DNA from: Acidimicrobiaceae bacterium
Lineage (GTDB): Bacteria > Actinomycetota > Acidimicrobiia > Acidimicrobiales > JAUTXP01
Assembly (NCBI GenBank): GCA_030837965.1
Contig: JAUTXP010000051.1
Coordinates: 21,485 to 85,484, forward strand
Length of the DNA: 64,000 nucleotides
Direction: 5' to 3'
The position numbers were made by a program, and so were the translations under genes. Numbering within the stretch: the stretch's first letter is position 1; each line of letters begins with the position of its first letter. Below the pieces are notes generated by a model. That model did no database searches, had not been told where the DNA came from, and saw only the letters and a list, made by a program, of their open reading frames with translations. Below, one piece after another: positions 1 through 64,000 of this stretch.

Positions 1-613
1 TGACGCCGGGCGTGTCCGTGGGCACGAGGATCATCGAGCAGCCCGCATACGGGTGCACGTCCGGGTTGGTGACGCACATGACGACGAGGAAGTCGGCCAC
101 CGACCCGTTGGACGTGAACCACTTGTGCCCGTTGATCACCCACTCGTCGCCGTCCCGAACGGCCGTGGTCTTGATGAGGGTCGGGTCCGCGCCCGCGCCC
201 GGCTCGGTCATGGAGAAGGCGCTGCGCAGCTTGCCTTCGAGCAGCGGCTCGAGCCATTGCGAGCGCTGCTCCTCGCGGCCGCTGGCCTTGATGCCCAAGG
301 CGATGAGCTCGGCGTTGCCCGAGTCCGGCGCGTTGTTGCCGAACACGAACGGCGCCAGCGTCGACTGGCCCAGGATCTCGTGCATCAGCCCGAGCTTCAC
401 CTGGCCGAACCCCTGCCCGCCCAACTCCGGCTCCAAGTGGGCGGCCCACAGGCCGCGCTTCTTGACCTCCTCCTGCAACGGGCGCACCCCCCGCAGGAAC
501 GTGTCGTGGTCGAGGTCGAGCGTCTCCAGCGGGAAGACCTCCTCGCGCACGAACTCGCGCATCCACGCCAGCTTCGCCTCGAACTCGGGCTCGGTCGAGA
601 AGTCCCAGGCCAC
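1..613 (-). CDS. acyl-CoA dehydrogenase family protein, N-terminal part (gene continues beyond window start)
   Basis: Not in the ORF track because it has no stop in the window. My minus-strand translation from GTG at 613 reads VAWDFSTEPEFEAKLAWMREFVREEVFPLE...FSMTEPGAGADPTLIKTTAVRDGDEWVINGHKWFTSNG, a typical ACAD N-terminal and middle domain. GGGGGA lies about 8 nt upstream of the GTG. Confidence 0.75.
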   Translation of the reverse strand, partial: MAWDFSTEPEFEAKLAWMREFVREEVFPLETLDLDHDTFLRGVRPLQEEVKKRGLWAAHLEPELGGQGFGQVKLGLMHEILGQSTLAPFVFGNNAPDSGNAELIALGIKASGREEQRSQWLEPLLEGKLRSAFSMTEPGAGADPTLIKTTAVRDGDEWVINGHKWFTSNGSVADFLVVMCVTNPDVHPYAGCSMILVPTDTPGV

Positions 614-665
614 GTTGTGATCCCCCTGATGTCAGCGGTGCGGGCGCCGAAAGCGGCCGGCGGCT

Positions 666-1334
666 GTGTCAGCCTATGCCCGCATGGTGCTCGACCTTCT
701 CAGCGTGGCCGTCCTCGGCCTGGTCGGCGTGCGCCTGGCCACCATCGCCCGGCGGGCGGCCACCTCGCCCCAACTCCGGGCCCGCACGATCGAGATCGTG
801 CGCGGCCTGCGGCCCCGGCATTTCGTGCTCGTGCCCCTGGTGCTCACCGGCGTGGTCGTGGTCGCCGTCCTCGCCGTGCAGGTGCCGGGCCTGTCGTTCG
901 GCTGGTGGACGGCCATCGGCGGCAACGGCAACGTCATCGTTGGTTCGACGGGCCGCGACACCGGGCCCATCACTCGTCTGGCTCCGCTCGTCTTCCTCAC
1001 CGTGCTCATCCCGCTGATCCCGCTGTTGGCCGAGCGCGAGGAACGGGTGTTCCGATTCGGGGCCGAGGACTGGTCCGGGTGGCGGCGGGCCCGGCGGGCG
1101 GTGGAGTTCGGGCTGGTGCATCTCGTCATGGGCATCCCCATCGGCGTGGCCCTGGCCTTGTCGATTGGCGGCGGCTATTTCACCTGGGCCTATCTGCGGG
1201 GCTGGCGCCGAGCGGGCGGGCGACAAGTCCTGGGCGCGCCGGAGGCCGGCCTGCTGGAGTCGACCCGCGCCCACGCGGCCTACAACGGCACCGTCTTGAG
1301 CCTGGCCCTGGTGGCCCTCGCCTTCACGCGATGA
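666..1334 (+). CDS. CPBP family intramembrane glutamic endopeptidase-like membrane protein
   Basis: 222-aa polytopic ORF carrying the three CPBP motifs: EERVFRFG (EExxxR), FGLVH (FxxxH) and HAAYN (HxxxN). The start is GTG at 666, with an alternative ATG at 684. Confidence 0.65.
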   Translation: MSAYARMVLDLLSVAVLGLVGVRLATIARRAATSPQLRARTIEIVRGLRPRHFVLVPLVLTGVVVVAVLAVQVPGLSFGWWTAIGGNGNVIVGSTGRDTGPITRLAPLVFLTVLIPLIPLLAEREERVFRFGAEDWSGWRRARRAVEFGLVHLVMGIPIGVALALSIGGGYFTWAYLRGWRRAGGRQVLGAPEAGLLESTRAHAAYNGTVLSLALVALAFTR

Positions 1335-1942
1335 TGCGGGGCATGGACTGGGGTCGACGGAACAGGACGGGGGCGCTCGCCACCATGGCGGCGATCGCAC
1401 TGGCGGCAGGAGTGGTGGGCAGCGGCTGTGGCCGGTCGGGCTCGGCCAAGCCCAAGCCGGTGACGCAGCAGTTCCGCTCGGGTGCGGCCTCGCAGCCGGG
1501 CGGGGTGACGGTGACGAGCAACGCCTTCGGCGAGGGCGCCCACATCCCGGAGCGCTACTCCTGCAAGGGCGACAACGTGGCTCCGCCCATCACGTGGAAG
1601 GGCGTGCCGCCGGGCATGAGCAGCGTGGCCGTGGCCGTGACCGACCCGGACGCGCCCCGCGGCCTGTTCGTGCACTGGCTCGTCACGAGCATCCCGCCCA
1701 CGCCCACCGGCTCCCTGTCGCCCGCGGTCATGCCTCCCGGGGCCAAGGACCAGAAGAACAGCGCGGGCCAGGCCGGGTACACCGGCATGTGCCCGCCCGC
1801 GGGCCAGTCCCACCACTACCTCTTCGAGGTCATCGTCCTGCCCGGGCCCGTCACCCTCCCCGAGGACCCGGCCGCCGCGGTCAGGGCCCTGCGGGCCGCG
1901 GCGCGCGCATCGGGCAAGCTCACCGGCACCTTCGGCGGCTGA
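1331..1942 (+). CDS. YbhB/YbcL (PEBP, Raf-kinase-inhibitor-like) family lipoprotein
   Basis: This is the C-terminal 203 codons of track ORF 53..1942. It has a signal peptide plus lipobox-like GSGC, then DPDAPRGLFVHW and HHYLFEV PEBP motifs. The ATG at 1331 overlaps the upstream stop as ATGA. Confidence 0.8.
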   Translation: MMRGMDWGRRNRTGALATMAAIALAAGVVGSGCGRSGSAKPKPVTQQFRSGAASQPGGVTVTSNAFGEGAHIPERYSCKGDNVAPPITWKGVPPGMSSVAVAVTDPDAPRGLFVHWLVTSIPPTPTGSLSPAVMPPGAKDQKNSAGQAGYTGMCPPAGQSHHYLFEVIVLPGPVTLPEDPAAAVRALRAAARASGKLTGTFGG

Positions 1943-1997
1943 CGGCTGAGCGACTGACGGCCCGGCGGGTGACAGGAGACCCAGCCGGTCGAACCGC

Positions 1998-4883
1998 TCA
2001 GCCGGGGCGGGCGACGGGCGCGTCCGGCACCAGCAGCCTGCCGATGAGGGGCAGCTCCCAGAACGACTCGGCTCTGGCGATGGCGAAGGCCACGGGCACG
2101 ACGTGCTCTGGCGCGTCGTACACGACGTAGCGCGGCTCCCAGTCCGGGTCGAACTTGTCGTTGAACCGCCACAGCGACTCGATCTGCATCGACCCGGACA
2201 TGCGGCGCAAGGCCCACCGCTCGATGCGCGTCACCACGCCCGCGCCCACCTCGCCCGCCAGCACGCCCCGCATGGCCGCGAAGTTCAGCGACAGCCGGCG
2301 CGACCCGTGCTCGCGCAGATGCCGGATGGTCTCGACGATCACGAAGTCGAGCAGGCCGTTGGGGTGCTCGCCGCTGTCGCGGCGCATCAAGTCGAGCGAG
2401 TAGCCGTCGATGCCGGGGGCGGGCACGTACTGGCAGAAGGCCACCGGCCTGCCATCAGGGTCCGAGCACACGGCCAACAGCAGGCCCTCGTCGGCCGGGT
2501 CGAACAGCCGCCCGAGGGTCATCGAAAAGCCCCGCTCGACATCGCCCCTGCGGCTCAGGCCCATCACGTCGCGCACCTGTTCGCGCAGGTCGTCGTCGGT
2601 CGCGGACGGGACGTGGAAGCGAACCGTGTAGCCGTACTTGGCCACCCGGTTCACCGCTTGACGCAGGCTCTTGTGCCGCCCCCCATCGAGCGCGAAGCGG
2701 CTCACGTCGACCACGGCCTCGTCGCCCACGTACAGGTCGCGCATGCCCGCGGACCGGTAAATGGGAAGCCACGCATCGCCCGCGCCGAGCACGGCCAGCG
2801 TCCAGCCGTGGTCGTCGGCCCAGTGCCGGAACGCGGCCCAGGCCTGATCCCGCTCCCACGGCGGACCCACCGGGTCGGGCGACACCAGGCACACGCCGTG
2901 ATGGACGGCGTAGGCCACCACGGTCTGGCCCGAGAAGAAGAACTCCTTGTCGGACCGCAGGGCGAAGTAGTCGAGCGTGCCCGTCCCCCACGCGCTGACG
3001 ATGGTGCGGGCCCTGCGCTCCTCGTCGGCCGTGCCTCGACGGGACGCGGCCGGGCGGATGGCCAGCCAGGCCAGCCAGGCGAAGACGCCCAGGCCCATGG
3101 CCAACAGGGCCGGGCTGATGAAGTCGTCGAGCCGGTCGCTGAGGCCGACGGCGCGGATGCCGACCAGCCTGCTGCCCACGGCCACCACCGCGTCCCCCGC
3201 GGCAAGCCGCTTGCCCCGCGCCTCGGTCACCACCTCCAGCGCCGCCGTCGCGGCCACGACCAGTCCGGCCAGCAAACCCACCACGCGCACGACGGCCTGA
3301 CGCAGACCCACCCGGTCGGTCCCGGCCCGGAACAGGCCGCGGTGCACCAACAGGTACACGGCCACCGCGCCGGCCACCACCGCCTCCTCCACGTCCGCGC
3401 CCTTCACCACGTGCAGCAGGGCCGACCCGACCAGCAGGGCCAAGGCCACGCGGAACGCGTCCCGCTGGCCCCGGCGCACGCCGCGCGCCAACGCCAACAA
3501 GCCGAGGCCTGCCAGCGTGACCAGCGCGGTGGCCGTCTGGGGCACGGCCAGCGGCACCAGCCTGACCACGGTCCTGAGCCGAGCCTCCAACGGGGGCGTC
3601 ACCGCGGACAGGAGGTCGAGCACGCCCGCGGCGGCGATGAGGGTCGCGGCCCGGCGCCGCACGCGGGTGCGGGCGGCCAACGGGTCGACGGCCAACGGCC
3701 ACTGGTCGCCGTGCGGGAACGACGCCACCACCACGGGCCTGCCGCTGCCCGCCACGGACGGCGTGGCCAGCCGCTCCAGCAGCGTGGCGCCGGGCGCGTC
3801 GTCCTCGCTGTGCCACAGGCGCACGTGCAGTTCGGCGCCCGCCTCCACCTCGACCCATGACACGGTGCGCACGGGCACGAAGGCGGGCGGCAGTCCGAAG
3901 CGGCCCTTGCGCTCCTGGACCAGCTCGCCCGAAGGTCCGGCCGCGGCGAAGAAGCCCGTGCCCAGATGCACAAGCTCAGCCGCGGACCCGTGGCCCACGA
4001 TGAGCCCGTCGTGGCCTTGCCCGATCAGCTTGCGGGCCTCGGCCCTGGCCTCGTCGTTGCTGTTGAGCAGGCCCGCGGTCCCGCCCAGCAAGGCCCGCCA
4101 GGCCCGGGCCAACACCGCGGCGACCACGCCTGCCACAAGCACCAGGTCGACGACGGTCGCCGCGGCCAGCAGCGAGAAGCGGTTGGCCAGGGCGAACGAC
4201 AACGGCACCTGCACGACGATGGCCAACAAGAAGGGCACGACCGCTACCCAGGCCCACCGGCCCACCCGTCGGTACAACAAGCGCGAGGCCATGAAGCGGG
4301 GCAGCAGGCCCACGTCCTGGAGGCGGGTGGCGTCGTGGGCCCAAGACGCGGTGAAGGCGGGCAGCACCTCGGTGATGACGTGCACGCCGAAGGGCGTGTC
4401 GGCCGGACTGGGCGGATCGCTCGGCGCGAAGCGGGGGTCGAACTCGTGGCCCGCCTGGATGCGCACCTTGCGGGTGCCGCGGCCGGTGACGGCAGCCACC
4501 TCCACGCCGCACCCGACCGTGGCGCCGACGGCAGACGACAGCCCCTCCTGGGCCGAGCGGTCCCACGCCAGCTTGCGGTCCACCACGCCGGGGATGCAGA
4601 TCAGCCGATGGCCCTCTCCAGCGGCGAACTCGGCCAACGCGCCGGCCAGGCGCGGGTGGGCGGCCAGTGCGGCGGCGGGCGTGTTCTTGTCGTCGTTGAC
4701 CAAGTCGAACATCCCACCGGCCATGACGACGGTGGCGGGGCCGTCGCACGCCTTCACCGCGGCGGCCAACTGCGAGGCGGCCACGTCGGAGGCAGCCGTG
4801 GCCTCGCGGCCCAGCCGCAGGTCGGCGGCCACCAACAGACGCCCGCCCACGGGCAGCTCCACATGGACCAGGTCGGCGGGCAC
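1998..4883 (-). CDS. MprF-type aminoacyl-phosphatidylglycerol synthase (DUF2156/LPG_synthase_C C-terminal domain) with multi-TM middle and atypical N-terminal domain
   Basis: 961-aa ORF. The C-terminal ~330 aa (WGTGTLDYFALRSDKEFFF...LDLMRR...GLLDFVIVETI...SLWRFNDKFDPDWEPRY) matches the MprF/LysX synthase domain. The centre is hydrophobic. The N-terminal ~400 aa resembles a degenerate calcineurin-like phosphoesterase. Confidence 0.75.
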   Translation of the reverse strand: MPADLVHVELPVGGRLLVAADLRLGREATAASDVAASQLAAAVKACDGPATVVMAGGMFDLVNDDKNTPAAALAAHPRLAGALAEFAAGEGHRLICIPGVVDRKLAWDRSAQEGLSSAVGATVGCGVEVAAVTGRGTRKVRIQAGHEFDPRFAPSDPPSPADTPFGVHVITEVLPAFTASWAHDATRLQDVGLLPRFMASRLLYRRVGRWAWVAVVPFLLAIVVQVPLSFALANRFSLLAAATVVDLVLVAGVVAAVLARAWRALLGGTAGLLNSNDEARAEARKLIGQGHDGLIVGHGSAAELVHLGTGFFAAAGPSGELVQERKGRFGLPPAFVPVRTVSWVEVEAGAELHVRLWHSEDDAPGATLLERLATPSVAGSGRPVVVASFPHGDQWPLAVDPLAARTRVRRRAATLIAAAGVLDLLSAVTPPLEARLRTVVRLVPLAVPQTATALVTLAGLGLLALARGVRRGQRDAFRVALALLVGSALLHVVKGADVEEAVVAGAVAVYLLVHRGLFRAGTDRVGLRQAVVRVVGLLAGLVVAATAALEVVTEARGKRLAAGDAVVAVGSRLVGIRAVGLSDRLDDFISPALLAMGLGVFAWLAWLAIRPAASRRGTADEERRARTIVSAWGTGTLDYFALRSDKEFFFSGQTVVAYAVHHGVCLVSPDPVGPPWERDQAWAAFRHWADDHGWTLAVLGAGDAWLPIYRSAGMRDLYVGDEAVVDVSRFALDGGRHKSLRQAVNRVAKYGYTVRFHVPSATDDDLREQVRDVMGLSRRGDVERGFSMTLGRLFDPADEGLLLAVCSDPDGRPVAFCQYVPAPGIDGYSLDLMRRDSGEHPNGLLDFVIVETIRHLREHGSRRLSLNFAAMRGVLAGEVGAGVVTRIERWALRRMSGSMQIESLWRFNDKFDPDWEPRYVVYDAPEHVVPVAFAIARAESFWELPLIGRLLVPDAPVARPG

Positions 4884-4928
4884 GCGTGCAGCCTCGCGCT
4901 GAAGCAGGCACGAGTTGGCACCGCCCGG

Positions 4929-7900
4929 TCAGCGGAAGTCGCGCGACTTGGCGCCCGGCACCGACAGGGGCAGGGCCTCGATGCGGTCGGCGATGACGTT
5001 GACCACGCCGTCGGCCCGCTCCAGCCTCCCTTTGACCACCAGCGCGGGTGCGGCCTGGGCCGCCCGCCGATAGCGCGTCCACACCCCCTTCGAGCACACC
5101 ACGTTGACCAGGCCGGTCTCGTCCTCCAGGTTGAGGAACGTGGTGCCGCCCGCGGTGGCCGGGCGCTGGCGATGGGTGACGATGCCGCCCACGGTGACCC
5201 TGCGCCCGGCCTCGGCCGTGTCCAACGCGGCCGCGGGGAGGGCGCCCAACTCGTCCAGGCGGGGGCGCACGAACTCGATGGGCGACGTGCCCGGCGTGAT
5301 GCCGGTGGCCCACAGATCGGCCGACGCCTCCTCCACCGGCGACATGCCGGGCAGGGTGGGCGCCGTCACGCCGGTGACCACGCCCGCCAGCCGGTCGGGC
5401 CGCGACTGCGACACCGCGCCCGCGGCCCACAGCGCGCTGCGGCGGTCCACGCCGAAGCAGTCGAAGGCGCCCGCGGTGGCCATGGCCTCGAGCTGAGGCT
5501 GGGTCAGGCCCGCCCTGCGAGCCACGTCCTCCATGGACGCGTAGGGCCGTCCGTCCTCGATGCGCTCGGCCAGCTCCTGGCCGATGGTGCGCACGTACTC
5601 GATGCCCAGCCGCACGGTCGTCGGGTCGACGAGGGTGGCGGCCGCGGCCGACGCGTTCACGTCCGGGCGCAACACGGTGACCCCGTGCCTGCGGGCGTCG
5701 GCCACCAGGGTCTGGGGCGACCAGAACCCCATGGGCTGCGCGTTGAGCAGGCCCGCGAGGAAGGCGGCCGGATAGTGGTACTTGATCCACGCCGACGCGT
5801 AGACGAGGTAGGCGAAGCTCACCGAGTGGCTCTCGGGGAAGCCGTAGTTGGCGAAGGCCACGAGCTTTTCGTAGATGATGTCGGCCACCTCGCCGGTGAT
5901 CCCGTTGGCGGCCATGCCCTCGTACAGCCGGGCCCGGAGCTGCTCCATGCGCGCCGTCGAGCGCTTGGACCCCATGGCCTGGCGCAACTGGTCGGCCTCG
6001 GCCGGGGTGAAGCCGGCCACGTCGATCGCCATCTGCATGAGCTGCTCCTGGAACAGCGGGATGCCCAGCGTCTTGGCCAACGACTTCTCCAGCAGCGGGT
6101 GCAGGTAGGTGACCGGCTCGCGCCCGTTGCGCCTGCGGATGTAGGGATGGACCGACCCGCCTTGGATGGGGCCGGGCCGGATGAGGGCCACCTCCACGAC
6201 CAGGTCGTAGAAGCGACGGGGTCGCAGTCGGGGCAGCGTCCCCATCTGGGCCCGGGACTCGACTTGGAAGACGCCGATGGAATCGGCCCGCGACAACATG
6301 TCGTAGACGCAGTCCTCCTGCGGGATGAGGGCCAGGTCCACGTCCACGCCGTGGGCGTCGTGGATGAGGTCGACCGCGTAGTGCAGCATCGACAGCATCC
6401 CGAGCCCGAGCATGTCGAACTTGACCAGGCCCGCGGCCGCGCAGTCGTCCTTGTCCCACTGCAACACGGTGCGTCCCTCCATGCGCCCCCACTCAACCGG
6501 GCACACCTCAACGACGGGCCGGTCGCAGATGACCATGCCTCCCGAGTGGATGCCGAGATGGCGCGGGAAGTCCTGCACTTGCGCGGCCAGGTCGAGCACC
6601 AGTGCAGGGATCTCGTGGTCGACATGCTTGGCCGTCTCCGACACTGGGCCCCACGCGTCGACCTGCTTGGACCAGGCGTCCTGCTGGCCGGTGGCGTGGC
6701 CCAAGGCCTTGGCCATGTCCCTGATGGCCGACTTGGCCCGGTAGGTGATGACGTTGGCGACCTGGGCCGCGTACTCCCGGCCGTAGCGCTCGTAGACGTA
6801 CTGGATGGCCTCCTCCCGCCGGTCGCTCTCGATGTCGATGTCGATGTCGGGCGGCCCGTCCCGCTCGGGCGACAAGAAGCGCTCGAACAACAGGCCGAGG
6901 GCGACGGCGTCGGCGTTGGTGACGCCCAGCGCGTAACACACGGCCGAGTTGGCCGCCGACCCCCGGCCTTGGCAGTAGATGTCGGCCCGGTTGCAGAACT
7001 CGACGATGTCCCAGACGATCAGGAAGTAGCCCGCGAAGCCGAGCTGCTCGATCATGGCCAGCTCGTGCTCGATCTGCCGGTAGGCGCCGGGGACGCGCTC
7101 GTGCTCGGGCGGGCCATAGCGCCGGGCCGCGCCCTGCTGCGTGAGGTGGCGCAGATAGCTCATCTCGGTGAAGCCCGGGGGCACCGGATAGGGCGGCAGC
7201 TTGGGCGCCACCAGGCGCAGGTCGAACGCGCACGACAGGCCCAGCTCGACCGTGCGCTCCATGACGCCGGGGTAGCGGTAGAAGCGGTGGTACTGCTCGG
7301 CCCCAGCCCGCAGGTGGGCGGCCGCGCACGGAGGCAGCCAGCCGTCCATCTCGTCCAGGCTGCGGCGGGCCCGCACCGCGGCCAAGGCGTCGGCCAGCCT
7401 GCGGCGGGACTGGGTGGCGTAGTGGACGTTGTTGGTGGCGACCACCCCGACGCCCGCCCGCACGGCCAGTTCGGCCAAGGCGTCGTTGCGGGCCGAGTCG
7501 TAGGGCTCGTCGTGGTTCCACAGCTCGACGTAGACGTTGTCGACGCCGAACCAGGCCACCAGGTCGGCCAGCTCCCTGGCCGCCGCAGCCGGGCCATCCT
7601 GAAGCAAGGCCTGGGGGACGGTGCCTTTGCGACAGCCGGTCAGCACGGCCCAGTGCCCGCCGTGCAGTTCGGCCAGGCGGCTCATGTTGTAGGTCGGGTT
7701 GCCCTTCTCCCGCCCGGCCAGTTGGGCCTCGCTCACGGCCCGGCACAGGCTGGCGTAGCCCTGCGGGTCGCGGGCCAGCACGACCAGATGGGAGCCCTCC
7801 GGGTCGGCGAAGCCGTTCTGAGGCTCGGTCAGGCCGAGGGACAGCTCGGTGCCGAAGACGGTGGGCAGCCCGTGGGCCGCGGCCGCCTCGGCGAAGCGGA

Positions 7901-8291
7901 CCACGCCGTACATGCCGTCGTGGTCGGTGAGGGCCACGGCGTCGAGCTCCAGGCGCATGGCCTCCTCCACCAGTTCCTCGGGGTGAGACGCGCCGTCGAG
8001 GAAGCTGAAGTTGGAGTGGCAGTGAAGCTCGGCGTAGGGCACGGTGGTGCGCGACGGCCGCTTGGCTTGAGCTTGCTGCTTGGCTTGGGCTTGCTTGGCG
8101 GGGGCTTGCTGCTTGGCGGGGGCGGGGGGCTGGTAGGGCGGGCGCTTGCGGGACCAGGCCGGGCTGTCGCCCCCGTTGGCGTGGTCGGCCACCCGGCGCT
8201 GTGAACGCTGCTGGCCCGCGCTGTCGGTGCCGCTGGAGAGCTGCCGCTCAAATTCCCGCCAGGACAGATCAGGTCGATTGAAGTCGAACAC
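4929..8291 (-). CDS. dnaE2: error-prone DNA polymerase DnaE2 (ImuC), Pol III alpha family
   Basis: 1120-aa ORF with a PHP domain start (YAELHCHSNFSFLDGASHPEELVEEA) and pol III alpha core motifs. The N-terminus PDLSWREFERQLSG resembles mycobacterial DnaE2. A LexA box overlaps the GTG start. Confidence 0.9.
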   Translation of the reverse strand: MFDFNRPDLSWREFERQLSSGTDSAGQQRSQRRVADHANGGDSPAWSRKRPPYQPPAPAKQQAPAKQAQAKQQAQAKRPSRTTVPYAELHCHSNFSFLDGASHPEELVEEAMRLELDAVALTDHDGMYGVVRFAEAAAAHGLPTVFGTELSLGLTEPQNGFADPEGSHLVVLARDPQGYASLCRAVSEAQLAGREKGNPTYNMSRLAELHGGHWAVLTGCRKGTVPQALLQDGPAAAARELADLVAWFGVDNVYVELWNHDEPYDSARNDALAELAVRAGVGVVATNNVHYATQSRRRLADALAAVRARRSLDEMDGWLPPCAAAHLRAGAEQYHRFYRYPGVMERTVELGLSCAFDLRLVAPKLPPYPVPPGFTEMSYLRHLTQQGAARRYGPPEHERVPGAYRQIEHELAMIEQLGFAGYFLIVWDIVEFCNRADIYCQGRGSAANSAVCYALGVTNADAVALGLLFERFLSPERDGPPDIDIDIESDRREEAIQYVYERYGREYAAQVANVITYRAKSAIRDMAKALGHATGQQDAWSKQVDAWGPVSETAKHVDHEIPALVLDLAAQVQDFPRHLGIHSGGMVICDRPVVEVCPVEWGRMEGRTVLQWDKDDCAAAGLVKFDMLGLGMLSMLHYAVDLIHDAHGVDVDLALIPQEDCVYDMLSRADSIGVFQVESRAQMGTLPRLRPRRFYDLVVEVALIRPGPIQGGSVHPYIRRRNGREPVTYLHPLLEKSLAKTLGIPLFQEQLMQMAIDVAGFTPAEADQLRQAMGSKRSTARMEQLRARLYEGMAANGITGEVADIIYEKLVAFANYGFPESHSVSFAYLVYASAWIKYHYPAAFLAGLLNAQPMGFWSPQTLVADARRHGVTVLRPDVNASAAAATLVDPTTVRLGIEYVRTIGQELAERIEDGRPYASMEDVARRAGLTQPQLEAMATAGAFDCFGVDRRSALWAAGAVSQSRPDRLAGVVTGVTAPTLPGMSPVEEASADLWATGITPGTSPIEFVRPRLDELGALPAAALDTAEAGRRVTVGGIVTHRQRPATAGGTTFLNLEDETGLVNVVCSKGVWTRYRRAAQAAPALVVKGRLERADGVVNVIADRIEALPLSVPGAKSRDFR

Positions 8292-8299
8292 ATGTTCGA
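8284..8299. promoter_or_regulatory. LexA (SOS) box TCGAACACATGTTCGA
   Basis: Perfect actinobacterial-type palindrome TCGAAC-N4-GTTCGA. It overlaps the dnaE2 start codon (8291) and lies 23 nt below the histidine-kinase stop. Confidence 0.8.
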
Positions 8300-8322
8300 C
8301 CGTAGACCCTCCGTCTACAGCA

Positions 8323-10593
8323 TCAAACCAGCATCGTCGCCTGCTGCCCGGCCGCCGGACGGAGCCGCAGGGAGAAGGTCGCGCCGTGGCCGGGCGTGTC
8401 CGAAAGCGTCAGCGTCCCGTTCATGGCGTGGGCCAGCTCCCTGGCGATGTACAGCCCCAGGCCGGTCCCCGCCTGCCGGTTGCTGCGGTCCAGCCGCTCG
8501 AAGCGCTCGAACACCCGCGCCGCCGCTTCGGGGGGGATGCCCGCGCCATGGTCGGCCACGCACAGCTCGACCGCGTCGCCGTCCATGCGCACCGTCAGCT
8601 CGATGGGCTCGGTACCCGTCGCGTACTTCAGCGCGTTGGACAGGAGGTTGGACAGGATCTGCTCGATCCACAGCTCGCTACCCAGAGCGAGGCAGGAGCG
8701 TTGCGGCAACGACATCTCGATGTCGCGGTCTCCCCACGCGTCCCTGAACTCGCGCACCACTCGTTGGGTCAGCTCGCACACCTCGACCGACGAGTTGCGC
8801 ACGTCGACCACCCGGCTCTCGATGCGCGACACCTCGAGGAGGTTCAAGATCAGCCGCTCCAACCGTTGGGCCGATCGCAGGATCGACTCGACCGCCGTCC
8901 GGCGCGTCTCGCTGCTCATGCGGTCGCCGCCTTCGAGCAGGGTGGTGGCGAAGCCCTTGATGGGCGTGAGCGGGGTGCGCAGCTCGTGGGAGACGGTGGC
9001 CACGAACTCCTCCTTGAGCCGCTCCAACTCGCGCACCTTGGTCACGTCGCGGCCCACGACGACGAGCAGAGGCGGCCGGTCGTCGCCCGCGGGGACGCGG
9101 GTGTAGGAGCAGAACAGCCAGCGCAGTTCGCCCGTGCTGGTCAAGACCTGCACGTCGTTCGGCAGGTCCGCGTTGTTGGTGTCGGCGTCTTCGGCCCAGC
9201 GCTCGAACAGCACGTCGCTGCCCGCCGCGTCCCTGGGCCGCAGCACTCCCAGGTGGCTGGTGCCGATCATCTCCGAGGCCGGATAGCCGGTGAGCTGTTC
9301 GAGGGCCGCGTTCCAGCTCTCGACCACGCCCGCGGGGTCGAGCGTGAAGATGCCGTCGGACGTGTTGTCCACGATCTCGGACAGCTTGCGCCGCTCTTCG
9401 AGGATGGTGGCCAGCAGCTCGGCCTTGTGGAGCGCGCCCGCCACCTCGTTGGCCAGCGCTTCGAGCACGGCCAGCTCGCCTTCCTCGAAGCCTTCGAGCC
9501 CGCCCCGGTTGTAGGTGCAGAGCACGCCGATCAGCCGGGCCCCGGAGCGCACGGGGGCGGCGGCACAGTCGCGCCATCCGGCTTGGGCCAGGACGGCGGC
9601 GAGGGGGGTGGCGGGGTCGGCCGTGGTGAGGCGCACGGCGCGGCCCGCGTGGATGAGGGCGGCACCGAGGGGGTGCTCGCCCTCCAGGATGCGGTGGCCC
9701 TCCTCATCGGCCCGGTGGGTCTCATGGCCTTCGGGCGAGACGAGGACCAGCTCGGCGCACTCGGCCTCGAAGCAGGTGCGCACCTCGGCCAAGAAGTTGC
9801 CCACCGCCTCGCGTGGGTCGATGGGCTGGGCCAACACGTGGGTGGCCGAGTGCAGCCCGGCCAGTCGGGTGCGGTCGGCGAGGGCGGTGGCATAGCCCCG
9901 GCTGCCCCAGTGGAGCAGGACGAGGGGGACGAAGAACAACAAGATGGCGAGGGGCGAGCGGAGGAAGGCGGACACGAACAGCACGCCGAACACCGTGTTC
10001 ACGGCCCAGCCGCCCAGCCAGCCGGTGACGATGAGCGAGACCATGCCGCCCATCACGTCGACCATGCGTCGGCCTTGGGCCAGGCTGAGGACGAAGGCCA
10101 GGGACAGGTGGTTGGTGACACCGACCACGACCATGGCCGCCACCAGGGCGACGAAGTTGCGGGGGTTGAGATCGGTGCCCGAGCGGATGCTGGTGAAGGT
10201 CAGCGCCCCCAAGCCGGTAGCCGCCATCCACTGGGCCGTGTTGAAGATGGCCTTCAGGGGCTGGTTGCGATGGATGGCGCCGACGATGGTCTTGCTCAGG
10301 CCCGCGAGGACCACGACGAGCACGGGCGGGAGCACGAAGAGGGCGGGCGATAGGACCGCTTCGAACAGGTCGAGGGCGTAGACCTCGCGGCCGTACTGGT
10401 AGCGGATGATGAGGTAGCCCGCGGCCACGAGCAGGGCCAGGAATCCCGGGACCTGTAGCCAGGGGACGGGTCGGTCCCAGCCTGCCGCGGCAGTGGCGCC
10501 AATGCCTGCGGCCCCGCCCACGAGGAGCAGGGCCGTAGCCAGTGCCGCTATGCGGCGTTCGTTGTGCACGTGTGGCCTATTCCCAGGCGCCAT
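8323..10593 (-). CDS. membrane sensor histidine kinase (multi-TM N-terminus, GAF-like, PAS, HisKA, HATPase_c)
   Basis: H-box SHELRTPL, G-box GTGLGL, and a PAS-like region (SEIVDNTSDGIFTLDPAGVVESWN). The start is uncertain. The track start 10725 reads the protease repeat in another frame. I prefer ATG 10593 or GTG 10569. Confidence 0.8.
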   Translation of the reverse strand: MAPGNRPHVHNERRIAALATALLLVGGAAGIGATAAAGWDRPVPWLQVPGFLALLVAAGYLIIRYQYGREVYALDLFEAVLSPALFVLPPVLVVVLAGLSKTIVGAIHRNQPLKAIFNTAQWMAATGLGALTFTSIRSGTDLNPRNFVALVAAMVVVGVTNHLSLAFVLSLAQGRRMVDVMGGMVSLIVTGWLGGWAVNTVFGVLFVSAFLRSPLAILLFFVPLVLLHWGSRGYATALADRTRLAGLHSATHVLAQPIDPREAVGNFLAEVRTCFEAECAELVLVSPEGHETHRADEEGHRILEGEHPLGAALIHAGRAVRLTTADPATPLAAVLAQAGWRDCAAAPVRSGARLIGVLCTYNRGGLEGFEEGELAVLEALANEVAGALHKAELLATILEERRKLSEIVDNTSDGIFTLDPAGVVESWNAALEQLTGYPASEMIGTSHLGVLRPRDAAGSDVLFERWAEDADTNNADLPNDVQVLTSTGELRWLFCSYTRVPAGDDRPPLLVVVGRDVTKVRELERLKEEFVATVSHELRTPLTPIKGFATTLLEGGDRMSSETRRTAVESILRSAQRLERLILNLLEVSRIESRVVDVRNSSVEVCELTQRVVREFRDAWGDRDIEMSLPQRSCLALGSELWIEQILSNLLSNALKYATGTEPIELTVRMDGDAVELCVADHGAGIPPEAAARVFERFERLDRSNRQAGTGLGLYIARELAHAMNGTLTLSDTPGHGATFSLRLRPAAGQQATMLV

Positions 10594-12361
10594 ACCAGGC
10601 CGAGCCGTACCAGTTGCCGCCATACCAGTTGCCGCCTTCCGGCTGACCGTACCAATTGCCTCCGTACCAGTTCCCCCCGTACCAGTTGCCGCCGTACCAG
10701 TTGCCGCCGTACCAGTTGCCGCCATACCAGTTGCCGCCGGTCCAGTCGGCGAACAGGGCGAGCGGATTCCAGAGCAGGAGCTGGAGGGTCATCTGACCGG
10801 TGACGACCGTGCGCATGGGGTCGTCGGCCGACACGTACACCGTGCCCCGACTGGCGTCGATGGTGCCGGTGCCGCTGCTCGGCTCCGTCCCCACGTTGGC
10901 CAGGCCGGGCGGGGCATTGAGGGCGCCGTTGAAGGCGTCGAGCAGGCCTGCGCCCACAGCCATGCGGTCGGTGGAGGCCACGGCCCGGGCCGTGGAGGTG
11001 AAGGCGTACTTGACCCGGTCGGGCGTGGCCGTGGGGCTGGCCTGCACGGCCAGGGCGGCGGCACCGGACACGACGCCGGCCGAGAACGACGTGCCCGAGC
11101 CCTTGCGGTACGAGCCGTCCACGTAGTTCGGGAACTGCTCGTCCACTGCGCTGCCCGGCGAGCGCAGCGACACCACGTGGGCGCCGGGGGCGACCAGGTC
11201 GGGCTTGGCCAGGCCGTCGGCCGCGGTCGGGCCGCGGGAGGTGAAGTTGGGCAGGAGGTCGTCGTTGAGGCCGTTGGTGCCCCGGTCGTCGATGGCGCCG
11301 ACGGTGATGACGAACGGGTCGTCGCCGGGCTTGGCGATGGTGGACGGGTCGGGGCCGCGGTTGCTGGCCGAGACGACGACGACGATGCCGCTGCGCCAGG
11401 CCTTCTCCACGGCGTAGTCGAGCGGGTCGACGCGATAGCTCTGGGTCGAGTCGGTGCCCAGGCTGAGGTTCAGGACCTTGATGCCGTAGCGGTCCTTGAA
11501 CGAGACCACCCACTGGATGGCGGCCAGGACGTTGCTCACGTCGGCCGCACCGCTGCGGCCCGCGATCTTGACCGACAAGATGTTGGCCTCAGGGGCTACG
11601 CCCTTGTAGGCGCCGTTGCTGGCCGCGCCGTTGCCCGCGATGACGCCCGCCACGAACGTGCCGTGGCCGAAGCTGTCGTCACAGGTCGACTCGCCGCTCA
11701 TGTTCTGGCACGCGGTCACTGCGCCGCTGATGTCGTCGGTCACCGGCAGGATGCGTCCGGCCAGGTCGCTGACGCCCGACACGCCCGTGTCGATCAGGGC
11801 CACGGTCACGCCCCGGCCGCTGTAGCCCGCCGAGTTCAGCGAGTCGGCCCGGACGGCCTTGCGGTACACCGACTTGGGCGTGGTCGGATTGCTGGTGCCC
11901 GAGCCCTGGACGGTCATCACCCGGTCGAGGCTGATGGCCCGGACCTCGGGGTTGGCAGCCAGGTCGGGGATGGCGGCCGCGGGCAGCGTGGCCGCGAAGC
12001 CGTCGATGATGGGCAGGTCGTGGGTGACGTGGCCGCCCACGTTGGCGACGGTCTGCTCCGGGGTCGTGGGTCCGGAGGACGGGGCGGGGGTGGCGGGCTG
12101 GGTGCCGGCGGTGGGCTGGGTGGCGGTGGGCTGGGTGGTGGCGGCGGGCTGGTGGTGCTTTTGGACGATGACCTTGACCACACCGTGGCGCAGGTTGGTC
12201 AGGGCGCTGTCGACGGCGGCGGCGGCGGTGGCGGTGGCGGCCCGGGGGGCGAGCGCAGACCGCTCACCGCCTTGGGCGGGCAGGGCCAGCGAGGCGATGG
12301 CCAAGGCTGCGGCCGCCACCACTGCGAGGGTTCGGCGCGAGAGGGAGATGGCCCCGGTCAT
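10577..12361 (-). CDS. secreted S8 (subtilisin-like) serine peptidase with I9-type propeptide and C-terminal GGNWY repeats
   Basis: Signal peptide and the catalytic triad motifs DTGV, HGTFVAG and GTSFSAG. The C-terminus is (GGNWY)x6-GQPE-(GGNWY)x2-GSAWYGAWE. Confidence 0.85.
   Translation of the reverse strand: MTGAISLSRRTLAVVAAAALAIASLALPAQGGERSALAPRAATATAAAAVDSALTNLRHGVVKVIVQKHHQPAATTQPTATQPTAGTQPATPAPSSGPTTPEQTVANVGGHVTHDLPIIDGFAATLPAAAIPDLAANPEVRAISLDRVMTVQGSGTSNPTTPKSVYRKAVRADSLNSAGYSGRGVTVALIDTGVSGVSDLAGRILPVTDDISGAVTACQNMSGESTCDDSFGHGTFVAGVIAGNGAASNGAYKGVAPEANILSVKIAGRSGAADVSNVLAAIQWVVSFKDRYGIKVLNLSLGTDSTQSYRVDPLDYAVEKAWRSGIVVVVSASNRGPDPSTIAKPGDDPFVITVGAIDDRGTNGLNDDLLPNFTSRGPTAADGLAKPDLVAPGAHVVSLRSPGSAVDEQFPNYVDGSYRKGSGTSFSAGVVSGAAALAVQASPTATPDRVKYAFTSTARAVASTDRMAVGAGLLDAFNGALNAPPGLANVGTEPSSGTGTIDASRGTVYVSADDPMRTVVTGQMTLQLLLWNPLALFADWTGGNWYGGNWYGGNWYGGNWYGGNWYGGNWYGQPEGGNWYGGNWYGSAWYGAWE
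10589..10738 (-). repeat. 15-nt tandem repeat (GGCGGCAACTGGTAC-like) encoding GGNWY pentapeptide repeats
   Basis: Six consecutive near-identical 15-nt units at 10649-10738, followed by two more and a degenerate unit down to 10589. Confidence 0.9.
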
Positions 12362-12555
12362 GCATCAAGTATCGGGAATCGCATCATGCACATCCATGGC
12401 CCGCATTGCTCAAAGCGAGAACCCCCTTTGTCACTAGTCCGATGTCGTTTGCGGGGCATGGCGGTGGGGCCGATCGGTTTGCCCGGGGAGGTATCGGGTG
12501 GTTCGTCGGCTGTTGTCCGACTTGGGCAGGCCGAGCCGGTCTGGGCTGGGATGCG

Positions 12556-14529
12556 TCAGTCGTAGGCCGCCTCTACTCGCCACGACCCGCCCTCGACGGC
12601 CAGCAGATACGCGGCCCCGGCTGCGGTCAAGGCCTGGAATCGGACCCGGCGACGATGAGCGTCCCCGTCCCACCAGCGCTCGTCCACCGGCCAGGGTCCG
12701 GCCCAGCCCGTGAGCTCGACCCAGCGTCCGCCCCCCACCGACAGCCGGGCGGGCGGGGCCGACAAGGCGTGTCGGCCGGTGATCGCCACCGGCGTGCCCG
12801 CGGCGTCGTGCACCTCGGCCCGCAGGGGTCGGGGGTACACGACGGTGGGGGCCGGGCCGGGCACGTGTCCGGGCCAGGGCGGGGCCAAGGCCTCGGCCGC
12901 CTGCGTGCGACGACGGAACCGACGGGCCCGGCGCGGTTTCGGCCCCGTCGGATCGGGTGTGTCGGGGCCGGGTGTGGGCGTGTCGGGGCCGGGTCCGGGG
13001 CCGGGTCCGGGTCCGGGTGTGTCGGTGCCGGGTCCGGGTGTGTCGGGGCCGGGTGTGTCGGGGCTGGCGGTGGGCGTGTCGGCCGTCGGCGTGTCGGCGG
13101 TGGGCGTGTCGGCCGTGGGCGTGTCGGCGGTGGGCGTGTCGGCTGGTGTGGTGGGCGGTGGCCGCCGACGGCGTCGTCGTGACCGGCCCGTGCTCTTGCG
13201 CTCGCCCGGACTGTCGCCCGGACTGTCGGCCGGGGCGGGCTTGGCGGGCTTGGGTCGACGGGCCGAGCCGGGCACCAGTGCCGCAGGCGGGAGGCGAGCG
13301 GGCTCGCGCACATCGCCCCAGGGGACGAGCGTGGCCTGCTCCATCGGGTCCCGACCGCCCGACAGCACGGCAGTGACCACGGCCTCGGGACCGAGGATGC
13401 CCTGCACCCTGGCCATGGCCCGGGCCGCCCGCTCGTCGCCCTCTCCCCCGCCCCAGAAGCCGGGTTGGCGCCCGTTGTCGGCCCACACCTCGTCCGGGAC
13501 CAGTCGCAGCAGGGTCAGCCCGCCCGTCGGGTCGGGCAGGTCGCCCTCCATCTCCCCGTCGCCGCTTCGGGCCGGACCGAGGACGGTTCCCGACAGCCAT
13601 CCGTCGAGCTGCCAGCGCACCCGCTCGGCCATGGCCGACGCGCTGAGCGCGCCGTGGTGGCGCCACAGCCGCCGCAGTCCTTCGCCGTGCTCGGTCTCGG
13701 CCTCGATGGCCAGGCGGGTGCAGGCCAGGCCTCGATCGGCCAGTCGGGCGTGCAGCTCGTCGGCCAAGGCCTTGCCCGCGAAGGCGGCGGTGTCGACCCG
13801 CTGGGCGGGCGGGTCCAGCTCGCACTGGACGATCAGGTCGGGTGGTGGCGACTTGAGCGCCAGCGGCCGCTCGTCCAGGCCCTGGGCCAGACGGTGGGCG
13901 GCCACGCCCTCGGCGCCGAACCGAGCCAGTACGTCCTCCACCGGCAACGCGGCCAACTGGCCGAGCGTCCTGATGCCCAGGCGCGTCAAGAGGTCGACCA
14001 GATCGGGCCGTTCGAGGACGAGCACCGGAAACGGGGCCAGGAACGCGCCGCTCTCCCCCGACGGCACGACGCGACCTTGGCGCGCGGCCAAGACGGCGGC
14101 GAACGGGCCGTCGGCGATCCCGGTCAGGCAGTGGTGGCCGGTCGTGCTCCCGACCGCGTCGGCCACCCGGGCGGCCAGGGCCTGGTCGCCGCCGAAGTAC
14201 CGCGACGGCCCCCGGGTGGGGGCCAGGCACACCCCGGGACGAAGGATCTCGACCCGGGGCGCGAACGCCTCCACCGCGGCCACCAGCGGTTCAAAGGCGC
14301 GCCCGTTCCTGGCCTGGTCGTGCTCGAGCATGACCAGGCCAGGGCAGCGGGCCTGCGCCTCCCGACGCCGCAGGCCGCGCTGCACCCCCTCCGCCCGAGC
14401 CGCGGCCGAGCAGGCCACGACCCGGTTGGCCTTGAACACGGCGGCCGCCACATCGGCCGCGATACCGGCCGCCGCCGTCGGCCAGTCCGGACACCAAAGG
14501 ACCAGGGTGCGCGTCGGGACCACGCACAC
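12556..14529 (-). CDS. imuB: ImuB, Y-family-polymerase-like mutasome protein
   Basis: 657-aa ORF. The N-terminus TRTLVLWCPDWP...VVACSAAARAEGVQRGLRRREAQARCP is typical of ImuB. It lies directly downstream of imuA' with a 3-nt gap. Confidence 0.85.
   Translation of the reverse strand: MCVVPTRTLVLWCPDWPTAAAGIAADVAAAVFKANRVVACSAAARAEGVQRGLRRREAQARCPGLVMLEHDQARNGRAFEPLVAAVEAFAPRVEILRPGVCLAPTRGPSRYFGGDQALAARVADAVGSTTGHHCLTGIADGPFAAVLAARQGRVVPSGESGAFLAPFPVLVLERPDLVDLLTRLGIRTLGQLAALPVEDVLARFGAEGVAAHRLAQGLDERPLALKSPPPDLIVQCELDPPAQRVDTAAFAGKALADELHARLADRGLACTRLAIEAETEHGEGLRRLWRHHGALSASAMAERVRWQLDGWLSGTVLGPARSGDGEMEGDLPDPTGGLTLLRLVPDEVWADNGRQPGFWGGGEGDERAARAMARVQGILGPEAVVTAVLSGGRDPMEQATLVPWGDVREPARLPPAALVPGSARRPKPAKPAPADSPGDSPGERKSTGRSRRRRRRPPPTTPADTPTADTPTADTPTADTPTADTPTASPDTPGPDTPGPGTDTPGPGPGPGPGPDTPTPGPDTPDPTGPKPRRARRFRRRTQAAEALAPPWPGHVPGPAPTVVYPRPLRAEVHDAAGTPVAITGRHALSAPPARLSVGGGRWVELTGWAGPWPVDERWWDGDAHRRRVRFQALTAAGAAYLLAVEGGSWRVEAAYD
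12951..13147 (-). repeat. in-frame low-complexity / tandem repeat tract inside imuB
   Basis: Five 15-nt units (GGCGTGTCGGCSGTS) at 13073-13147 encode (TPTAD)5. Adjacent GTGTCGGGGCCGGGT-like units encode DTPGP/GPGPGP. Confidence 0.85.
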
Positions 14530-14532
14530 CTC

Positions 14533-15252
14533 CTAGGCCGGGATCAACGCCGACTCCGACATCGGCCCGGCCGGAACGAGCCGGTGCACCACCGCTTGGG
14601 TCCCGGTGTCGGGCGTGGCATCGACCACAGCCTGGGTAAGGCCGGCGTGGTCAGGGGCGGCCTGGTCAGGGACGGCCTCGTCAGGGGCGGCCTCGTCTGG
14701 GGCCGACAGCCAGAGCCGGCCATGGCATGGTCGGGCCGCGGCGCCGCGGCCTTCCACGATCACAGGGACGAAGCGACCCTGGAGGTGGCCGTGCCCCGGG
14801 CCCACCCCGACCCATCGACTTGGCCCCGCCCTGATACGGATGTCGGCCCCGTGCCAGCCGTCGCCCATGGCCAGCAGGGCCGTACCCCGCTCGCGGGCCC
14901 TGGCTGCCAGTCTGCGGGCGTCGACCGCCCGGACCTTGGAGGAGTGGGTGCCGATGGCGACGACGTCGAACCCGTCGAGCAGGGCGGCGATGGTGCTCGG
15001 CCAGTCCCGCCCCGGGTCGGGGACCAGGGTGACGCGCTCCAAGGCGATGCCGATGTGGGCCGCGGCGACCAGGCCGAGCCAGGGCATGGCCGCCACCGCG
15101 CACCACGATCCGGCGGCCGAGGGGCCGGCGAGGAGGGCGAGGAGGACGGCCGTCGAGCCCGTGACGCCGACCGTCACTCCCCGCCGCAGCCCGCCCCCAG
15201 GAAGGAGCGGGCGGAGCGCGTCGAGGACGGGGAGCGTCCGCTCCTCGGCCAT
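14533..15252 (-). CDS. imuA': ImuA' (RecA-fold SOS mutasome accessory protein)
   Basis: MAEERTLPVLDALRPLLPGGGLRRGVTVGVTGS...GSWCAVAAMPWLGLVAAAHIGIALERVTLVPDPG resembles mycobacterial ImuA'. The start is moved to ATG 15252 because the track ORF (to 15540) would translate through the LexA box. Confidence 0.75.
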   Translation of the reverse strand: MAEERTLPVLDALRPLLPGGGLRRGVTVGVTGSTAVLLALLAGPSAAGSWCAVAAMPWLGLVAAAHIGIALERVTLVPDPGRDWPSTIAALLDGFDVVAIGTHSSKVRAVDARRLAARARERGTALLAMGDGWHGADIRIRAGPSRWVGVGPGHGHLQGRFVPVIVEGRGAAARPCHGRLWLSAPDEAAPDEAVPDQAAPDHAGLTQAVVDATPDTGTQAVVHRLVPAGPMSESALIPA

Positions 15253-15313
15253 GGTGACCGGGCGGTGCCGGTCGGCGAGCTCCTGGATGGCGTGTAGCAC
15301 GAGGGTCACTCTA

Positions 15314-15329
15314 TCGAACGTGTGTTCGA
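15314..15329. promoter_or_regulatory. LexA (SOS) box TCGAACGTGTGTTCGA
   Basis: Perfect TCGAAC-N4-GTTCGA palindrome 61 nt upstream of the imuA' ATG. Confidence 0.85.
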
Positions 15330-15347
15330 CTACGTCAAGGGTTTCTC

Positions 15348-15731
15348 GTCTGGAGGACATGCCCTGCGGGTTTGGGGGGTCTATGTCCTCCAGACCGCGA
15401 AGGGGGCGGGGGACGCGGCGGGCGCGGCGGGCGGGGAGGCGGCGGGGCCGGCGGGCGCGGCGGGCCAGCGGGGTTGCGCATTTGGGTATGGCTAGGGGCC
15501 GTTTTCCCGACAGAAGTGCGCCCAAATGCACAACCCCCACGGGGCTGGGCGGAAGCGCGGCCGGGGCGCGGAGCCGCAGGGCGCGGCGGGGGCGGTGAAA
15601 GTGGAAGGGCCCCCTGACCCTCCTCGTGCGCAGGAAGGATCAGGGGGCTCACGGGAAGCCGCTCCCGAACGGCTCAACCCAACTTCCACCTGTAGTACGT
15701 GTGACGCCCCTCGGTGTGTCGGGGTTTTTTT
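15348..15731 (+). ncRNA. candidate structured non-coding region (identity unknown)
   Basis: Gene-free 400 nt containing a 13-bp perfect hairpin (15348-15395) and a 17-bp hairpin with one mismatch (15470-15537). A branched structure closed by GTGGAAG/CTTCCAC (15601-15689) contains a 9-bp GCCCCCTGA/TCAGGGGGC helix. The region ends CCCC-N10-GGGG-TTTTTTT (15707-15731). No known RNA family was recognised. Confidence 0.3.
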
Positions 15732-15750
15732 GCGACTTCCGCCACAGCCC

Positions 15751-17175
15751 TCAGGCCAGGGCCGACTCCGAACGCCGGTCCGTCAACCCGCCTGCCGACC
15801 CGCCGGGCAACCCGCCCGCGGCCGCCGACCCGGCTGCGCCTGCGGCCTCGACCTCGACGGCAACCTCGACGGCGGCCTCGACGGCAACCCCAACCTCGGC
15901 CCCAACCTCGGCCCCGGCCTCGCTTCCGGGCATCGATACAGCCTCAGCCAACGCCCGCCTGCGCCGGGACCGCAGCAGCGACGACGATGCCAGCGCCGCC
16001 CCCACCAGACACGCCACCCCGCCCAGCACCAGGCTGGCCCGCGGCCCCCAGGTCTGGGCCACCCAGCCCACGATGGGCCCGCCGATCGGCGTCGAACCCA
16101 GGAACACCAACACGTACAGCGCCATGACCCGGCCCCGCATCTCGGGACTGGAGTTGAGCTGGAGCGTCGAGTTGGCCGTGGCCATGAACGTGATGCTGGC
16201 CGCCCCGAAGAACGGCATCACGGCCAGTTCCAGACCCAGCGTCGGCACGCCCGCGGCCACCAGCATGAGCAGGCCGAACACCACGGACGCGCCCACCAGT
16301 AGCCGGCTCGTCGGCCTGCTCCTGGCCGCGGTGGCCAAGGCGCCGACCATCGACCCCAGCCCCATGCACGAGGTCAGCAGCCCGAACGTCCCCGCCCCTT
16401 TGTGAAAGGCGTAGCGGGCCATCAGCGGCATGGTGATCGAGAAGTTCAAGGCGAACGTGCCGACCAGCGCGACCAGCAACAGCGTCGAGCGCAGAGTGTC
16501 GTTCTGCCACACGTACCGCAGCCCCTCACGCGCCTGGCCCTTGGCCCGACCGACCGGCGCGCCCCGCACCAACTCGGCCGGCCGCATGGCGAGGAGGCCG
16601 AAGATCACGGCCACGAACGACACCGAGTTCAGCGCGAACGCAGGCCAGATGCCCACGCCCACGATCAAGGCGCCCGCCAGCGCCGGGCCCACGACCCTGG
16701 CCGCGTTGAACATGGCGCTGTTGAGGGCCACCGCGTTGGCCACCTCGACCGGGCCGACCAGCTCGGTGATGAAGGCCTGACGCGTCGGGCTGTCGACCAT
16801 GTTGGCCGTGCCCAGCAGCACCGCGCACACATAGACCATCCACAGCTCGACGATGCCGAGCGCGGTCACGGTCGCCAGCACGGCGGCCACGATGCCCATC
16901 GCCGTCTGGGTCATGACCAGCGCCTTGCGCTTGTCCACCCGGTCGGCCAGCACCCCGCCCCACACGCCGAACAGCAGGATGGGCAGGAACTGCAACGCCG
17001 TCACCACGCCCAGGGCCACGCCGCTGCCGGTCAGCTTCAACACCAGCCAGGCCTGGGCCACCGACTGCATCCACGTGCCAGACATGGAGATGAGCTGGCC
17101 GAAGAAGAACAACCGGTAGTTGCGCACCTGCAAGGACCGGAACATGCGCCCGGACACGGCCTTGACGCGGGTCAC
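15751..17175 (-). CDS. MFS transporter (MFS_3/EntS-like) with low-complexity C-terminal tail
   Basis: 474-aa 12-TM-type ORF (FRSLQVRNYRLFFFGQLISMSGTWMQ...LADRVDKRK). Its GTG start overlaps the marR stop as GTGA. Confidence 0.85.
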   Translation of the reverse strand: MTRVKAVSGRMFRSLQVRNYRLFFFGQLISMSGTWMQSVAQAWLVLKLTGSGVALGVVTALQFLPILLFGVWGGVLADRVDKRKALVMTQTAMGIVAAVLATVTALGIVELWMVYVCAVLLGTANMVDSPTRQAFITELVGPVEVANAVALNSAMFNAARVVGPALAGALIVGVGIWPAFALNSVSFVAVIFGLLAMRPAELVRGAPVGRAKGQAREGLRYVWQNDTLRSTLLLVALVGTFALNFSITMPLMARYAFHKGAGTFGLLTSCMGLGSMVGALATAARSRPTSRLLVGASVVFGLLMLVAAGVPTLGLELAVMPFFGAASITFMATANSTLQLNSSPEMRGRVMALYVLVFLGSTPIGGPIVGWVAQTWGPRASLVLGGVACLVGAALASSSLLRSRRRRALAEAVSMPGSEAGAEVGAEVGVAVEAAVEVAVEVEAAGAAGSAAAGGLPGGSAGGLTDRRSESALA

Positions 17176-17615
17176 CGGTCGTCCTCGAGCAGCTTCTCGA
17201 TCACCGGCAGCGCCGCCTCCAACGCGGCCACGTCATCCGGGGCCAGCGTGCGCAGGCGGGCGGCCAGAAACGCATTGCGACGGGTGCGGTTGCGCTGGAG
17301 GAACCGGGTCCCCTCGGGCGTGACCCTGACTCGGGCGACGCGCCGATCGGCAGCGTCGGTCTCCCTGGCGACCAGGCCGAGGTCGTCGAGGCGGGTGATG
17401 ATCCGGGTCATGCTCGGTGGCTGTACCCGCTCGACGGCCGCCAGCTCACCCAGCGACACCAGGCCCAAGCGTTCCACCGACGACAGGGCCGACAGCATCG
17501 ACACCGTCACCTCGCCCTCGGGCGTCTGCTGGCGAAGCTGGCGGGCCATGCGGGCCACGGCCAGGCGCAGGCGCGAGGCAAGATGGGAGTCGACAGCAAC
17601 CGGCATGTTTCGCAC
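17172..17615 (-). CDS. MarR family transcriptional regulator
   Basis: 147-aa winged-HTH ORF (LSALSSVERLGLVSLGELAAVERVQPPSMTRIITRLDDLGLVARE). An alternative ATG start is at 17606. Confidence 0.85.
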   Translation of the reverse strand: MRNMPVAVDSHLASRLRLAVARMARQLRQQTPEGEVTVSMLSALSSVERLGLVSLGELAAVERVQPPSMTRIITRLDDLGLVARETDAADRRVARVRVTPEGTRFLQRNRTRRNAFLAARLRTLAPDDVAALEAALPVIEKLLEDDR

Positions 17616-17634
17616 AACTAATTAGCATAGCGAA
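17609..17634. promoter_or_regulatory. candidate MarR operator (imperfect palindrome)
   Basis: TTCGCacaaCTAATTAGcataGCGAA has outer 5-bp and inner 8-bp palindromes sharing one centre. It sits in an AT-rich divergent region between marR and the ydeI-like gene. Confidence 0.4.
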
Positions 17635-17667
17635 CTATTCCGCCTACCGACCCAGGAATACGACACC

Positions 17668-18261
17668 GTGACCGACGCCCCCGACGCACCCGACGCACCG
17701 CCGATCATCGCCTTCCCCGACCAGGCCGCCTTCGCGTCCTGGCTCCACCACCATCACACCGACGCGGCCGGCATCTGGCTGAAGCTGGCCAAGGCAGGCT
17801 CGGCCGTCGACTCGGTGACCTACGCCGAGGCCGTGGAGACCGCGCTCTGCTACGGCTGGATCGACGGGCAGAAGCAGAAGTTCGACGACGCCTTCTGGCT
17901 CCAGCGCTTCACGCCCCGGCGGCCCCGCAGCAAGTGGTCACGGATCAACAGGGACAAGGCGACCGAGCTGATCGAACGCGGCGACATGCAGCCGTCGGGG
18001 CTGGCCGAGGTGGAGCGGGCCCAGGCCGACGGGCGCTGGGCCGCGGCCTACGACTCGGCCCGCACGGCCAGCGTGCCCGACGACCTGGCCGCCGCCCTCG
18101 AAGCCAACCCCAAGGCCGCGGCCTTCTTCGCCGCTCTCGACGGCACCAACCGCTACGCCTTCCTCTATCGAGTGCAGGACGCCAAGCGGCCAGAGACACG
18201 GGCCCGGCGGATCGAGGACTTCGTGGCCATGCTGGCCGAGGGCCGCAAGCTCCACGGCTGA
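17668..18261 (+). CDS. YdeI/OmpD-associated family protein
   Basis: 197-aa ORF with WLKLAK...YAEAVETALCYGWIDGQKQKFDD..WLQRFTPRRPRSKWS and the C-terminal NRYAFLYRVQDAKRPETRARRI motif of this family. Confidence 0.8.
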   Translation: MTDAPDAPDAPPIIAFPDQAAFASWLHHHHTDAAGIWLKLAKAGSAVDSVTYAEAVETALCYGWIDGQKQKFDDAFWLQRFTPRRPRSKWSRINRDKATELIERGDMQPSGLAEVERAQADGRWAAAYDSARTASVPDDLAAALEANPKAAAFFAALDGTNRYAFLYRVQDAKRPETRARRIEDFVAMLAEGRKLHG

Positions 18262-18324
18262 CCCGCCGTCCCTGCCGGCCCCAGGACCGTCAGCCCTACC
18301 GACACCAAACCCAGGAACTGGCCC

Positions 18325-19575
18325 TTACGGGAACAGGCCGCGCGCGGCGATGGCCTCGGCCACCCGGTCGACGGCCAGGGCGAAGGCGGCCCGGCGCAAC
18401 GACACGTCCAAGGCCTCGGCCTTGGACCACACCGCGGTGAAGGCGTCGTCCATGAAACGGCGCAGCCGGATGGCCACGGTGTCCTCGTCCCACGCGAAGC
18501 CCTGCCTGCTCTGGGCCCATTCGAAATACGAGGCGGTGACGCCGCCCGCGTTGGCCAGGATGTCCGGCACCACCACGATCTCCCTGCGATCGAGGATGGG
18601 GTCGGCCGCAGGCAGCGTCGGCCCGTTGGCCGCCTCCACGATCATCCGGGTGTTGAGCGACTCGGCCACCCGCTCGTCGATGGCGCCCGCCAGCGCGGCA
18701 GGCACGATCAACTCGCACTCCACGCCCCACATGGCGTCCTCGTCGATGTGGTCGGCCCCGTCGAAGCCCGCCACCGTTCCGGCGTGGGCCACGTGGTCGG
18801 ACAGCGCGGCAGGGTCGATGCCGCCGGGGTTGTAGACGGCCCCGCCCACGTCGGCCACGGCCACCACGCGCATGCCCGCGGAGGACAGCAGGAAGGCCAG
18901 CGGGCCGCCGACCTTGCCGAAGCCTTGGATCACGGCCCTGCTCCCGACGAACGGCAGCTCCAACGCGGTGAAGGCGGCCCGTGCGCACAACAGCACGCCG
19001 GTGGAGGTGGCGCCCGCATGGCCACGCGTGCCGCCGATGGACAAGGGCTTGCCCGTGACGGAGCCGGGCAGCAGTTCGCCCCGCAACATCGACAGCGTGT
19101 CCATCAGCCAGGCCATGACCCGGCCGTCGGTGTTGACGTCGGGCGCGGGAACGTCCTTGTCCGGGCCGAGCAAGGGTGAGATCTCGAGCGTGTACCGCCG
19201 GGTTATGCGCTCCAACTCGCCGATCGACAACCGGCTCGGGTCGCAGCGCACACCGCCCTTGGCCCCGCCGAAGGGGATGTTGACCACCGACGTCTTGAAC
19301 GTCATGCCCGCGGCGAGGGCCGCCACCTCACGGGCGTCCACGTCCGGGTGGAACCTGATGCCGCCCTTGGCCGGCCCGCGAGTGGTGTCGTGGTGGATGC
19401 GCCACCCGCTGAACACCTCGACCCGGCCGTCGTCCATCCGCACGGGAATGGCCACCTCGAGCACCCGCCGAGGCGTGCGCAACATGCGGTGGATGTCAGG
19501 GTCCAAGCCGGTCAGCTTGGCCGCGTCGTCCAGCCGCTCCAGGACGGCGGCCCACGGGTCTGAGCTGCTGGTCAC
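18325..19575 (-). CDS. Glu/Leu/Phe/Val dehydrogenase (glutamate dehydrogenase-like)
   Basis: 416 aa with KGGIRFHP and the FGGAKGG catalytic-Lys motif, plus an NAD(P) fold GFGKVG. The GTG start abuts the upstream stop. Confidence 0.9.
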   Translation of the reverse strand: MTSSSDPWAAVLERLDDAAKLTGLDPDIHRMLRTPRRVLEVAIPVRMDDGRVEVFSGWRIHHDTTRGPAKGGIRFHPDVDAREVAALAAGMTFKTSVVNIPFGGAKGGVRCDPSRLSIGELERITRRYTLEISPLLGPDKDVPAPDVNTDGRVMAWLMDTLSMLRGELLPGSVTGKPLSIGGTRGHAGATSTGVLLCARAAFTALELPFVGSRAVIQGFGKVGGPLAFLLSSAGMRVVAVADVGGAVYNPGGIDPAALSDHVAHAGTVAGFDGADHIDEDAMWGVECELIVPAALAGAIDERVAESLNTRMIVEAANGPTLPAADPILDRREIVVVPDILANAGGVTASYFEWAQSRQGFAWDEDTVAIRLRRFMDDAFTAVWSKAEALDVSLRRAAFALAVDRVAEAIAARGLFP

Positions 19576-19884
19576 CTAGGGAATGGAGGGCTGGACGCCT
19601 TCGGTGTAGTGGATGAAGAGGTCGCGGACGACGTCGGCCAGCCCCGCGTCGGTGGCGCCTTTGGCCAGATCGACCGTGATCACATTGGAGAAGATGTGCA
19701 CCGCGGCCACACTGCCGTGCTCGAACAGCCTGCGGGCCAGCACATCCGGAGGGCGGTCACCGGCCGCCTGGTCTGCCGAGCGGTAGCGCTCGTGGCCCAT
19801 GCCGGTGAGGCTGCGGTTGATCTCGAAGCGCACCACGCCGGGTTGGGCGGTCGGCTTCTCGGTCACGGTGATCGGCTGGCCCAT
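19576..19884 (-). CDS. NifU N-terminal (Nfu_N)-like domain protein
   Basis: Only the last 102 codons of track ORF 19576..20832 look coding: MGQPITVTEKPTAQPGVVRFEINRSL...LARRLFEHGSVAAVHIFSNVITVDLAKG. Confidence 0.6.
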   Translation of the reverse strand: MGQPITVTEKPTAQPGVVRFEINRSLTGMGHERYRSADQAAGDRPPDVLARRLFEHGSVAAVHIFSNVITVDLAKGATDAGLADVVRDLFIHYTEGVQPSIP

Positions 19885-19956
19885 GGCGCGCCGAAGGGTA
19901 GTACGGCCGCGGCCAAGACCGCGGATCGGCCCATTCCCGTGGGTAGGGTGAGCCGC

Positions 19957-21072
19957 ATGCTGCCCACGCCGCAGGCCCCTCACCGGCCGGTGCCGTGGCG
20001 GACCATCTGGGCCACCATCTTCAGCGTCGTCGTCACCATCTCGGCCTTCTTCGTCCTCAAGCACATCACCCGCATTCTCACGTGGCTGTTCGTCGCCCTC
20101 TTCTTCGCCATCATCCTCAGCCCCTCGGTCGACTTCCTGGCCAACCGCCTGCGCTTCAAGCGGGCCCTGGCCACGCTGACCGTCTTCATCGTGGGCCTGG
20201 CCGTGTTCGGAGCCATGCTCTACGCCTTCATCCGGCCCTTGGTCGACCAGGCCCAGGAGGTGTCGGACAAGTTCCCCACCTACCTGGCCGACGCCCGCGC
20301 CGGGCGGGGGCCCATGGGCTCGATCGTCAAGCGCTACAACCTCGACCGCCGCTTCGAGGAGAACAAGGCCCGCATCCAGTCCACGTTCAAGGGGCTGGGC
20401 AAGAACAGCCTCACGATCGTGAAGGGCGTCGGCAACGCGGTGGCTGCGGGACTGACCATCTTCGTGCTCGCCTTCTTGATGATCCTCGAAGGGCCGAAGA
20501 TGCTCACGGGTGGGCTCAACGCCTTGTCGCCACCACACCGCGACCGCGTGCGCAAGGTGGCATCCGACTGCGCCAAGGCCGTCACCGGCTACATGGCGGG
20601 CAACCTGCTGATCTCGGTCATCGCGGGCCTGGCCACGTTCGTCTACCTGTTCGTGGCCGGCGTCCCCTTCAGCGGCGTGCTCGCATTGTGGGTCGCCTTC
20701 GCCGACCTCATCCCGCTGGTCGGCGCCACCCTCGGCGCCATCCCCACCGTGGCCGTCGCCTTCGTCCACTCGGTGCCCGCGGGGATTGGGGCCATCATCT
20801 TCTACGTGCTCTACCAGCAGTTCGAGAACCACGTCCTCCAGGTCACGATCATGTCCCGCACGGTCGACCTCAACCCGCTGGCCGTGCTGGTCAGCGTGCT
20901 GGCTGGCGTCGAGCTGTTCGGGCTGCTCGGCGCGCTGTTGGCCATCCCCGCCGCGGGTGTGATCCAGGTCATCGGGCGCGACATCTGGGACGAGCGGACG
21001 GGCAGGTTCAAGACCGAGCCCACCATCGGTGCGGACGAGACACCGATCTCCGTCACCGAGGGAGGCGTGTGA
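19957..21072 (+). CDS. AI-2E (PerM) family transporter
   Basis: 371-aa multi-TM protein within track ORF 19609..21072, starting at ATG 19957. It carries the family-typical LIPLVGATLGAIP segment. Confidence 0.85.
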   Translation: MLPTPQAPHRPVPWRTIWATIFSVVVTISAFFVLKHITRILTWLFVALFFAIILSPSVDFLANRLRFKRALATLTVFIVGLAVFGAMLYAFIRPLVDQAQEVSDKFPTYLADARAGRGPMGSIVKRYNLDRRFEENKARIQSTFKGLGKNSLTIVKGVGNAVAAGLTIFVLAFLMILEGPKMLTGGLNALSPPHRDRVRKVASDCAKAVTGYMAGNLLISVIAGLATFVYLFVAGVPFSGVLALWVAFADLIPLVGATLGAIPTVAVAFVHSVPAGIGAIIFYVLYQQFENHVLQVTIMSRTVDLNPLAVLVSVLAGVELFGLLGALLAIPAAGVIQVIGRDIWDERTGRFKTEPTIGADETPISVTEGGV

Positions 21073-22280
21073 TGGAGAGCGAGATCGTCGAGGTCGAAGG
21101 GCACATCATCGACTCGCTCATCCTGGCCAAGGTGCTCGACGTCATCGTCGACGCGGGCGCCGACTACCGCATGCTCGACGTGGAGATCGGCCGGACCAAC
21201 GTCGACGTCAGCAAGGCCAGGCTCGAAGTCAGCGCGGCCGACGCCGACGCCCTCGAAGGCGTGCTGGTCGAACTGCAGATCCACGGGGCCAACCGCATCG
21301 ACGTGGGCGACGCCCAACTGGTGGCCGCGGACCGCGACGGCGTGCTCCCGCCCGACTTCTACTCCACCACCAACCTGCCCACGTCGGTGCGCGTCGAGGG
21401 CAAGTGGCTCGACGTGGAGAACCCGGAGATGGACTGCGCCATCGCGGTGGGCGGCGGTCGGGCGCGCACGGTCCCCATGCACCGGGTGCGCGTCGGCGAC
21501 CACATCGTCGTGGGCCACGACGGCATCCGCGTCTTCGCCCTGGAACGGCCGCGCGGCGCCAACCCGTTCGAGTTCATGGCCTCCGAGGTGTCGTCCGAAA
21601 AACCCAAGGCGCTGCTGGTCGCGGACGTGGTCGGCCGGGTCCGAAGGGCCAAGGACGCGGGCGGCAAGATGCTGGCCGTGTGCGGCCCAGCGGTCATCCA
21701 CACCGGCGCGGGCCCGGACATCGCCAGGCTCGTGCGAGACGGCTGGATCGACGTGCTCTTCGCGGGCAACGGGTTCGCCACCCACGACATCGAGTCCAAC
21801 GTGCTGGGCACCTCGCTCGGCGTGTCGGTGCACCAGGGGTCGGGCGTGGAGGGTGGCCACGCCAACCACTTGCGGGTCATCAACGAGGTGCGCAGGTACG
21901 GGTCCATCGCCGCCGCGGTGGAGTCGGGCTACATCGACGGCGGCGTCATGTACGAGTGCGTGCGCAAAGGCGTGCCCTTCGTGCTGGGCGGCTCGGTGCG
22001 TGACGACGGTCCGCTCCCGGACACGTACGCCAACGTGGTGGAGGCGGCCGACGCCATGCGCTACCTGTTGCCCGGCATCTCCGTGGCCTTGATGCTGGCC
22101 ACCACGTTGCACGCCATCGCCACCGGCAACATCCTGCCTGCGGGGGTGGAGACGTTCTGCGTGGACATCAACCAGGCCGTGGTGACCAAGCTGTCCGACC
22201 GAGGCAGCCATCAGGCTCTGGGCATCGTGACCGACGTCGGCTTGTTCATCGAAGGCTTGCGGGAGCAGCTCTGTGACTGA
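21072..22280 (+). CDS. TIGR00300-type LOR/SDH conserved-domain protein (ornithine-cyclodeaminase-like candidate)
   Basis: 402 aa (MESEIVEVEGHIIDSLILAKVLDVIVDAGADY...CGPAVIHTGAG...LFAGNGFATHDIE). The ATG overlaps the perM stop as TGATG. Confidence 0.7.
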   Translation: MESEIVEVEGHIIDSLILAKVLDVIVDAGADYRMLDVEIGRTNVDVSKARLEVSAADADALEGVLVELQIHGANRIDVGDAQLVAADRDGVLPPDFYSTTNLPTSVRVEGKWLDVENPEMDCAIAVGGGRARTVPMHRVRVGDHIVVGHDGIRVFALERPRGANPFEFMASEVSSEKPKALLVADVVGRVRRAKDAGGKMLAVCGPAVIHTGAGPDIARLVRDGWIDVLFAGNGFATHDIESNVLGTSLGVSVHQGSGVEGGHANHLRVINEVRRYGSIAAAVESGYIDGGVMYECVRKGVPFVLGGSVRDDGPLPDTYANVVEAADAMRYLLPGISVALMLATTLHAIATGNILPAGVETFCVDINQAVVTKLSDRGSHQALGIVTDVGLFIEGLREQLCD

Positions 22281-23055
22281 CTCGGACTGGATGACAGCGT
22301 CGTTCGTGGTCGACTCGCCCTCCATGCGGGCCGTGACCGTCAACCGCGACGTCGACTACCACGGCGGCGACCCCGACCTGCGCATGGACGTGTACCGGCC
22401 CATCGGCACCGGGCCATGGCCGGTCGTCGTGTTCGTGCACGGCGAGGGCGACGCCGAGCAGGTGCGCCACATCAAGGACACGCCGCTGTACGCCGGGTGG
22501 GGACGGCTGGTGGCCAGCCTGGGCATGGTCGGCGTGGTGTTCACACCCCGGTCGTGGGACCGGTTGCGCCACGTGGCCCGCAAGGTGGCCGACGTCGAGG
22601 CGGCCATGCGCTTCGTGCGGGCCAAGGGCCACTCGTGGGGCGCCGACCCGTCGCGCTTCGCAGTGTGGGCGGGCTCGGCGGGCGTGCCCGTGGGCGTGTC
22701 CATCGCCGCGCGCGAGGGCGCGTCGTGCTGCGTGGCCTACTACGGGCCCATGGACCTGCGCCCATATGGCGACGACCCGCGACTGGCCGACGTGTCGCCC
22801 ATGGCCCTGCTCGAAGACGGCGTGGCCCTGCCGCCACTGTTGGTCGTTCGCTGCGGGCAGGACGCGGAGGAGCTCAACCAGTCGATCGACGACTTCACCA
22901 ACGCGGCCTGGGACCGCGACCTGCCGGTGGAGCTGATCGCGTATGAGGACGGGCACCACGCCTTCGAAGTGGTCGACCATGTCGACGAGTCCAGACAAGT
23001 CGTGGCCCAGACGGTCGAGTTCCTCCAGGAGCACCTGGGCCTTGGCCCGGGCTGA
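22273..23055 (+). CDS. alpha/beta hydrolase (esterase-like)
   Basis: 260 aa with VVVFVHGEG, the nucleophile elbow WAGSAGV (GxSxG) and a C-terminal DGHHAF. The GTG start overlaps the upstream stop by 8 nt. Confidence 0.75.
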   Translation: MTDSDWMTASFVVDSPSMRAVTVNRDVDYHGGDPDLRMDVYRPIGTGPWPVVVFVHGEGDAEQVRHIKDTPLYAGWGRLVASLGMVGVVFTPRSWDRLRHVARKVADVEAAMRFVRAKGHSWGADPSRFAVWAGSAGVPVGVSIAAREGASCCVAYYGPMDLRPYGDDPRLADVSPMALLEDGVALPPLLVVRCGQDAEELNQSIDDFTNAAWDRDLPVELIAYEDGHHAFEVVDHVDESRQVVAQTVEFLQEHLGLGPG

Positions 23056-23902
23056 CCACGGGGCTGTTGAGGCCGCCCCCCTCGGGTGGGGCAGGCGCTA
23101 TCTCATGTGCCCGCCCGAGCACTTCGGCGTGCTCTATGAGATCAACCCGTGGATGCACCGCGAGGTGGCCGTCGACAGGGAGCGGGCCCAACGCCAGTGG
23201 GAGGGGCTGAAGGCCACGTTGGAGGCGGCGGGCGCGGTCATCGACGTGCTGCCGCCCGCCGAGGGCGTGCCCGACATCGTGTTCACCGCCAACGCGGGGA
23301 TCGTGAATGGTCGGCAGTACATCCCGGCCCGCTTCCGCCATCCCGAGCGCAGGCCCGAGGTCCCGCACGACGTGGCCTGGTTCGAGGCCAACGGCTGGTC
23401 GGTGGACTCGCTGCCCGACGGCGTGTCGCACGAGGGCGCGGGTGACGCGCTGCCGTTCGGGGACACGCTGGTGTCGGGCTATCGCATCCGCAGCGACGCG
23501 GCGTCGCACGCGTACGTGTCGCGGCTCACGGGCGCCGCCGTGCGGTCCGTGGAGCTGGTCGATCCACGCTTCTACCACTTGGACATCACCTTCTGCCCGC
23601 TCGACTCGCGCCGGGCGCTGATGTGGCCGGGCGCGTGGGACGCCTACGGGCGCAAGGTGATGGAGGCGTTGGTGCCGGAGCCGCTGGTGCTCGAGCCCGA
23701 GGAGGCCGACGTGTTCTGCGCCAACTCGGTGGTGGTGGGCTCGACCGTCGTCATGCCTTCGTGCCCGCCGCGGGTGGGCAGGCAGTTGGAGGCGTGGGGA
23801 TTCGACGTGGTCGTGTGCGCGGTGGACGAGTTCTTGAAGGCGGGCGGCGGGTGCCGGTGCCTCACCCTCGCCCTCGACGTCACCCTCGGCCCCGCCCCCT
23901 GA
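23042..23902 (+). CDS. amidinotransferase / dimethylarginine dimethylaminohydrolase-type guanidino-group-modifying enzyme
   Basis: WGRRYLMCPPEHFGVLYEINPWM...HLDITFCPL...GGGCRCLTL includes a C-terminal catalytic Cys motif. The start is uncertain: TTG 23042 is the only in-frame start upstream of WGRRY that does not overlap deeply. An alternative ATG is at 23105. Confidence 0.75.
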   Translation: MARADHGAVEAAPLGWGRRYLMCPPEHFGVLYEINPWMHREVAVDRERAQRQWEGLKATLEAAGAVIDVLPPAEGVPDIVFTANAGIVNGRQYIPARFRHPERRPEVPHDVAWFEANGWSVDSLPDGVSHEGAGDALPFGDTLVSGYRIRSDAASHAYVSRLTGAAVRSVELVDPRFYHLDITFCPLDSRRALMWPGAWDAYGRKVMEALVPEPLVLEPEEADVFCANSVVVGSTVVMPSCPPRVGRQLEAWGFDVVVCAVDEFLKAGGGCRCLTLALDVTLGPAP

Positions 23903-23903
23903 T

Positions 23904-23934
23904 CTTTTCCACAGCAGCAGGTGCTGTGGAAAAG
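23904..23934 (+). repeat. family A palindromic intergenic element, copy A1
   Basis: CTTTTCCACAGCA-GCAGG-TGCTGTGGAAAAG with a 13-bp perfect stem. It begins 1 nt after the TGA (23900-23902) of the amidinotransferase-type gene. It has a C-rich 5' flank and a G-rich 3' flank, with the convergent ABC gene stop at 23952. Confidence 0.95.
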
Positions 23935-23951
23935 TTGGAGGGCTGCCGGGG

Positions 23952-26900
23952 TCAGGCCGCGGGCTCGGGGGCGAAGCTGGCCCAGAGCTGCGCGTAGCGG
24001 CCGTTGACGGCCAGCAGCTCGGCGTGCGTGCCCTGCTCCACCACCCGGCCGTCGTCCACCACCACGATGACGTCGGCCGACATAGCCGTGGGCAGGCGGT
24101 GGGCGATCACGAACGTGGTGCGGCCCCGCGCCACCAGGCCCATGGCCCGCTGCACCCGTGCCTCGGTGGCCAGGTCCAAGTTGGACGTGGCCTCGTCCAG
24201 CAGGAGGATCACGGGGTCCACCAGCCGGGCCCGGGCCAGCGCGATCAACTGGCGCTGGCCGGCCGACAGCGACCGGCCCCGCTCGGTAACCACGTGCAGG
24301 TAGCCGCCCGCCAGCCCGGCGATGAAGTCGTGGGCGCCCACCGCCCTGGCCGCCTCCTCCACCTCGGCGTCGGCGGCGTCGGGCCTGCCGTAGGCGATGT
24401 TGTCGCGGATGGTGCCCGAGAACAGGAACGCCTCTTGGGGCACGTAGCCCAACTGGCGTCGGAAGGTGCCCAGGTCGAGCGAGGGCAGCGGGATGCCGTC
24501 GATCAGCACGCGCCCCGCGGTCGGGTCGTAGAAGCGGGCCACCAGCTTCACCACCGTGGACTTGCCCGCGCCCGTCTCCCCCACCAACGCAACCATCTGG
24601 CCGGGAGCCACGTCGATGTCCACGCCCCGCAAGGCCTCGCCCACCCCGCCGGGATAGGCGAAGTGCACGTCCTCCAAGCGGACCGCGCCACGCAGCCTGC
24701 CCACCGCCACCGGCGTCTCCGGCGCGGGCGTGCCCGTCGGCGTCTTCATCAGCTCGTCGATCTTGGCCGTGGAGGCCCGCGCCTGCTGATACGTGTCGAA
24801 CACCTGCGACAACTGCTGGATGGGCGCGAAGAGCTGTTCGAGGTACAGCAAGAAGGCGATCAGCTCGCCACGCGTCAACGACCCGCCGGTGATCAGGTGG
24901 GCGCCGAAGCCCAGCACCACGGCCGCGGCCACCTCGGACAGGAACTCCACGAACGGGAAGAAGAGGGCGACCAGGCGTTGGGCGGTGACGCGCGCGTCGA
25001 GGTGCTCGCCTGCCACCTTGCGGAACTCCTTCTCGTTGCGCCCCTCGCGTGAGTAGGCCAGCGAAACCCGCACGCCCGACAGGCTCTCCTGAAGATTGGC
25101 GTTGACGGCCGCGACCCGGTCGCGCGCCCGCGCATAAGCCCGGTCCGACAGGCGCCGGAACACGACGGTGGCGACCAGCAGCGGCGGGATGATGGTGAGC
25201 GTGGCCAGCGTGAGGCGCACGTTCAAGACGAACAGCACGAGGAAGATGCCGACGAAGCTGATGAGGTTGACCAGCGCGTTGATGAGCCCGCTCTGCAACA
25301 GCGTGGACAGCGCCTCCACGTCGGTGGTCATCCGGGTCATGATCCGACCCGCCATCTCGCGGTCATAGAAGTCGACCGACAGCCGTTGGAGGTGGGAGAA
25401 GATCCTGACCCGAAGCGCGAACAGCATGCGCTCGGACGCCCGGCCCAGATACCGGGCCGCGGCCCACGCGTTCAGCCAGCCCACCAGGACGACAACGCCG
25501 AACGCGGCCGTGGCCGCGGTCAAGGCCCGGGTCGACTGGCCGACGACGCCGCGGTCGATGCCATAGCGCACCAGCCCGGGGCCGGCCAGGGTGAGCAGCG
25601 AGTCGCATGCGAGCAGCCCGAAGCCGACCAGCAGTTGCCTGCGGAACGGGCGGACGAAGCGGCGCAAGGTGAAGTGCGGGTCTTCGGCGATGTGGTCGGC
25701 CACGTCGACGTCGGGCTCATCGACGATGGGCGGCAACAGCTCGACCGCGGCCATCAGCTCGGGCGTGGGCGGCAACGCCATCCCGCCGCCCATGAACCCG
25801 CCGCCGCCTCCGCCGCCGGGCCCTGGGCCTGGACCCAACGCGGCCGCGCCCGCGGCCCGTCGGGCCTCGCGGGTAGCCGCCTCCACCTCGGCGCGGGGCC
25901 AGGCCGCGGCCGTCACCCGGTGGGCGGCGGCGGGCGAGGTCGACGCGCTCGCGCCGTCGGCAGCGCTGTCGCCGTCGAGCGAGGCATCGGCGTCCACGCC
26001 TTCGCAATCCTCGCCCGGGCCCGCCAGCAACTGGCGGTACAGGGTCGAGCGGGCCAGCAGTTCCTCGTGCGACCCGCTGTCCACCACCCGGCCCTTGTCC
26101 ACCACCACGATGCGGTCGGCCAGTCGCAGCGTCGAGCGCCGGTGGGCGACCAGCAGCGTCGTGCGCCCCTCCATCAGCCTGCGGAGGGTGGCGTGGATCT
26201 CCTCCTCCACCCTGGCGTCCACGGCCGAGGTGGCGTCGTCCAGCACCAGGATGCGCGGGTCGGTGATGAGGGCGCGGGCCAGCGTGACGCGCTGACGCTG
26301 TCCGCCCGACAGGGTCAGGCCGCGCTCGCCCACAACGGTGTCGTAGCCCTCGGGCAGATCGAGGATGAAGTCGTGGGCCTCGGCCGACTGGGCCGCGGCC
26401 ACGATCTCCGCGTCGGTGGCGTCGGGCCGTCCGTAGGCGATGTTGTCGCGCACGGACATGGAGAACAGGAAGGCGTCCTCGAACACCACGCCGATCTGCC
26501 TGCGCAACGACTCGAAGGTCACGTCGCGCACGTCGACACCGTCGATGCGCACCGCGCCCGCCCGCACGTCGTAGAAGCGAGGAAGCAGCAGCGACACCGT
26601 CGACTTGCCCGAGCCCGACGCGCCCACCAGCGCCACCGTCTCCCCCGCGGCCACGTGCAGGTCGAAGCCGTTGAGAACGGGCTCGGTCGGCAGGTAGCCG
26701 AAGACGACGTCCTCGAACGCCACCTCGCCGTGAACCGGCGGCAGGTCGGATGCGTCAGGCCCCTCGACCACGTCCGGGTTGGCGTCGAGCACCTCGAAGA
26801 TGCGCTCGGCCCCGGCCCGGGCCAACTGGGCCACGGCCAGCATGATGGCGAACATGCGGGCGGGCGCCACCAGTTGGATGAGGTAGGACGAAAAGGCCAG

Positions 26901-27746
26901 GAAGGTACCCAGGCTGATGCGGCCGTGCATGGCGAGCCAGCCGCCCACGCCGAGGATGGCCACCTGCCCAAGTGAGGGCAGGGACTCGAGGGCGCCCGAC
27001 AGCTTGGCCTGGATGCGGACCGTGCGCAGCCGCGATCCGAACAGCTCGCGGGACACGTCCACCAGCCGGTTGAGCTCGCGCTCCTCCTGGCCGAAGCCCT
27101 TCACCACGCGCACGCCCGTCACGGCTTCGTCGACCACGCCCGCCACCTCGGCCGTGCGCTGCTGCGAGTCCCACGCGGCGGGGAAGAGCGTCTTGCGCAA
27201 CTGCATGGCGACCAGCGCGATGGCGGGGACGACAGCGAGGGCCACCAGGGTCAGCAGGGGCGACAGCGCCGTCATCACCACCAGCGACAGGACGACCATC
27301 ACGATGTTGCCGCTCATCAAGGGCAGGAAGGACATGAGCCCGAACAGCAGCCCCACGTCCGAGTTGGCCCGCGACACCAGTTGGCCCGTGTCCATCTCGT
27401 CGTGGCGCGCGAAGTCGAGCCTTTGCAACCGGTCGTAGATGGCGTTGCGGATGTCGTACTGGACGTCGAGGGCGATGCGCCCGCCATAGAAGCGGCGCAC
27501 GTAGGCCAAGCCGAAGCGGGCCGCGCCCGCCAGCAGCAGGACGGTGAGCCACGGGGCCAGCGTGCGCCGGTGGGTGACGACCACGTCGTCGATGAGGACC
27601 TTCTCCACGATGGGCGTGAGGGCGGTCACCACCTGGCCGAAGACGGCCGACCCGAAGGCGAGGAACAGGTTGCGCTTGTGGGCGAACAGGAACGGCAGCA
27701 GTCGCCGCACCCACCCCGTCTTGGCCGCCGTCCCCGCCCCCTCCAT
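23952..27746 (-). CDS. fused (TMD-NBD)x2 ABC exporter
   Basis: Two Walker A motifs ([18 protein letters not shown]), two signatures ([16 protein letters not shown]) and two 6-TM blocks. The start is ATG 27746. An alternative ATG at 27782 lies inside repeat A2, and the track start 27791 also lies in the repeat. Confidence 0.85.
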
Positions 27747-27771
27747 CACCCGCCGATCGTAGAGCCGCCAC

Positions 27772-27824
27772 CCCCTCTCCATCTTTTCCACAGCAGCAGG
27801 TGCTGTGGAAAAGATGGAGGGGGG
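27772..27824 (+). repeat. family A palindromic intergenic element, copy A2 (longest stem)
   Basis: CCCCTCTCCATCTTTTCCACAGCA-GCAGG-TGCTGTGGAAAAGATGGAGGGGGG gives 24 consecutive pairs including one G-T. The core is 27783-27813. It fills the gap between the kynU stop (27825) and the ABC gene start. Confidence 0.95.
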
Positions 27825-29057
27825 TCAGGTGATGAGGGCGCGCAGGCGGGACAGGCCGTCGAACACGTCGACGAAGCGCGTGTAGAGCGGGGCCAGTCCG
27901 ATGCGGATCACGTCCGGCGTGCGGAAGTCGGGAACCACACCCGCCTCTTGGATCAACAGGTCGCAGATGGTGCGGGCGTCGGGGTGGCGCAGCGACACGT
28001 GCGAGCCCCGCCGGGCCGGGTCGCGGGGTGTGGCCAGGTCGAACCCGTGCGGGGCCAGCCACTCGTCGTGCAGGCGAATGGCGAACTCGGTCAATGCGAT
28101 CGCCTTCTCGCGCAACGGCCCCATGCCCGCCCGGGCCAGGATGCGCGCCCCCTCCTCGACCGCCACCAGGCCGAGCACGTTGGGCGATCCGACCACGTGC
28201 TGGACCATGCCCGGCGCCGGGTCGTAGCGCGGCCCCATCTCGAACTGCTCGCGCTGGCCGAACCACCCCCAGATGGGTTGGCGCAACGTGGGCTGCAACT
28301 CGGCTCGCACATAGGAAAAGGCGGGCGCGCCCGGCCCTGCGTTCACGTACTTGTAGGTGCAGCCCACGGCCAGGTCGGCGCCCGTGTCGGTCAACGCCAC
28401 TGGCACCGAGCCGACCGCATGACTGAGGTCCCACAGGATCAGCGCGCCCGCCTCGTGGGCCAGCCATGTGAGCACCGACATGTCGGCCATGGCCCCCGAC
28501 TTGAAGGCCACGTGCGACAGGCAGACCAAGGCCACGTCGCCCGGCCGCAACGCCTGGCCCAGCGAGTCGCCGTCCGGGCCTGCCACCGGATCACTCTCGA
28601 AGAGCCGCAGCTCCAGCCCGCGCTGGGCGCACAGTCCCTCCAACACATAGCGGTCCGTAGGGAAGTTGGCCGTGTCGGTGACCACCACCCGGCGCTCTAA
28701 CCCTGCGTTGGACGCGCCGACGGTGTCCAAGGCGGCGGACGCCAGCTTGTAGATGTTGACCGTGGTCGAGTCGCCCACCACCACCTCGCCAGGGCGCGCC
28801 CCCAACAGCTCGGTGCCCAGCAGGTCGCCCACCCGCGTGGGCAGGTCGATCCAGTTCTCCCACGACCCGATCAGCGTGCGGCCCCACTCGTTGGCCACGA
28901 CGCGCTCGACGCGCCCGAGGGTGGCGTAGGGCAGTCGGCCCAGCGAGTTGCCGTCCAGGTAGATGCGGCCGTCGTCGTCGATGGCGAACTCGTCGCGAAA
29001 CGACGCCAGCCCGTCGGCGGCGTCGAGCGCCTCCGCCTCCTGCCGCTCCGCCGTCAT
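27825..29057 (-). CDS. kynU: kynureninase
   Basis: 410 aa with LDGNSLGRLP and the PLP-lysine motif CTYKYVNAGPGAPAF. Confidence 0.85.
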   Translation of the reverse strand: MTAERQEAEALDAADGLASFRDEFAIDDDGRIYLDGNSLGRLPYATLGRVERVVANEWGRTLIGSWENWIDLPTRVGDLLGTELLGARPGEVVVGDSTTVNIYKLASAALDTVGASNAGLERRVVVTDTANFPTDRYVLEGLCAQRGLELRLFESDPVAGPDGDSLGQALRPGDVALVCLSHVAFKSGAMADMSVLTWLAHEAGALILWDLSHAVGSVPVALTDTGADLAVGCTYKYVNAGPGAPAFSYVRAELQPTLRQPIWGWFGQREQFEMGPRYDPAPGMVQHVVGSPNVLGLVAVEEGARILARAGMGPLREKAIALTEFAIRLHDEWLAPHGFDLATPRDPARRGSHVSLRHPDARTICDLLIQEAGVVPDFRTPDVIRIGLAPLYTRFVDVFDGLSRLRALIT

Positions 29058-29079
29058 GCCGTCATGCCGTCAGGCCCAC

Positions 29080-30324
29080 TCAGATCGCGACAGGCAGCGA
29101 AGTCAGCCCCCGCAACGTGAACGTCTCTCGATGGGCGGGGACGAAGTCGTCGGGAAGGGCCAGCTCGGGGAAGCGGCGCAACAGCGCGGGCACGGCGATC
29201 TGGGCCTCGGCCCTGGCCAGTGGCGCGCCCAGGCAGAAGTGGATGCCCTGGCCGAAGCCGATGTGCCGATTGGCGTTGGGGCGCTCGATGTCGAAGCGGT
29301 CGGGGTCGGCGAAGACGTCGGGGTCGCGGTTGGCCGCGGCCAGCAGGGTGATGGCGCTGTAGCCCTTGGGCACGACCGTGCCGCCGAACTCGGCATCCTC
29401 CATCAGGTGCCGGCCGGTGAGCTGTACCGGCGAGTCGTAGCGCAGCATCTCCTCCACCGCGTTCTTGGCCAGGGCCGGGTCGTCGCTGTCGCGCAGTCGC
29501 GAAATCTGTTCGGGATGGCGGAGCAGGGCCAGCATCCCGTTGCCGATGAGGTTCTGCGTGGTCTCGTGGCCGGCCACGAACAGCAGCATGGTCATGATCA
29601 GAAGCTCGTCGTGGCCCAGGCGCTCGCCCTCGTCCTCCACCGCGATGAGCCCGCTCAGCAAGTCGTCCTTGGGCCTGGCCCTGCGCTCTTCGATCAAGCC
29701 GTTGAGGTAGTTGATGAACTGGAGGGCGGACATGCCCGCCTGGGCCACCGTCTCCTCGGTGAGGACAGGGTCGATGGTCCGCGCCAGGTCGGCGGACCAC
29801 GGCTTGAGCTGGTCCTGGTCCTCGACCGGGACGCCCAGCATCTCGGCGATCACGATGACCGGGAGCGGGAAAGCCAGGTCGGCCACGATGTCCAACTCGC
29901 CGTTGGCCTCGGCCTGGTCGAGCAGGCGATCCACGATCTCGGCGATGTGCGGGCGCATGGCCTCCACGGCCCGGGGCGTGAAGGCCTTGCTCACCAGCGT
30001 GCGCAACCGGGTGTGGACGGGCGGATCGGCGAACAGCATGGGCTTGGCCTCCATGGCCGCCATCGGGCTGTGCGCGCTCATGGTCCGGCGGGCCGACATC
30101 GACGCGTTGTCCATGTTGGTGCTCCCGGCCGGATGGCGCAGGATGGCCAAACAGTCCTCGTAATGGGTGAAGAAGAAGGACTCCTGCTCTTCGCTCCAGT
30201 GGACCCTGGCCCCTTCCCGCAGCGTGCGGTAGACGGGGTACGGGTCGGCCCTGTGCTCGGGGGCGAACGGGTAGACGGGCGCGATCGGCGCCAACGCCGA
30301 ACCGGTCGCGGCCTGCTCAGGCAT
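29080..30324 (-). CDS. cytochrome P450
   Basis: Heme motif FGQGIHFCLGAPLA, I-helix AGHETT and EMLRY (ExxR). The start is trimmed to ATG 30324 (MPEQAATG), which overlaps the upstream stop by 8 nt. Confidence 0.9.
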   Translation of the reverse strand: MPEQAATGSALAPIAPVYPFAPEHRADPYPVYRTLREGARVHWSEEQESFFFTHYEDCLAILRHPAGSTNMDNASMSARRTMSAHSPMAAMEAKPMLFADPPVHTRLRTLVSKAFTPRAVEAMRPHIAEIVDRLLDQAEANGELDIVADLAFPLPVIVIAEMLGVPVEDQDQLKPWSADLARTIDPVLTEETVAQAGMSALQFINYLNGLIEERRARPKDDLLSGLIAVEDEGERLGHDELLIMTMLLFVAGHETTQNLIGNGMLALLRHPEQISRLRDSDDPALAKNAVEEMLRYDSPVQLTGRHLMEDAEFGGTVVPKGYSAITLLAAANRDPDVFADPDRFDIERPNANRHIGFGQGIHFCLGAPLARAEAQIAVPALLRRFPELALPDDFVPAHRETFTLRGLTSLPVAI

Positions 30325-30879
30325 GGCGTCCCAAGAGCGCCAGCAGGCGGGTCTGGGTGTCCGCGTCGTCACCGACGTCGAGCGGCTTGCCGAAGTACGG
30401 CGTGTCCACGATCATCTCCCGCTCGCCGTCGACGATCTCCCAGCACGCGTCGGCGAGGTCAGGGTCCATGGCCGTGTCCTGTCCCGTGGCCTTGGCCAGG
30501 TCCCACCCGTGGACCACCACGTCGAGCAGCCGGTGGCGGGCGAAGCCCTCGCCAGGGATGGGCCCGTAGGACACGCCGATGGGCGCCTCCATGGCGCCCG
30601 GTGCGGCGAAGGCGGCGTCGGCCGCCCGGGCCGACGCGCGGTACGCGCCGAGCGGGTCGTCGCCCAACACGTCACCGTCGAAGCGGTCGCCCACGTCGGC
30701 GATGGACTGGCCCTGGACCAAGGGCGGCACCCACAGGTTCTCGGCCACGATGTGGTTCAGCAGGGCCCGCACGTCCCAGTCCGCGCACGGGGTGGGGTCG
30801 TGCCACTGTCGTCCTTGACCCCTTCGACGATGCGGCCGGTGGCGGCCGAGGCGCGGGCATGCAGGGCGACGACATCCAT
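30317..30879 (-). pseudogene. TIGR03086/DinB-MDMPI-like protein, apparent 1-nt frameshift
   Basis: ATG at 30879 (TGATG overlap with the upstream gene) gives MDVVALHARASAATGRIVEGVKDD. The family-typical continuation QWHDPTPCADWDVRALLNHIVAENLW... is in another frame. The junction is GACGAC-AGTGG near 30808, where one C appears to be missing. Confidence 0.55.
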
Positions 30880-31115
30880 CAGCGGGCCTCCTCCTCGTGG
30901 CGGTCGTTGCCGTGGCGGTCGTGTCTGCGGTTGCGGCGCACGATGCCCCACGCCGCGGCCGCGAAGGCGACGGAGATGACGGCCAGCACCGTGTGCACGG
31001 CCTTGAAGCCCACGTCGCGCGACGAGTCCCGCCAGATGTTCCACAGCCGGGTGACCCAGACGTACACCGTCCACACGACGAAGGCGCGAAGGACGAGTGC
31101 GTCTCTGCGGTTCAC
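30879..31115 (-). CDS. small two-TM membrane protein (SCO4848-like)
   Basis: 78 aa: MNRRDALVLRAFVVWTVYVWVTRLWNIW...AVHTVLAVISVAFAAAAW. It is coupled at both ends, with GTGA and TGATG overlaps. Confidence 0.6.
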   Translation of the reverse strand: MNRRDALVLRAFVVWTVYVWVTRLWNIWRDSSRDVGFKAVHTVLAVISVAFAAAAWGIVRRNRRHDRHGNDRHEEEAR

Positions 31116-32509
31116 ATCGCGGAGGCTACTTCGGACAACGTGTCGTCCAGCCGGTCGAGCACCTCGTCCACCAGGTGGTCGGGGATGGTGAGGGCGGGCT
31201 CGATGCGCACGGCCTTGGCGTTAGCCGTGGTGCCCGCCACCAGCACGCCTCGGCGGAACAGGCCTGCGGACACGGCATAGCCCAGTTCGTTGGTGGCGAA
31301 GTGCATGGCCATGAGCAGGCCCCGTCCGGTGACGTCCTGCAACACGTTCGGGTGGCGCTCGGCCATGACCCGCAGGTCGTGCGCGATGCGGTCCCCCACC
31401 TTGGCGGCGCGAGCAGGCAGGTCGTCGCGCACGGTCACGTGCAGGCCGGCGATGCCCGCCGCGCACGCCAGCGGGTTGCCGCCGAAGGTGTTGGAGTGGA
31501 TGAACGGGTCGGCCTCCCACACCCGCCACAGCTCGGGCGAGGACACGATGGCGCCCACGGGCATGACCCCGCCGCCCAGCGACTTGCCCAGGGTGATGAT
31601 GTCGGGCCGGACGTCCCAGTGGTCGACCGCGAACATGGCGCCGGTGCGGCCCAAGCAGGTCTGCACCTCGTCGGCGATGAGCAGCACGTCGTGGCGGTCG
31701 CACAGGGCCCGGACCGCGGGCCAGTAGTCGTCGGGCGGGACGACCGCGCCCGCTTCACCTTGGATGGGCTCCAGCACCACGGCCGCGGGCTTCTGGCCGG
31801 CCGCGGCGGCCGTCGTCAATGCATCGGCCAGCGCGTCTGCGTCGCCGAAGGGCACGCGGGTCACGTCGAGGAGGGCAGGCTCGAAGGGGGCGCGGAAGCG
31901 CTCCTTGCCCATGAGCGACAAGGCTCCGAGCGTCTTGCCGTGGAAGGCGTTGTGGGCCGCGATGAAGCGGTGCCTCCCCGTGACCCACATGGCCAGCTTC
32001 ATGGCCGCCTCCACCGCCTCCGTCCCGCTGTTGCAGAAAAAGGCGCGGGTCAAGCCCGCGGGCGCGACCGAGGCGAGGGACTGGGCGAAGAGTGCTCGCA
32101 GCGGATCGAGCAGCTCCTGGCTGTGCAGCGGCGAGCGGTGGAGTTGGGCGTCGACCGCAGCCACCACGTCGGGGTGGCGGATGCCGAGGTTGTAGATGCC
32201 GTAGCCGCCGAGCAGGTCGATGAACTCGCGGCCCGCGGCGTCGCGCAGGATGGAGCCCTCGCCCTCCCACTCGACGGCGGCCTCATCGCCTGCCTCGGTC
32301 ACGCTCTTCCTGGCTTCGAGGAAGCCGGGGTTCACGTGGTCGGCGAAGGCGGTGACGATGCGTCGGGCGAAGGCCTGCGAGTCGGCAGGACGTTCACCGA
32401 GCACCACCGCCAGAGCATCTTTGGTCTGGCTGAGGGCGTCGGGTCTCATGCTCCCGAGGGTACGCCGGGCCGGAGGTGTGCCGCGCCCCACCACGGACGC
32501 CGCGGTCAC
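31112..32509 (-). CDS. class III PLP aminotransferase, putrescine-aminotransferase (YgjG)-like
   Basis: HVNPGFLEARKSV...LHSQELLDPLRA...FFCNSGTEAVEAAMK...DEVQTCLGRTG...LGKSLGGGVMP is collinear with my memory of E. coli YgjG. The start is either 32509 or ATG 32449. Confidence 0.85.
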   Translation of the reverse strand: MTAASVVGRGTPPARRTLGSMRPDALSQTKDALAVVLGERPADSQAFARRIVTAFADHVNPGFLEARKSVTEAGDEAAVEWEGEGSILRDAAGREFIDLLGGYGIYNLGIRHPDVVAAVDAQLHRSPLHSQELLDPLRALFAQSLASVAPAGLTRAFFCNSGTEAVEAAMKLAMWVTGRHRFIAAHNAFHGKTLGALSLMGKERFRAPFEPALLDVTRVPFGDADALADALTTAAAAGQKPAAVVLEPIQGEAGAVVPPDDYWPAVRALCDRHDVLLIADEVQTCLGRTGAMFAVDHWDVRPDIITLGKSLGGGVMPVGAIVSSPELWRVWEADPFIHSNTFGGNPLACAAGIAGLHVTVRDDLPARAAKVGDRIAHDLRVMAERHPNVLQDVTGRGLLMAMHFATNELGYAVSAGLFRRGVLVAGTTANAKAVRIEPALTIPDHLVDEVLDRLDDTLSEVASAM

Positions 32510-32536
32510 ATCCTCCTCACCTCGCCCGCGTTTCCC

Positions 32537-32583
32537 TTCTGGGCACCTTTTCTTGTCCGTGGGCGAAGAAAAGGTGCCCAGAA
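32537..32583. repeat. family B palindromic intergenic element, copy B1
   Basis: TTCTGGGCACCTTTTCTT-gtccgtgggcg-AAGAAAAGGTGCCCAGAA with an 18-bp perfect stem, a ccc 5' flank and a cgggg 3' flank. It lies between the yqgE-like stop and the aminotransferase start. Confidence 0.9.
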
Positions 32584-32600
32584 CGGGGATGGGAGGGGCG

Positions 32601-33167
32601 TCAGTTCAAGGTGGGGTCGTGGGGGAAGTTGGCGAAGACGGCCAACTTGCCCGTTTGGCGCCGCAGGACCCATCGCCACAGCCCGTCCGGGTTGGTGGAC
32701 AAGGCGTCGTCCTGCTCGGCGTCGATCACGAACCAGGCGCCCGACGCGACCTCGTCTTCGAGCTGCCCCCCGCCCCAGCCCGCGTACCCGGAGAAGACGC
32801 GGACCTCCTCGATGCCCACGGGCACGTCGTCAGGGTCGAGGGTCAGGTCGACCGTGCCCACCGAGCCCACCACCTGGTTCCAGCCCTCGATGCCGTCGAT
32901 GGGCTCGGGGTGGCGGGCCCGGGCCAGGCCGATGGCCGAGCCTTGGCCCACCGGGCCGCCCACGAAGACGACCGGCGGGTAGGCGGCGAAGCCGTACCAG
33001 TCGGGCAACGGGTCGACGAAGTGGTTGGCGCTGGGGCGGTTGAGCACCACCCCGACGGCTCCGTCCTCGGTGTGCTCGAGCAGCAGGATGACGGCGCGCT
33101 CGAAATTGGCGTCGCCCAACAACGGCGTGGCCACCAGCAACTGCCCTTTCAGCGAGGACCGGATCAT
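32601..33167 (-). CDS. YqgE/AlgH family protein (UPF0301)
   Basis: The C-terminal 188 codons of track ORF 32601..34178: MIRSSLKGQLLVATPLLGDANFERAVILLLEH...GVVLNRP...VFVGGPV. Confidence 0.85.
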   Translation of the reverse strand: MIRSSLKGQLLVATPLLGDANFERAVILLLEHTEDGAVGVVLNRPSANHFVDPLPDWYGFAAYPPVVFVGGPVGQGSAIGLARARHPEPIDGIEGWNQVVGSVGTVDLTLDPDDVPVGIEEVRVFSGYAGWGGGQLEDEVASGAWFVIDAEQDDALSTNPDGLWRWVLRRQTGKLAVFANFPHDPTLN

Positions 33168-33263
33168 GTCCCTGCTGTACCCCCTCTTGCGCACGAAACC
33201 CGAGGGACCCTTTCTACCAACCAGTAGACACTTCCTGCTCGTGCGACGACGCTTCCTTGGCTG

Positions 33264-33281
33264 CTTGACCGAGCGGTCAAG
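33264..33281. promoter_or_regulatory. candidate operator, perfect palindrome CTTGACC-GAGC-GGTCAAG
   Basis: Located 22 nt upstream of the ACAD ATG (33303), in the divergent region shared with the yqgE-like gene. Confidence 0.4.
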
Positions 33282-33302
33282 TCCAGGCGTAGGCTGCGGC
33301 CG

Positions 33303-34544
33303 ATGCCCGACACCATCACGTCCGACGCCATCACAGAGGACCAGTTCCGCGCCGAGGCCGAGTCGTTCCTCGCCTCCCATGCCAAGCCCAGAGGCGAAGA
33401 GCGCGTGGCCTGGGGCCAGGGCTCCGACAACGTCGGCCTCTTCGCGGAGAAGACGCCCGAGCAGGAGCAGGCCGAGGTGGCCGAGGCCAAGGCCTGGCGC
33501 AGGCAGGTCTTCGACGCCGGGTTCGGCTGGATCACCGGGCCCACGGAGTACGGCGGCCGCGGGCTGCCCGGCGCCTATGAGCGCATCTGGCAGTCGCTCG
33601 AATCCCGCTACGACGTGCCTTCGCAGGCTCCGTTCGGCATCGGCCTGGGCATGGTCGCGCCCACCATCCTGGCCCACGCCACCGAGCCGGTGAAGCAGCG
33701 GTATCTGACGCCGCTGTGGCGGGGCGAGATCGTCGCATGCCAGTTGTTCAGCGAACCGGGCGCGGGGTCCGACCTGGCCGGCCTTCAGACCGCAGCGGTG
33801 CGCGACGGCGACGAGTGGGTGGTGACCGGGCAGAAGGTGTGGACGTCTGGCGCGCAGTTCTCCGACATCGGCGAGATCATCTGCCGCACCGACCCCGACC
33901 TGCCCAAGCACAAGGGCCTCACCGGCTTCGTCGTCGACATGCACGCGCCGGGCGTGGAGGTGCGGCCGTTGCGCCAGATGACGGGCGGGGCCTCGTTCAA
34001 CGAGGTGTTCTTCAACGAGGTCCGCGTGCCGGACGACCATCGGCTGGGCGATGTGAACCAGGGCTGGACCGTGGCCCTGACCACGTTGATGAACGAGCGG
34101 GCCGCCATCGGCGGCGGTGGTGCCGCATCGGGCGCGTCGATCATGGGCACGGCCCGGTTGTTGGAGCTGGTGCGCCACATGGGCCGGGCCGACGACGCCC
34201 TCGTGCGCCAGCAGTTGGCCGACGTCTACATCAACGGGACGGTGGCCCGGTACACCAATCAGCGGGCCATGGCCAAGATCCAGGCCGGACAGCTCCCGGG
34301 GCCGGAGATGTCGATCGCCAAGCTGGCGCTGACCCGCAACATGCAGCGCGTGGCCCAGCTGGTTGCGTCGGTGCTCGGGCCCAAGCTGGTGGCCGACGGG
34401 GGCGAGTGGGGCACGTACGCGTGGGCCGAGTTCGTGCTGGGCGTGCCCGGCATGCGCGTCGCAGGCGGGACCGACGAGGTGATGAAGAACATCATCGGCG
34501 AGCGCGTCCTCGGCCTGCCCAAAGAACCCTCCGGCTCAAAGTAG
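33303..34544 (+). CDS. acyl-CoA dehydrogenase
   Basis: 413 aa with QLFSEPGAGSDLAGLQTAAVRDGDEWVVTGQKVWTSGA and a C-terminal GGTDEVMKNIIGERVLGLP. Confidence 0.9.
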   Translation: MPDTITSDAITEDQFRAEAESFLASHAKPRGEERVAWGQGSDNVGLFAEKTPEQEQAEVAEAKAWRRQVFDAGFGWITGPTEYGGRGLPGAYERIWQSLESRYDVPSQAPFGIGLGMVAPTILAHATEPVKQRYLTPLWRGEIVACQLFSEPGAGSDLAGLQTAAVRDGDEWVVTGQKVWTSGAQFSDIGEIICRTDPDLPKHKGLTGFVVDMHAPGVEVRPLRQMTGGASFNEVFFNEVRVPDDHRLGDVNQGWTVALTTLMNERAAIGGGGAASGASIMGTARLLELVRHMGRADDALVRQQLADVYINGTVARYTNQRAMAKIQAGQLPGPEMSIAKLALTRNMQRVAQLVASVLGPKLVADGGEWGTYAWAEFVLGVPGMRVAGGTDEVMKNIIGERVLGLPKEPSGSK

Positions 34545-34601
34545 CCCCACCGGCCGGCCCGACCCCCCGGCCCCGCCGCCCTTGACCGCCGCCGCCTTCC
34601 C

Positions 34602-34648
34602 TTCTGGGCACCTTTTCTTGTCACAGAGGCAAGAAAAGGTGCCCAGAA
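34602..34648. repeat. family B palindromic intergenic element, copy B2
   Basis: TTCTGGGCACCTTTTCTTG-tcacagagg-CAAGAAAAGGTGCCCAGAA with a 19-bp perfect stem. It lies between the convergent ACAD (+) and ABC ATPase (-) stops. Confidence 0.9.
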
Positions 34649-34681
34649 CGGTGGGGGTAGGTGGGGCGGGGGGTAGATTCG

Positions 34682-35404
34682 TCAGAGGACTTTGGAGAGG
34701 AACGAGCGGGTGCGCTCCTCCTTGGGCGCGGCGAACAGCTCGGCGGGCGGGCCCTCCTCCACGATCAGCCCGCCGTCCATGAACACCACCCGGTCGCACA
34801 CCTCGCGGGCGAAGCCCATCTCGTGGGTCACCACGACCATGGTCATGCCGCCTTCAGCCAGGTCCCGCATGACGCCGAGCACCTCCCCTACCAACTCAGG
34901 GTCGAGGGCGGACGTCACCTCGTCGAACAGCATCACCTTCGGCTCCATGGCCAAGGCCCGGGCGATGGCCACCCGCTGCTGCTGACCGCCCGACAGTTGG
35001 GCCGGGAAGGCGTCGGCCCGTGCCGCCAACCCGACCCGCTCGAGCATGCGCCGGGCCCGGTCGTCGGCCTCGGCCGAGTCGACCTTCAGCACCCGGCGCA
35101 ACGCCAGGGTCACGTTCCCGAGCGCGGGCTTGTGCGGGAACAGGTTGAAGGACTGAAAGACCATGCCCATGGTCGTGCGCACCTTGTCGATGGCCACGCC
35201 CGGCCCCGTCACCTCCACGCCGTCGACCACGACCTGGCCCGCGGTCGGCTCCTCCAGCCGGTTGATGCAGCGCAGCAGGGTCGACTTGCCCGATCCCGAA
35301 GGGCCGATGACGCCGACCACCTCGCGGGCCTCCACCGACAGGTCGATCCCGCGCAGCACCTCCACCCCGCTGAACGACTTGCGCAGGCCGACGACGGAGA
35401 TCAA
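34682..35404 (-). CDS. polar amino-acid ABC transporter ATP-binding protein
   Basis: 240 aa with Walker [10 protein letters not shown] and the signature [15 protein letters not shown]. The organisation is GlnQ/HisP-like. Confidence 0.9.
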
Positions 35405-36099
35405 CGGGCCCCCGCCTTCGACCGCCGGTCCAGCCAGGCGACCAGCCGCAGCATGGGCAGCGTGATCACGAGGTAGGCCGCGCCCGCGGCAACGAGGGGC
35501 GACGAGTTGCCCACACCGTTCACGAAGTCCCTCGCGTACTTGGTGATCTCCTTGCCGCCCGCTCGCGTCCCGAGCACGGCGAGCAGCGACGTGTCCTTGA
35601 ACAAGGCCAGCAGTTCATTGGTCAGAGGGGGCACGACGATGCGCAGGGCCTGGGGCACGATGACCCTTCGCATGGCCATCCGATACGGCATGCCCAGAGA
35701 ACGGGCCGCCTCCATCTGGCCGCGGGGCACGGCCTCGATCCCGGCCCTGATGCTCTCGGCGATGTAGGCCGAGTACACCATCGACAGGGCCAGTACGCCC
35801 GGCGTGAAGGGCTCGTTGGGGAACTGCACGCCCAACCCGATGGGCAGGCCGAAGCCCACGAACACGATCACCAGCAGCAGGGGCAGGCCTCGGAACAAGT
35901 CGATGTAGACGGCCGCAGGCCAGCGCAAGGCCTTGGCCCGGCTGATGCGCATGAGGGCGAGCAGCAGGCCGAGGGCGACCCCGCCGATGAACGACGCAAC
36001 GGTCAACAACACGGTGTTCTTGACCGCCTCGGTGAGCAGGCCCGGGAACATCTCCCGGATCACGCTCCAGTTGAAGAACTCCTCGGCCAGTCGGTGCAC
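35401..36099 (-). CDS. amino-acid ABC transporter permease (His/Glu/Gln/Arg/opine family)
   Basis: 232 aa with an EAA-type loop ([24 protein letters not shown]). Confidence 0.9.
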
Positions 36100-36114
36100 G
36101 CCGGCCGCTTCCGA

Positions 36115-36972
36115 CTACGCCTGGCCCGCGGTGGACCCCAGGTAGTTGGTCAAGATGGTCCGGTAGCTGTCGTCGCTCCGCACCTGCGACAAGGCGTTGT
36201 CGATGGCCTTCTTCAAGGCGTCCTTGCCCTTGGGGATCACGAAGCCGTACTCCTCGGGCGCGCCCTCGTCGAACACATTGGCCACCACCGACTGGCCCGT
36301 GACCTTGGCGTTGTAGGCGTTGACGGGCTGGTCCTGCAAGGCCGCGTCGACCTGGCCCGCCTTGAGCGCGGTGAACAGTTCGTCAGCCCCGGTGAACTCC
36401 TTCACCTGCGCGCCGGACGCGTGGGCCTTGGCGTAGTCGGCGCCCGTCGTGCCCGACTGCACGCCGATGGTCTTGCCCTTCAAGTCGGGGAGGTCCTTGT
36501 ACTTGGCCTCCTCGCCTTTGCGGACCAGCAAGGACTGGTGGATCTTGAAGTAGCCCGCAGAGAAGTCGTTCTGCTTCTTGCGCTCGTCGGTGATGGAGAC
36601 GGACGAGGCGATGATGTCGCACTGGCCCGCCTTCAAGGCCGCGAAGATCCCGTCGAAGTCCGTGTCCCTGAAGTCGGCCGACAAGCCGAGGCGGCCGGTG
36701 ATGGCCCTCACCAGGTCGACGTCGATGCCCTTCAAGTCGCCGTTCTCCTGGTACTCGAAGGGCGCGTAGGGGATGTCCGAGCAGACCGTGAGCTTGCCCG
36801 CCTGCACCGTCTTGAGGTCCCTGCCCTGTTCGACAGTGTTGGTGTTGTCCGCGGGCTTGTTGCTGCCGGCGTTCGGCGACTTGTCCTTGCCGCACGCGGC
36901 CGCGGTCAGCGACAGGGCCACGACGACGACGGCCAGTCGCAACCCGCGACGGGCTCGGAAGGCGGTGGTCAT
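36115..36972 (-). CDS. amino-acid ABC transporter substrate-binding lipoprotein
   Basis: 285 aa with lipobox LTAAAC and the family-3 SBP motifs PYAPFEY and GIDVDL. AAGGAG lies 8 nt upstream of ATG 36972, and ATGA overlaps the rnhB stop. Confidence 0.85.
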   Translation of the reverse strand: MTTAFRARRGLRLAVVVVALSLTAAACGKDKSPNAGSNKPADNTNTVEQGRDLKTVQAGKLTVCSDIPYAPFEYQENGDLKGIDVDLVRAITGRLGLSADFRDTDFDGIFAALKAGQCDIIASSVSITDERKKQNDFSAGYFKIHQSLLVRKGEEAKYKDLPDLKGKTIGVQSGTTGADYAKAHASGAQVKEFTGADELFTALKAGQVDAALQDQPVNAYNAKVTGQSVVANVFDEGAPEEYGFVIPKGKDALKKAIDNALSQVRSDDSYRTILTNYLGSTAGQA

Positions 36973-37709
36973 ACCAGTTCTCCTTCGAAGAGGGGCATCT
37001 GAGGATCGGGCTCGCCGACTGCGCCGTCTGTGCCGGTTGAGCCCGCGGCGCGGGGCAGGCCCCACGGCAGGTGGTCCATGAACACCCACGTGCGTCGGTG
37101 GATGGAGGTCGGGCCCCACGCCCGCAGCGCCATCTTGTGGCGCGGGCACGGGTAGCCCTTGTTGAGGTCGAAGTCGTAGCCAGGGAAGTGCACGGACTCG
37201 GCCCGCATCATGCGGTCGCGGGTGACCTTGGCCAGGATCGACGCCGCCGCGATGCTGAGGCACTTGGCGTCGCCCTTGATCAGCCGCTGCGAGTTGCCCA
37301 GGCCGACGAAGTCCCAGTTGCCGTCGATCAGCACGTGATCGGGCGTCAGGCCCAAGCCGTCGATGGCCCGGCGTGCGGCCAGCTTCTGGGCCGCAGACAT
37401 GCCCAGGCCGTCGCACTCCTCCTGGCTGGCGTGGCCCACGGCCCACGCCCTACACCACCCCGCGATGCGGTCGAAGATGCGCTCGCGCTCGGGCTCGGTG
37501 AGCATCTTCGAGTCGCGGATGCGGTAGACGCGCTTGTCGACCGGCAGCACCGCCGCGCCCACGCTGATGGGCCCGGCCCACGCCCCTCGGCCCACCTCGT
37601 CCACGCCCACGACCACGTCGGCCCCGTCGTGCCACAGGGCGCGCTCGAGCGTGAGGGAAGGGGCCTTGGCGACCAGCGAGGGGCGGAGGGGATGGCGGGG
37701 GGGCGCCAT
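36969..37709 (-). CDS. rnhB: ribonuclease HII
   Basis: 246 aa with GVDEVGRGAWAGPI, DSKMLT and ASILAKVTRD. Confidence 0.85.
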   Translation of the reverse strand: MAPPRHPLRPSLVAKAPSLTLERALWHDGADVVVGVDEVGRGAWAGPISVGAAVLPVDKRVYRIRDSKMLTEPERERIFDRIAGWCRAWAVGHASQEECDGLGMSAAQKLAARRAIDGLGLTPDHVLIDGNWDFVGLGNSQRLIKGDAKCLSIAAASILAKVTRDRMMRAESVHFPGYDFDLNKGYPCPRHKMALRAWGPTSIHRRTWVFMDHLPWGLPRAAGSTGTDGAVGEPDPQMPLFEGELV

Positions 37710-37720
37710 GGGCGGCGAGG

Positions 37721-38719
37721 TTAGACCAGCACCACGCCGGGCCGACCCGCCTCGACGGTGCCGATGACGGTGAATCCTTCGGGGACCTGGCCCGCAGGCA
37801 GGGCAGCGAGCAGGCCGCCGGACGTCTGGGGGTCGAAGCAGAGCGCCTCCAGCGCCGGCGCCGCGGTGGACACGACCCGCCCTTCCAGATGGGCCCGGTT
37901 GCGGGCGTCGCCGCCGGTGCGGATGCCCGCCTCGGCTGCCTCCCGCGCCCCTTCGTACAGGGGCAGGACGCTCGACTCGATGCGCACCACCACGCCCGAG
38001 CGCTCGGCCATCTCCCACGCGTGGCCGAGCAGCCCGAAGCCGGTCACGTCGGTCACCGCGTGCGGCCCGTGTGCAGGGTCGCGAGCAGACAGGGCCTCGG
38101 CCGCAGCCCGGTTCAGCGTCCGCATCCCTTGTGTCGCCAAACGCTTTTGGCCGTCCGAGCCGCCCGCCAGGACGATGCCGGTCCCGAGCGGCTTGGACAG
38201 GGCCAGCACGTCGCCGGGCCGCGCGCCCGCCTTGGTCCAGATGCGGTCGGGATGGACCAGGCCTTGCACGGCCAGCCCGAAGATGGGCTCCTCGGAGCGG
38301 ATGGTGTGCCCGCCCGCCACCACGCCCCCCGCCTCCACCACTACCTCGGCCGCGGCGGCCAGGATGGCGCCCACCGCCTCGACCGGCAGGCGCTCGGGGA
38401 AGGCCGAGATGTTGAGGGCCAGCACGACCCGCGCCCCCATGGCGAACACGTCGCTGCACGCGTTGGCCGCGGCGATGGCGCCGAAGTCGGCCGGGTCGTC
38501 CACCAAGGGCGGGAAGAAGTCGGTGGTGCTGACGAGGGCCAGGTCGTCGGCCAGCCGGTAGACGGCCGCGTCGTCGAAGGGGGCCAGGCCCACCAGCAAC
38601 TCCGCGGTCGGCGCCGCTTCGGCCAGCGACCGCACCAGCGCATTCAACGGGGCCGCCCCCCACTTGGCCGCGCACCCCCCGCACGACGTCCACTCCGTCA
38701 ACCGCACCCCCCGGTCCAT
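37721..38719 (-). CDS. selD: selenide, water dikinase (Cys-type SelD)
   Basis: MDRGVRLTEWTSCGGCAAKW... is collinear with the E. coli SelD N-terminus, with Cys at the Sec/Cys position, and has an AIR-synthase-like fold. The ATG directly abuts repeat A3. Confidence 0.8.
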   Translation of the reverse strand: MDRGVRLTEWTSCGGCAAKWGAAPLNALVRSLAEAAPTAELLVGLAPFDDAAVYRLADDLALVSTTDFFPPLVDDPADFGAIAAANACSDVFAMGARVVLALNISAFPERLPVEAVGAILAAAAEVVVEAGGVVAGGHTIRSEEPIFGLAVQGLVHPDRIWTKAGARPGDVLALSKPLGTGIVLAGGSDGQKRLATQGMRTLNRAAAEALSARDPAHGPHAVTDVTGFGLLGHAWEMAERSGVVVRIESSVLPLYEGAREAAEAGIRTGGDARNRAHLEGRVVSTAAPALEALCFDPQTSGGLLAALPAGQVPEGFTVIGTVEAGRPGVVLV

Positions 38720-38750
38720 CTTTTCCACAGCACCTGCTGCTGTGGAAAAG
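38720..38750 (-). repeat. family A palindromic intergenic element, copy A3
   Basis: The minus strand reads CTTTTCCACAGCA-GCAGG-TGCTGTGGAAAAG and is followed immediately by the selD ATG. C- and G-rich flanks span 38706-38772. Confidence 0.95.
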
Positions 38751-38787
38751 CGCGAGGGGGTCGGGTCGGGGGGAGGGTCGGTGGGGG

Positions 38788-40722
38788 TCAGAGCCATTGG
38801 CGCAGGACCTCCTCGGTGTGCTGGCCGAGTCGGGGCGCGGGGCCGGCGATGGGCAGGACCCGGCCGTCGACCCGGATGGGCGTGGCCTCGAACGGAAGGG
38901 GATACGTGCCCATGTGGGCCAACTGGACGTCGCGCTCCAACCGGTCGGCCTGGTCCTGCACCACGCCGCACGCCGCCCCTCGAGCCTGGCCGTCGCGCAC
39001 CGCCGCGTACCCGTCGCGGAACCGGGCCACCTCCACCGCGTCCAGCCCGACGACCCATCGCCCGTCGGCCGCCCGCACCACCGGCCCTTCGTTGCCCGGC
39101 GTGACCAGGCCCGGGTTCTCCAGGGCCAGCGACGCACAGACCAGTCCGCATTCCACCTGGCTGACGTCCACCCACCGGGCCCGCCCGTCCTGGCGGGTGG
39201 CGTGCAGGGCGGCCAGCAGCCCGACGGTGGCGTAGTAGCCGCCCACGTAGTCGAGGTACGAGTACCCGAACCCGGCGGGCTCGCGGCCGGGCAGGCCCGA
39301 CAGCCACGCGCACCCGCTGATGGCCTGGGCCGTCGGGCCCCAGGTGTCGTAGTCCCGCTTGGGCCCCTCGTGCCCGAACCCGCTGAGCGACACGTAGACG
39401 ATCGAGGGGTTGGCCGACTGGAGGTCGTCGAAGGCCAGCCCCAGCCGCTCCATCACCCGGGACGAGAAGTTCTCGACCACCACGTCGGCCGACGCGACCA
39501 AGGCCAGCACGGTGTCTCGGTCCTTCGCGTCCTGCATGTCCAAGGCCAACGAGCGCTTGCCCGCGTTGAGGTTGGCGAAGAAGGGCGACCCCTCGCCGTC
39601 GGGGAAGGTGCCGCTCGACCCGATGGGCATGATCCGCATGAGCTCGGGCTTGCCCGGGCGCTCGACCTTCACCACGTCGGCCCCGGCATGAGCCAGGATG
39701 CGAGTGACGGTCGGCCCCGCCACCTGCCAGGTGAAGTCCAGCACCCGAAGCCCGCGCACCGGCCCTGGTCTTCGAGGCCCGGCGCCCGCGCCAACCGGGT
39801 CCCCCACATGGACCCGCCACGGCACCCAGTCCTCGAACACCGGCCTGCCCAAGAACTGCGGGTCGTCCCGGTTCTCCTCGGGCCTGCGCACCACGCCCCA
39901 CGGCAGGTCGCGGGCCTGGCCTCCTTCAAAGGCGGCGTCGGCGGGCAGGGTGGCGACGAAGGCGCCCAGCACGTCGAAGATGTGCTTCTCCTCGGCCAGT
40001 CGGACCGAGCCTTTCAGCCAACGCTCGTCGGTGAGATCAGCCGCCATCCCGTGCTCGTCGAGCCACGACACGATCGAGGCCCAGCGGTCCCGGGTCAGCG
40101 CAGGGAGGATGAGGTTGGCGTAGCGGCCGTCGGCGCAGCGCCACTGCCACCGCCTGGGATCGGCCTCATGCGAGGCGTGCTGGCCCGCGTGGCGCATGAG
40201 CCGCTCGCCCCTGGCCGTCCACGCTGCGAACTCGGTCTCGTGGCCGACGGAGTTGGCCTCGTGCCACGACGTGGCCGCCCGCGACCCGGCTCCGTTCACC
40301 AACAGGAGGGCGGCGATGGCGCCCATGAGCCCGCCCACGACCTCGGCCTGGTTGCCCGCGCACATGACCGGCGGCTCGTCCTCGCCGTCGTAGCCGTCGA
40401 GGGCCATCATCCCGCACAGGGCCTGGTGGGCCAGCTCGCTCCCCTGCCAGCGCGACCACGGCCCGTCCTCGCCGAAGCGGGTGACCCGCACGACGGGCAC
40501 ATCGGGCCAGTCGTCGAGCGGCGGCGACCCGGCCGGGCGCCCGTCCAGCACGAGATTGGGTGAAGAATCCGACATGTCGCCCTTGAACCGATCCCGCCAA
40601 CGACGCACCATAGGGGGACCGTCAGCGCCGGCCGTCTCCACCTCCGCACCACACGCCCCCAGCAGACGTCCGGCGAAGGCAGCGAGGTCCCCGAACTCCC
40701 GCACGCGAAGGCCGTTCAGCAT
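38788..40722 (-). CDS. CaiB/BaiF family III CoA-transferase (long, apparently two-domain form)
   Basis: 644 aa. The C-terminal half (GLRVLDFTWQVAGPTVTRILAHAGADVVKVERP...) is canonical. The N-terminal half begins with a degenerate copy of the same opening (GLRVREFGDLAAFAGRLLGACGAEV). Confidence 0.8.
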   Translation of the reverse strand: MLNGLRVREFGDLAAFAGRLLGACGAEVETAGADGPPMVRRWRDRFKGDMSDSSPNLVLDGRPAGSPPLDDWPDVPVVRVTRFGEDGPWSRWQGSELAHQALCGMMALDGYDGEDEPPVMCAGNQAEVVGGLMGAIAALLLVNGAGSRAATSWHEANSVGHETEFAAWTARGERLMRHAGQHASHEADPRRWQWRCADGRYANLILPALTRDRWASIVSWLDEHGMAADLTDERWLKGSVRLAEEKHIFDVLGAFVATLPADAAFEGGQARDLPWGVVRRPEENRDDPQFLGRPVFEDWVPWRVHVGDPVGAGAGPRRPGPVRGLRVLDFTWQVAGPTVTRILAHAGADVVKVERPGKPELMRIMPIGSSGTFPDGEGSPFFANLNAGKRSLALDMQDAKDRDTVLALVASADVVVENFSSRVMERLGLAFDDLQSANPSIVYVSLSGFGHEGPKRDYDTWGPTAQAISGCAWLSGLPGREPAGFGYSYLDYVGGYYATVGLLAALHATRQDGRARWVDVSQVECGLVCASLALENPGLVTPGNEGPVVRAADGRWVVGLDAVEVARFRDGYAAVRDGQARGAACGVVQDQADRLERDVQLAHMGTYPLPFEATPIRVDGRVLPIAGPAPRLGQHTEEVLRQWL

Positions 40723-40745
40723 CAGGCCGAAGGAGACGCTGGGTT

Positions 40746-40973
40746 GTGGACAGGTCGACCATGGAGTTGCTGGTGGAGGAGCACTTGAAGCCTGGGACCC
40801 GAGTGGAGGTGCGCACCCGCTTCGCGGGCAAGTGGTCCCGCGGCTTCGAGGTGGCCGAGGTCTCGGCGGGCGGCTACCGGGTCAGGCGGCTTTCCGACGG
40901 GTCGGTCCTGCCCGCCGAGTTCGAAGCCGACGACGTGCGCAAGGAACGCAGGCAAGGACTCTGGTGGGCCTAG
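40746..40973 (+). CDS. small hypothetical protein
   Basis: 75-aa ORF with high third-position GC, and an alternative start MELLVEE at 40761. It lies only 23-38 nt from the divergent CoA-transferase start, so the call is tentative. Confidence 0.45.
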   Translation: MDRSTMELLVEEHLKPGTRVEVRTRFAGKWSRGFEVAEVSAGGYRVRRLSDGSVLPAEFEADDVRKERRQGLWWA

Positions 40974-41266
40974 GCCGGGTCGCCGCGTAGCTCGGCGATG
41001 TAGTCGTCGACCGGGATGGCGGGCATGGTCACGGTCTTGACCGTGCCCCGCGCCCCGAGGACGAGCGCCACCTTGGCCATCACCTTTTCGTTGGGCGCTT
41101 CAAGGATGTTGCAGAAGTCGTACGGTCCGAGCAGCACGTACTGGGCCAAGACCTTGACGCCCAGCGCCTCCACTTCGTCGTTGACCTCCTTCACCCGCTC
41201 GGGCTTCTCCCGGAGGGTGGCCGCCCCGTCCGGGCCCAGCGTGGTGAACATCAAGAAGGTGGGCAT
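40970..41266 (-). CDS. GYD domain-containing protein
   Basis: 98 aa: MPTFLMFTTLGPDGAATL...LLGPYDFCNILEAPNE. Confidence 0.8.
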   Translation of the reverse strand: MPTFLMFTTLGPDGAATLREKPERVKEVNDEVEALGVKVLAQYVLLGPYDFCNILEAPNEKVMAKVALVLGARGTVKTVTMPAIPVDDYIAELRGDPA

Positions 41267-41315
41267 GCCGCGACGCTAACCCAGCACCCGCCCCGCCCGG
41301 CACCCCGCACCCCTT

Positions 41316-41352
41316 CATCTTTTCCACAGCACCTGCTGCTGTGGAAAAGATG
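41316..41352 (-). repeat. family A palindromic intergenic element, copy A4
   Basis: The core is 41319-41349, and the minus strand reads GCAGG in the loop. The stem is extended by CAT/ATG. It lies 15 nt after the stop at 41365. Confidence 0.95.
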
Positions 41353-41364
41353 GGCGGGGCCGGC

Positions 41365-42636
41365 TCAGCGCGGTGAGGCCGGGCGTTGGGACGCGACGGG
41401 CGGGGCCAGCAGGGCCTCGCCGCGGGCCTCGGTGGTCGACCACGAAGGGTCGAGGCCGGGGGCGCGCAGGACCACGGCCTGGTCGGCGTCACGACGCTCC
41501 AACTCCCACAGCAGCGCGGGCCGGTCGCCGTGCCAGCGCAGCGCGAACGACATGGAGCCGAACGCGGTGGGCACGTCGTGGACTTCGATGGCCTGGCCCG
41601 CCCAGCCGTCAGCGACGGTGGAGCACAGGTCCAACCCGTCCGTCCTCTCGAACACCACGGCATCGCGCACCACGGCCAGGAAGCGGGCCGCGGCCTGCGC
41701 GTTGTGGCCCGGCGGCCAGGTGAAGGTGGGGCCGGCCGCGTCGAGCACGGCCTGCAACTCGGCCGCCGAGGGCGGTGCGGGCCCTGGTCGGGGAAGCTCG
41801 GCGGACCGGTCGGAGAACAGCGGGAGGAACCGGCGGTTGGCCTCGACCGCGTCGGCCAGCCTGCCGGGCGGGAGGTCGAAGCGCATGCCGGTGCGGGCGT
41901 GGACGGCCCAGCCCTTGGCCACCGCTTCGGCCGTTGGCAATGCCGTTGGCAATGCCGTTGGGAACGCAGGCCGCGGTCGGCCTCGGCGCCACCATCGCGG
42001 TCGGGGCGACACCAACGGCATCACCACCCGCAACACCGCGGTGTGGGGCAGCGGAAAGATGAAGGCGGCTTGGGCTCGACCGGCCTTGCACCGCAACGGC
42101 TCGGGGAACTGCGTGCCCGCGGCCCCGCTGGTGACGATCTCGGCCACGTCGCCTTCGTCCAGGGTGGAAGCGGCCACACGCGCGGGCGGCTTCATGAACA
42201 ACAACGCGGTGCGGCCGTCCACGGTCACGGCGTTGTCGCGCCACGCGATGCGCTCGACGCGTGCCGGCCCCGTGGGGTTGGCGGGCCGGACGACCAACGC
42301 CACCGCGAACGGGATGGGCGACGCATTCTCGATCTCCACCACGGCCACGCCGCCATCCGGGCTGGGCACGCCGTAGACCCGCTGGACGGCGTCGCCGCTG
42401 GGCACGCGCATGGCCGTCTCCACCACCGGGCTGTGGGCGACCAGGCGCTGTCGAACGCCTGACTCGGTGGCGGCCATGTGCCACCGGTCGTCGGCCCCGA
42501 TCCACCAGTCCAGCGACCAACCGCCGGGCCACGGCGTCACCAGGCCGCGCCCGTCGACGATGGCCCGCCCGGGCGAGCCGATGCTGCCCACCGTCGTCCA
42601 GCGGGCCTCGGCCAGGCCGGGCGCGGGCTCGACCAT
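41365..42636 (-). CDS. hypothetical protein (423 aa), co-transcribed with gpsA
   Basis: Part of track ORF 41365..44022. The ATG at 42636 overlaps the gpsA stop as TGATG. No domain was recognised, and it contains the short internal repeat FPTALPTALPTA. Confidence 0.6.
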   Translation of the reverse strand: MVEPAPGLAEARWTTVGSIGSPGRAIVDGRGLVTPWPGGWSLDWWIGADDRWHMAATESGVRQRLVAHSPVVETAMRVPSGDAVQRVYGVPSPDGGVAVVEIENASPIPFAVALVVRPANPTGPARVERIAWRDNAVTVDGRTALLFMKPPARVAASTLDEGDVAEIVTSGAAGTQFPEPLRCKAGRAQAAFIFPLPHTAVLRVVMPLVSPRPRWWRRGRPRPAFPTALPTALPTAEAVAKGWAVHARTGMRFDLPPGRLADAVEANRRFLPLFSDRSAELPRPGPAPPSAAELQAVLDAAGPTFTWPPGHNAQAAARFLAVVRDAVVFERTDGLDLCSTVADGWAGQAIEVHDVPTAFGSMSFALRWHGDRPALLWELERRDADQAVVLRAPGLDPSWSTTEARGEALLAPPVASQRPASPR

Positions 42637-43643
42637 CAGCGGGTGATGCCGTGCAGCTCGGGCTTGGCCTCCCGTCGCATGAGCGAGGGGATGATGTCGA
42701 CCGCCTTCTTGCCCTCGTACAGCACAGCCACCACCTGCTCGGCGATGGGCATCTCCAGCCCGGCCTGTCGGGCCAGGGCCACGACCGCTCTCGAGGTCTT
42801 CACGCCCTCGGCCACCATCTTCATCTCGGCGATGACCTCGTCGATGGTGCGGCCCTGGCCGAGTTGCTCCCCCACATGGCGGTTGCGGCTCTGGCGGCTG
42901 ATGCACGTGGCGACCAGGTCGCCCATGCCCGCCAGGCCCGAGAAGGTCAGGGCCTGTCCCCCCAGGGCGCAGCCCAAGCGGGTCAGCTCGGCCAGGCCTC
43001 GGGTGATGAGGGCGGCCCTGGTGTTGTCGCCGAAGCCCATCCCGTCGGCCATGCCGCTGGCGATGGCCATCACGTTCTTCAGCGCGCCCGCCAGCTCGCA
43101 GCCCACCACGTCGTCGTTCGTGTAGACGCGGAAGGCATCGGTGGAGAAGACCTGTTGAAGGTCGGCGGCCACGGCCTGGTCGGTCATGGCCACCACGCTG
43201 GCCGCGGGCTGGCCCGCCATGATCTCCTTGGCCAGGTTGGGCCCGGTGAGCACGCCGCTGGCCCGGTCGGGCGCCACCTCCTCGATCACCTGCGTCATGC
43301 GCTTGAGGCTGTCCTGCTCCACGCCCTTGGTCAGGCTGACGATGGGCGCGTTGGCGGGCAGGTGGGGCCGAGCCTCGGTCAGGATGTCCCGAAAGCCGTG
43401 GGACGGAACGCCCATCACCACCACGGCCGCGTCGGCCAGCGCCTCTTCGAGCGACGACGTGGCGTGCAGACCGGGCGGCAGCGGGAAGTCGGCCAGGTAG
43501 TCCCGGTTGAGGTGCTCGGCATTGATCCGGTCGGCCAGGTCGGGACGACGGGCCCACAACACGGTCGGGGTGCGGGTCGCGGCGATGGCGGCCACGGCCG
43601 TGCCCCACGAGCCCGCGCCGACGACGGCAACCTTGGTGGCCAC
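42636..43643 (-). CDS. gpsA: NAD(P)H-dependent glycerol-3-phosphate dehydrogenase
   Basis: 335 aa with VAVVGAGSWGTAVA and a typical GpsA C-terminal domain. Confidence 0.9.
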   Translation of the reverse strand: MATKVAVVGAGSWGTAVAAIAATRTPTVLWARRPDLADRINAEHLNRDYLADFPLPPGLHATSSLEEALADAAVVVMGVPSHGFRDILTEARPHLPANAPIVSLTKGVEQDSLKRMTQVIEEVAPDRASGVLTGPNLAKEIMAGQPAASVVAMTDQAVAADLQQVFSTDAFRVYTNDDVVGCELAGALKNVMAIASGMADGMGFGDNTRAALITRGLAELTRLGCALGGQALTFSGLAGMGDLVATCISRQSRNRHVGEQLGQGRTIDEVIAEMKMVAEGVKTSRAVVALARQAGLEMPIAEQVVAVLYEGKKAVDIIPSLMRREAKPELHGITR

Positions 43644-43696
43644 GACGGCCGAGCCTACCGACGCGACAACGCCGCCGCCCTTCGTAGACTCGGCCG

Positions 43697-44269
43697 GTGG
43701 CCCTCGGTCCGGTCGCCGTGCTCGTGCCCGTGAAGGCCTTCGCCGACGCCAAGGTCAGGCTGGCTCCCGCCTTGCCGCCCGCCCGAAGGGCCGCGCTGGC
43801 CCAGGCCATGGCCGAACGGGTGCTGGCTGCGGCCGGGTCGCTGCCGGTGGCGGTCGTGTGCGACGACGCGGCGGTGGCCGGATGGGCCGCGGCCCACGGG
43901 GCCATCGTGCTGGCCGAGCCGGGCCGGGGCTTGAACGGCGCGGTAGAGGCGGGCGTGAAGCAGTTGGCCTCCGCAGGGGCCCGCCAGGTGATCGTGGCCC
44001 ACGCCGACCTGCCGTTGGCCACCGACCTGGCCTGGGTCGCCTACTTCCCCGGCGCCACCGTGGTGCCCGACCGGCGGCGGGACGGCACCAACGTGATCTG
44101 CGTGCCCGCCCGCAGCGGCTTTCGCTTCTCCTACGGACCGGGCTCGTTCGATCGACACGTCGTCGAGGCCCGTCGACTGGGCCTGGGCCTGCGAGTCGTG
44201 TCGGAGCCGCTGTTGGCGTGGGACGTGGACGTGCCCGCCGACCTCGACTACGCGGCCGCGCCGACGTGA
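43697..44269 (+). CDS. cofC: 2-phospho-L-lactate/phosphoenolpyruvate guanylyltransferase (F420 biosynthesis)
   Basis: 190 aa with VLVPVKAFADAKVRL...HADLPLA. It is divergent from gpsA, as I recall for M. tuberculosis Rv2982c/Rv2983. Confidence 0.8.
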   Translation: MALGPVAVLVPVKAFADAKVRLAPALPPARRAALAQAMAERVLAAAGSLPVAVVCDDAAVAGWAAAHGAIVLAEPGRGLNGAVEAGVKQLASAGARQVIVAHADLPLATDLAWVAYFPGATVVPDRRRDGTNVICVPARSGFRFSYGPGSFDRHVVEARRLGLGLRVVSEPLLAWDVDVPADLDYAAAPT

Positions 44270-45015
44270 GCAGCGCGACCAGCGCGGGCTTTTCGACCGA
44301 CCTTGATCCGCCCGCACGGGCGCTGGCCATCGGCGCCCACCCGGACGATGTGGAGTTCGGCTGCGGAGCCACCTTGGCCAAGTGGGCCGCGGCCGGGTGC
44401 GCCATCCACCACGTGGTCTGCACCGATGGGTCCAAGGGGTCGTGGGACCCGTCCGAGGACACGGCCCGGCTGGTGGCCCTGCGCCAGGAGGAGCAGCGCG
44501 CCGCCTCGCGCGCCTTGGGCGGCAAGGGCGAGGTCGTGTTCTTGGGCTGGCCCGACGGGGAGTTGGAGTCGGGGCTGCGGCAACGGTGGGAGACGGCGTA
44601 CTGGATCAGGGCCATCAGACCCGACGTGGTGCTGGGCCACGATCCGTGGAAGCGCTACCGGCTGCACCCCGATCACCGCAACGCGGGGCTGCTGGCCGTG
44701 GAGGGGATCGTGGCCGCCCGCGACCCGCACTTCTTCCCCGAGCAGGGCGTGGAGCCGTGGCGGCCGTCGGCGCTGCTGCTGTGGGAGGCGGACGAGGCCG
44801 ATCACGTGGAGGACGCGGCGGGCTTCGTCGACGCCAAGTTCGCCGCCCTCATGGAGCACCGCTCGCAGTTGCGCTCCACCATGCACGTGGACGACGCCGA
44901 CGACGACGCCCAAGTCCGCGCCTTTCGGTCGCTGATGGAGGAGCGCTTGGCCGAGCACGGCGCCCTGGCCGGGTTGGCCGCGGGCGAGGCGTTCAAGCTC
45001 ATCACCCGCCTGTAG
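44266..45015 (+). CDS. PIG-L/LmbE family deacetylase
   Basis: 249 aa with [15 protein letters not shown] and HPDH motifs. The GTG start overlaps the cofC stop as GTGA. Confidence 0.8.
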
Positions 45016-45087
45016 CTCCGCGGGGCGGGCAGGCCGGGGTGGGGCCGGGCGGGACGGGGTGGGACGGGGCGGAACGGGGCGGAACGC

Positions 45088-45117
45088 GAAACGGCCTCCC
45101 CGAAGGGAGGCCGTTTC
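45088..45117. terminator. GC-rich hairpin between convergent genes (13-bp stem, UUCG loop on minus strand)
   Basis: GAAACGGCCTCCC-CGAA-GGGAGGCCGTTTC lies 18 nt below the stop of the Lys/Ala-rich gene. The AAA/TTT stem ends could serve either direction. Confidence 0.6.
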
Positions 45118-45134
45118 ACCACCGAGTTGGGCTC

Positions 45135-45431
45135 CTACCTCTTGGCCGTCTTCCTCGCCGCCGTCTTCTTGGCCGGGGCCTTCTTCGCCGTCGACTTCTT
45201 GGCCGTGGACTTCTTGGCCGGTGACGCCTTCTTGGACGCCGTCGACTTCTTGGCCGTCGACTTCTTGGCGGGTGAGGCCTTCTTCGACGCGGTGGCCTTC
45301 TTGGCCGTGCTCTTCTTGGCGGGCGACGCCTTCTTGCTGGCCGTCGCCTTCTTGGCCGTGCTCTTGGCTGCGGTGGTTTTCTTGGCCGTACTCTTCTTGG
45401 CCGCCGGAGCAGCCTTCTTGGTCGGGCTCAT
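45135..45431 (-). CDS. stand-alone Lys/Ala-rich histone-H1-like repeat protein
   Basis: 98 aa built from [10 protein letters not shown](A/S)TASKKA units. It has good GC3 codon bias and AAAGGCGG upstream of the ATG. Confidence 0.65.
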
Positions 45432-45445
45432 CGTGCCGCCTTTCG

Positions 45446-45862
45446 CTAGCGCTTCTTGGTGGACTTGGCGGCCTTCTTGGCCGACGCGGTCTTCTTCGAG
45501 GTGCTGCTGGACTTGGCGGCCGACTTGGCCGGCGCTGCCTTCTTGGCCCCGGCCTTCTTCGCCGGTGCCGCCTTCTTTGCTCCGCCCTTGGCGTTCAGCG
45601 CTTCTTTGAACGCGGACGCCGGACCGAACCGGACGCCCTTCGAGGCGGCGATCTTCACCGGGGCCCCGGTCTGCGGATTGCGGCCCGTGCGAGCAGCGCG
45701 GCTGGTCTGGTTGAAGGTTCCGAACCGGGGGATGCTGACCCGATCGTTTGCCTTCACCGCGTTGACGATCGCATCGACGACCGCCTCCACCGCGCTCTCC
45801 GCCTGCCGCCGCTCGAGACCTGCGGCCTCGCGCACTGCGTCGACGAGTTCGGCTTTGTTCAC
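45446..45862 (-). CDS. hupB: HU family DNA-binding protein with Lys/Ala-rich C-terminal tail
   Basis: GTG start at 45862 preceded by [16 protein letters not shown]...[19 protein letters not shown] is followed by an AKKAAPAKK tail. The track ORF extends further upstream artefactually. Confidence 0.85.
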
Positions 45863-46002
45863 GCCACCTCCTGGCGATTCATGGGGAAGTTTCCTCAAAT
45901 GAAAATTGGTTTGACCCGTAAGGTCAAGCATTTCCCCTTGTGGCACAAGGCCTTTCGAAGCGAGGTGGCGCGAAATCCCTTTGTTTGCAAGGCTTTTTGG
46001 GC

Positions 46003-46221
46003 ATGGAGGAACTTGAGCCCGGAACCTACGACGGAGTCGTTGTCGACGCCGAAGAGCTCGACGATGACGCGCTGTCGTTGGAGATCGCGTTGACGAGCGG
46101 TCCGCACAAAGGCGCGGTCGTGCGCGTCCGCGGGCCGCGATCCGGACGCGACGCGGTGTCCGTGCTCGGTCTTCCAGTGACCATCGACGTGCGCGACGAC
46201 GGCATCCGCGTCGCGTTCTGA
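46003..46221 (+). CDS. small hypothetical protein (72 aa)
   Basis: [44 protein letters not shown].... It is plausible by codon bias only. Confidence 0.4.
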
Positions 46222-46254
46222 GACGGCCGACGGCCACGCGCGAAGTGCGTCGCG

Positions 46255-46782
46255 CTAGAGGGCTTGCAGCAGGCTCAACAGGTCGTCCGCATGCTCCTCC
46301 TCGACGGCAAGGATCTCCTCCATCAGCCGACGAGTGGTGGCGTCCTTGTCCCCCAGCCAGCGCGCGATCTCCTGATACGAAGCGATGGCGATGCGCTCGG
46401 CGACCAGGTCCTCCTTGACCATGTCCAACAGGCTGTCGCCCTCGACGTACTCGGCGTGCGATCGGGCCGTCAGCGTGCTCGGGTTGAAGTCGGGCTCGCC
46501 CTGCAACTGGGTGATGCGGGCCGCGAGCTGATCGGCGTGTACCAGCTCCTGGTTGGCGTGCTCGAGGAACTCGGCCGCCACCGGCCCCGCGTTGAGCCCC
46601 TCGGCAGTGAAGAAGTGCCGCTTGTAACGCAGGTAGCACACCAATTCGGTGGCCAAGGCCTCGTTCAGCACTGCGATCACCCGCACGCGGTCGGCGCCGT
46701 ACGCATCGGTGACCGGGCCCTCCTCCATCTTGTCCCGGGCCCGGGCCCGCAGCGTCTGCACGTCGGTGAGAAAGTCGCTCAT
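46255..46782 (-). CDS. ferritin-like (bacterioferritin family) protein
   Basis: 175 aa with a four-helix diiron pattern (NEALATELVCYLRY...EHANQELVHAD...LVAERIAIASY...EEEHADDL). Confidence 0.8.
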   Translation of the reverse strand: MSDFLTDVQTLRARARDKMEEGPVTDAYGADRVRVIAVLNEALATELVCYLRYKRHFFTAEGLNAGPVAAEFLEHANQELVHADQLAARITQLQGEPDFNPSTLTARSHAEYVEGDSLLDMVKEDLVAERIAIASYQEIARWLGDKDATTRRLMEEILAVEEEHADDLLSLLQAL

Positions 46783-46829
46783 GTCGACGTTCCTACCCTG
46801 CCGCTAGGGTCTGAGCCAACCACAACCGA

Positions 46830-46916
46830 CCACCGGGGAGCCCCATTGGGCTGAGAGGGGTGCGAGCGCACCCGACCCGTCGAACCTGATCCGGGTCATG
46901 CCGGCGAAGGGAGCAT
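46830..46916 (+). promoter_or_regulatory. TPP (THI-box) riboswitch
   Basis: GGGGAGCCCC...GGGCTGAGAGGGGTGCGAGCGCACCCGACCCGTCGAACCTGATCCGGGTCATGCCGGCGAAGGGAG matches the conserved CUGAGA / ACCUGAUCYGG..AAUGCCRGCG.AGGGA core. Its 3' GGGAG doubles as the SD of the downstream gene. Confidence 0.85.
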
Positions 46917-46918
46917 CC

Positions 46919-48271
46919 ATGGCCGCCACCAGCGCCCCACCGAGCGCGGACCTCTCGATCGACGTCCCCCGCACCCTGGCCGAGGCCCCGCCGCCCCGCC
47001 TCCTGACGGTCTGGGACCAAGGCGCGCTGTGGGGGAACCTCGGCATCTCGTTGCTGCTGCTGGTCAGCGCCACCTTCGTGCTGGCCCCTGACCCGGGCCT
47101 GCCCCCGCTGTCCCTGCTGGCCGCGTTCGTGGCCATCGGCGTGGGCAGCATCATCGGCAACCTGCTGCTCGGCCTCTCGGCCGTGCCCGGCGCCGAGACG
47201 GGCGCGCCCGCCATGGTGCTGCTGCGCGGGATGCTCGGCTGGCGGGGCTCGTGGGTGCCCACCGCGCTCAACATCCTCCAAAACGTCGGATGGGCCACCT
47301 TCGAGGTCATCATCATCGCCGAGTCGGCCGCCCACCTGACCCGCCCGGGCCTGCGGCCCTTCTTCATCGTGGCCGCGGGCGCCATTGCCACCCTCATGGC
47401 CATCCGGCCGCTCGGGGTGGTGCGCGGCGTGCTGAAGAAGGTGGCCGTGTGGGCCGTGCTCGCGTCCACCGCGTACCTGTTCGTGCGCGTCCTCAGCCAG
47501 CCCTTGCCGTCGTTGACGCAAGGGTCGTGGGCGGGCTTTTGGAAGGGCACCGACATCGTCATCGCCCTGCCCGCGTCGTGGATCCCGTTGGCCGCCGACT
47601 ACAGCCGCCACTCGCGCTCGAACCGGGCCGCGTTCGCAGGCGCATTCGGGGGCTACGGGCTGGCGCAGCTCCTGTTCTTCTCGCTCGGCGTGCTGGCCTA
47701 CAGCGCCTTTGCCCTGCAAGCCCCGCCGGGCGGACAGGTCGACGTGATCACGTCCATCCTCGCCGTCCCGGTCGGCGGTCTGGCCCTCATGATCCTCGTG
47801 TTCGACGAGCTCGACGAGGTGTTCGCCAACATCTACTCGACGGTCGTGTCGACGCAGAACATCGAGCCTCGACTGGACCGGCGCGTGCTGGCCGTGGTGG
47901 TCGGGGTGGTGGCCACGGTGCTCGCCCTCGTCCTCGACATCCGCAACTACGAGAGCTTCCTGCTGTTGCTCGGCTCGGTGTTCCTGCCCCTGTTCGGCGC
48001 CTTCGCGGTCGACTACTTCGTGCTGCGCAGGCGGCACTGGGACACGTCGGAAAGCGCGCGCCCTCGGTGGGAGATGCTCGTCCCCTGGCTGCTGGGCTTC
48101 GTCACCTACCAACTGGTGAACCCAGGCGGGGTGAGCTGGTGGGCCCGCTTCTGGGTGGCCCGCCAGCACAACCTGCACCTCACCGTGCCCACGTGGGCCA
48201 GCGCCTCGATCCTGTCGGTCGTGGTGGCCGCGGCCGCGGCCCTGGCCGTGGGCCGCCTGCGCAAGCGCTGA
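46919..48271 (+). CDS. cytX: NCS1-family permease, putative hydroxymethylpyrimidine transporter CytX
   Basis: 450-aa 12-TM permease directly behind the TPP riboswitch. The start is moved from 46898, which lies inside the aptamer, to ATG 46919. Confidence 0.8.
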   Translation: MAATSAPPSADLSIDVPRTLAEAPPPRLLTVWDQGALWGNLGISLLLLVSATFVLAPDPGLPPLSLLAAFVAIGVGSIIGNLLLGLSAVPGAETGAPAMVLLRGMLGWRGSWVPTALNILQNVGWATFEVIIIAESAAHLTRPGLRPFFIVAAGAIATLMAIRPLGVVRGVLKKVAVWAVLASTAYLFVRVLSQPLPSLTQGSWAGFWKGTDIVIALPASWIPLAADYSRHSRSNRAAFAGAFGGYGLAQLLFFSLGVLAYSAFALQAPPGGQVDVITSILAVPVGGLALMILVFDELDEVFANIYSTVVSTQNIEPRLDRRVLAVVVGVVATVLALVLDIRNYESFLLLLGSVFLPLFGAFAVDYFVLRRRHWDTSESARPRWEMLVPWLLGFVTYQLVNPGGVSWWARFWVARQHNLHLTVPTWASASILSVVVAAAAALAVGRLRKR

Positions 48272-48483
48272 CCCTCGGCGCCTCGACGCCCTCGGCGCCT
48301 CGACGCCCTCGGCGCAACGCCCACGTTTGCTGCGACGGCGCGCGGGCACAACCACGCCCAGTGGTGGGCAGGGCAGATGACATCGGGGTTCGGGCTGCGG
48401 GTCGGACAGGCAGACAGACGGGCCGTCTGGCGCGCCTGCGGGGCCGCAGGCCGCGGTGGCTGCCCCGCGTCGGCCGCAAGCGC

Positions 48484-50691
48484 ATGGCCCAGATCGCATT
48501 GGCCGCGGTGGCCCTGCTCGCGGTCATCGCCGTCGTCCCGCCATTTCGCCGGGCCGCGGCCCTGGGCCTGAGCAAGGTCGTGCTGGCCGCGGCATCGCCG
48601 TGGGCCCCGAGCATCGGCAACTTCGACGACCTGCCCACGGCCAGTCGGATCGTGGCCGCCGACGGCACCGAGCTGGCCCGGCTGGACGGGGCCCAGCGCC
48701 GCGAGCCGGTGTCCATCAAGCAGCTCCCGCCTCATGTGCCGCAAGCCGTGCTGGCCGCCGAGGACGGCAACTTCTACCACCACGGCGGCGTGGACCCGCA
48801 GGCCGTGCTCCGCGCCGTGGTGCGCAGCGCCGAGGGCCGCACGCAAGGCGGCAGCACCATCACGCAGCAGCTCGCCAAGATCAACTACACGAACTCGCAG
48901 CGCACCATCCTGCGCAAGCTGCGCGAGCTTCAGTACGCGGTGCGCCTGGAGAAGAAGTACACCAAGGACCAGTTGCTCGAGCGGTACCTCAACCAGGTCT
49001 ACTTCGGGGACGGGGCCTACGGCATCGCCGCCGCGGCCAAGACCTTCTTCGGCGTGGAGCCCGAGCAGCTCACCCCCGCGCAGGCGGCCATGCTGGCGGG
49101 CAAGATCCGCTCCCCCGAGGGGCTCGACCCGCGCACCAAGCCCGAGGCCATGATCGCCCGCCGCAACAGCGTGTTGGCCAACATGCGCCGCCATCACTGG
49201 CTCACGCCGGACCAGGCCGCGCAGGCCGAGGCCGAGCCCATGGCGTTGGCCGCCAACCCCACCGACGCGGCCGCCGCCGCGGCCCGCGCCCCGCACTTCG
49301 TCGAGTACGTGAAGCGCGAGGCCGCGACCATCGACGCGCTGGGCGGCTCGGCCGAGTCCCGCGGCCACCAACTCTTCACCGGCGGCTACACGGTGGAGAC
49401 CACCCTCGAACCGGCGTTGTACGACGAGGCGGCCGACGCCGTGCGCTCCACGTTGAGCGGCCCGGCCGACCCGGCCACGGCCATGGTCACCGTGCAACCG
49501 GGCGACGGCGCCATCCGCATGCTGTTCGGCGGGCTCACCTTCGACCGCAAGTTCGACGTGGCCAGCCAAGGCCGACGCCAGCCCGGCTCGTCGTTCAAGC
49601 CCTACGTCTACCTGGCCGCCATCCGCCACGGCATCAGCCCCCGCACCACGTTCGACTCGTCGTCGCCCAAGACGCTCCCCTACAAGGGCGGCAGCTTCAC
49701 GGTGAACAACTACGAGGGCGAAGGCTCGGGCCCGTCGGACATCGACAACGCCATGACGCACTCCATCAACGTGGTCTTCTCGCAACTGGCCCTGGCCACT
49801 GGGCTTGACAACGTGGTGCGCACGGCCGAGTCGGCCGGCATCCCCGAAGAGGTGTTGGCCAAGGACGGCGACAATCCGGCCATGGCCTTGGGCGGGCTCA
49901 CCAAGGGCTTGACCCCGTTGGAGCAGGCCGCGGCCTACGCCACGTTCGCGGCCAAAGGCGTGTACGCGTCGCCGTACTCGATCACGCGCATCAAGGACCG
50001 CACGGGCCGCGTCGTGTACACGCACTCGCCCAAGACGCGGCAGGCCTTCGACCCCAACGAGGTCGGCGTGCTCAACAACGCCCTCATGCAAGTGGTCAAG
50101 GCGGGCACGGGACGGGCCGCTGACATCGGCAGGCCGGTGGCGGGCAAGACGGGCACGACGCAGAACTACGGCGACGCCTGGTTCGTGGGCTTCGTGCCCC
50201 AGTTGGCCACCGCGGTGTGGGTGGGGTACCCGGACAAGATCGTGCCCATGACGTCGGTGCACGGCGTCAAGGTGGCCGGCGGCACCTTCCCGGCCCGCAT
50301 GTGGGCCGCGTACATGGTGCGCGCCGTCGAGTCCTTGCCGGTCAAGCAGATCGACACGGCCACGCCCGAGTCGTTGAGCCTGCACGTCCTCAACGAGGCT
50401 CCGCCCACGCTGCCCCCGCCGTCCACGACGCCCCTCGACTCGACCACGTCGTCCAGCTCCACCACGTCCAGCACGGTGACGGGGTTCGGCGGCGGCGCGG
50501 GCGGGTCCACCACCACGTCGTCGTCGCCAGGCGGGTCGACGACCACGACGGCCAAGCCCGCGACCACCACCACGTCGACCACCCAGAAGAAGCAGACGAC
50601 GACGTCGACGACCGCGCCCGCCACCACGACCACAGCCAAACCCACCACCAACACGACCGCGGGTGACAGTCGTCACCCCGGCCCTCCGTAA
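48484..50691 (+). CDS. class A penicillin-binding protein (transglycosylase/transpeptidase) with Ser/Thr-rich tail
   Basis: EDGNFYHHGGVD and GGSTITQQ (GT51), then SSFKP and KTGTT (transpeptidase). The C-terminal ~100 aa are S/T/P low complexity. Confidence 0.9.
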   Translation: MAQIALAAVALLAVIAVVPPFRRAAALGLSKVVLAAASPWAPSIGNFDDLPTASRIVAADGTELARLDGAQRREPVSIKQLPPHVPQAVLAAEDGNFYHHGGVDPQAVLRAVVRSAEGRTQGGSTITQQLAKINYTNSQRTILRKLRELQYAVRLEKKYTKDQLLERYLNQVYFGDGAYGIAAAAKTFFGVEPEQLTPAQAAMLAGKIRSPEGLDPRTKPEAMIARRNSVLANMRRHHWLTPDQAAQAEAEPMALAANPTDAAAAAARAPHFVEYVKREAATIDALGGSAESRGHQLFTGGYTVETTLEPALYDEAADAVRSTLSGPADPATAMVTVQPGDGAIRMLFGGLTFDRKFDVASQGRRQPGSSFKPYVYLAAIRHGISPRTTFDSSSPKTLPYKGGSFTVNNYEGEGSGPSDIDNAMTHSINVVFSQLALATGLDNVVRTAESAGIPEEVLAKDGDNPAMALGGLTKGLTPLEQAAAYATFAAKGVYASPYSITRIKDRTGRVVYTHSPKTRQAFDPNEVGVLNNALMQVVKAGTGRAADIGRPVAGKTGTTQNYGDAWFVGFVPQLATAVWVGYPDKIVPMTSVHGVKVAGGTFPARMWAAYMVRAVESLPVKQIDTATPESLSLHVLNEAPPTLPPPSTTPLDSTTSSSSTTSSTVTGFGGGAGGSTTTSSSPGGSTTTTAKPATTTTSTTQKKQTTTSTTAPATTTTAKPTTNTTAGDSRHPGPP

Positions 50692-50728
50692 GGGGTTTTT
50701 GGGCGGGTCCGGCTCTACTCTGGCCTGC

Positions 50729-53700
50729 ATGACATGCCCGTCGTGCGGAGCGGCCGCGCCAGAAGGCGCCCGCTTCTGCCCGTCGTGCGGCCATCCCCTC
50801 CAGGCCCGGGCCGACGAGCGCCGCGTGGTCACGGTCGTGTTCGCCGACCTGGTCGGCTTCACCACCCTGTCGGAGACCCGCGACCCCGAGCAGGTGAAGA
50901 ACCTCATCGACCGGTGCTTCTCCCGACTGGCCGAGGACGTGGGGACCTTCGGCGGCCAGGTCGACAAGATCGTGGGCGACGCCATGGTCGCCTTGTTCGG
51001 CGCCCCCGTCGCCCACGAGGACGACGGCGAGCGGGCCGTGCGGGCCGCGCTTCAGATGCAGGACACAGTGGCGGGCATGGCCGCCGACTTGGGCGGGCTG
51101 ACCGTGCGCATGCGCATCGGGGTGAACACCGGTGAGGTGCTGGTCGGCAATCTGCGGGCGGGGGGCGCGGCAGGCGACTACACGGCCATGGGCGACGTGG
51201 TCAACGTGGCCAGCAGGCTCCAGACCCAGGCCGCACCGGGCCAGGTCGTCGTCGGCCCCGGCACCTACTACGCCACCCGCGGCGTGGTCCGCTACCAGCC
51301 CCTCGGGCAGGTCCATGTGAAGGGCCGCGAAGAGCCGGTGGAGATGTGGCAGGCCCTCGGCGCCATCGCCCCGCCCGGCCACCGGCCCCGGCGTCAGGCC
51401 ACGCCCCTCGTCGGCCGCGAGGAGGAGCTGGGCGTGCTGTGCAACGGCCTGTCCCTCGCCCTCACCCGCAAGCGGGCCCACCTTGCGCTGCTGTTGGGCG
51501 AGGCGGGCATCGGCAAGACCCGCCTGGCTGAGGAGTTGGCGTCGGTGGCGGTCGACAAGTACTGCGCCCGTGTCCTCGAAGGCCGATGTCTCCCCTATGG
51601 GGAGGCCAACGTGTGGTGGCCCATTGCCGACGCCCTGCGCCAAGCGTGCGGCATCACGCCCGACGACGACTCGGCCGTGTCGGCCGACAAGTGCAGGGCC
51701 GCAGTCGGCGAGGCCTTGGGCCAGGCCGAGGACACGGCCGACGTGGCCCATGTGGACGAAGGCCTGCGCTATCTCATGGGCGACTGCGAAGCGTTGGTCG
51801 ACGTGGACGCGGCCCGCGCGCTCGACGATGCCCGCTGGTCGCTGCACACGTACTTGGAGGCGTTGGTGGCGCGGCGGCCGTTGGTCCTGGTGTTGTCCGA
51901 GCTGCACTGGGCTGATCCGCTGGTGCTGGAGCTGGTGGACCACCTCCTCGACCGCATGCGCAACCTGCCGTTCGTCCTCGTGGCCACGGCCCGGCCCGAG
52001 TTGGAGGAACGGTGGGCGCCCGCCGCGGGCCGCTTCAACCAGGTCATGCTCCACCTCGACCCGCTGCCCGACGAGGCGGCCCGCCAGATGCTCACCAGCC
52101 TGTTGGGCAGCGAGCCGCCTCCCGAGTTGCGCGACCTGCTGTTGGAGCGCAGCGGCGGCAACCCGTTCTTCCTCGAGGAGCTGGTGGCGTTGCTGGGCGA
52201 CACCGTGCGGCCCTCGGAACTGCCGGCCACGTTGCGGGGGTTGGTGTCGGCCCGGCTCGATGCGCTGACGCCGCGCGAGCGGGCTGTGCTGGAGGACGCG
52301 GCCGTGGTCGGTCGTAGTGGTCGACGCGAGACGGTGATGGCCCTGGCCGAGTCACGCGGCGACACCGGCGCCGACGACCTGCTCGACCAGTTGGCGGGCA
52401 AGGAGTTCCTGACCCTGGACGTGGACCGAGAGGGCACGTTCGAGTTCCGCTCCGAGCTGGTGCGCGAGGTCGCGTACGAGACGTTGACCAAGGGCGAGCG
52501 GGCCCGGCGCCACGCGGCGGTGGCCGACCGTCTCGAGACCCGCCTCAAGCAGACGGACAGGGAGGACGAGTTCCTCGAACTGCTGGCCCACCACTACGGC
52601 ATGGCCGCCGAACTGGTGCACGAGCTGGGCAGCGTCGATGGCGTACCCGCGGACGTGCGGGACAAGGCGTTGCGGGCCATCGAGCGGGCCGCCATCCGGG
52701 CCAAGCAGCGCGAGCTGCCGCGCCTCTCGCTGCGTCTGCTCGATTTGGCTCTGCGCCTTCTGCCCGACAAGGCCGAGCGTCACCGTCGGCTCGTCCTGTT
52801 GGAACGGGCCAAGGCCAAGACGACCTTGCGGGACCTGGCCGGCGCACGCGCCGACTTGATGGCGGGCATGAAGTCGGCCGAGGAGGCGGCCGACGAGTGG
52901 GACGTGGCCAGGGCTCTCACCATCAGGGGCGAGATCGAGCAGAAGGAGGACGACTACGCCGCGTCCGAACGCACGCTGACGGACGCGGTCGAGCGTCTGC
53001 GCGGCCTCGCCTCTGACGCAAGCACCGACGCCGACCGGGCGCATGAACATGACGCCGAGCTGTTGGGCGAGGCCTTGCGCCAGCGGGGCATGACCCGGCT
53101 GTTCGGTGGCGACCCGGCTGAGGCCGAGGCCGACATCGAGTCGGCCCTCACGGTGGCCAGGGAGTCGGGCGCGCGCCAGCAAGAAGCGTGGGCCTTGTGG
53201 AGCCTGGCCTGGAACGCCTTCGTGCAAAGCAGGCTGGGCGACGCCGAGCGCAGGCTGGACGAGGCCGAGACGCTGTTCCGCGAGATCGGCGATTGGGGCG
53301 CGGCGTCGTGGGCGCGGGGCCTGATGGGTTGGGTCCGCTACTTCCAAGGGCGCAGGCCGGAGGCCGAGCGTTTGGCCCTGAGCGTGCTGCCCAGCGCCCG
53401 GGACACGGGCGATCGTTGGGCCATCGCCATGACCTTGGTGCTGTTGTCGAGCGTGCGGCTGTGGGAGGGCCGCACCGACGAGGCCGTCGAGCCCGCCCGC
53501 GAGGCAGTCCGCCTGTTCGAGGAGATCGACGACGCCCGCGGCATCCTGCAAGCCAGTGCCACCGCGGCGCGTGCGCTGGCCGCCGCAGGACAACTGGCCG
53601 AGGCCCGACTGGCCTTGTCGTCGGCGGTGGACCGGGCCCACGCCGCGTCGCTCAACGAGATGCAGACGGGCGTGATGATCGCCACCGGGCTGCTGCAAGT

Positions 53701-54292
53701 GGGCGACGCCGACTCGGCCTTGCAACGGCTGGTCGAAAAGAACGTCGAGGTCAGCGTGGGCGGCGACATCGGGCAGAGCGAGGGCCGGGCCCTCATCGGC
53801 TTGGCCCTGTTGCAGTTGGGCGACGCCCGCCACGCGGTCGAGGAGTTGGAAAAGGCGGTGGACCATGCGCCCGCCGACGGGCCGCGGGCCAATGCCTTGG
53901 CCCTGCTCGGGCTGGCTCGAGTGTGCATGGGCGACGCCGCCGGCGCGCTGGCCGCAGTGGCCGACGTGCCCGGCATCGAGGCCGGCACCTACGCGGACAG
54001 GAGCATGGCCGAGCTGGTGACCGGGCTGGCGAACGTCCACCTCGGGCTGCCCGATGCCGCGGTGGCCGCCTTCGACCGGGCCGTCGCCACCGTCGACGCC
54101 ACCGGCGACCGACTCTTCCAAGCCGTCCTGCGACTGGGCGCGGCCGAGGCCTTGGCCGCGGTCGAGCACCCGACTGCCGCAGCCCTGCGGGACGAGGCCG
54201 AGTCGAGGCTGACGGCCATGGGCGTGGGCGCCGCGGGCTGGCGCAACCTGTTCCGGCTGGCCGCGTCGGCCACCACGTTCCTCCGCCGCTGA
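50729..54292 (+). CDS. zinc-ribbon / class III adenylate-guanylate cyclase / AAA(STAND) ATPase / TPR multidomain protein
   Basis: CPSCG...CPSCG, then VVFADLVGFT...GDAMVALFG (cyclase), then Walker A GEAGIGKTRL, then a long helical-repeat C-terminus. Confidence 0.85.
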   Translation: MTCPSCGAAAPEGARFCPSCGHPLQARADERRVVTVVFADLVGFTTLSETRDPEQVKNLIDRCFSRLAEDVGTFGGQVDKIVGDAMVALFGAPVAHEDDGERAVRAALQMQDTVAGMAADLGGLTVRMRIGVNTGEVLVGNLRAGGAAGDYTAMGDVVNVASRLQTQAAPGQVVVGPGTYYATRGVVRYQPLGQVHVKGREEPVEMWQALGAIAPPGHRPRRQATPLVGREEELGVLCNGLSLALTRKRAHLALLLGEAGIGKTRLAEELASVAVDKYCARVLEGRCLPYGEANVWWPIADALRQACGITPDDDSAVSADKCRAAVGEALGQAEDTADVAHVDEGLRYLMGDCEALVDVDAARALDDARWSLHTYLEALVARRPLVLVLSELHWADPLVLELVDHLLDRMRNLPFVLVATARPELEERWAPAAGRFNQVMLHLDPLPDEAARQMLTSLLGSEPPPELRDLLLERSGGNPFFLEELVALLGDTVRPSELPATLRGLVSARLDALTPRERAVLEDAAVVGRSGRRETVMALAESRGDTGADDLLDQLAGKEFLTLDVDREGTFEFRSELVREVAYETLTKGERARRHAAVADRLETRLKQTDREDEFLELLAHHYGMAAELVHELGSVDGVPADVRDKALRAIERAAIRAKQRELPRLSLRLLDLALRLLPDKAERHRRLVLLERAKAKTTLRDLAGARADLMAGMKSAEEAADEWDVARALTIRGEIEQKEDDYAASERTLTDAVERLRGLASDASTDADRAHEHDAELLGEALRQRGMTRLFGGDPAEAEADIESALTVARESGARQQEAWALWSLAWNAFVQSRLGDAERRLDEAETLFREIGDWGAASWARGLMGWVRYFQGRRPEAERLALSVLPSARDTGDRWAIAMTLVLLSSVRLWEGRTDEAVEPAREAVRLFEEIDDARGILQASATAARALAAAGQLAEARLALSSAVDRAHAASLNEMQTGVMIATGLLQVGDADSALQRLVEKNVEVSVGGDIGQSEGRALIGLALLQLGDARHAVEELEKAVDHAPADGPRANALALLGLARVCMGDAAGALAAVADVPGIEAGTYADRSMAELVTGLANVHLGLPDAAVAAFDRAVATVDATGDRLFQAVLRLGAAEALAAVEHPTAAALRDEAESRLTAMGVGAAGWRNLFRLAASATTFLRR

Positions 54293-54339
54293 CGCGTGCG
54301 CCGCTGAGCCTGGCCCCGGCCCCCGACAGTCCGTGCCAT

Positions 54340-54395
54340 CCCTTTCTTGTCAGGGTGCCGGGCGAAGACGTCGAACCCAGGATGACAAGAACGGG
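54340..54395. repeat. degenerate relative of family B element (B3)
   Basis: cccTTTCTTGTCA...TGACAAGAAcgggg forms a 9-bp stem plus flanking CCC/GGG. It shares CTTGTC, GGGCGAAGA, GGTGCC and AGAACGGGG strings with B1. It lies between convergent gene ends. Confidence 0.4.
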
Positions 54396-54444
54396 GAGGC
54401 GCGCCTAACCGGGGGCGGGGCAGGACGGGTTATGGCAGGACGGG

Positions 54445-55509
54445 TCATGGCAGGACGAGGTGGGCGTCGCCGAACTCGTGCCACAGATAGCCCTCGTCCA
54501 GCGCGGCCTGGTACGACACTTCGAGCAACGGCCTTCCGGCGATGGCTTCGAGCATGGCCAAGTGCGAGGCCCGCGGCTCGTGCCAGCCGGTGAGCAGCCC
54601 GTCCACCACGCGCGCGCCCCCGTCGGGCGTGACCACATGGTCGGTCCAGCCTTGGCCCGGATGGGCATGGCCTCGGTCGTCGGCCACGGACTCCAAGGCC
54701 CGCACGACAGTGGTGCCGATGGCCACGACCCGTCCGCCCCATTCATGGGCCGCGTTCACCCGACGGGCCGTGTCGGCCGGGACGCGGTAGGGCTCGGGGA
54801 AGGGCGGCTCGCCCGCCTCTTGCGACGACACGCCCGCGTGCAAGGTGATGGGCGCCACGCCGATGCCGCGGGCCACCAGCGCGGTCAGCACGTCGGCCGT
54901 GAAGCCTCGTCCCGCGCTGGCCATCTCCGCGCTGCCCGGCTCCAGCGCGTAGACGTTCTGGTACGCGCTCAACGGCCAGGGTCGGGGCACATGCGCGTAG
55001 CGGATGGGCCTGCCGTAGCGGGCCAGGAAGCCGTGCACCGTGCCCGGCACGCGAACGACGGCGGCCCACAGCCGAGGGACGTCGGTGCCCAGCGGGTAGG
55101 GCGTCAGCAGCTCGGCATCGGCCCCGCCGGGCAGCGCCAGTCGCAAGCCGGGTCGTCCGTCGAAGAACGGGCGGGCGCCACCGTCGCATCGAAGCTCGAC
55201 CACCCATCCACCCGCGGGCAGCGGGGTCGACAGGTGCAGGGTGACGGCGTCCCCCTCGGGCGTGGTCGCGTCGACGGCGGCGGGCAGGGTGGACGACACG
55301 TTGATGACCACGAGGTCGCCCGCCTTCAAGAAGCGGGGCAGGTCGCTGAAGTGGGCGTGGTCGATGTGATTGGTGGACCGGGACGCGACCATCAGGCGCA
55401 CGGCGTCGCGGGTGAGGCCCCGGGCCTCGGCGGGCTCGCTCGCTTCCAGTTCGGCGGGCAGCACGAAGTCGTAGCTGTCGAGCAGGGAGGCGGCCGGGAT
55501 GGCGGTCAC
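54445..55509 (-). CDS. queA: S-adenosylmethionine:tRNA ribosyltransferase-isomerase (QueA) family protein
   Basis: 354 aa starting at GTG 55509, with GGAGG 7 nt upstream. It is collinear with QueA (YDFVLP..., LHAGVSS..., VVAIGTTVVRALES, GWHEPRASHL). Confidence 0.75.
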   Translation of the reverse strand: MTAIPAASLLDSYDFVLPAELEASEPAEARGLTRDAVRLMVASRSTNHIDHAHFSDLPRFLKAGDLVVINVSSTLPAAVDATTPEGDAVTLHLSTPLPAGGWVVELRCDGGARPFFDGRPGLRLALPGGADAELLTPYPLGTDVPRLWAAVVRVPGTVHGFLARYGRPIRYAHVPRPWPLSAYQNVYALEPGSAEMASAGRGFTADVLTALVARGIGVAPITLHAGVSSQEAGEPPFPEPYRVPADTARRVNAAHEWGGRVVAIGTTVVRALESVADDRGHAHPGQGWTDHVVTPDGGARVVDGLLTGWHEPRASHLAMLEAIAGRPLLEVSYQAALDEGYLWHEFGDAHLVLP

Positions 55510-56186
55510 GACGTGACCTCCGACCCCCGATAGCGGCCGCCGGGCCGGTCGCCGTCGATGAGGGCGAGCAGGCCGGGCACGGCCGTTTCGGGCGGGGGCC
55601 GGTCCGAGATGTCCTCGCCGGGGAAGGCGTCTTGGTGCATCTGGGTGCGCATGTCGCCGGGGTCCACGGCGTAGACGCGCACGTCGGGCTCCTCGGCGTC
55701 GAGGATGCGGCTGAGATGGTCGAGGGCCGCCTTCGACGACCCGTACCCGCCCCATCCCTCATACGGCTCGACCGACGCGTCGGACGTGATGTTGAGGATG
55801 CGCCCATTGGCCGTGCGCAGATGCGGCAGCGCGGCTTGGGCCAGGGCGAGGGGCGCAACCACGTTGACCTCGTAGACGGTGCGCAGCACGTCGAGCGGGT
55901 AGTCGGCCAACGGCGGCTGCGGACTGGGGCCGAGCACGCTGGCGTTGTTGACCAGCAGGTCGATCCCGCCCAGGCCCGCCGCGGTATCGACGAGGGCCTG
56001 GCGATGGGCCGGGTCGGTGACATCGCCAGGAACGGCGACCACCTTGCCGGGGAGCGGTGCCACCGCGTCGCGCAGGGCATCGGCCCCTCGAGCGTCCACC
56101 ACCACGGCCCAGCCCCGCTCGGCCAAGGCCTCGGCCAAGGCCAGTCCCAGCCCTCTGGATGCACCGGTCACGATTGCCGTCCCCAT
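55506..56186 (-). CDS. SDR family oxidoreductase
   Basis: 226 aa with TGASRGLG, NNAS and YGSSK. GGGAGG lies 5 nt upstream of the ATG. Confidence 0.85.
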   Translation of the reverse strand: MGTAIVTGASRGLGLALAEALAERGWAVVVDARGADALRDAVAPLPGKVVAVPGDVTDPAHRQALVDTAAGLGGIDLLVNNASVLGPSPQPPLADYPLDVLRTVYEVNVVAPLALAQAALPHLRTANGRILNITSDASVEPYEGWGGYGSSKAALDHLSRILDAEEPDVRVYAVDPGDMRTQMHQDAFPGEDISDRPPPETAVPGLLALIDGDRPGGRYRGSEVTS

Positions 56187-56222
56187 GTCGACCTCCCTTT
56201 CCCGTCTCGTTCTACCGCGGTT

Positions 56223-56238
56223 TAGACAGTTATGTCTA
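56223..56238. promoter_or_regulatory. candidate operator, perfect palindrome TAGACA-GTTA-TGTCTA
   Basis: Located in the AT-rich 90-nt divergent region between the SDR gene and the methyltransferase-glycosylase gene. Confidence 0.35.
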
Positions 56239-56276
56239 TCCAAACTTTCAATTGCCGTTGCTAGGGTGCGGCGGCC

Positions 56277-57365
56277 ATGGAGCGGTCGACGGTCCGGATC
56301 TACGAGATGCAAGCGGACGAATGGATCGCGGCCCGGCCCGCCAAGCGGGTCGAACTGGCGCAGAAGGTGGCGTCGTCCGCGCGGGCCGGACGGCCGGTGG
56401 TGGACGTGGGCTGCGGGCCGGGCGGCCACTTCGCCGTGCTGGCCGAGCAGGGCGCGTCGGTCGTCGGTGTGGACGCCGCGTTCTCGATGCTGGCCCACGC
56501 GCGGGACAACGTGGATGTCGCCGGGTCCAGCGTGGTGCAGGCCGACCTCATGGCCCTGCCCTTGGCCCGCCAGTCCTGCGGTGGCGCGTGGGCCCGCATG
56601 TCGTACCACCACATCCCCCGGGCCGACCTGCCGTTGGCGTTGGCCCATCTCCATCACGCGCTGGCCGTCGACGCGCCGTTGGCACTGGTGAGCCAGCGGG
56701 GCGCGGACGAGGGCGTGACCGGGGCCGACGACGAGTTCCCCGGCCGCTACTTCGCCTGTTGGGAGCCGGCGCCGTTGACCGACGTGCTCGTGGGCGCGGG
56801 CTTCGACGTGGCGTGGGCCGAGCCCGACGGCGACGAGGTGGTGGCGTGGGCCACGCGGGCCCGCACCCTGCCCGACACCGTCGGGCCCGGCATGCGGCTG
56901 CTGGTGTGCGGGCTGAACCCGAGCCTGTACGCGGCCGATGCGGGCGCGGGCTTCGCCCGTCGGGCCAACCGGTTCTGGCCCGCCATGACGGCCGCGGGTT
57001 TGGTCTGCGAGGCGCGGGCGTGGGACCCGTTGCATCTGCTGACCGGGCACGGCATCGGCATGACCGACCTGGTCAAGCGGGCCACGGTCGCGGCGGCCGA
57101 GTTGTCGGTCGAGGAATACCGGGCGGGCGTGGAGCGGGTGCGGCGGCTGGTGTCGTGGCTGCGGCCCGGCGCCGTGCTGTTCGTGGGGCTCGACGGTTGG
57201 CGCAAGGCGGTGGACCGGCGGGCCGTCGCGGGCGTGCAGCCGGACGGGTTCGGGGGCGTGCCTGCCTACGTCATGCCGTCGACCAGCGGCCTGAATGCGT
57301 CATCGCAACTGCCGGCGCTGACCGACCACCTCCGCGCCGCCGCCACCCTCCCCGCTCCCACCTGA
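56277..57365 (+). CDS. fusion protein: class I SAM-dependent methyltransferase domain + Mug/TDG-type (family 2) uracil/mismatch DNA glycosylase domain
   Basis: The N-terminus has SAM motif I, VVDVGCGPGGH. The C-terminus from ~aa 205 has LLVCGLNPSLYAADAGAGFARRANRFWPA and MPSTSGLNA, resembling the Mug GINPG and NPSGLS motifs. Confidence 0.75.
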   Translation: MERSTVRIYEMQADEWIAARPAKRVELAQKVASSARAGRPVVDVGCGPGGHFAVLAEQGASVVGVDAAFSMLAHARDNVDVAGSSVVQADLMALPLARQSCGGAWARMSYHHIPRADLPLALAHLHHALAVDAPLALVSQRGADEGVTGADDEFPGRYFACWEPAPLTDVLVGAGFDVAWAEPDGDEVVAWATRARTLPDTVGPGMRLLVCGLNPSLYAADAGAGFARRANRFWPAMTAAGLVCEARAWDPLHLLTGHGIGMTDLVKRATVAAAELSVEEYRAGVERVRRLVSWLRPGAVLFVGLDGWRKAVDRRAVAGVQPDGFGGVPAYVMPSTSGLNASSQLPALTDHLRAAATLPAPT

Positions 57366-57382
57366 ACCCGCCCCCTCCCGCG

Positions 57383-57413
57383 CTTTTCCACAGCAGCAGG
57401 TGCTGTGGAAAAG
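57383..57413 (+). repeat. family A palindromic intergenic element, copy A5
   Basis: CTTTTCCACAGCA-GCAGG-TGCTGTGGAAAAG lies between convergent stops at 57365 (+) and 57423 (-). The flanks are cccgccccctcccgcg on the 5' side and ttggggggg on the 3' side. Confidence 0.95.
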
Positions 57414-57422
57414 TTGGGGGGG

Positions 57423-58973
57423 TCAGTTGACGAGGCGGTCGCGGCCTTCCCAGTAGGGCTTGCGCATCTTGAACTTCTGGAGCTTGCCCGTGGCCGTGCG
57501 CTCCAGGACGTCACGGAACTCGACCGAGGTCGGGCACTTGTAATGGGCCAGGCGCGAGCGGCAGAACTCGCGCAGCTCGTCCTCGGTGACGTCGTCTCCT
57601 TCGCCCCCGCGGCGCACGATGAGGGCCTTCACCGTCTCGCCCCACTTGTCGTCGGGCACGCCGATGACGCAGGCCTCGGCCACGGCCGGGTGCTGGTAGA
57701 GACAGTCCTCCACCTCGATGGACGACACGTTCTCGCCGCCGGTGATGATCACGTCCTTCTTGCGGTCCTCGATGACGACGTAGGGCCCGTCGAGCTTGCC
57801 ACCGTCGCCCGTGTGGAACCAGCCGTCGCGCAAGGCCTTGGCCGACTCCTCGGGCTGCTCCCAGTAGCCCTCGAACACGACGTTGGAGCGGGCCAGGACT
57901 TCGCCCTCGTCGTCCACGGCCATGCGCACGCCGATGCCGGGCAGGCCGGCGCGGGCCAACCGCTCTGCCAGTTCGGCAGGCGGCAGGTCGTCCCATTCGG
58001 TGATGCGGCGGTTCATGGTGAGGAACGGCGAGGTCTCGGTGAGCCCGTAGATCTGAATGAACTCCCAGCCCAGTTCCGTGCCGACCCGCTCGATGGTCTT
58101 GGAGGGAGGCGGCGCGCCGGCCACCACCATGCGCACGCCCGCGGGCACGGGTGCGCCTGCCGCGGCCGCGTCGAGGATGGCGGCCACGACCGCGGGCGCG
58201 CCGCACAGGAGGGTGACGCCCTCGGCCTCGATGCGCTTGAGGATCTCGGCCCCGTCGACCTTGCGGATGACGACCTGCTTGCATCCCATGCCGGTGAGGG
58301 CGTAGGGCATGCCCCAGCCGTTGCAGTGGAACATGGGCAGCGTGTGGAGGTAGGTGTCGCGCTCGGTGATGGTGGTGTGCCAGCCAAAGGTGACGGCGTT
58401 GAGCCACAGGTTGCGGTGGGTGAGCTGCACCCCTTTGGGCCGGGCCGTGGTGCCGGAGGTGTAGTTGATGGACGCGGTGGCGTCCTCGTCTGGCGTCCAG
58501 CCCCGAGGCTCGGCTGCGGCGGTGGGGCCGAGGGCCGCGAACAGCTCGGCGTCCTGGGTGCCGTCGAGGACGATGCGGTGCTTGGCCGTCACGCCCGCGA
58601 GCGGCGCGTCGTACTCGGGGTCGACGAGCAGGACGGACGTGCCCGAGTGCTCGACGATGTAGGCGACCTCCTCGGCGTTGAGCCGGAAGTTGATGGGCAC
58701 GATGGTGCGGCCGTAGCCGCTGACGCCGAAGTAGGAGATGAGGAACTTGGCCGCGTTGGGGCTGACGATGCCGACCCGCTCGCCCGGGCCCACGCCCATG
58801 CGATCGAGGGCTACGGCCATGCCCTTGGCCCGGGCCGCCACCTCGCCGTAGGTGAGCCGGCCGAGGGCGCCGGGCGGGCCGGTCTCGGCGGGCTCGTCCA
58901 CCACCGCGGTGCGCTCGGGGAAGCACAGCGCGGCCCGGTCCAAGAAGTCGGCAACCGTGAGGGCAACCTTCAT
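57423..58973 (-). CDS. AMP-dependent acyl-CoA synthetase/ligase
   Basis: 516 aa with YTSGTTARPKGV, an adenylation core and a C-terminal ATGKLQKF. Confidence 0.9.
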   Translation of the reverse strand: MKVALTVADFLDRAALCFPERTAVVDEPAETGPPGALGRLTYGEVAARAKGMAVALDRMGVGPGERVGIVSPNAAKFLISYFGVSGYGRTIVPINFRLNAEEVAYIVEHSGTSVLLVDPEYDAPLAGVTAKHRIVLDGTQDAELFAALGPTAAAEPRGWTPDEDATASINYTSGTTARPKGVQLTHRNLWLNAVTFGWHTTITERDTYLHTLPMFHCNGWGMPYALTGMGCKQVVIRKVDGAEILKRIEAEGVTLLCGAPAVVAAILDAAAAGAPVPAGVRMVVAGAPPPSKTIERVGTELGWEFIQIYGLTETSPFLTMNRRITEWDDLPPAELAERLARAGLPGIGVRMAVDDEGEVLARSNVVFEGYWEQPEESAKALRDGWFHTGDGGKLDGPYVVIEDRKKDVIITGGENVSSIEVEDCLYQHPAVAEACVIGVPDDKWGETVKALIVRRGGEGDDVTEDELREFCRSRLAHYKCPTSVEFRDVLERTATGKLQKFKMRKPYWEGRDRLVN

Positions 58974-59039
58974 GGCCGCACCCTACCGCCGGCGCTGCAT
59001 CCACCGACCCGAACAACACGGTTGGTATTTTCGGTGGGT

Positions 59040-59258
59040 ATGGACGAGTGCCGTGGTCTGCTGGTCACGCATCTGGATGGGCGCGTGGAGTGCCTGGACA
59101 GTGCCTGCGTGAGCTTTGACGGCCCTCGGCACGAGTGGCGGACAGGCTGTGACGACGTGCCCGGCCTGTGCGCCTGCTCCGTTCCGGCCACTGCCGCCGC
59201 CGGCTCGGGCGAGTCCCGCTCGTCCCGCTCCCGCCGCGGCCAAGCCGAAGCCGCCTAA
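59040..59258 (+). CDS. possible small Cys-rich protein (72 aa)
   Basis: MDECRGLLVTHLDGRVECLDSACVSFDGPRHEWRTGCDDVPGLCACS... has moderate GC3 bias and ends 17 nt before repeat A6. The SD is weak. Confidence 0.3.
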   Translation: MDECRGLLVTHLDGRVECLDSACVSFDGPRHEWRTGCDDVPGLCACSVPATAAAGSGESRSSRSRRGQAEAA

Positions 59259-59274
59259 CCCCCGTACCCCCACC

Positions 59275-59324
59275 CTCTCCATCTTTTCCACAGCACCTGT
59301 TGCTGTGGAAAAGATCAGACGGGG
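59275..59324 (-). repeat. family A element, copy A6 (50-nt block identical to A7)
   Basis: CTCTCCATCTTTTCCACAGCACCTGTTGCTGTGGAAAAGATCAGACGGGG. The core is 59283-59313 and the loop is ACAGG on the minus strand. The block includes the stop and last two codons of the lipoprotein gene. Confidence 0.95.
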
Positions 59325-60184
59325 CCGACGATCCACCACTCGGTCGTGGAGTCGCGGGCGAACGGGGCCGCGCTCGGAGACGTCGACTCGACCGTCTGCT
59401 TCACCACGATGCCGAGCGAGGGGGCATACCAGTCCTCGACCGCGTCGTGCTGCTCGTGGCCCGACGACCGGGTGACCGACACTCGCTTCACGACATACAC
59501 GGCGGTGGACCTGCCTGCGATGGAGAACGAGTCGGTTCTGACCACGTCGGCGGTCGACTCTTCGGTTCTCTCCACCGGGCCCGAGCGGGTCGCGTCTCGG
59601 CATGACACCGACGACGTCCAATGGGCGCCGACCGAAGATGGCTGGGGGATGACGGTGCGAGCCGGTCGCCATGGGCAGTCCGACTCGGCGCCGGCGTCGG
59701 CGCTCGATGCGAACTGCCACCGCACGCGTTGCTCCTCCACGGCGTGATCGGTCGTCTGCAGAGTGCGGGTGAAAACCTGGCCCGTCGAGTCGTCGGCGAA
59801 GGCCACGTCCCTCATCGTCGAGCCTGCTACCGGGGTGATGGTCAGCGTCGCCCTGAACGTCGATTGGCTCACCGCGTTCGACGTCCGGCTCCCTTGCACC
59901 ACGAAGCGGGCAGCCGCCGGGGCCGACGAAGACGGCGACCCCGTCTGCCCCGTCGGCAAGGTCGAGTTGGACCCCGTCTTCCCAGTGGTTGCCGTGCCGC
60001 GGCTTCGTGGATCCGACGCCTGGGCCGTGGCCGACGACTGGACGCGCCGGTCCGCATGAGGGCCGGCCTGGCCGGCATCCGATCCCAACCGCCGCCCGCT
60101 CCCGGTGGACGCCGACCCTGAACAGGCGCCCACCAACAGCGCGCTCGTCAGCGCGACCGCGACGTAACGGAATCGCATCGACAC
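59315..60184 (-). CDS. hypothetical lipoprotein
   Basis: 289 aa with signal peptide plus lipobox LLVGAC, followed by a Ser/Thr/Gly-rich linker. No domain was recognised. Confidence 0.65.
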   Translation of the reverse strand: MSMRFRYVAVALTSALLVGACSGSASTGSGRRLGSDAGQAGPHADRRVQSSATAQASDPRSRGTATTGKTGSNSTLPTGQTGSPSSSAPAAARFVVQGSRTSNAVSQSTFRATLTITPVAGSTMRDVAFADDSTGQVFTRTLQTTDHAVEEQRVRWQFASSADAGAESDCPWRPARTVIPQPSSVGAHWTSSVSCRDATRSGPVERTEESTADVVRTDSFSIAGRSTAVYVVKRVSVTRSSGHEQHDAVEDWYAPSLGIVVKQTVESTSPSAAPFARDSTTEWWIVGPV

Positions 60185-60185
60185 A

Positions 60186-60638
60186 TCAAGGCTCGTACGC
60201 GGGAAGTCGGCAACCCAGGAATGCAGTCGAGTTCAGGCTTCCAAACGCGATCTCGCCCCGGTCAAAGACAGCTTTCTGCTCCCAGTGGAGGACGAAGTAG
60301 TACGGGCCGTCGTCGGGACAGTTCTGAGTAATCACGCCCAAGCTGGCCCGGTCGACGATGACCACCGGCTGCCCGTTTCCCATGATCCAGATGATCTGCG
60401 TGTGCTCGTCGGCGCACGCCACGCCCGGACAGCCCAATTGGTTGCCGTTGGCATAGCCCTCGATGCGGTCGTCGCATCGAGGACCGGTAAAAACCGTTGG
60501 CGTACACGTGTATTGGAGCGAGGGTCCCGCCAGACTCACGTCGGTCGACGCCTCCGTGCCTTCGACGCCGCTCGCCATCGTGGCCAGGCCGACGAGAACG
60601 GTCGCGACGAGCAATCGAGCCCAGATGGCGGGTCTCAC
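60186..60638 (-). CDS. hypothetical secreted Cys-containing protein
   Basis: 150 aa from GTG 60638 (VRPAIWARLLVATVLVGLATMASG signal-like), with 6 Cys in the mature part. The track start 60746 runs through repeat A7. Confidence 0.55.
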   Translation of the reverse strand: MRPAIWARLLVATVLVGLATMASGVEGTEASTDVSLAGPSLQYTCTPTVFTGPRCDDRIEGYANGNQLGCPGVACADEHTQIIWIMGNGQPVVIVDRASLGVITQNCPDDGPYYFVLHWEQKAVFDRGEIAFGSLNSTAFLGCRLPAYEP

Positions 60639-60683
60639 CTCCCTGCAACACCTCCAGCGAGTGAATTCCGGAGAACCATACCG

Positions 60684-60733
60684 CTCTCCATCTTTTCCAC
60701 AGCACCTGTTGCTGTGGAAAAGATCAGACGGGG
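60684..60733 (-). repeat. family A element, copy A7 (50-nt block identical to A6)
   Basis: The same 50 nt as 59275-59324, with the core at 60692-60722. It lies 20 nt below the methyltransferase stop (60743). Confidence 0.95.
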
Positions 60734-60742
60734 GGGGCGGGT

Positions 60743-61318
60743 TCACTTGCGGGCGCGGAAGCGGAAGGCGCCTTTGCCGGCTTGCACGCGCACGTCGGTG
60801 AAGCCGGCGGCCTCCAGCCGGGCGCCGAAGGTGGACGGGTCAACCAGGACCATCGTGTCGAACAGGTGGGCGGCGCGAAACAGTGCGCTGGTCGTGCTGT
60901 CGCTGCCCGCGAACACGGAGCCGGGTCGCAGCACCCGGTGCACCTCGGCCAGCAGCTTGTCCTGCAAGGCGACCGACGGGACGTGGTGCAGCATGGTGAA
61001 GCACACGGCCGCGGAAAAGCGTTCGTCCTCGAAGGGCATGGCCGTGCCGTCGCCCTCCACCACCTCCACGTTCGTGCCCGCCAGCCGCGCCGACAGTGAC
61101 GACGCCAACGCCGGGTCGATCTCCAGACACGTGAGCCGACCCGCTTTGACCCGCAAGGCGTCAGTGGCCAGACCAGGACCGGGCCCGACCTCGAGCGCGT
61201 CGTCGCCCAACTCGACACTCCCCGCGGCCCACGGCAGCACCTTGTCCTGCAACGTGGTGCGCCACCGGTCGCTGCGGCAGTACCACCGATGGAAGCGGTT
61301 CATCGCAGCGGCGATCAA
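60743..61318 (-). CDS. class I SAM-dependent methyltransferase
   Basis: 191 aa with motif I LEVGPGPG and a Methyltransf_11/25-like layout. Confidence 0.8.
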   Translation of the reverse strand: MIAAAMNRFHRWYCRSDRWRTTLQDKVLPWAAGSVELGDDALEVGPGPGLATDALRVKAGRLTCLEIDPALASSLSARLAGTNVEVVEGDGTAMPFEDERFSAAVCFTMLHHVPSVALQDKLLAEVHRVLRPGSVFAGSDSTTSALFRAAHLFDTMVLVDPSTFGARLEAAGFTDVRVQAGKGAFRFRARK

Positions 61319-61327
61319 GCGGCCCCG

Positions 61328-62533
61328 CTAGTTGCGGGGGACCTGGCTCCAGGGCAGCGCCTTGTCCGTGCGCACGTCGCCGGGCAGGCCCAGCACCCGT
61401 TCACCAAGGATGTTGCGCATGATCTCGGACGTGCCCCCCTCGATCGAGTTGGCCCGGGCTCGCAAGAACGCCTTTTGCACAGAGTCCGAGGCCATGGCCG
61501 TCTCCGGCCGCACCATCTCGTACGTCTTGTAGAGCATCCCCTCGGGCCCGAGCAGGTCGATGCACAGCTCGTAGATCTTCTTGTTCAACTCGGCGAAGTG
61601 GAGCTTGCCGGTCGACCCCTCGGGGCCGGGCACGCCTTGGCGCCGGTTCTGCGAGGCCCTGATGTTGGTGAGGCGCAACACCTCGGCCTCGATCCACAAC
61701 TGCATGAGCCTGTCCCGCAGCACCGGGCTCTGCTGCTCGACGGGCCGCTTGTGCCACAGGTCGACGGCCGCGGCGATCGGCCCCGCGCCCCGCGGGATGA
61801 CGGTGCCGCCGATCGACACCCGCTCGTTCATCAACGTGGTCAGCGACACCCGCCAGCCCTCGCCCACGTCACCCAGCCGCTCTGAGTCCGGGATGCGCAC
61901 GTCGGTGAAGAACACCTCGTTGAACTCGGCCTCGCCCGTCATCTGCCGCAGCGGCTTCACCTCGACGCCGGGCGCGTGCATGTCGACCACGAAGTAGGTG
62001 AGGCCCTTGTGCTTGGGGGCCTCTGAGTCGGTCCGCGCCACGAGCATGCCCCAGCGCGACAGATGGGCCAGCGTGGTCCAGACCTTCTGCCCGTTCACGA
62101 TCCACTCGTCGCCGTCGCGCACGGCCCGGGTCGACAGCGACGCCACATCGGAGCCCGCGCCGGGCTCGCTGAAGAGCTGGCACCACACCTCCTCGCCCGT
62201 GAACAGCGGACGCAGATACCGGCGCTTCTGCTCGTCGCTGCCGTGGGTCATGACGGTCGGCGCGCCCATCCCGTGCCCGATGGGATTGCGGTAGTACGGG
62301 TTGGGCCCGCCCGCGGCAGCGACGGCCTCGTTCACGACCTTCTGCAGCTTGGGCGACAGGCCGAGGCCGCCCTCGCCCTCAGGGAAGTGGACCCACGCCA
62401 AGCCGGCGTCGTACTGGGCCCCGAGGAAGCTGCGGGCGTCGGTCGACGACGGCGGATGCTCGGCGAGCAGTTGCTCCACCCGGTCGCGCACCAGGCGCTC
62501 GTCGGCACTGATGGAGGCGTCTACAACGGTCAT
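61328..62533 (-). CDS. acyl-CoA dehydrogenase (paralog of 33303-34544)
   Basis: 401 aa with QLFSEPGAGSDVASLSTRAVRDGDEWIVNGQKVWTT and a C-terminal GGTSEIMRNILGERVLGLP. Confidence 0.9.
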   Translation of the reverse strand: MTVVDASISADERLVRDRVEQLLAEHPPSSTDARSFLGAQYDAGLAWVHFPEGEGGLGLSPKLQKVVNEAVAAAGGPNPYYRNPIGHGMGAPTVMTHGSDEQKRRYLRPLFTGEEVWCQLFSEPGAGSDVASLSTRAVRDGDEWIVNGQKVWTTLAHLSRWGMLVARTDSEAPKHKGLTYFVVDMHAPGVEVKPLRQMTGEAEFNEVFFTDVRIPDSERLGDVGEGWRVSLTTLMNERVSIGGTVIPRGAGPIAAAVDLWHKRPVEQQSPVLRDRLMQLWIEAEVLRLTNIRASQNRRQGVPGPEGSTGKLHFAELNKKIYELCIDLLGPEGMLYKTYEMVRPETAMASDSVQKAFLRARANSIEGGTSEIMRNILGERVLGLPGDVRTDKALPWSQVPRN

Positions 62534-62589
62534 GGGTCGAGGCTAGCCCGCACCCGCGAACCACTCACCGCCCCTCTCACCGGCCCCAC

Positions 62590-63042
62590 TCACCGGCCCG
62601 ACGAGGGGATCGATGCGGCGTCCGACTCGACCGCCACCTCGAACCAGACCGACTTGCCCGCCCCCACTGGCTCGACGCCCCAGCGGCTCGCCAACGCATC
62701 GACCAGTTGCAGGCCCCGGCCCGACTCCTCGTCCTCATCCGGCACCCTGCGCAACGGCGGCCGGGGGCTCCTGTCATGGACCTCGATGCGCACCACGCCC
62801 CCGCCGTTGCGCATCACCAGCTCGACGTCCGAGCCGACGTGCACGATGGCATTGGTCACCAGTTCGTCGGTGCACAACAACACGACCTCGTCCCCGACCA
62901 TCACCCGCCACCGATACAGCACGTCGCGCACGAAGCGACGGGCCGCGGCCGAACTGGTGGGGTGGGAACTGAGCCGCGTGCGCGCCACCGCAGGCTGTGG
63001 CTCGGTGTCAAGGGCCCACTCCATCCCCTGCCTGCTGCCCAA
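62590..63042 (-). CDS. HATPase_c_2 anti-sigma-factor-type Ser/Thr kinase (RsbW/SpoIIAB-like)
   Basis: 150 aa with the N-box ELVTNAIVH and GRGLQLVDALASRWG. An alternative start MEWALD is at 63024. Confidence 0.7.
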   Translation of the reverse strand: MGSRQGMEWALDTEPQPAVARTRLSSHPTSSAAARRFVRDVLYRWRVMVGDEVVLLCTDELVTNAIVHVGSDVELVMRNGGGVVRIEVHDRSPRPPLRRVPDEDEESGRGLQLVDALASRWGVEPVGAGKSVWFEVAVESDAASIPSSGR

Positions 63043-63095
63043 CGGCCACGCACACCAAACCCGACCCGCACGCGGCCGGCCTACCCTGCGCGTCC

Positions 63096-64000
63096 GTGGT
63101 GGTGGTCCGCGTCCTCGTGTTCTTGGCCGGCACCGCGCTCATTGTGGCCGTGGTCAGCTCGGCCGTGCGCACCATGATCGTGCCCCGCGGCATCCCCGCC
63201 GTCCTGGCCCGCGGCGTGTTCGTGGTGATGCGCAGGCTGTTCCGCGCCCTCACCCCACGCAAGGCTGACTACCGGCGCCGCGACCGGGTCATGACCTATT
63301 ACGCGCCCATGTCGTTGGTGGCCCTTCCCATGGTCTGGCTCACCATCGTGGCCACCGGGTATGCCGCCCTGTACTGGGCCCTCGGCCTCCACTCGTTGCG
63401 CGCCGCGTTCCGTCTCTCGGGCTCGTCGCTCTTCACGCTCGGCTTCGTCACGCCGCGAGGCGCCGCCACCCATGTGCTCGTCTTCACCGAGGCGGGCGCG
63501 GGCGTGGGCCTGCTGGCCCTGCTCATCACCTACCTGCCGAGCCTCTACTCGACCTTCTCCCGCAGAGAGGCGGCCGTGGCCCTCCTCGAATCACGCGCCG
63601 GAGGGGCGGGCAGCCGCTTCGGCTTCGGGCCCTCCGGGGTCGAGCTGTTGTGGCGGTTCCACACCATCGGCCTGCGGGGCGGGCTGGACGAGGTGTGGGA
63701 GCAGTGGGAGAACTGGTTCGTGGACTTGGAGGAGACGCACACGTCGCTGCCCGCGCTGTCCTTCTTCCGCTCGCCCCAGCCCGACCGCTCATGGGTGACA
63801 GCCGCGGGCGCGGTGCTCGACGGCGCCGCCCTCTACGTCTCCACCGTCAAGGGCGCGCCCGACCCCCAGGCTCAGCTCTGCATCCGTGCCGGCTACCTCG
63901 CCCTTCGGCACATCGCCGACTTCTTCGACATCACCTACGACACCGAGCCCCAGCGCGGCGACCCCATCGCCGTCACCCGGGAGGAGTGGGACAAGGCCTG
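63096..64000 (+). CDS. hypothetical membrane protein (3' end beyond window)
   Basis: Not in the ORF track because it has no stop in the window. My translation from GTG 63096 is VVVVRVLVFLAGTALIVAVVSSAVRTMIVPRG...SLFTLGFVTPRG...WEQWENWFVDLEETH..., open to the window end with high GC3. Confidence 0.5.
   Translation, partial: MVVVRVLVFLAGTALIVAVVSSAVRTMIVPRGIPAVLARGVFVVMRRLFRALTPRKADYRRRDRVMTYYAPMSLVALPMVWLTIVATGYAALYWALGLHSLRAAFRLSGSSLFTLGFVTPRGAATHVLVFTEAGAGVGLLALLITYLPSLYSTFSRREAAVALLESRAGGAGSRFGFGPSGVELLWRFHTIGLRGGLDEVWEQWENWFVDLEETHTSLPALSFFRSPQPDRSWVTAAGAVLDGAALYVSTVKGAPDPQAQLCIRAGYLALRHIADFFDITYDTEPQRGDPIAVTREEWDKA

Follow-up and report, generated by a model that had tools for sequence, protein, structure and literature searches.

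The DNA analysed here is a 64-kb window, the whole stretch under study, of a soil Acidimicrobiales genome. We have found in it seven exact copies of a palindromic hairpin, CTTTTCCACAGCA-N5-TGCTGTGGAAAAG, referred to as family A. A pattern search allowing up to 3 mismatches returned exactly the 7 sites known beforehand, each with 0 mismatches, and no further site in the window. None would be expected by chance, the motif occurring 0 times in 100 dinucleotide-preserving shuffles of the window, and the 13-bp stem reported at these seven positions in an earlier note is therefore borne out. The hairpins (H1–H7), with loops given in the orientation that reads RCAGG, and their surroundings are as follows.

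23904..23934, plus strand: H1, loop GCAGG; extended element ~23892–23946; between the convergent DDAH-like gene (22943–23902, plus) and ABC transporter gene (23952–27791, minus)
27783..27813, plus strand: H2, loop GCAGG, against the direction of transcription; 11 nt past the stop of a kynureninase-like gene (27825–29057, minus) and immediately before the start of the ABC transporter gene
38720..38750, minus strand: H3, loop GCAGG; 37 nt past the stop of a CoA-transferase gene (38788–40551, minus), the ATG of the downstream SelD-like (AIRS-family) gene following immediately
41319..41349, minus strand: H4, loop GCAGG; 15 nt past the stop of a 423-aa gene (41365–42636, minus), upstream of a GYD-domain gene
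57383..57413, plus strand: H5, loop GCAGG; between the convergent methyltransferase/UDG gene (56277–57365, plus) and acyl-CoA synthetase gene (57423–58973, minus)
59283..59313, minus strand: H6, loop ACAGG; right-hand member of a 50-bp exact direct repeat (59275–59324)
59325..60683, minus strand: strain-specific insertion between H7 and H6, repeat period 1409 bp; ORFs for a secreted 142-aa protein (60186–60614) and a 289-aa lipoprotein (59315–60184)
60692..60722, minus strand: H7, loop ACAGG; left-hand member of the 50-bp exact direct repeat (60684–60733); 20 nt past a methyltransferase gene stop

The division of the loops into five GCAGG and two ACAGG is confirmed on this reading. The core of the element has an A+T content of 48–57% in a window of ~71% G+C and is AT-rich for the genome, as had been noticed; the C-rich 5′ flank and G-rich 3′ flank described for the hairpins are present at 7/7 copies, which would often cap a C-tract/G-tract stem already in place, and no U-tract follows on the 3′ side, again in agreement with the earlier reading. 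The unit measures ~31–55 bp. Its stem box, TCCACA...TGTGGA, is conserved and reads TTTTCCACAGCA in the window genome, the loop carries CAGG in nearly all copies, and the inner and outer stem segments are variable with complementarity kept. Folding of the copies, which had been proposed, gives very stable stem-loops, with energies between −32 and −51 kcal/mol and z-scores between −3.2 and −8.3, among them −45.4/−40.2 kcal/mol for H1 and −50.7 kcal/mol (z −8.3) for H2, whose stem is the longest of the seven. H2 had been thought to pair over 24 consecutive positions; 19 perfect Watson–Crick pairs (27777–27819) do form, but a T–G separates them from five more. A CTCCATC/GATGGAG pair, said to extend the stem often, is perfectly paired in copy 2 only, and copies 4, 6 and 7 are longer by 2–3 pairs. 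Outside the stem, the conserved feature in the window, once the copies are oriented by their loops, is an asymmetric (A/T)TGGAG-like 3′ flank.

On a GC3-based gene map, all seven copies fall in intergenic DNA, which amounts to only ~3.6 kb or 5.7% of the window. The distance from stop codon to hairpin is 1–38 nt in 7/7 (1–37 nt had been claimed). Two junctions (H1, H5) are convergent and five are co-directional on the minus strand, and none of the 11 divergent gaps in the window holds a copy. Placement just past stop codons, a soil metagenome copy lying 9 nt past a tRNA-Leu gene and the constant C-tract/G-tract setting would also be expected of a selected 3′-end signal. The loop was said to follow the direction of the upstream gene in six of the seven copies; two of those six lie between convergent genes, and a wider sample gives ~7–8 matching and 6 opposite, so that no such rule holds. 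Since the loop is indifferent to the direction of transcription and yet fixed relative to the asymmetric flank in the window, the hairpin behaves as an oriented DNA element.

One explanation is that family A is a dedicated, sequence-conserved transcription terminator or mRNA 3′-end stabiliser, selected at gene ends, read by a host factor and immobile. The 7/7 position past stop codons, both convergent junctions included, the copy behind the tRNA-Leu gene and the stability of the stem-loops all suit this explanation, and C-rich RNA upstream of a pause hairpin is compatible with a Rho-dependent design. Canonical hairpin-plus-U-tract terminators are not enriched in the 22–42 kb region (9 found against 6.2 expected). 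There is also a precedent in TRIT of Mycobacterium, with 147 palindromic copies near M. tuberculosis stop codons, which is likewise a sequence-conserved, largely palindromic hairpin family of a high-G+C actinobacterium, is clustered tightly at stop codons and lacks the classical terminator design; an unknown factor has been suggested as required (PMC3152330). Compared by description, there being no TRIT model in Rfam, the two differ in that TRIT is reported only in Mycobacterium and is centred at ~−8 from the stop, overlapping the coding end, whereas family A lies at +1 to +38 and also occupies non-terminal positions. Furthermore, predicted TRITs overlap only 2–4% of mapped M. tuberculosis transcript ends (bioRxiv 10.1101/2022.06.01.494293), and a U-tract, absent here, is described in one study as needed by mycobacterial RNA polymerase in vitro (PMC3993855). 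Against a terminator are also the random orientation of the conserved loop relative to transcription and the operon-junction copies, where the next start codon is 0–12 nt past the stem and there is no room for a promoter.

Family A is a sequence family common to several species. The soil metagenome Ga0190267 holds 9 exact and 4 variant copies, and variants occur in related species, four in L025 and one in L006, whose flanking acyl-CoA synthetase orthologs are 82% and 84% identical in protein sequence, respectively. Sub-families are present among several Acidimicrobiales genomes, and the intergenic DNA of the genomes that share the family is otherwise unalignable. Apart from the IS110 hairpins described below, the CAGG motif is retained in all copies but one (L025 8343, loop CCAGA). 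Stem pairs 11–45, 12–44, 13–43 and 20–36 have changed on both sides in a compensatory manner, and the covariation score, 0.163, is higher than in any of 500 shuffles or any slid control; in the stem variants TTTTCCCCAGC/GCTGGGGAAAA, ACAATCCACAGC/GCTGTGGATTGT and TTTCCACAAC/GTTGTGGAAA the TCCACA box is kept, or altered on both arms. An identical 29-nt core across species could mean purifying selection by a host factor and not recent mobility.

Perfect dyad symmetry with half-sites of 12–13 bp and a core conserved across species could point to a palindromic operator or nucleoid-protein site, bound as double-stranded DNA by a dimeric protein. We consider this very improbable: compensatory double changes that alter both half-sites are tolerated, an asymmetric loop is conserved, the sites lie at 3′ ends, including convergent junctions without promoters, and the flanking genes are functionally unrelated. 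Solitary half-sites and degenerate sites were looked for in the window and none exist.

At orthologous sites family A is either present or absent. Two relatives (L006, L007) have no copy downstream of the acyl-CoA synthetase gene, where unrelated hairpins are found instead. The three copies examined in strains 97–99% identical, H3, H4 and H5, are fixed (H3 in strain loci L017/L018), and no unambiguous pair of occupied and empty sites, marked by a target-site duplication, was obtained for simple insertion of the hairpin. Family A also occurs where no terminator would be selected. One copy lies in frame within a TgpA-like gene (L010 639–667) and another within an SDR gene of L025, in place of a helix (..DAR-FPQDLSLWKSR-GV.. 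against ..DAR-GADALRDAVAPLPGKV..), so that the claim that every copy is intergenic stands for the window but not for the relatives; of ~25 copies overall, two are intragenic. Two others sit between divergent genes, greA and Iso_dh in L014 and uvrB and a PRiA4_ORF3-family gene in L016. Because orthologous sites are empty or hold other hairpins, copies lie in frame and in divergent gaps, the loop is indifferent to orientation, and the hairpin recurs in IS110 elements and in the H6/H7 duplication (see below), the copies are unlike terminators held in place by selection, and we regard a terminator or stabiliser as unlikely to be what family A primarily is.

The family is associated with insertion/duplication polymorphism. 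H6 and H7 form a 50-bp exact duplication that brackets the 1.4-kb two-gene insertion, and the repeat at 59275–59324 contains the stop of the lipoprotein gene in the insertion. The insertion is of lower G+C (0.60–0.67) and is absent from strains 97–98% identical in aligned flanking DNA, which have one hairpin at the site. In L025, two direct hairpin copies flank a short insert holding another hairpin. Such arrangements would suit a site-specific recombination site of the integron attC kind, with hairpins marking the boundaries of gene cassettes and capturing genes; attC sites too are palindromes at gene 3′ ends, folding as single strands and serving for recombination. Their palindromes are imperfect, whereas family A stems are perfect with no extrahelical bases, and there is neither a nearby integrase nor a promoterless cassette array. 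Neither integrase nor recombinase genes were seen in the window, Pfam tables included; elsewhere between hairpins the genes are core genes, in synteny with relatives, and L024 has homologues of the two inserted ORFs together but no hairpin with them. A cassette site thus has little probability. The insertion polymorphism is equally explicable as a deletion by recombination between the two repeats.

Among the matches listed is one of 28/29 nt to a hairpin in the non-coding left end of IS110-family elements in a sponge Acidimicrobiia (Spongiisociaceae) assembly, OZ251535.1. It is the apical stem of a stem/internal-loop/stem module within a ~260-nt structured region upstream of the DEDD_Tnp_IS110 + Transposase_20 gene. 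Bridge RNA loops of the IS621 type are described as built in this way (PMC11208160), and the IS110 hairpin may be assigned by inference to the target-binding loop; the window copies differ in having no IS110 context. The hairpin is found at the same position in a relative with a 77% identical transposase, and relatives at 64% identity have a short unrelated one there, which makes the hairpin a portable module. Conceivably, then, the dispersed copies are leftover pieces of bridge-RNA genes or stem-loops that serve as genomic landing sites, given reports that IS110 elements insert into REP sequences and that at least one requires a stem-loop in the target DNA (PMC12288879; bioRxiv 10.64898/2026.03.19.712850). 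This is extremely unlikely, as the ~25 non-IS copies are all free of an accompanying IS110 gene or any other IS110 sequence, the DNA on either side of the Spongiisociaceae IS copies carries no hairpin, and CAGG is lost within the IS (GCAGC in Spongiisociaceae, CATG in the relative). Since the apical hairpin of sister IS elements is another one, IS110 looks like the recipient and not the source.

We therefore consider that the seven hairpins probably belong to a miniature palindromic DNA repeat of the REP/MITE/RPE type that is dispersed through Acidimicrobiales genomes. Cross-genome sharing, compensatory changes, absence at orthologous sites and the intragenic, divergent and IS110 copies support the dispersed element that the earlier note preferred to a plain terminator, and its impression that the family had not been described agrees with the absence of a family for the hairpin in Rfam and of the GTAG/CGTC tags of known REP super-families at either end. 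The co-occurring RAYT/TnpA_REP or IS200/605-type gene that it had suggested looking for did not appear; the 64-kb window and the loci compared, which sample a small part of each genome, showed no transposase, RAYT or IS200/605-type gene. The copies would be made at the DNA level, by transposition or by templated copying, and the enzyme would recognise the hairpin as a folded single strand from its stem box and CAGG loop. Copies would survive where little harm is done, mainly just past stop codons at convergent and co-directional junctions. Transcribed there as a stem-loop (−32 to −51 kcal/mol) that no U-tract follows, they would probably impede 3′ exonucleases or pause RNA polymerase, as for REPs, and would not act as classical intrinsic terminators; termination or mRNA stabilisation may come about as a secondary effect. 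The repeats would be recombination hot spots as well, an example being the copy whose 50-bp duplication encloses the two-gene insertion.

Similar behaviour is known from other palindromes. RPEs are Rickettsia repeats that can sit in frame in genes, adding or replacing a peptide segment, as family A does in the SDR and TgpA-like genes; they are longer (~100–150 bp) and frequently intragenic, whereas intragenic copies of family A are a minority. Inverted pairs of Neisseria DNA-uptake sequences act like terminators just past genes and are conserved among related species, and family A is likewise a short conserved inverted pair in that position; the uptake sequences are also abundant as single copies inside genes, unlike family A, which has no solitary half-sites in the window. 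Close parallels exist with the REP/REPIN sequences of Proteobacteria, which are short (20–40 bp) stem-loop repeats, near-identical within a genome and presumed to form RNA hairpins after transcription, and which, in a placement that family A matches, are described as lying mostly at convergent and co-directional junctions just downstream of genes and occasionally within them (PMC3733652). Family A differs in its lack of tags and of a visible RAYT gene, in stems that are perfect and richer in A+T than the genome where REP stems are G+C-rich, in a core and CAGG loop conserved across genera (the one L025 copy excepted), and in its host, an actinobacterium of the Acidimicrobiia; we found no mention of Acidimicrobiia or Actinobacteria in two REP/RAYT surveys. 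REPs occur as several families per genome, sometimes in mosaic clusters, and in three of the loci (L008, L015 and L025) family A is clustered with other hairpin families in arrangements that resemble the REP mosaics (BIMEs) of enterobacteria.

A search of the window for the pattern CTTTTCCACAGCA-N5-TGCTGTGGAAAAG, allowing up to three mismatches, gave seven matches, all of them without a mismatch, and none in 100 shuffles of the sequence. These are exactly the sites listed in the earlier note, and the observation of seven copies is real and far beyond chance. The copies of this hairpin, family A, are located as follows:

23904-23934, copy 1 (H1)
27783-27813, copy 2 (H2)
38720-38750, copy 3 (H3)
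41319-41349, copy 4 (H4)
57383-57413, copy 5 (H5)
59283-59313, copy 6 (H6)
60692-60722, copy 7 (H7)

The A+T content of the hairpin cores is 48–57% against a window G+C of ~71%, in agreement with their initial description as AT-rich, and the C-tract and G-tract said to embed them are found around all seven, C-rich sequence lying 5' and G-rich sequence 3'. On the strand that gives RCAGG, the loop is GCAGG in five copies and ACAGG in two. RNA folding of segments of 71–91 nt gave single long stem-loops (−31.8 to −50.7 kcal/mol, z −3.2 to −8.3), and family A accounts for seven of the ten perfect stems of at least 10 pairs in the whole window. With the loop used to orient the copies, an (A/T)TGGAG-like sequence forms the 3' flank of every one, and the 5' flanks are of three types, CTGAT, CCAT and CGCG. 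This asymmetry indicates that the family A unit is an oriented element extending past the stem and not a symmetric palindrome.

Genes were mapped from GC3, with a cross-check against Pfam and the precomputed annotations of near-identical contigs, and are ordinary metabolic and housekeeping genes. Intergenic DNA amounts to ~3.6 kb (5.7% of the window) and holds all seven copies, each 1–38 nt past a stop codon. The claim that every copy is intergenic and just past a stop therefore stands for the window; it fails elsewhere, where genic copies are found on L010, a metagenome contig, and L025, a contig of a related species. Of the gaps in the window, 10 are convergent, 33 co-directional and 11 divergent; copies are found in 2, 5 and 0 of these, respectively. 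The stems of H2 and H3 are followed immediately by a potential start codon for the adjoining gene (gene callers on public contigs differ as to the start at H3), and a strong terminator at these operon-like junctions is awkward.

The main rival to a dispersed repeat is that family A might be a 3'-end signal under selection and dependent on a factor, comparable to the mycobacterial TRIT. Such a signal would account for the placement of all seven window copies after stop codons and also for a copy found elsewhere, 9 nt past a tRNA-Leu gene. TRIT is reported to be restricted to Mycobacterium and to have a narrow position at ~ −8 relative to the stop codon (PMC3152330), whereas family A lies at +1 to +38 in Acidimicrobiia; the comparison is by description, there being no Rfam TRIT family. 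TRIT itself has little Term-seq support (bioRxiv 10.1101/2022.06.01.494293), which tells against the rival.

A metagenome scan with the 30-nt core as query gave matches on nine contigs of one soil metagenome. These contigs carry nine exact cores, with flanks (CGCC...GGCG) unlike those of the window, and a variant, TTTTCCCCAGC...GCTGGGGAAAA, whose two copies show a compensatory double change. In all, the nine contigs carry 13 copies, and a 37-kb part of the window carries seven identical ones. A covariance model built from 19 copies found the variant ACAATCCACAGCA-RCAGG-TGCTGTGGATTGT twice, TTTTCCACACAG-ACAGG-CTGTGTGGAAAA in the species with an 84% identical acyl-CoA synthetase ortholog, and four TTTCCACAA(C/G)-loop-(G/C)TTGTGGAAA copies in the species at 82% (L025), where three of the four loops contain CAGG and the fourth (8343) is CCAGA. 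Family A is shared among species and forms sub-families with paired changes. The TCCACA/TGTGGA box and the C-rich/G-rich setting are constant among copies, as is the CAGG loop in nearly all. Two-sided changes occur at four stem positions among the 19 aligned sequences, with a covariation score above those of 500 of 500 shuffles and of every slid control. Since few independent lineages are represented, we take the covariation only as support for a folded form, which may be RNA or single-stranded DNA.

In the wider sample, most copies are at 3' ends, two are in divergent gaps and two are genic. The divergent-gap copies lie between greA and an isocitrate-isopropylmalate dehydrogenase gene and between uvrB and a PRiA4_ORF3-family gene. 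The genic copies are:

L010, 639-667, one metagenome copy, in frame within the 851-residue TgpA-like ORF 152-2707
L025, 12729-12765, in frame within the SDR gene 12635-13315

The codon-position G+C pattern of the TgpA-like ORF continues unaltered across the hairpin. In the SDR gene, an 11-residue hairpin-encoded peptide, FPQDLSLWKSR, takes the place of a 16-residue helix, and the element's left boundary falls on conserved GCG CGA (Ala-Arg) codons, a hint of microhomology where it joins the gene. Family A is also variably present at orthologous sites: in two related species, the site after the acyl-CoA synthetase gene is occupied by unrelated hairpins.

A TRIT-like signal leaves these genic and divergent-gap copies unexplained, together with those in an insertion sequence (IS) described below. 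It likewise does not explain why the loop is conserved independently of orientation; ~7–8 loops match the direction of the upstream gene and 6 are opposite, and the orientation rule drawn from the window copies does not generalise. The two explanations are not mutually exclusive, because REPs are mobile elements with side effects at the RNA level. The best-supported reading of family A is as a REP/MITE/RPE-like dispersed palindromic repeat.

The acyl-CoA synthetase gene adjoining copy 5 encodes a protein 99% identical to one in an "Acidimicrobiaceae bacterium" metagenome-assembled genome, and soil Acidimicrobiales assemblies supply hundreds of other homologues. Copies 3, 4 and 5 are unchanged on close-strain contigs (mostly 97–99% nucleotide identity). 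Where the window has the order copy 7, 1.4 kb, copy 6, the close strains have a single hairpin, and family A is thereby linked to an insertion/duplication polymorphism. Copies 6 and 7 form an exact 50-bp direct repeat (59275-59324 and 60684-60733), and the segment between them, with a G+C of 0.60–0.67, has ORFs for a lipoprotein and a small secreted protein, both without Pfam domains. The lipoprotein ORF ends with a stop codon inside the 50-bp repeat. As the insert is absent from more distant relatives (L006, L007 and L025), we read the 1.4-kb segment as having been inserted, with the hairpin duplicated in the process. The polymorphism could also have arisen in the other strains, by deletion between two repeats that were already there. 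We considered whether the insert travels together with hairpins and rejected this, since the only homologous locus, on the Acidimicrobiales contig L024, has both ORFs (50–65% identical, in the same order) and no hairpin. On L025, a family A pair at 8223-8255 and 8343-8377 is in direct orientation, 120 bp apart, with shared flanks GTCTGCC ... GGGTTTGG. Its loops differ (one is possibly flipped), and the short segment between carries another hairpin; it is a small-scale parallel to the layout of H7, insert and H6.

The matches listed from a genome collection came from one contig of another order of Acidimicrobiia, Candidatus Spongiisociaceae assembly OZ251535.1. This has at least four matches, and those listed are all within copies of a ~1.4-kb repeat, 99% identical to one another, which encodes a protein with DEDD_Tnp_IS110 and Transposase_20 domains. 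The hairpin in this IS110 element, TTTTCCACAGCAG-CAG-CTGCTGTGGAAAA, shares 28 of 29 nt with the window core and lies in the left-end non-coding region, which family A has entered. The copies and relatives of the element are:

L002, 1289-2702 and 5056-6469, two IS110 copies of OZ251535.1
L001 and L003, further IS110 copies of OZ251535.1
L020-L023, relatives

The copies in OZ251535.1 are embedded in a larger repeated sequence, and the two on L002 are in inverted orientation around a 2.35-kb segment.

The hairpin is the apical stem of a stem/internal-loop/stem module in a fold of −129 kcal/mol (z −6.8), with the layout of bridge-RNA loops described in PMC11208160; we infer that the module may be the target-binding loop. 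Rfam provided no model for it. A relative with a 77% identical transposase has TTTTCCACAGC-CATG-GCTGTGGAAAA in the equivalent place, and in relatives at 64% identity this position is taken by an unrelated short hairpin, CCATCCC-TA-GGGATGG, between otherwise alignable flanks. From the 28/29 core in one IS lineage and the unrelated short hairpin in the 64% relatives, we conclude that the hairpin is a portable module that took over the apex of an existing stem. We also conclude that the IS110 element appears to be a recipient and not the source of the window copies. Only the OZ251535.1 and L020 copies are in the non-coding end of a DEDD_Tnp_IS110/Transposase_20 element, as for a bridge RNA. No IS110 sequence was found around the window copies, no gene of this type near them and no IS110 gene anywhere in the window; the flanks of the IS copies in OZ251535.1 contain no family A hairpin.

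For Proteobacteria, small palindromic repeats have been studied in detail; REPs are palindromic units of 20–40 bp with many near-identical copies. Like REPs, family A copies are mainly extragenic and mostly past co-directional or convergent ORFs, both in the window and in the wider sample. In contrast to the described REP super-families, which are defined by an unpaired GTAG or CGTC tag (PMC3733652), none of 25 family A copies has such a tag at the stem end. In the 24 nt next to the ends of the extended element, 2 of the 25 have GTAG/CTAC and 7 have CGTC/GACG, at no fixed position. The earlier suggestion of a REP/MITE-like dispersed element is supported. REPs are mobilised by RAYTs (Y1 HUH transposases), whose genes they usually flank; Pfam scanning of genes in the window and retrieved loci, a small fraction of each genome, found no RAYT gene, and no transposase, integrase or HUH protein in Pfam scans of 20 window genes or the Pfam tables for the regions covered by two close-strain contigs (L004 and L017). 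MITEs derive from a parent IS and have terminal inverted repeats and a short target-site duplication; the whole family A unit is one palindrome and no consistent short duplication flanks the copies, the only duplication seen being the 50-bp hairpin-containing repeat around the 1.4-kb insert. A parent IS was not found.

Other classes were rejected. A canonical intrinsic terminator does not fit, as previously argued: the 3' arm has AAAAG at its end and the sequence after it is G-rich on both strands, with none of the 7–9-nt U-tract that directly follows the G+C-rich hairpin of such terminators. A terminator-pattern scan of 22–42 kb found 9 against 6.2 expected, no excess of classical terminators, and none of its calls was a family A hairpin. 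Integron attC sites have imperfect stems with extrahelical bases, IntI with attI and a cassette array, whereas family A stems are perfect, the genes between hairpins are syntenic core genes and no integrase was found among the window genes checked by Pfam. The copies are singletons 1.4–16 kb apart, forming no regular array with unique spacers as CRISPR repeats would, and the one Rfam CRISPR-repeat match scores 20 bits against a cut-off of 36. At gathering thresholds, Rfam matched only a TPP riboswitch in the window and no family A hairpin; in E-value mode, the matches were to generic microRNA-precursor hairpins, far below thresholds. As far as Rfam goes, then, this is indeed not a described family. 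A DNA-uptake-sequence model is ruled out by the lack of solitary half-sites anywhere in the window, and a double-stranded operator is disfavoured by the compensatory changes and the placement. A phage or plasmid origin found no match in IMG/VR or phage records and two short chance-level matches in the plasmid search.

We suggest that family A would be spread by an enzyme that recognises the stem box and CAGG loop in the folded single strand. Copies may persist chiefly just past stop codons because insertions are least harmful there, and often at the tip of pre-existing C-tract/G-tract stems. To judge from sequence alone, transcribed copies could act as proposed for REPs, as exonuclease barriers or pause sites, and not as intrinsic terminators. 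An idea to which we give little credence is an undescribed hairpin-specific DNA insertion/capture system in Acidimicrobiia, with this hairpin as its recognition module. Its enzyme would read the TCCACA box and CAGG loop on folded single-stranded DNA and put copies on the tips of stem-loops already present (C/G stems resembling terminators, or the IS110 bridge-RNA apical stem); foreign DNA could also be captured at a resident hairpin, of which all 50 bp would be duplicated. In that case the repeats would be hot spots of cassette integration without an integron integrase.

Acidimicrobiia are an abundant, mostly uncultured class of soil and marine Actinomycetota. What is new in family A is that it is untagged, has a conserved loop, is shared across genera and belongs to an unstudied class; a literature search of incomplete journal coverage found no such repeats described for Acidimicrobiia. 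Family A provides a covariance-model-ready marker for annotating intergenic hairpins and avoiding gene-start miscalls such as may arise at H3. It should be useful for work on how transcripts are ended or stabilised in high-G+C actinobacteria without classical terminators, and in searches for whatever enzyme spreads REP-like repeats that carry no tag. Testable cases of repeats reshaping genes, gene content and mobile-element RNAs are provided by the genic copies in frame, the 1.4-kb insertion bounded by hairpins and the IS110 guide-RNA copy.

Other hairpin families were also seen. A second, TCTGGAGGACATAG, a 13–18-nt loop, then CTATGTCCTCCAGA, is common to several Acidimicrobiales contigs and is one of the unrelated hairpins after the acyl-CoA synthetase gene in related species:

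window, 15349-15394, one copy
L007, 5685-5728 and 11555-11597
L008, 7917-7960
L010, 7662-7705
L015, 1845-1888

It has a compensatory variant, GGAGTACATAG / CTATGTACTCC, and is sometimes ~25–30 nt from a family A copy, an arrangement like the mosaic of enterobacterial BIME clusters. A third family (TTCTGGGCACCTTTTCTT, loop, AAGAAAAGGTGCCCAGAA; stems of 18–19 bp) has two copies in the window, both at the 3' ends of genes and with the C-tract/G-tract surroundings seen for family A:

32537-32583, first copy
34602-34648, second copy, with an indel directly beside it in the close strain L017

L026, from a more distant member of the Acidimicrobiales, has repeated 49-nt hairpins (6781-6829, 7774-7822 and 20405-20453) that start GACTTTGTGGAT and end ATCCACAAAGTC, with the TGTGGA/TCCACA box on opposite arms compared with family A. 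Between convergent genes of the window is a G-rich run of short GGGGCGGAAC-like repeats (45015-45135), and beside it a separate hairpin with a 13-bp stem, GAAACGGCCTCCC-CGAA-GGGAGGCCGTTTC (45088-45117). Two TCGAAC-N4-GTTCGA palindromes, which match the actinobacterial LexA/SOS box, and the TPP riboswitch complete the features observed:

8284-8299, LexA-like palindrome, adjoining a DnaE2-like polymerase gene (4929-8291, −)
15314-15329, LexA-like palindrome, adjoining an ImuB-like gene (12556-14529, −) with its upstream ORF
46824-46929 (+), TPP riboswitch (Rfam RF00059, 62.5 bits)

The DnaE2-like and ImuB-like genes with their LexA-like boxes look like an SOS mutagenesis cassette, and the riboswitch is upstream of a gene of the cytosine/purine-type permease family (46898-48271, +).
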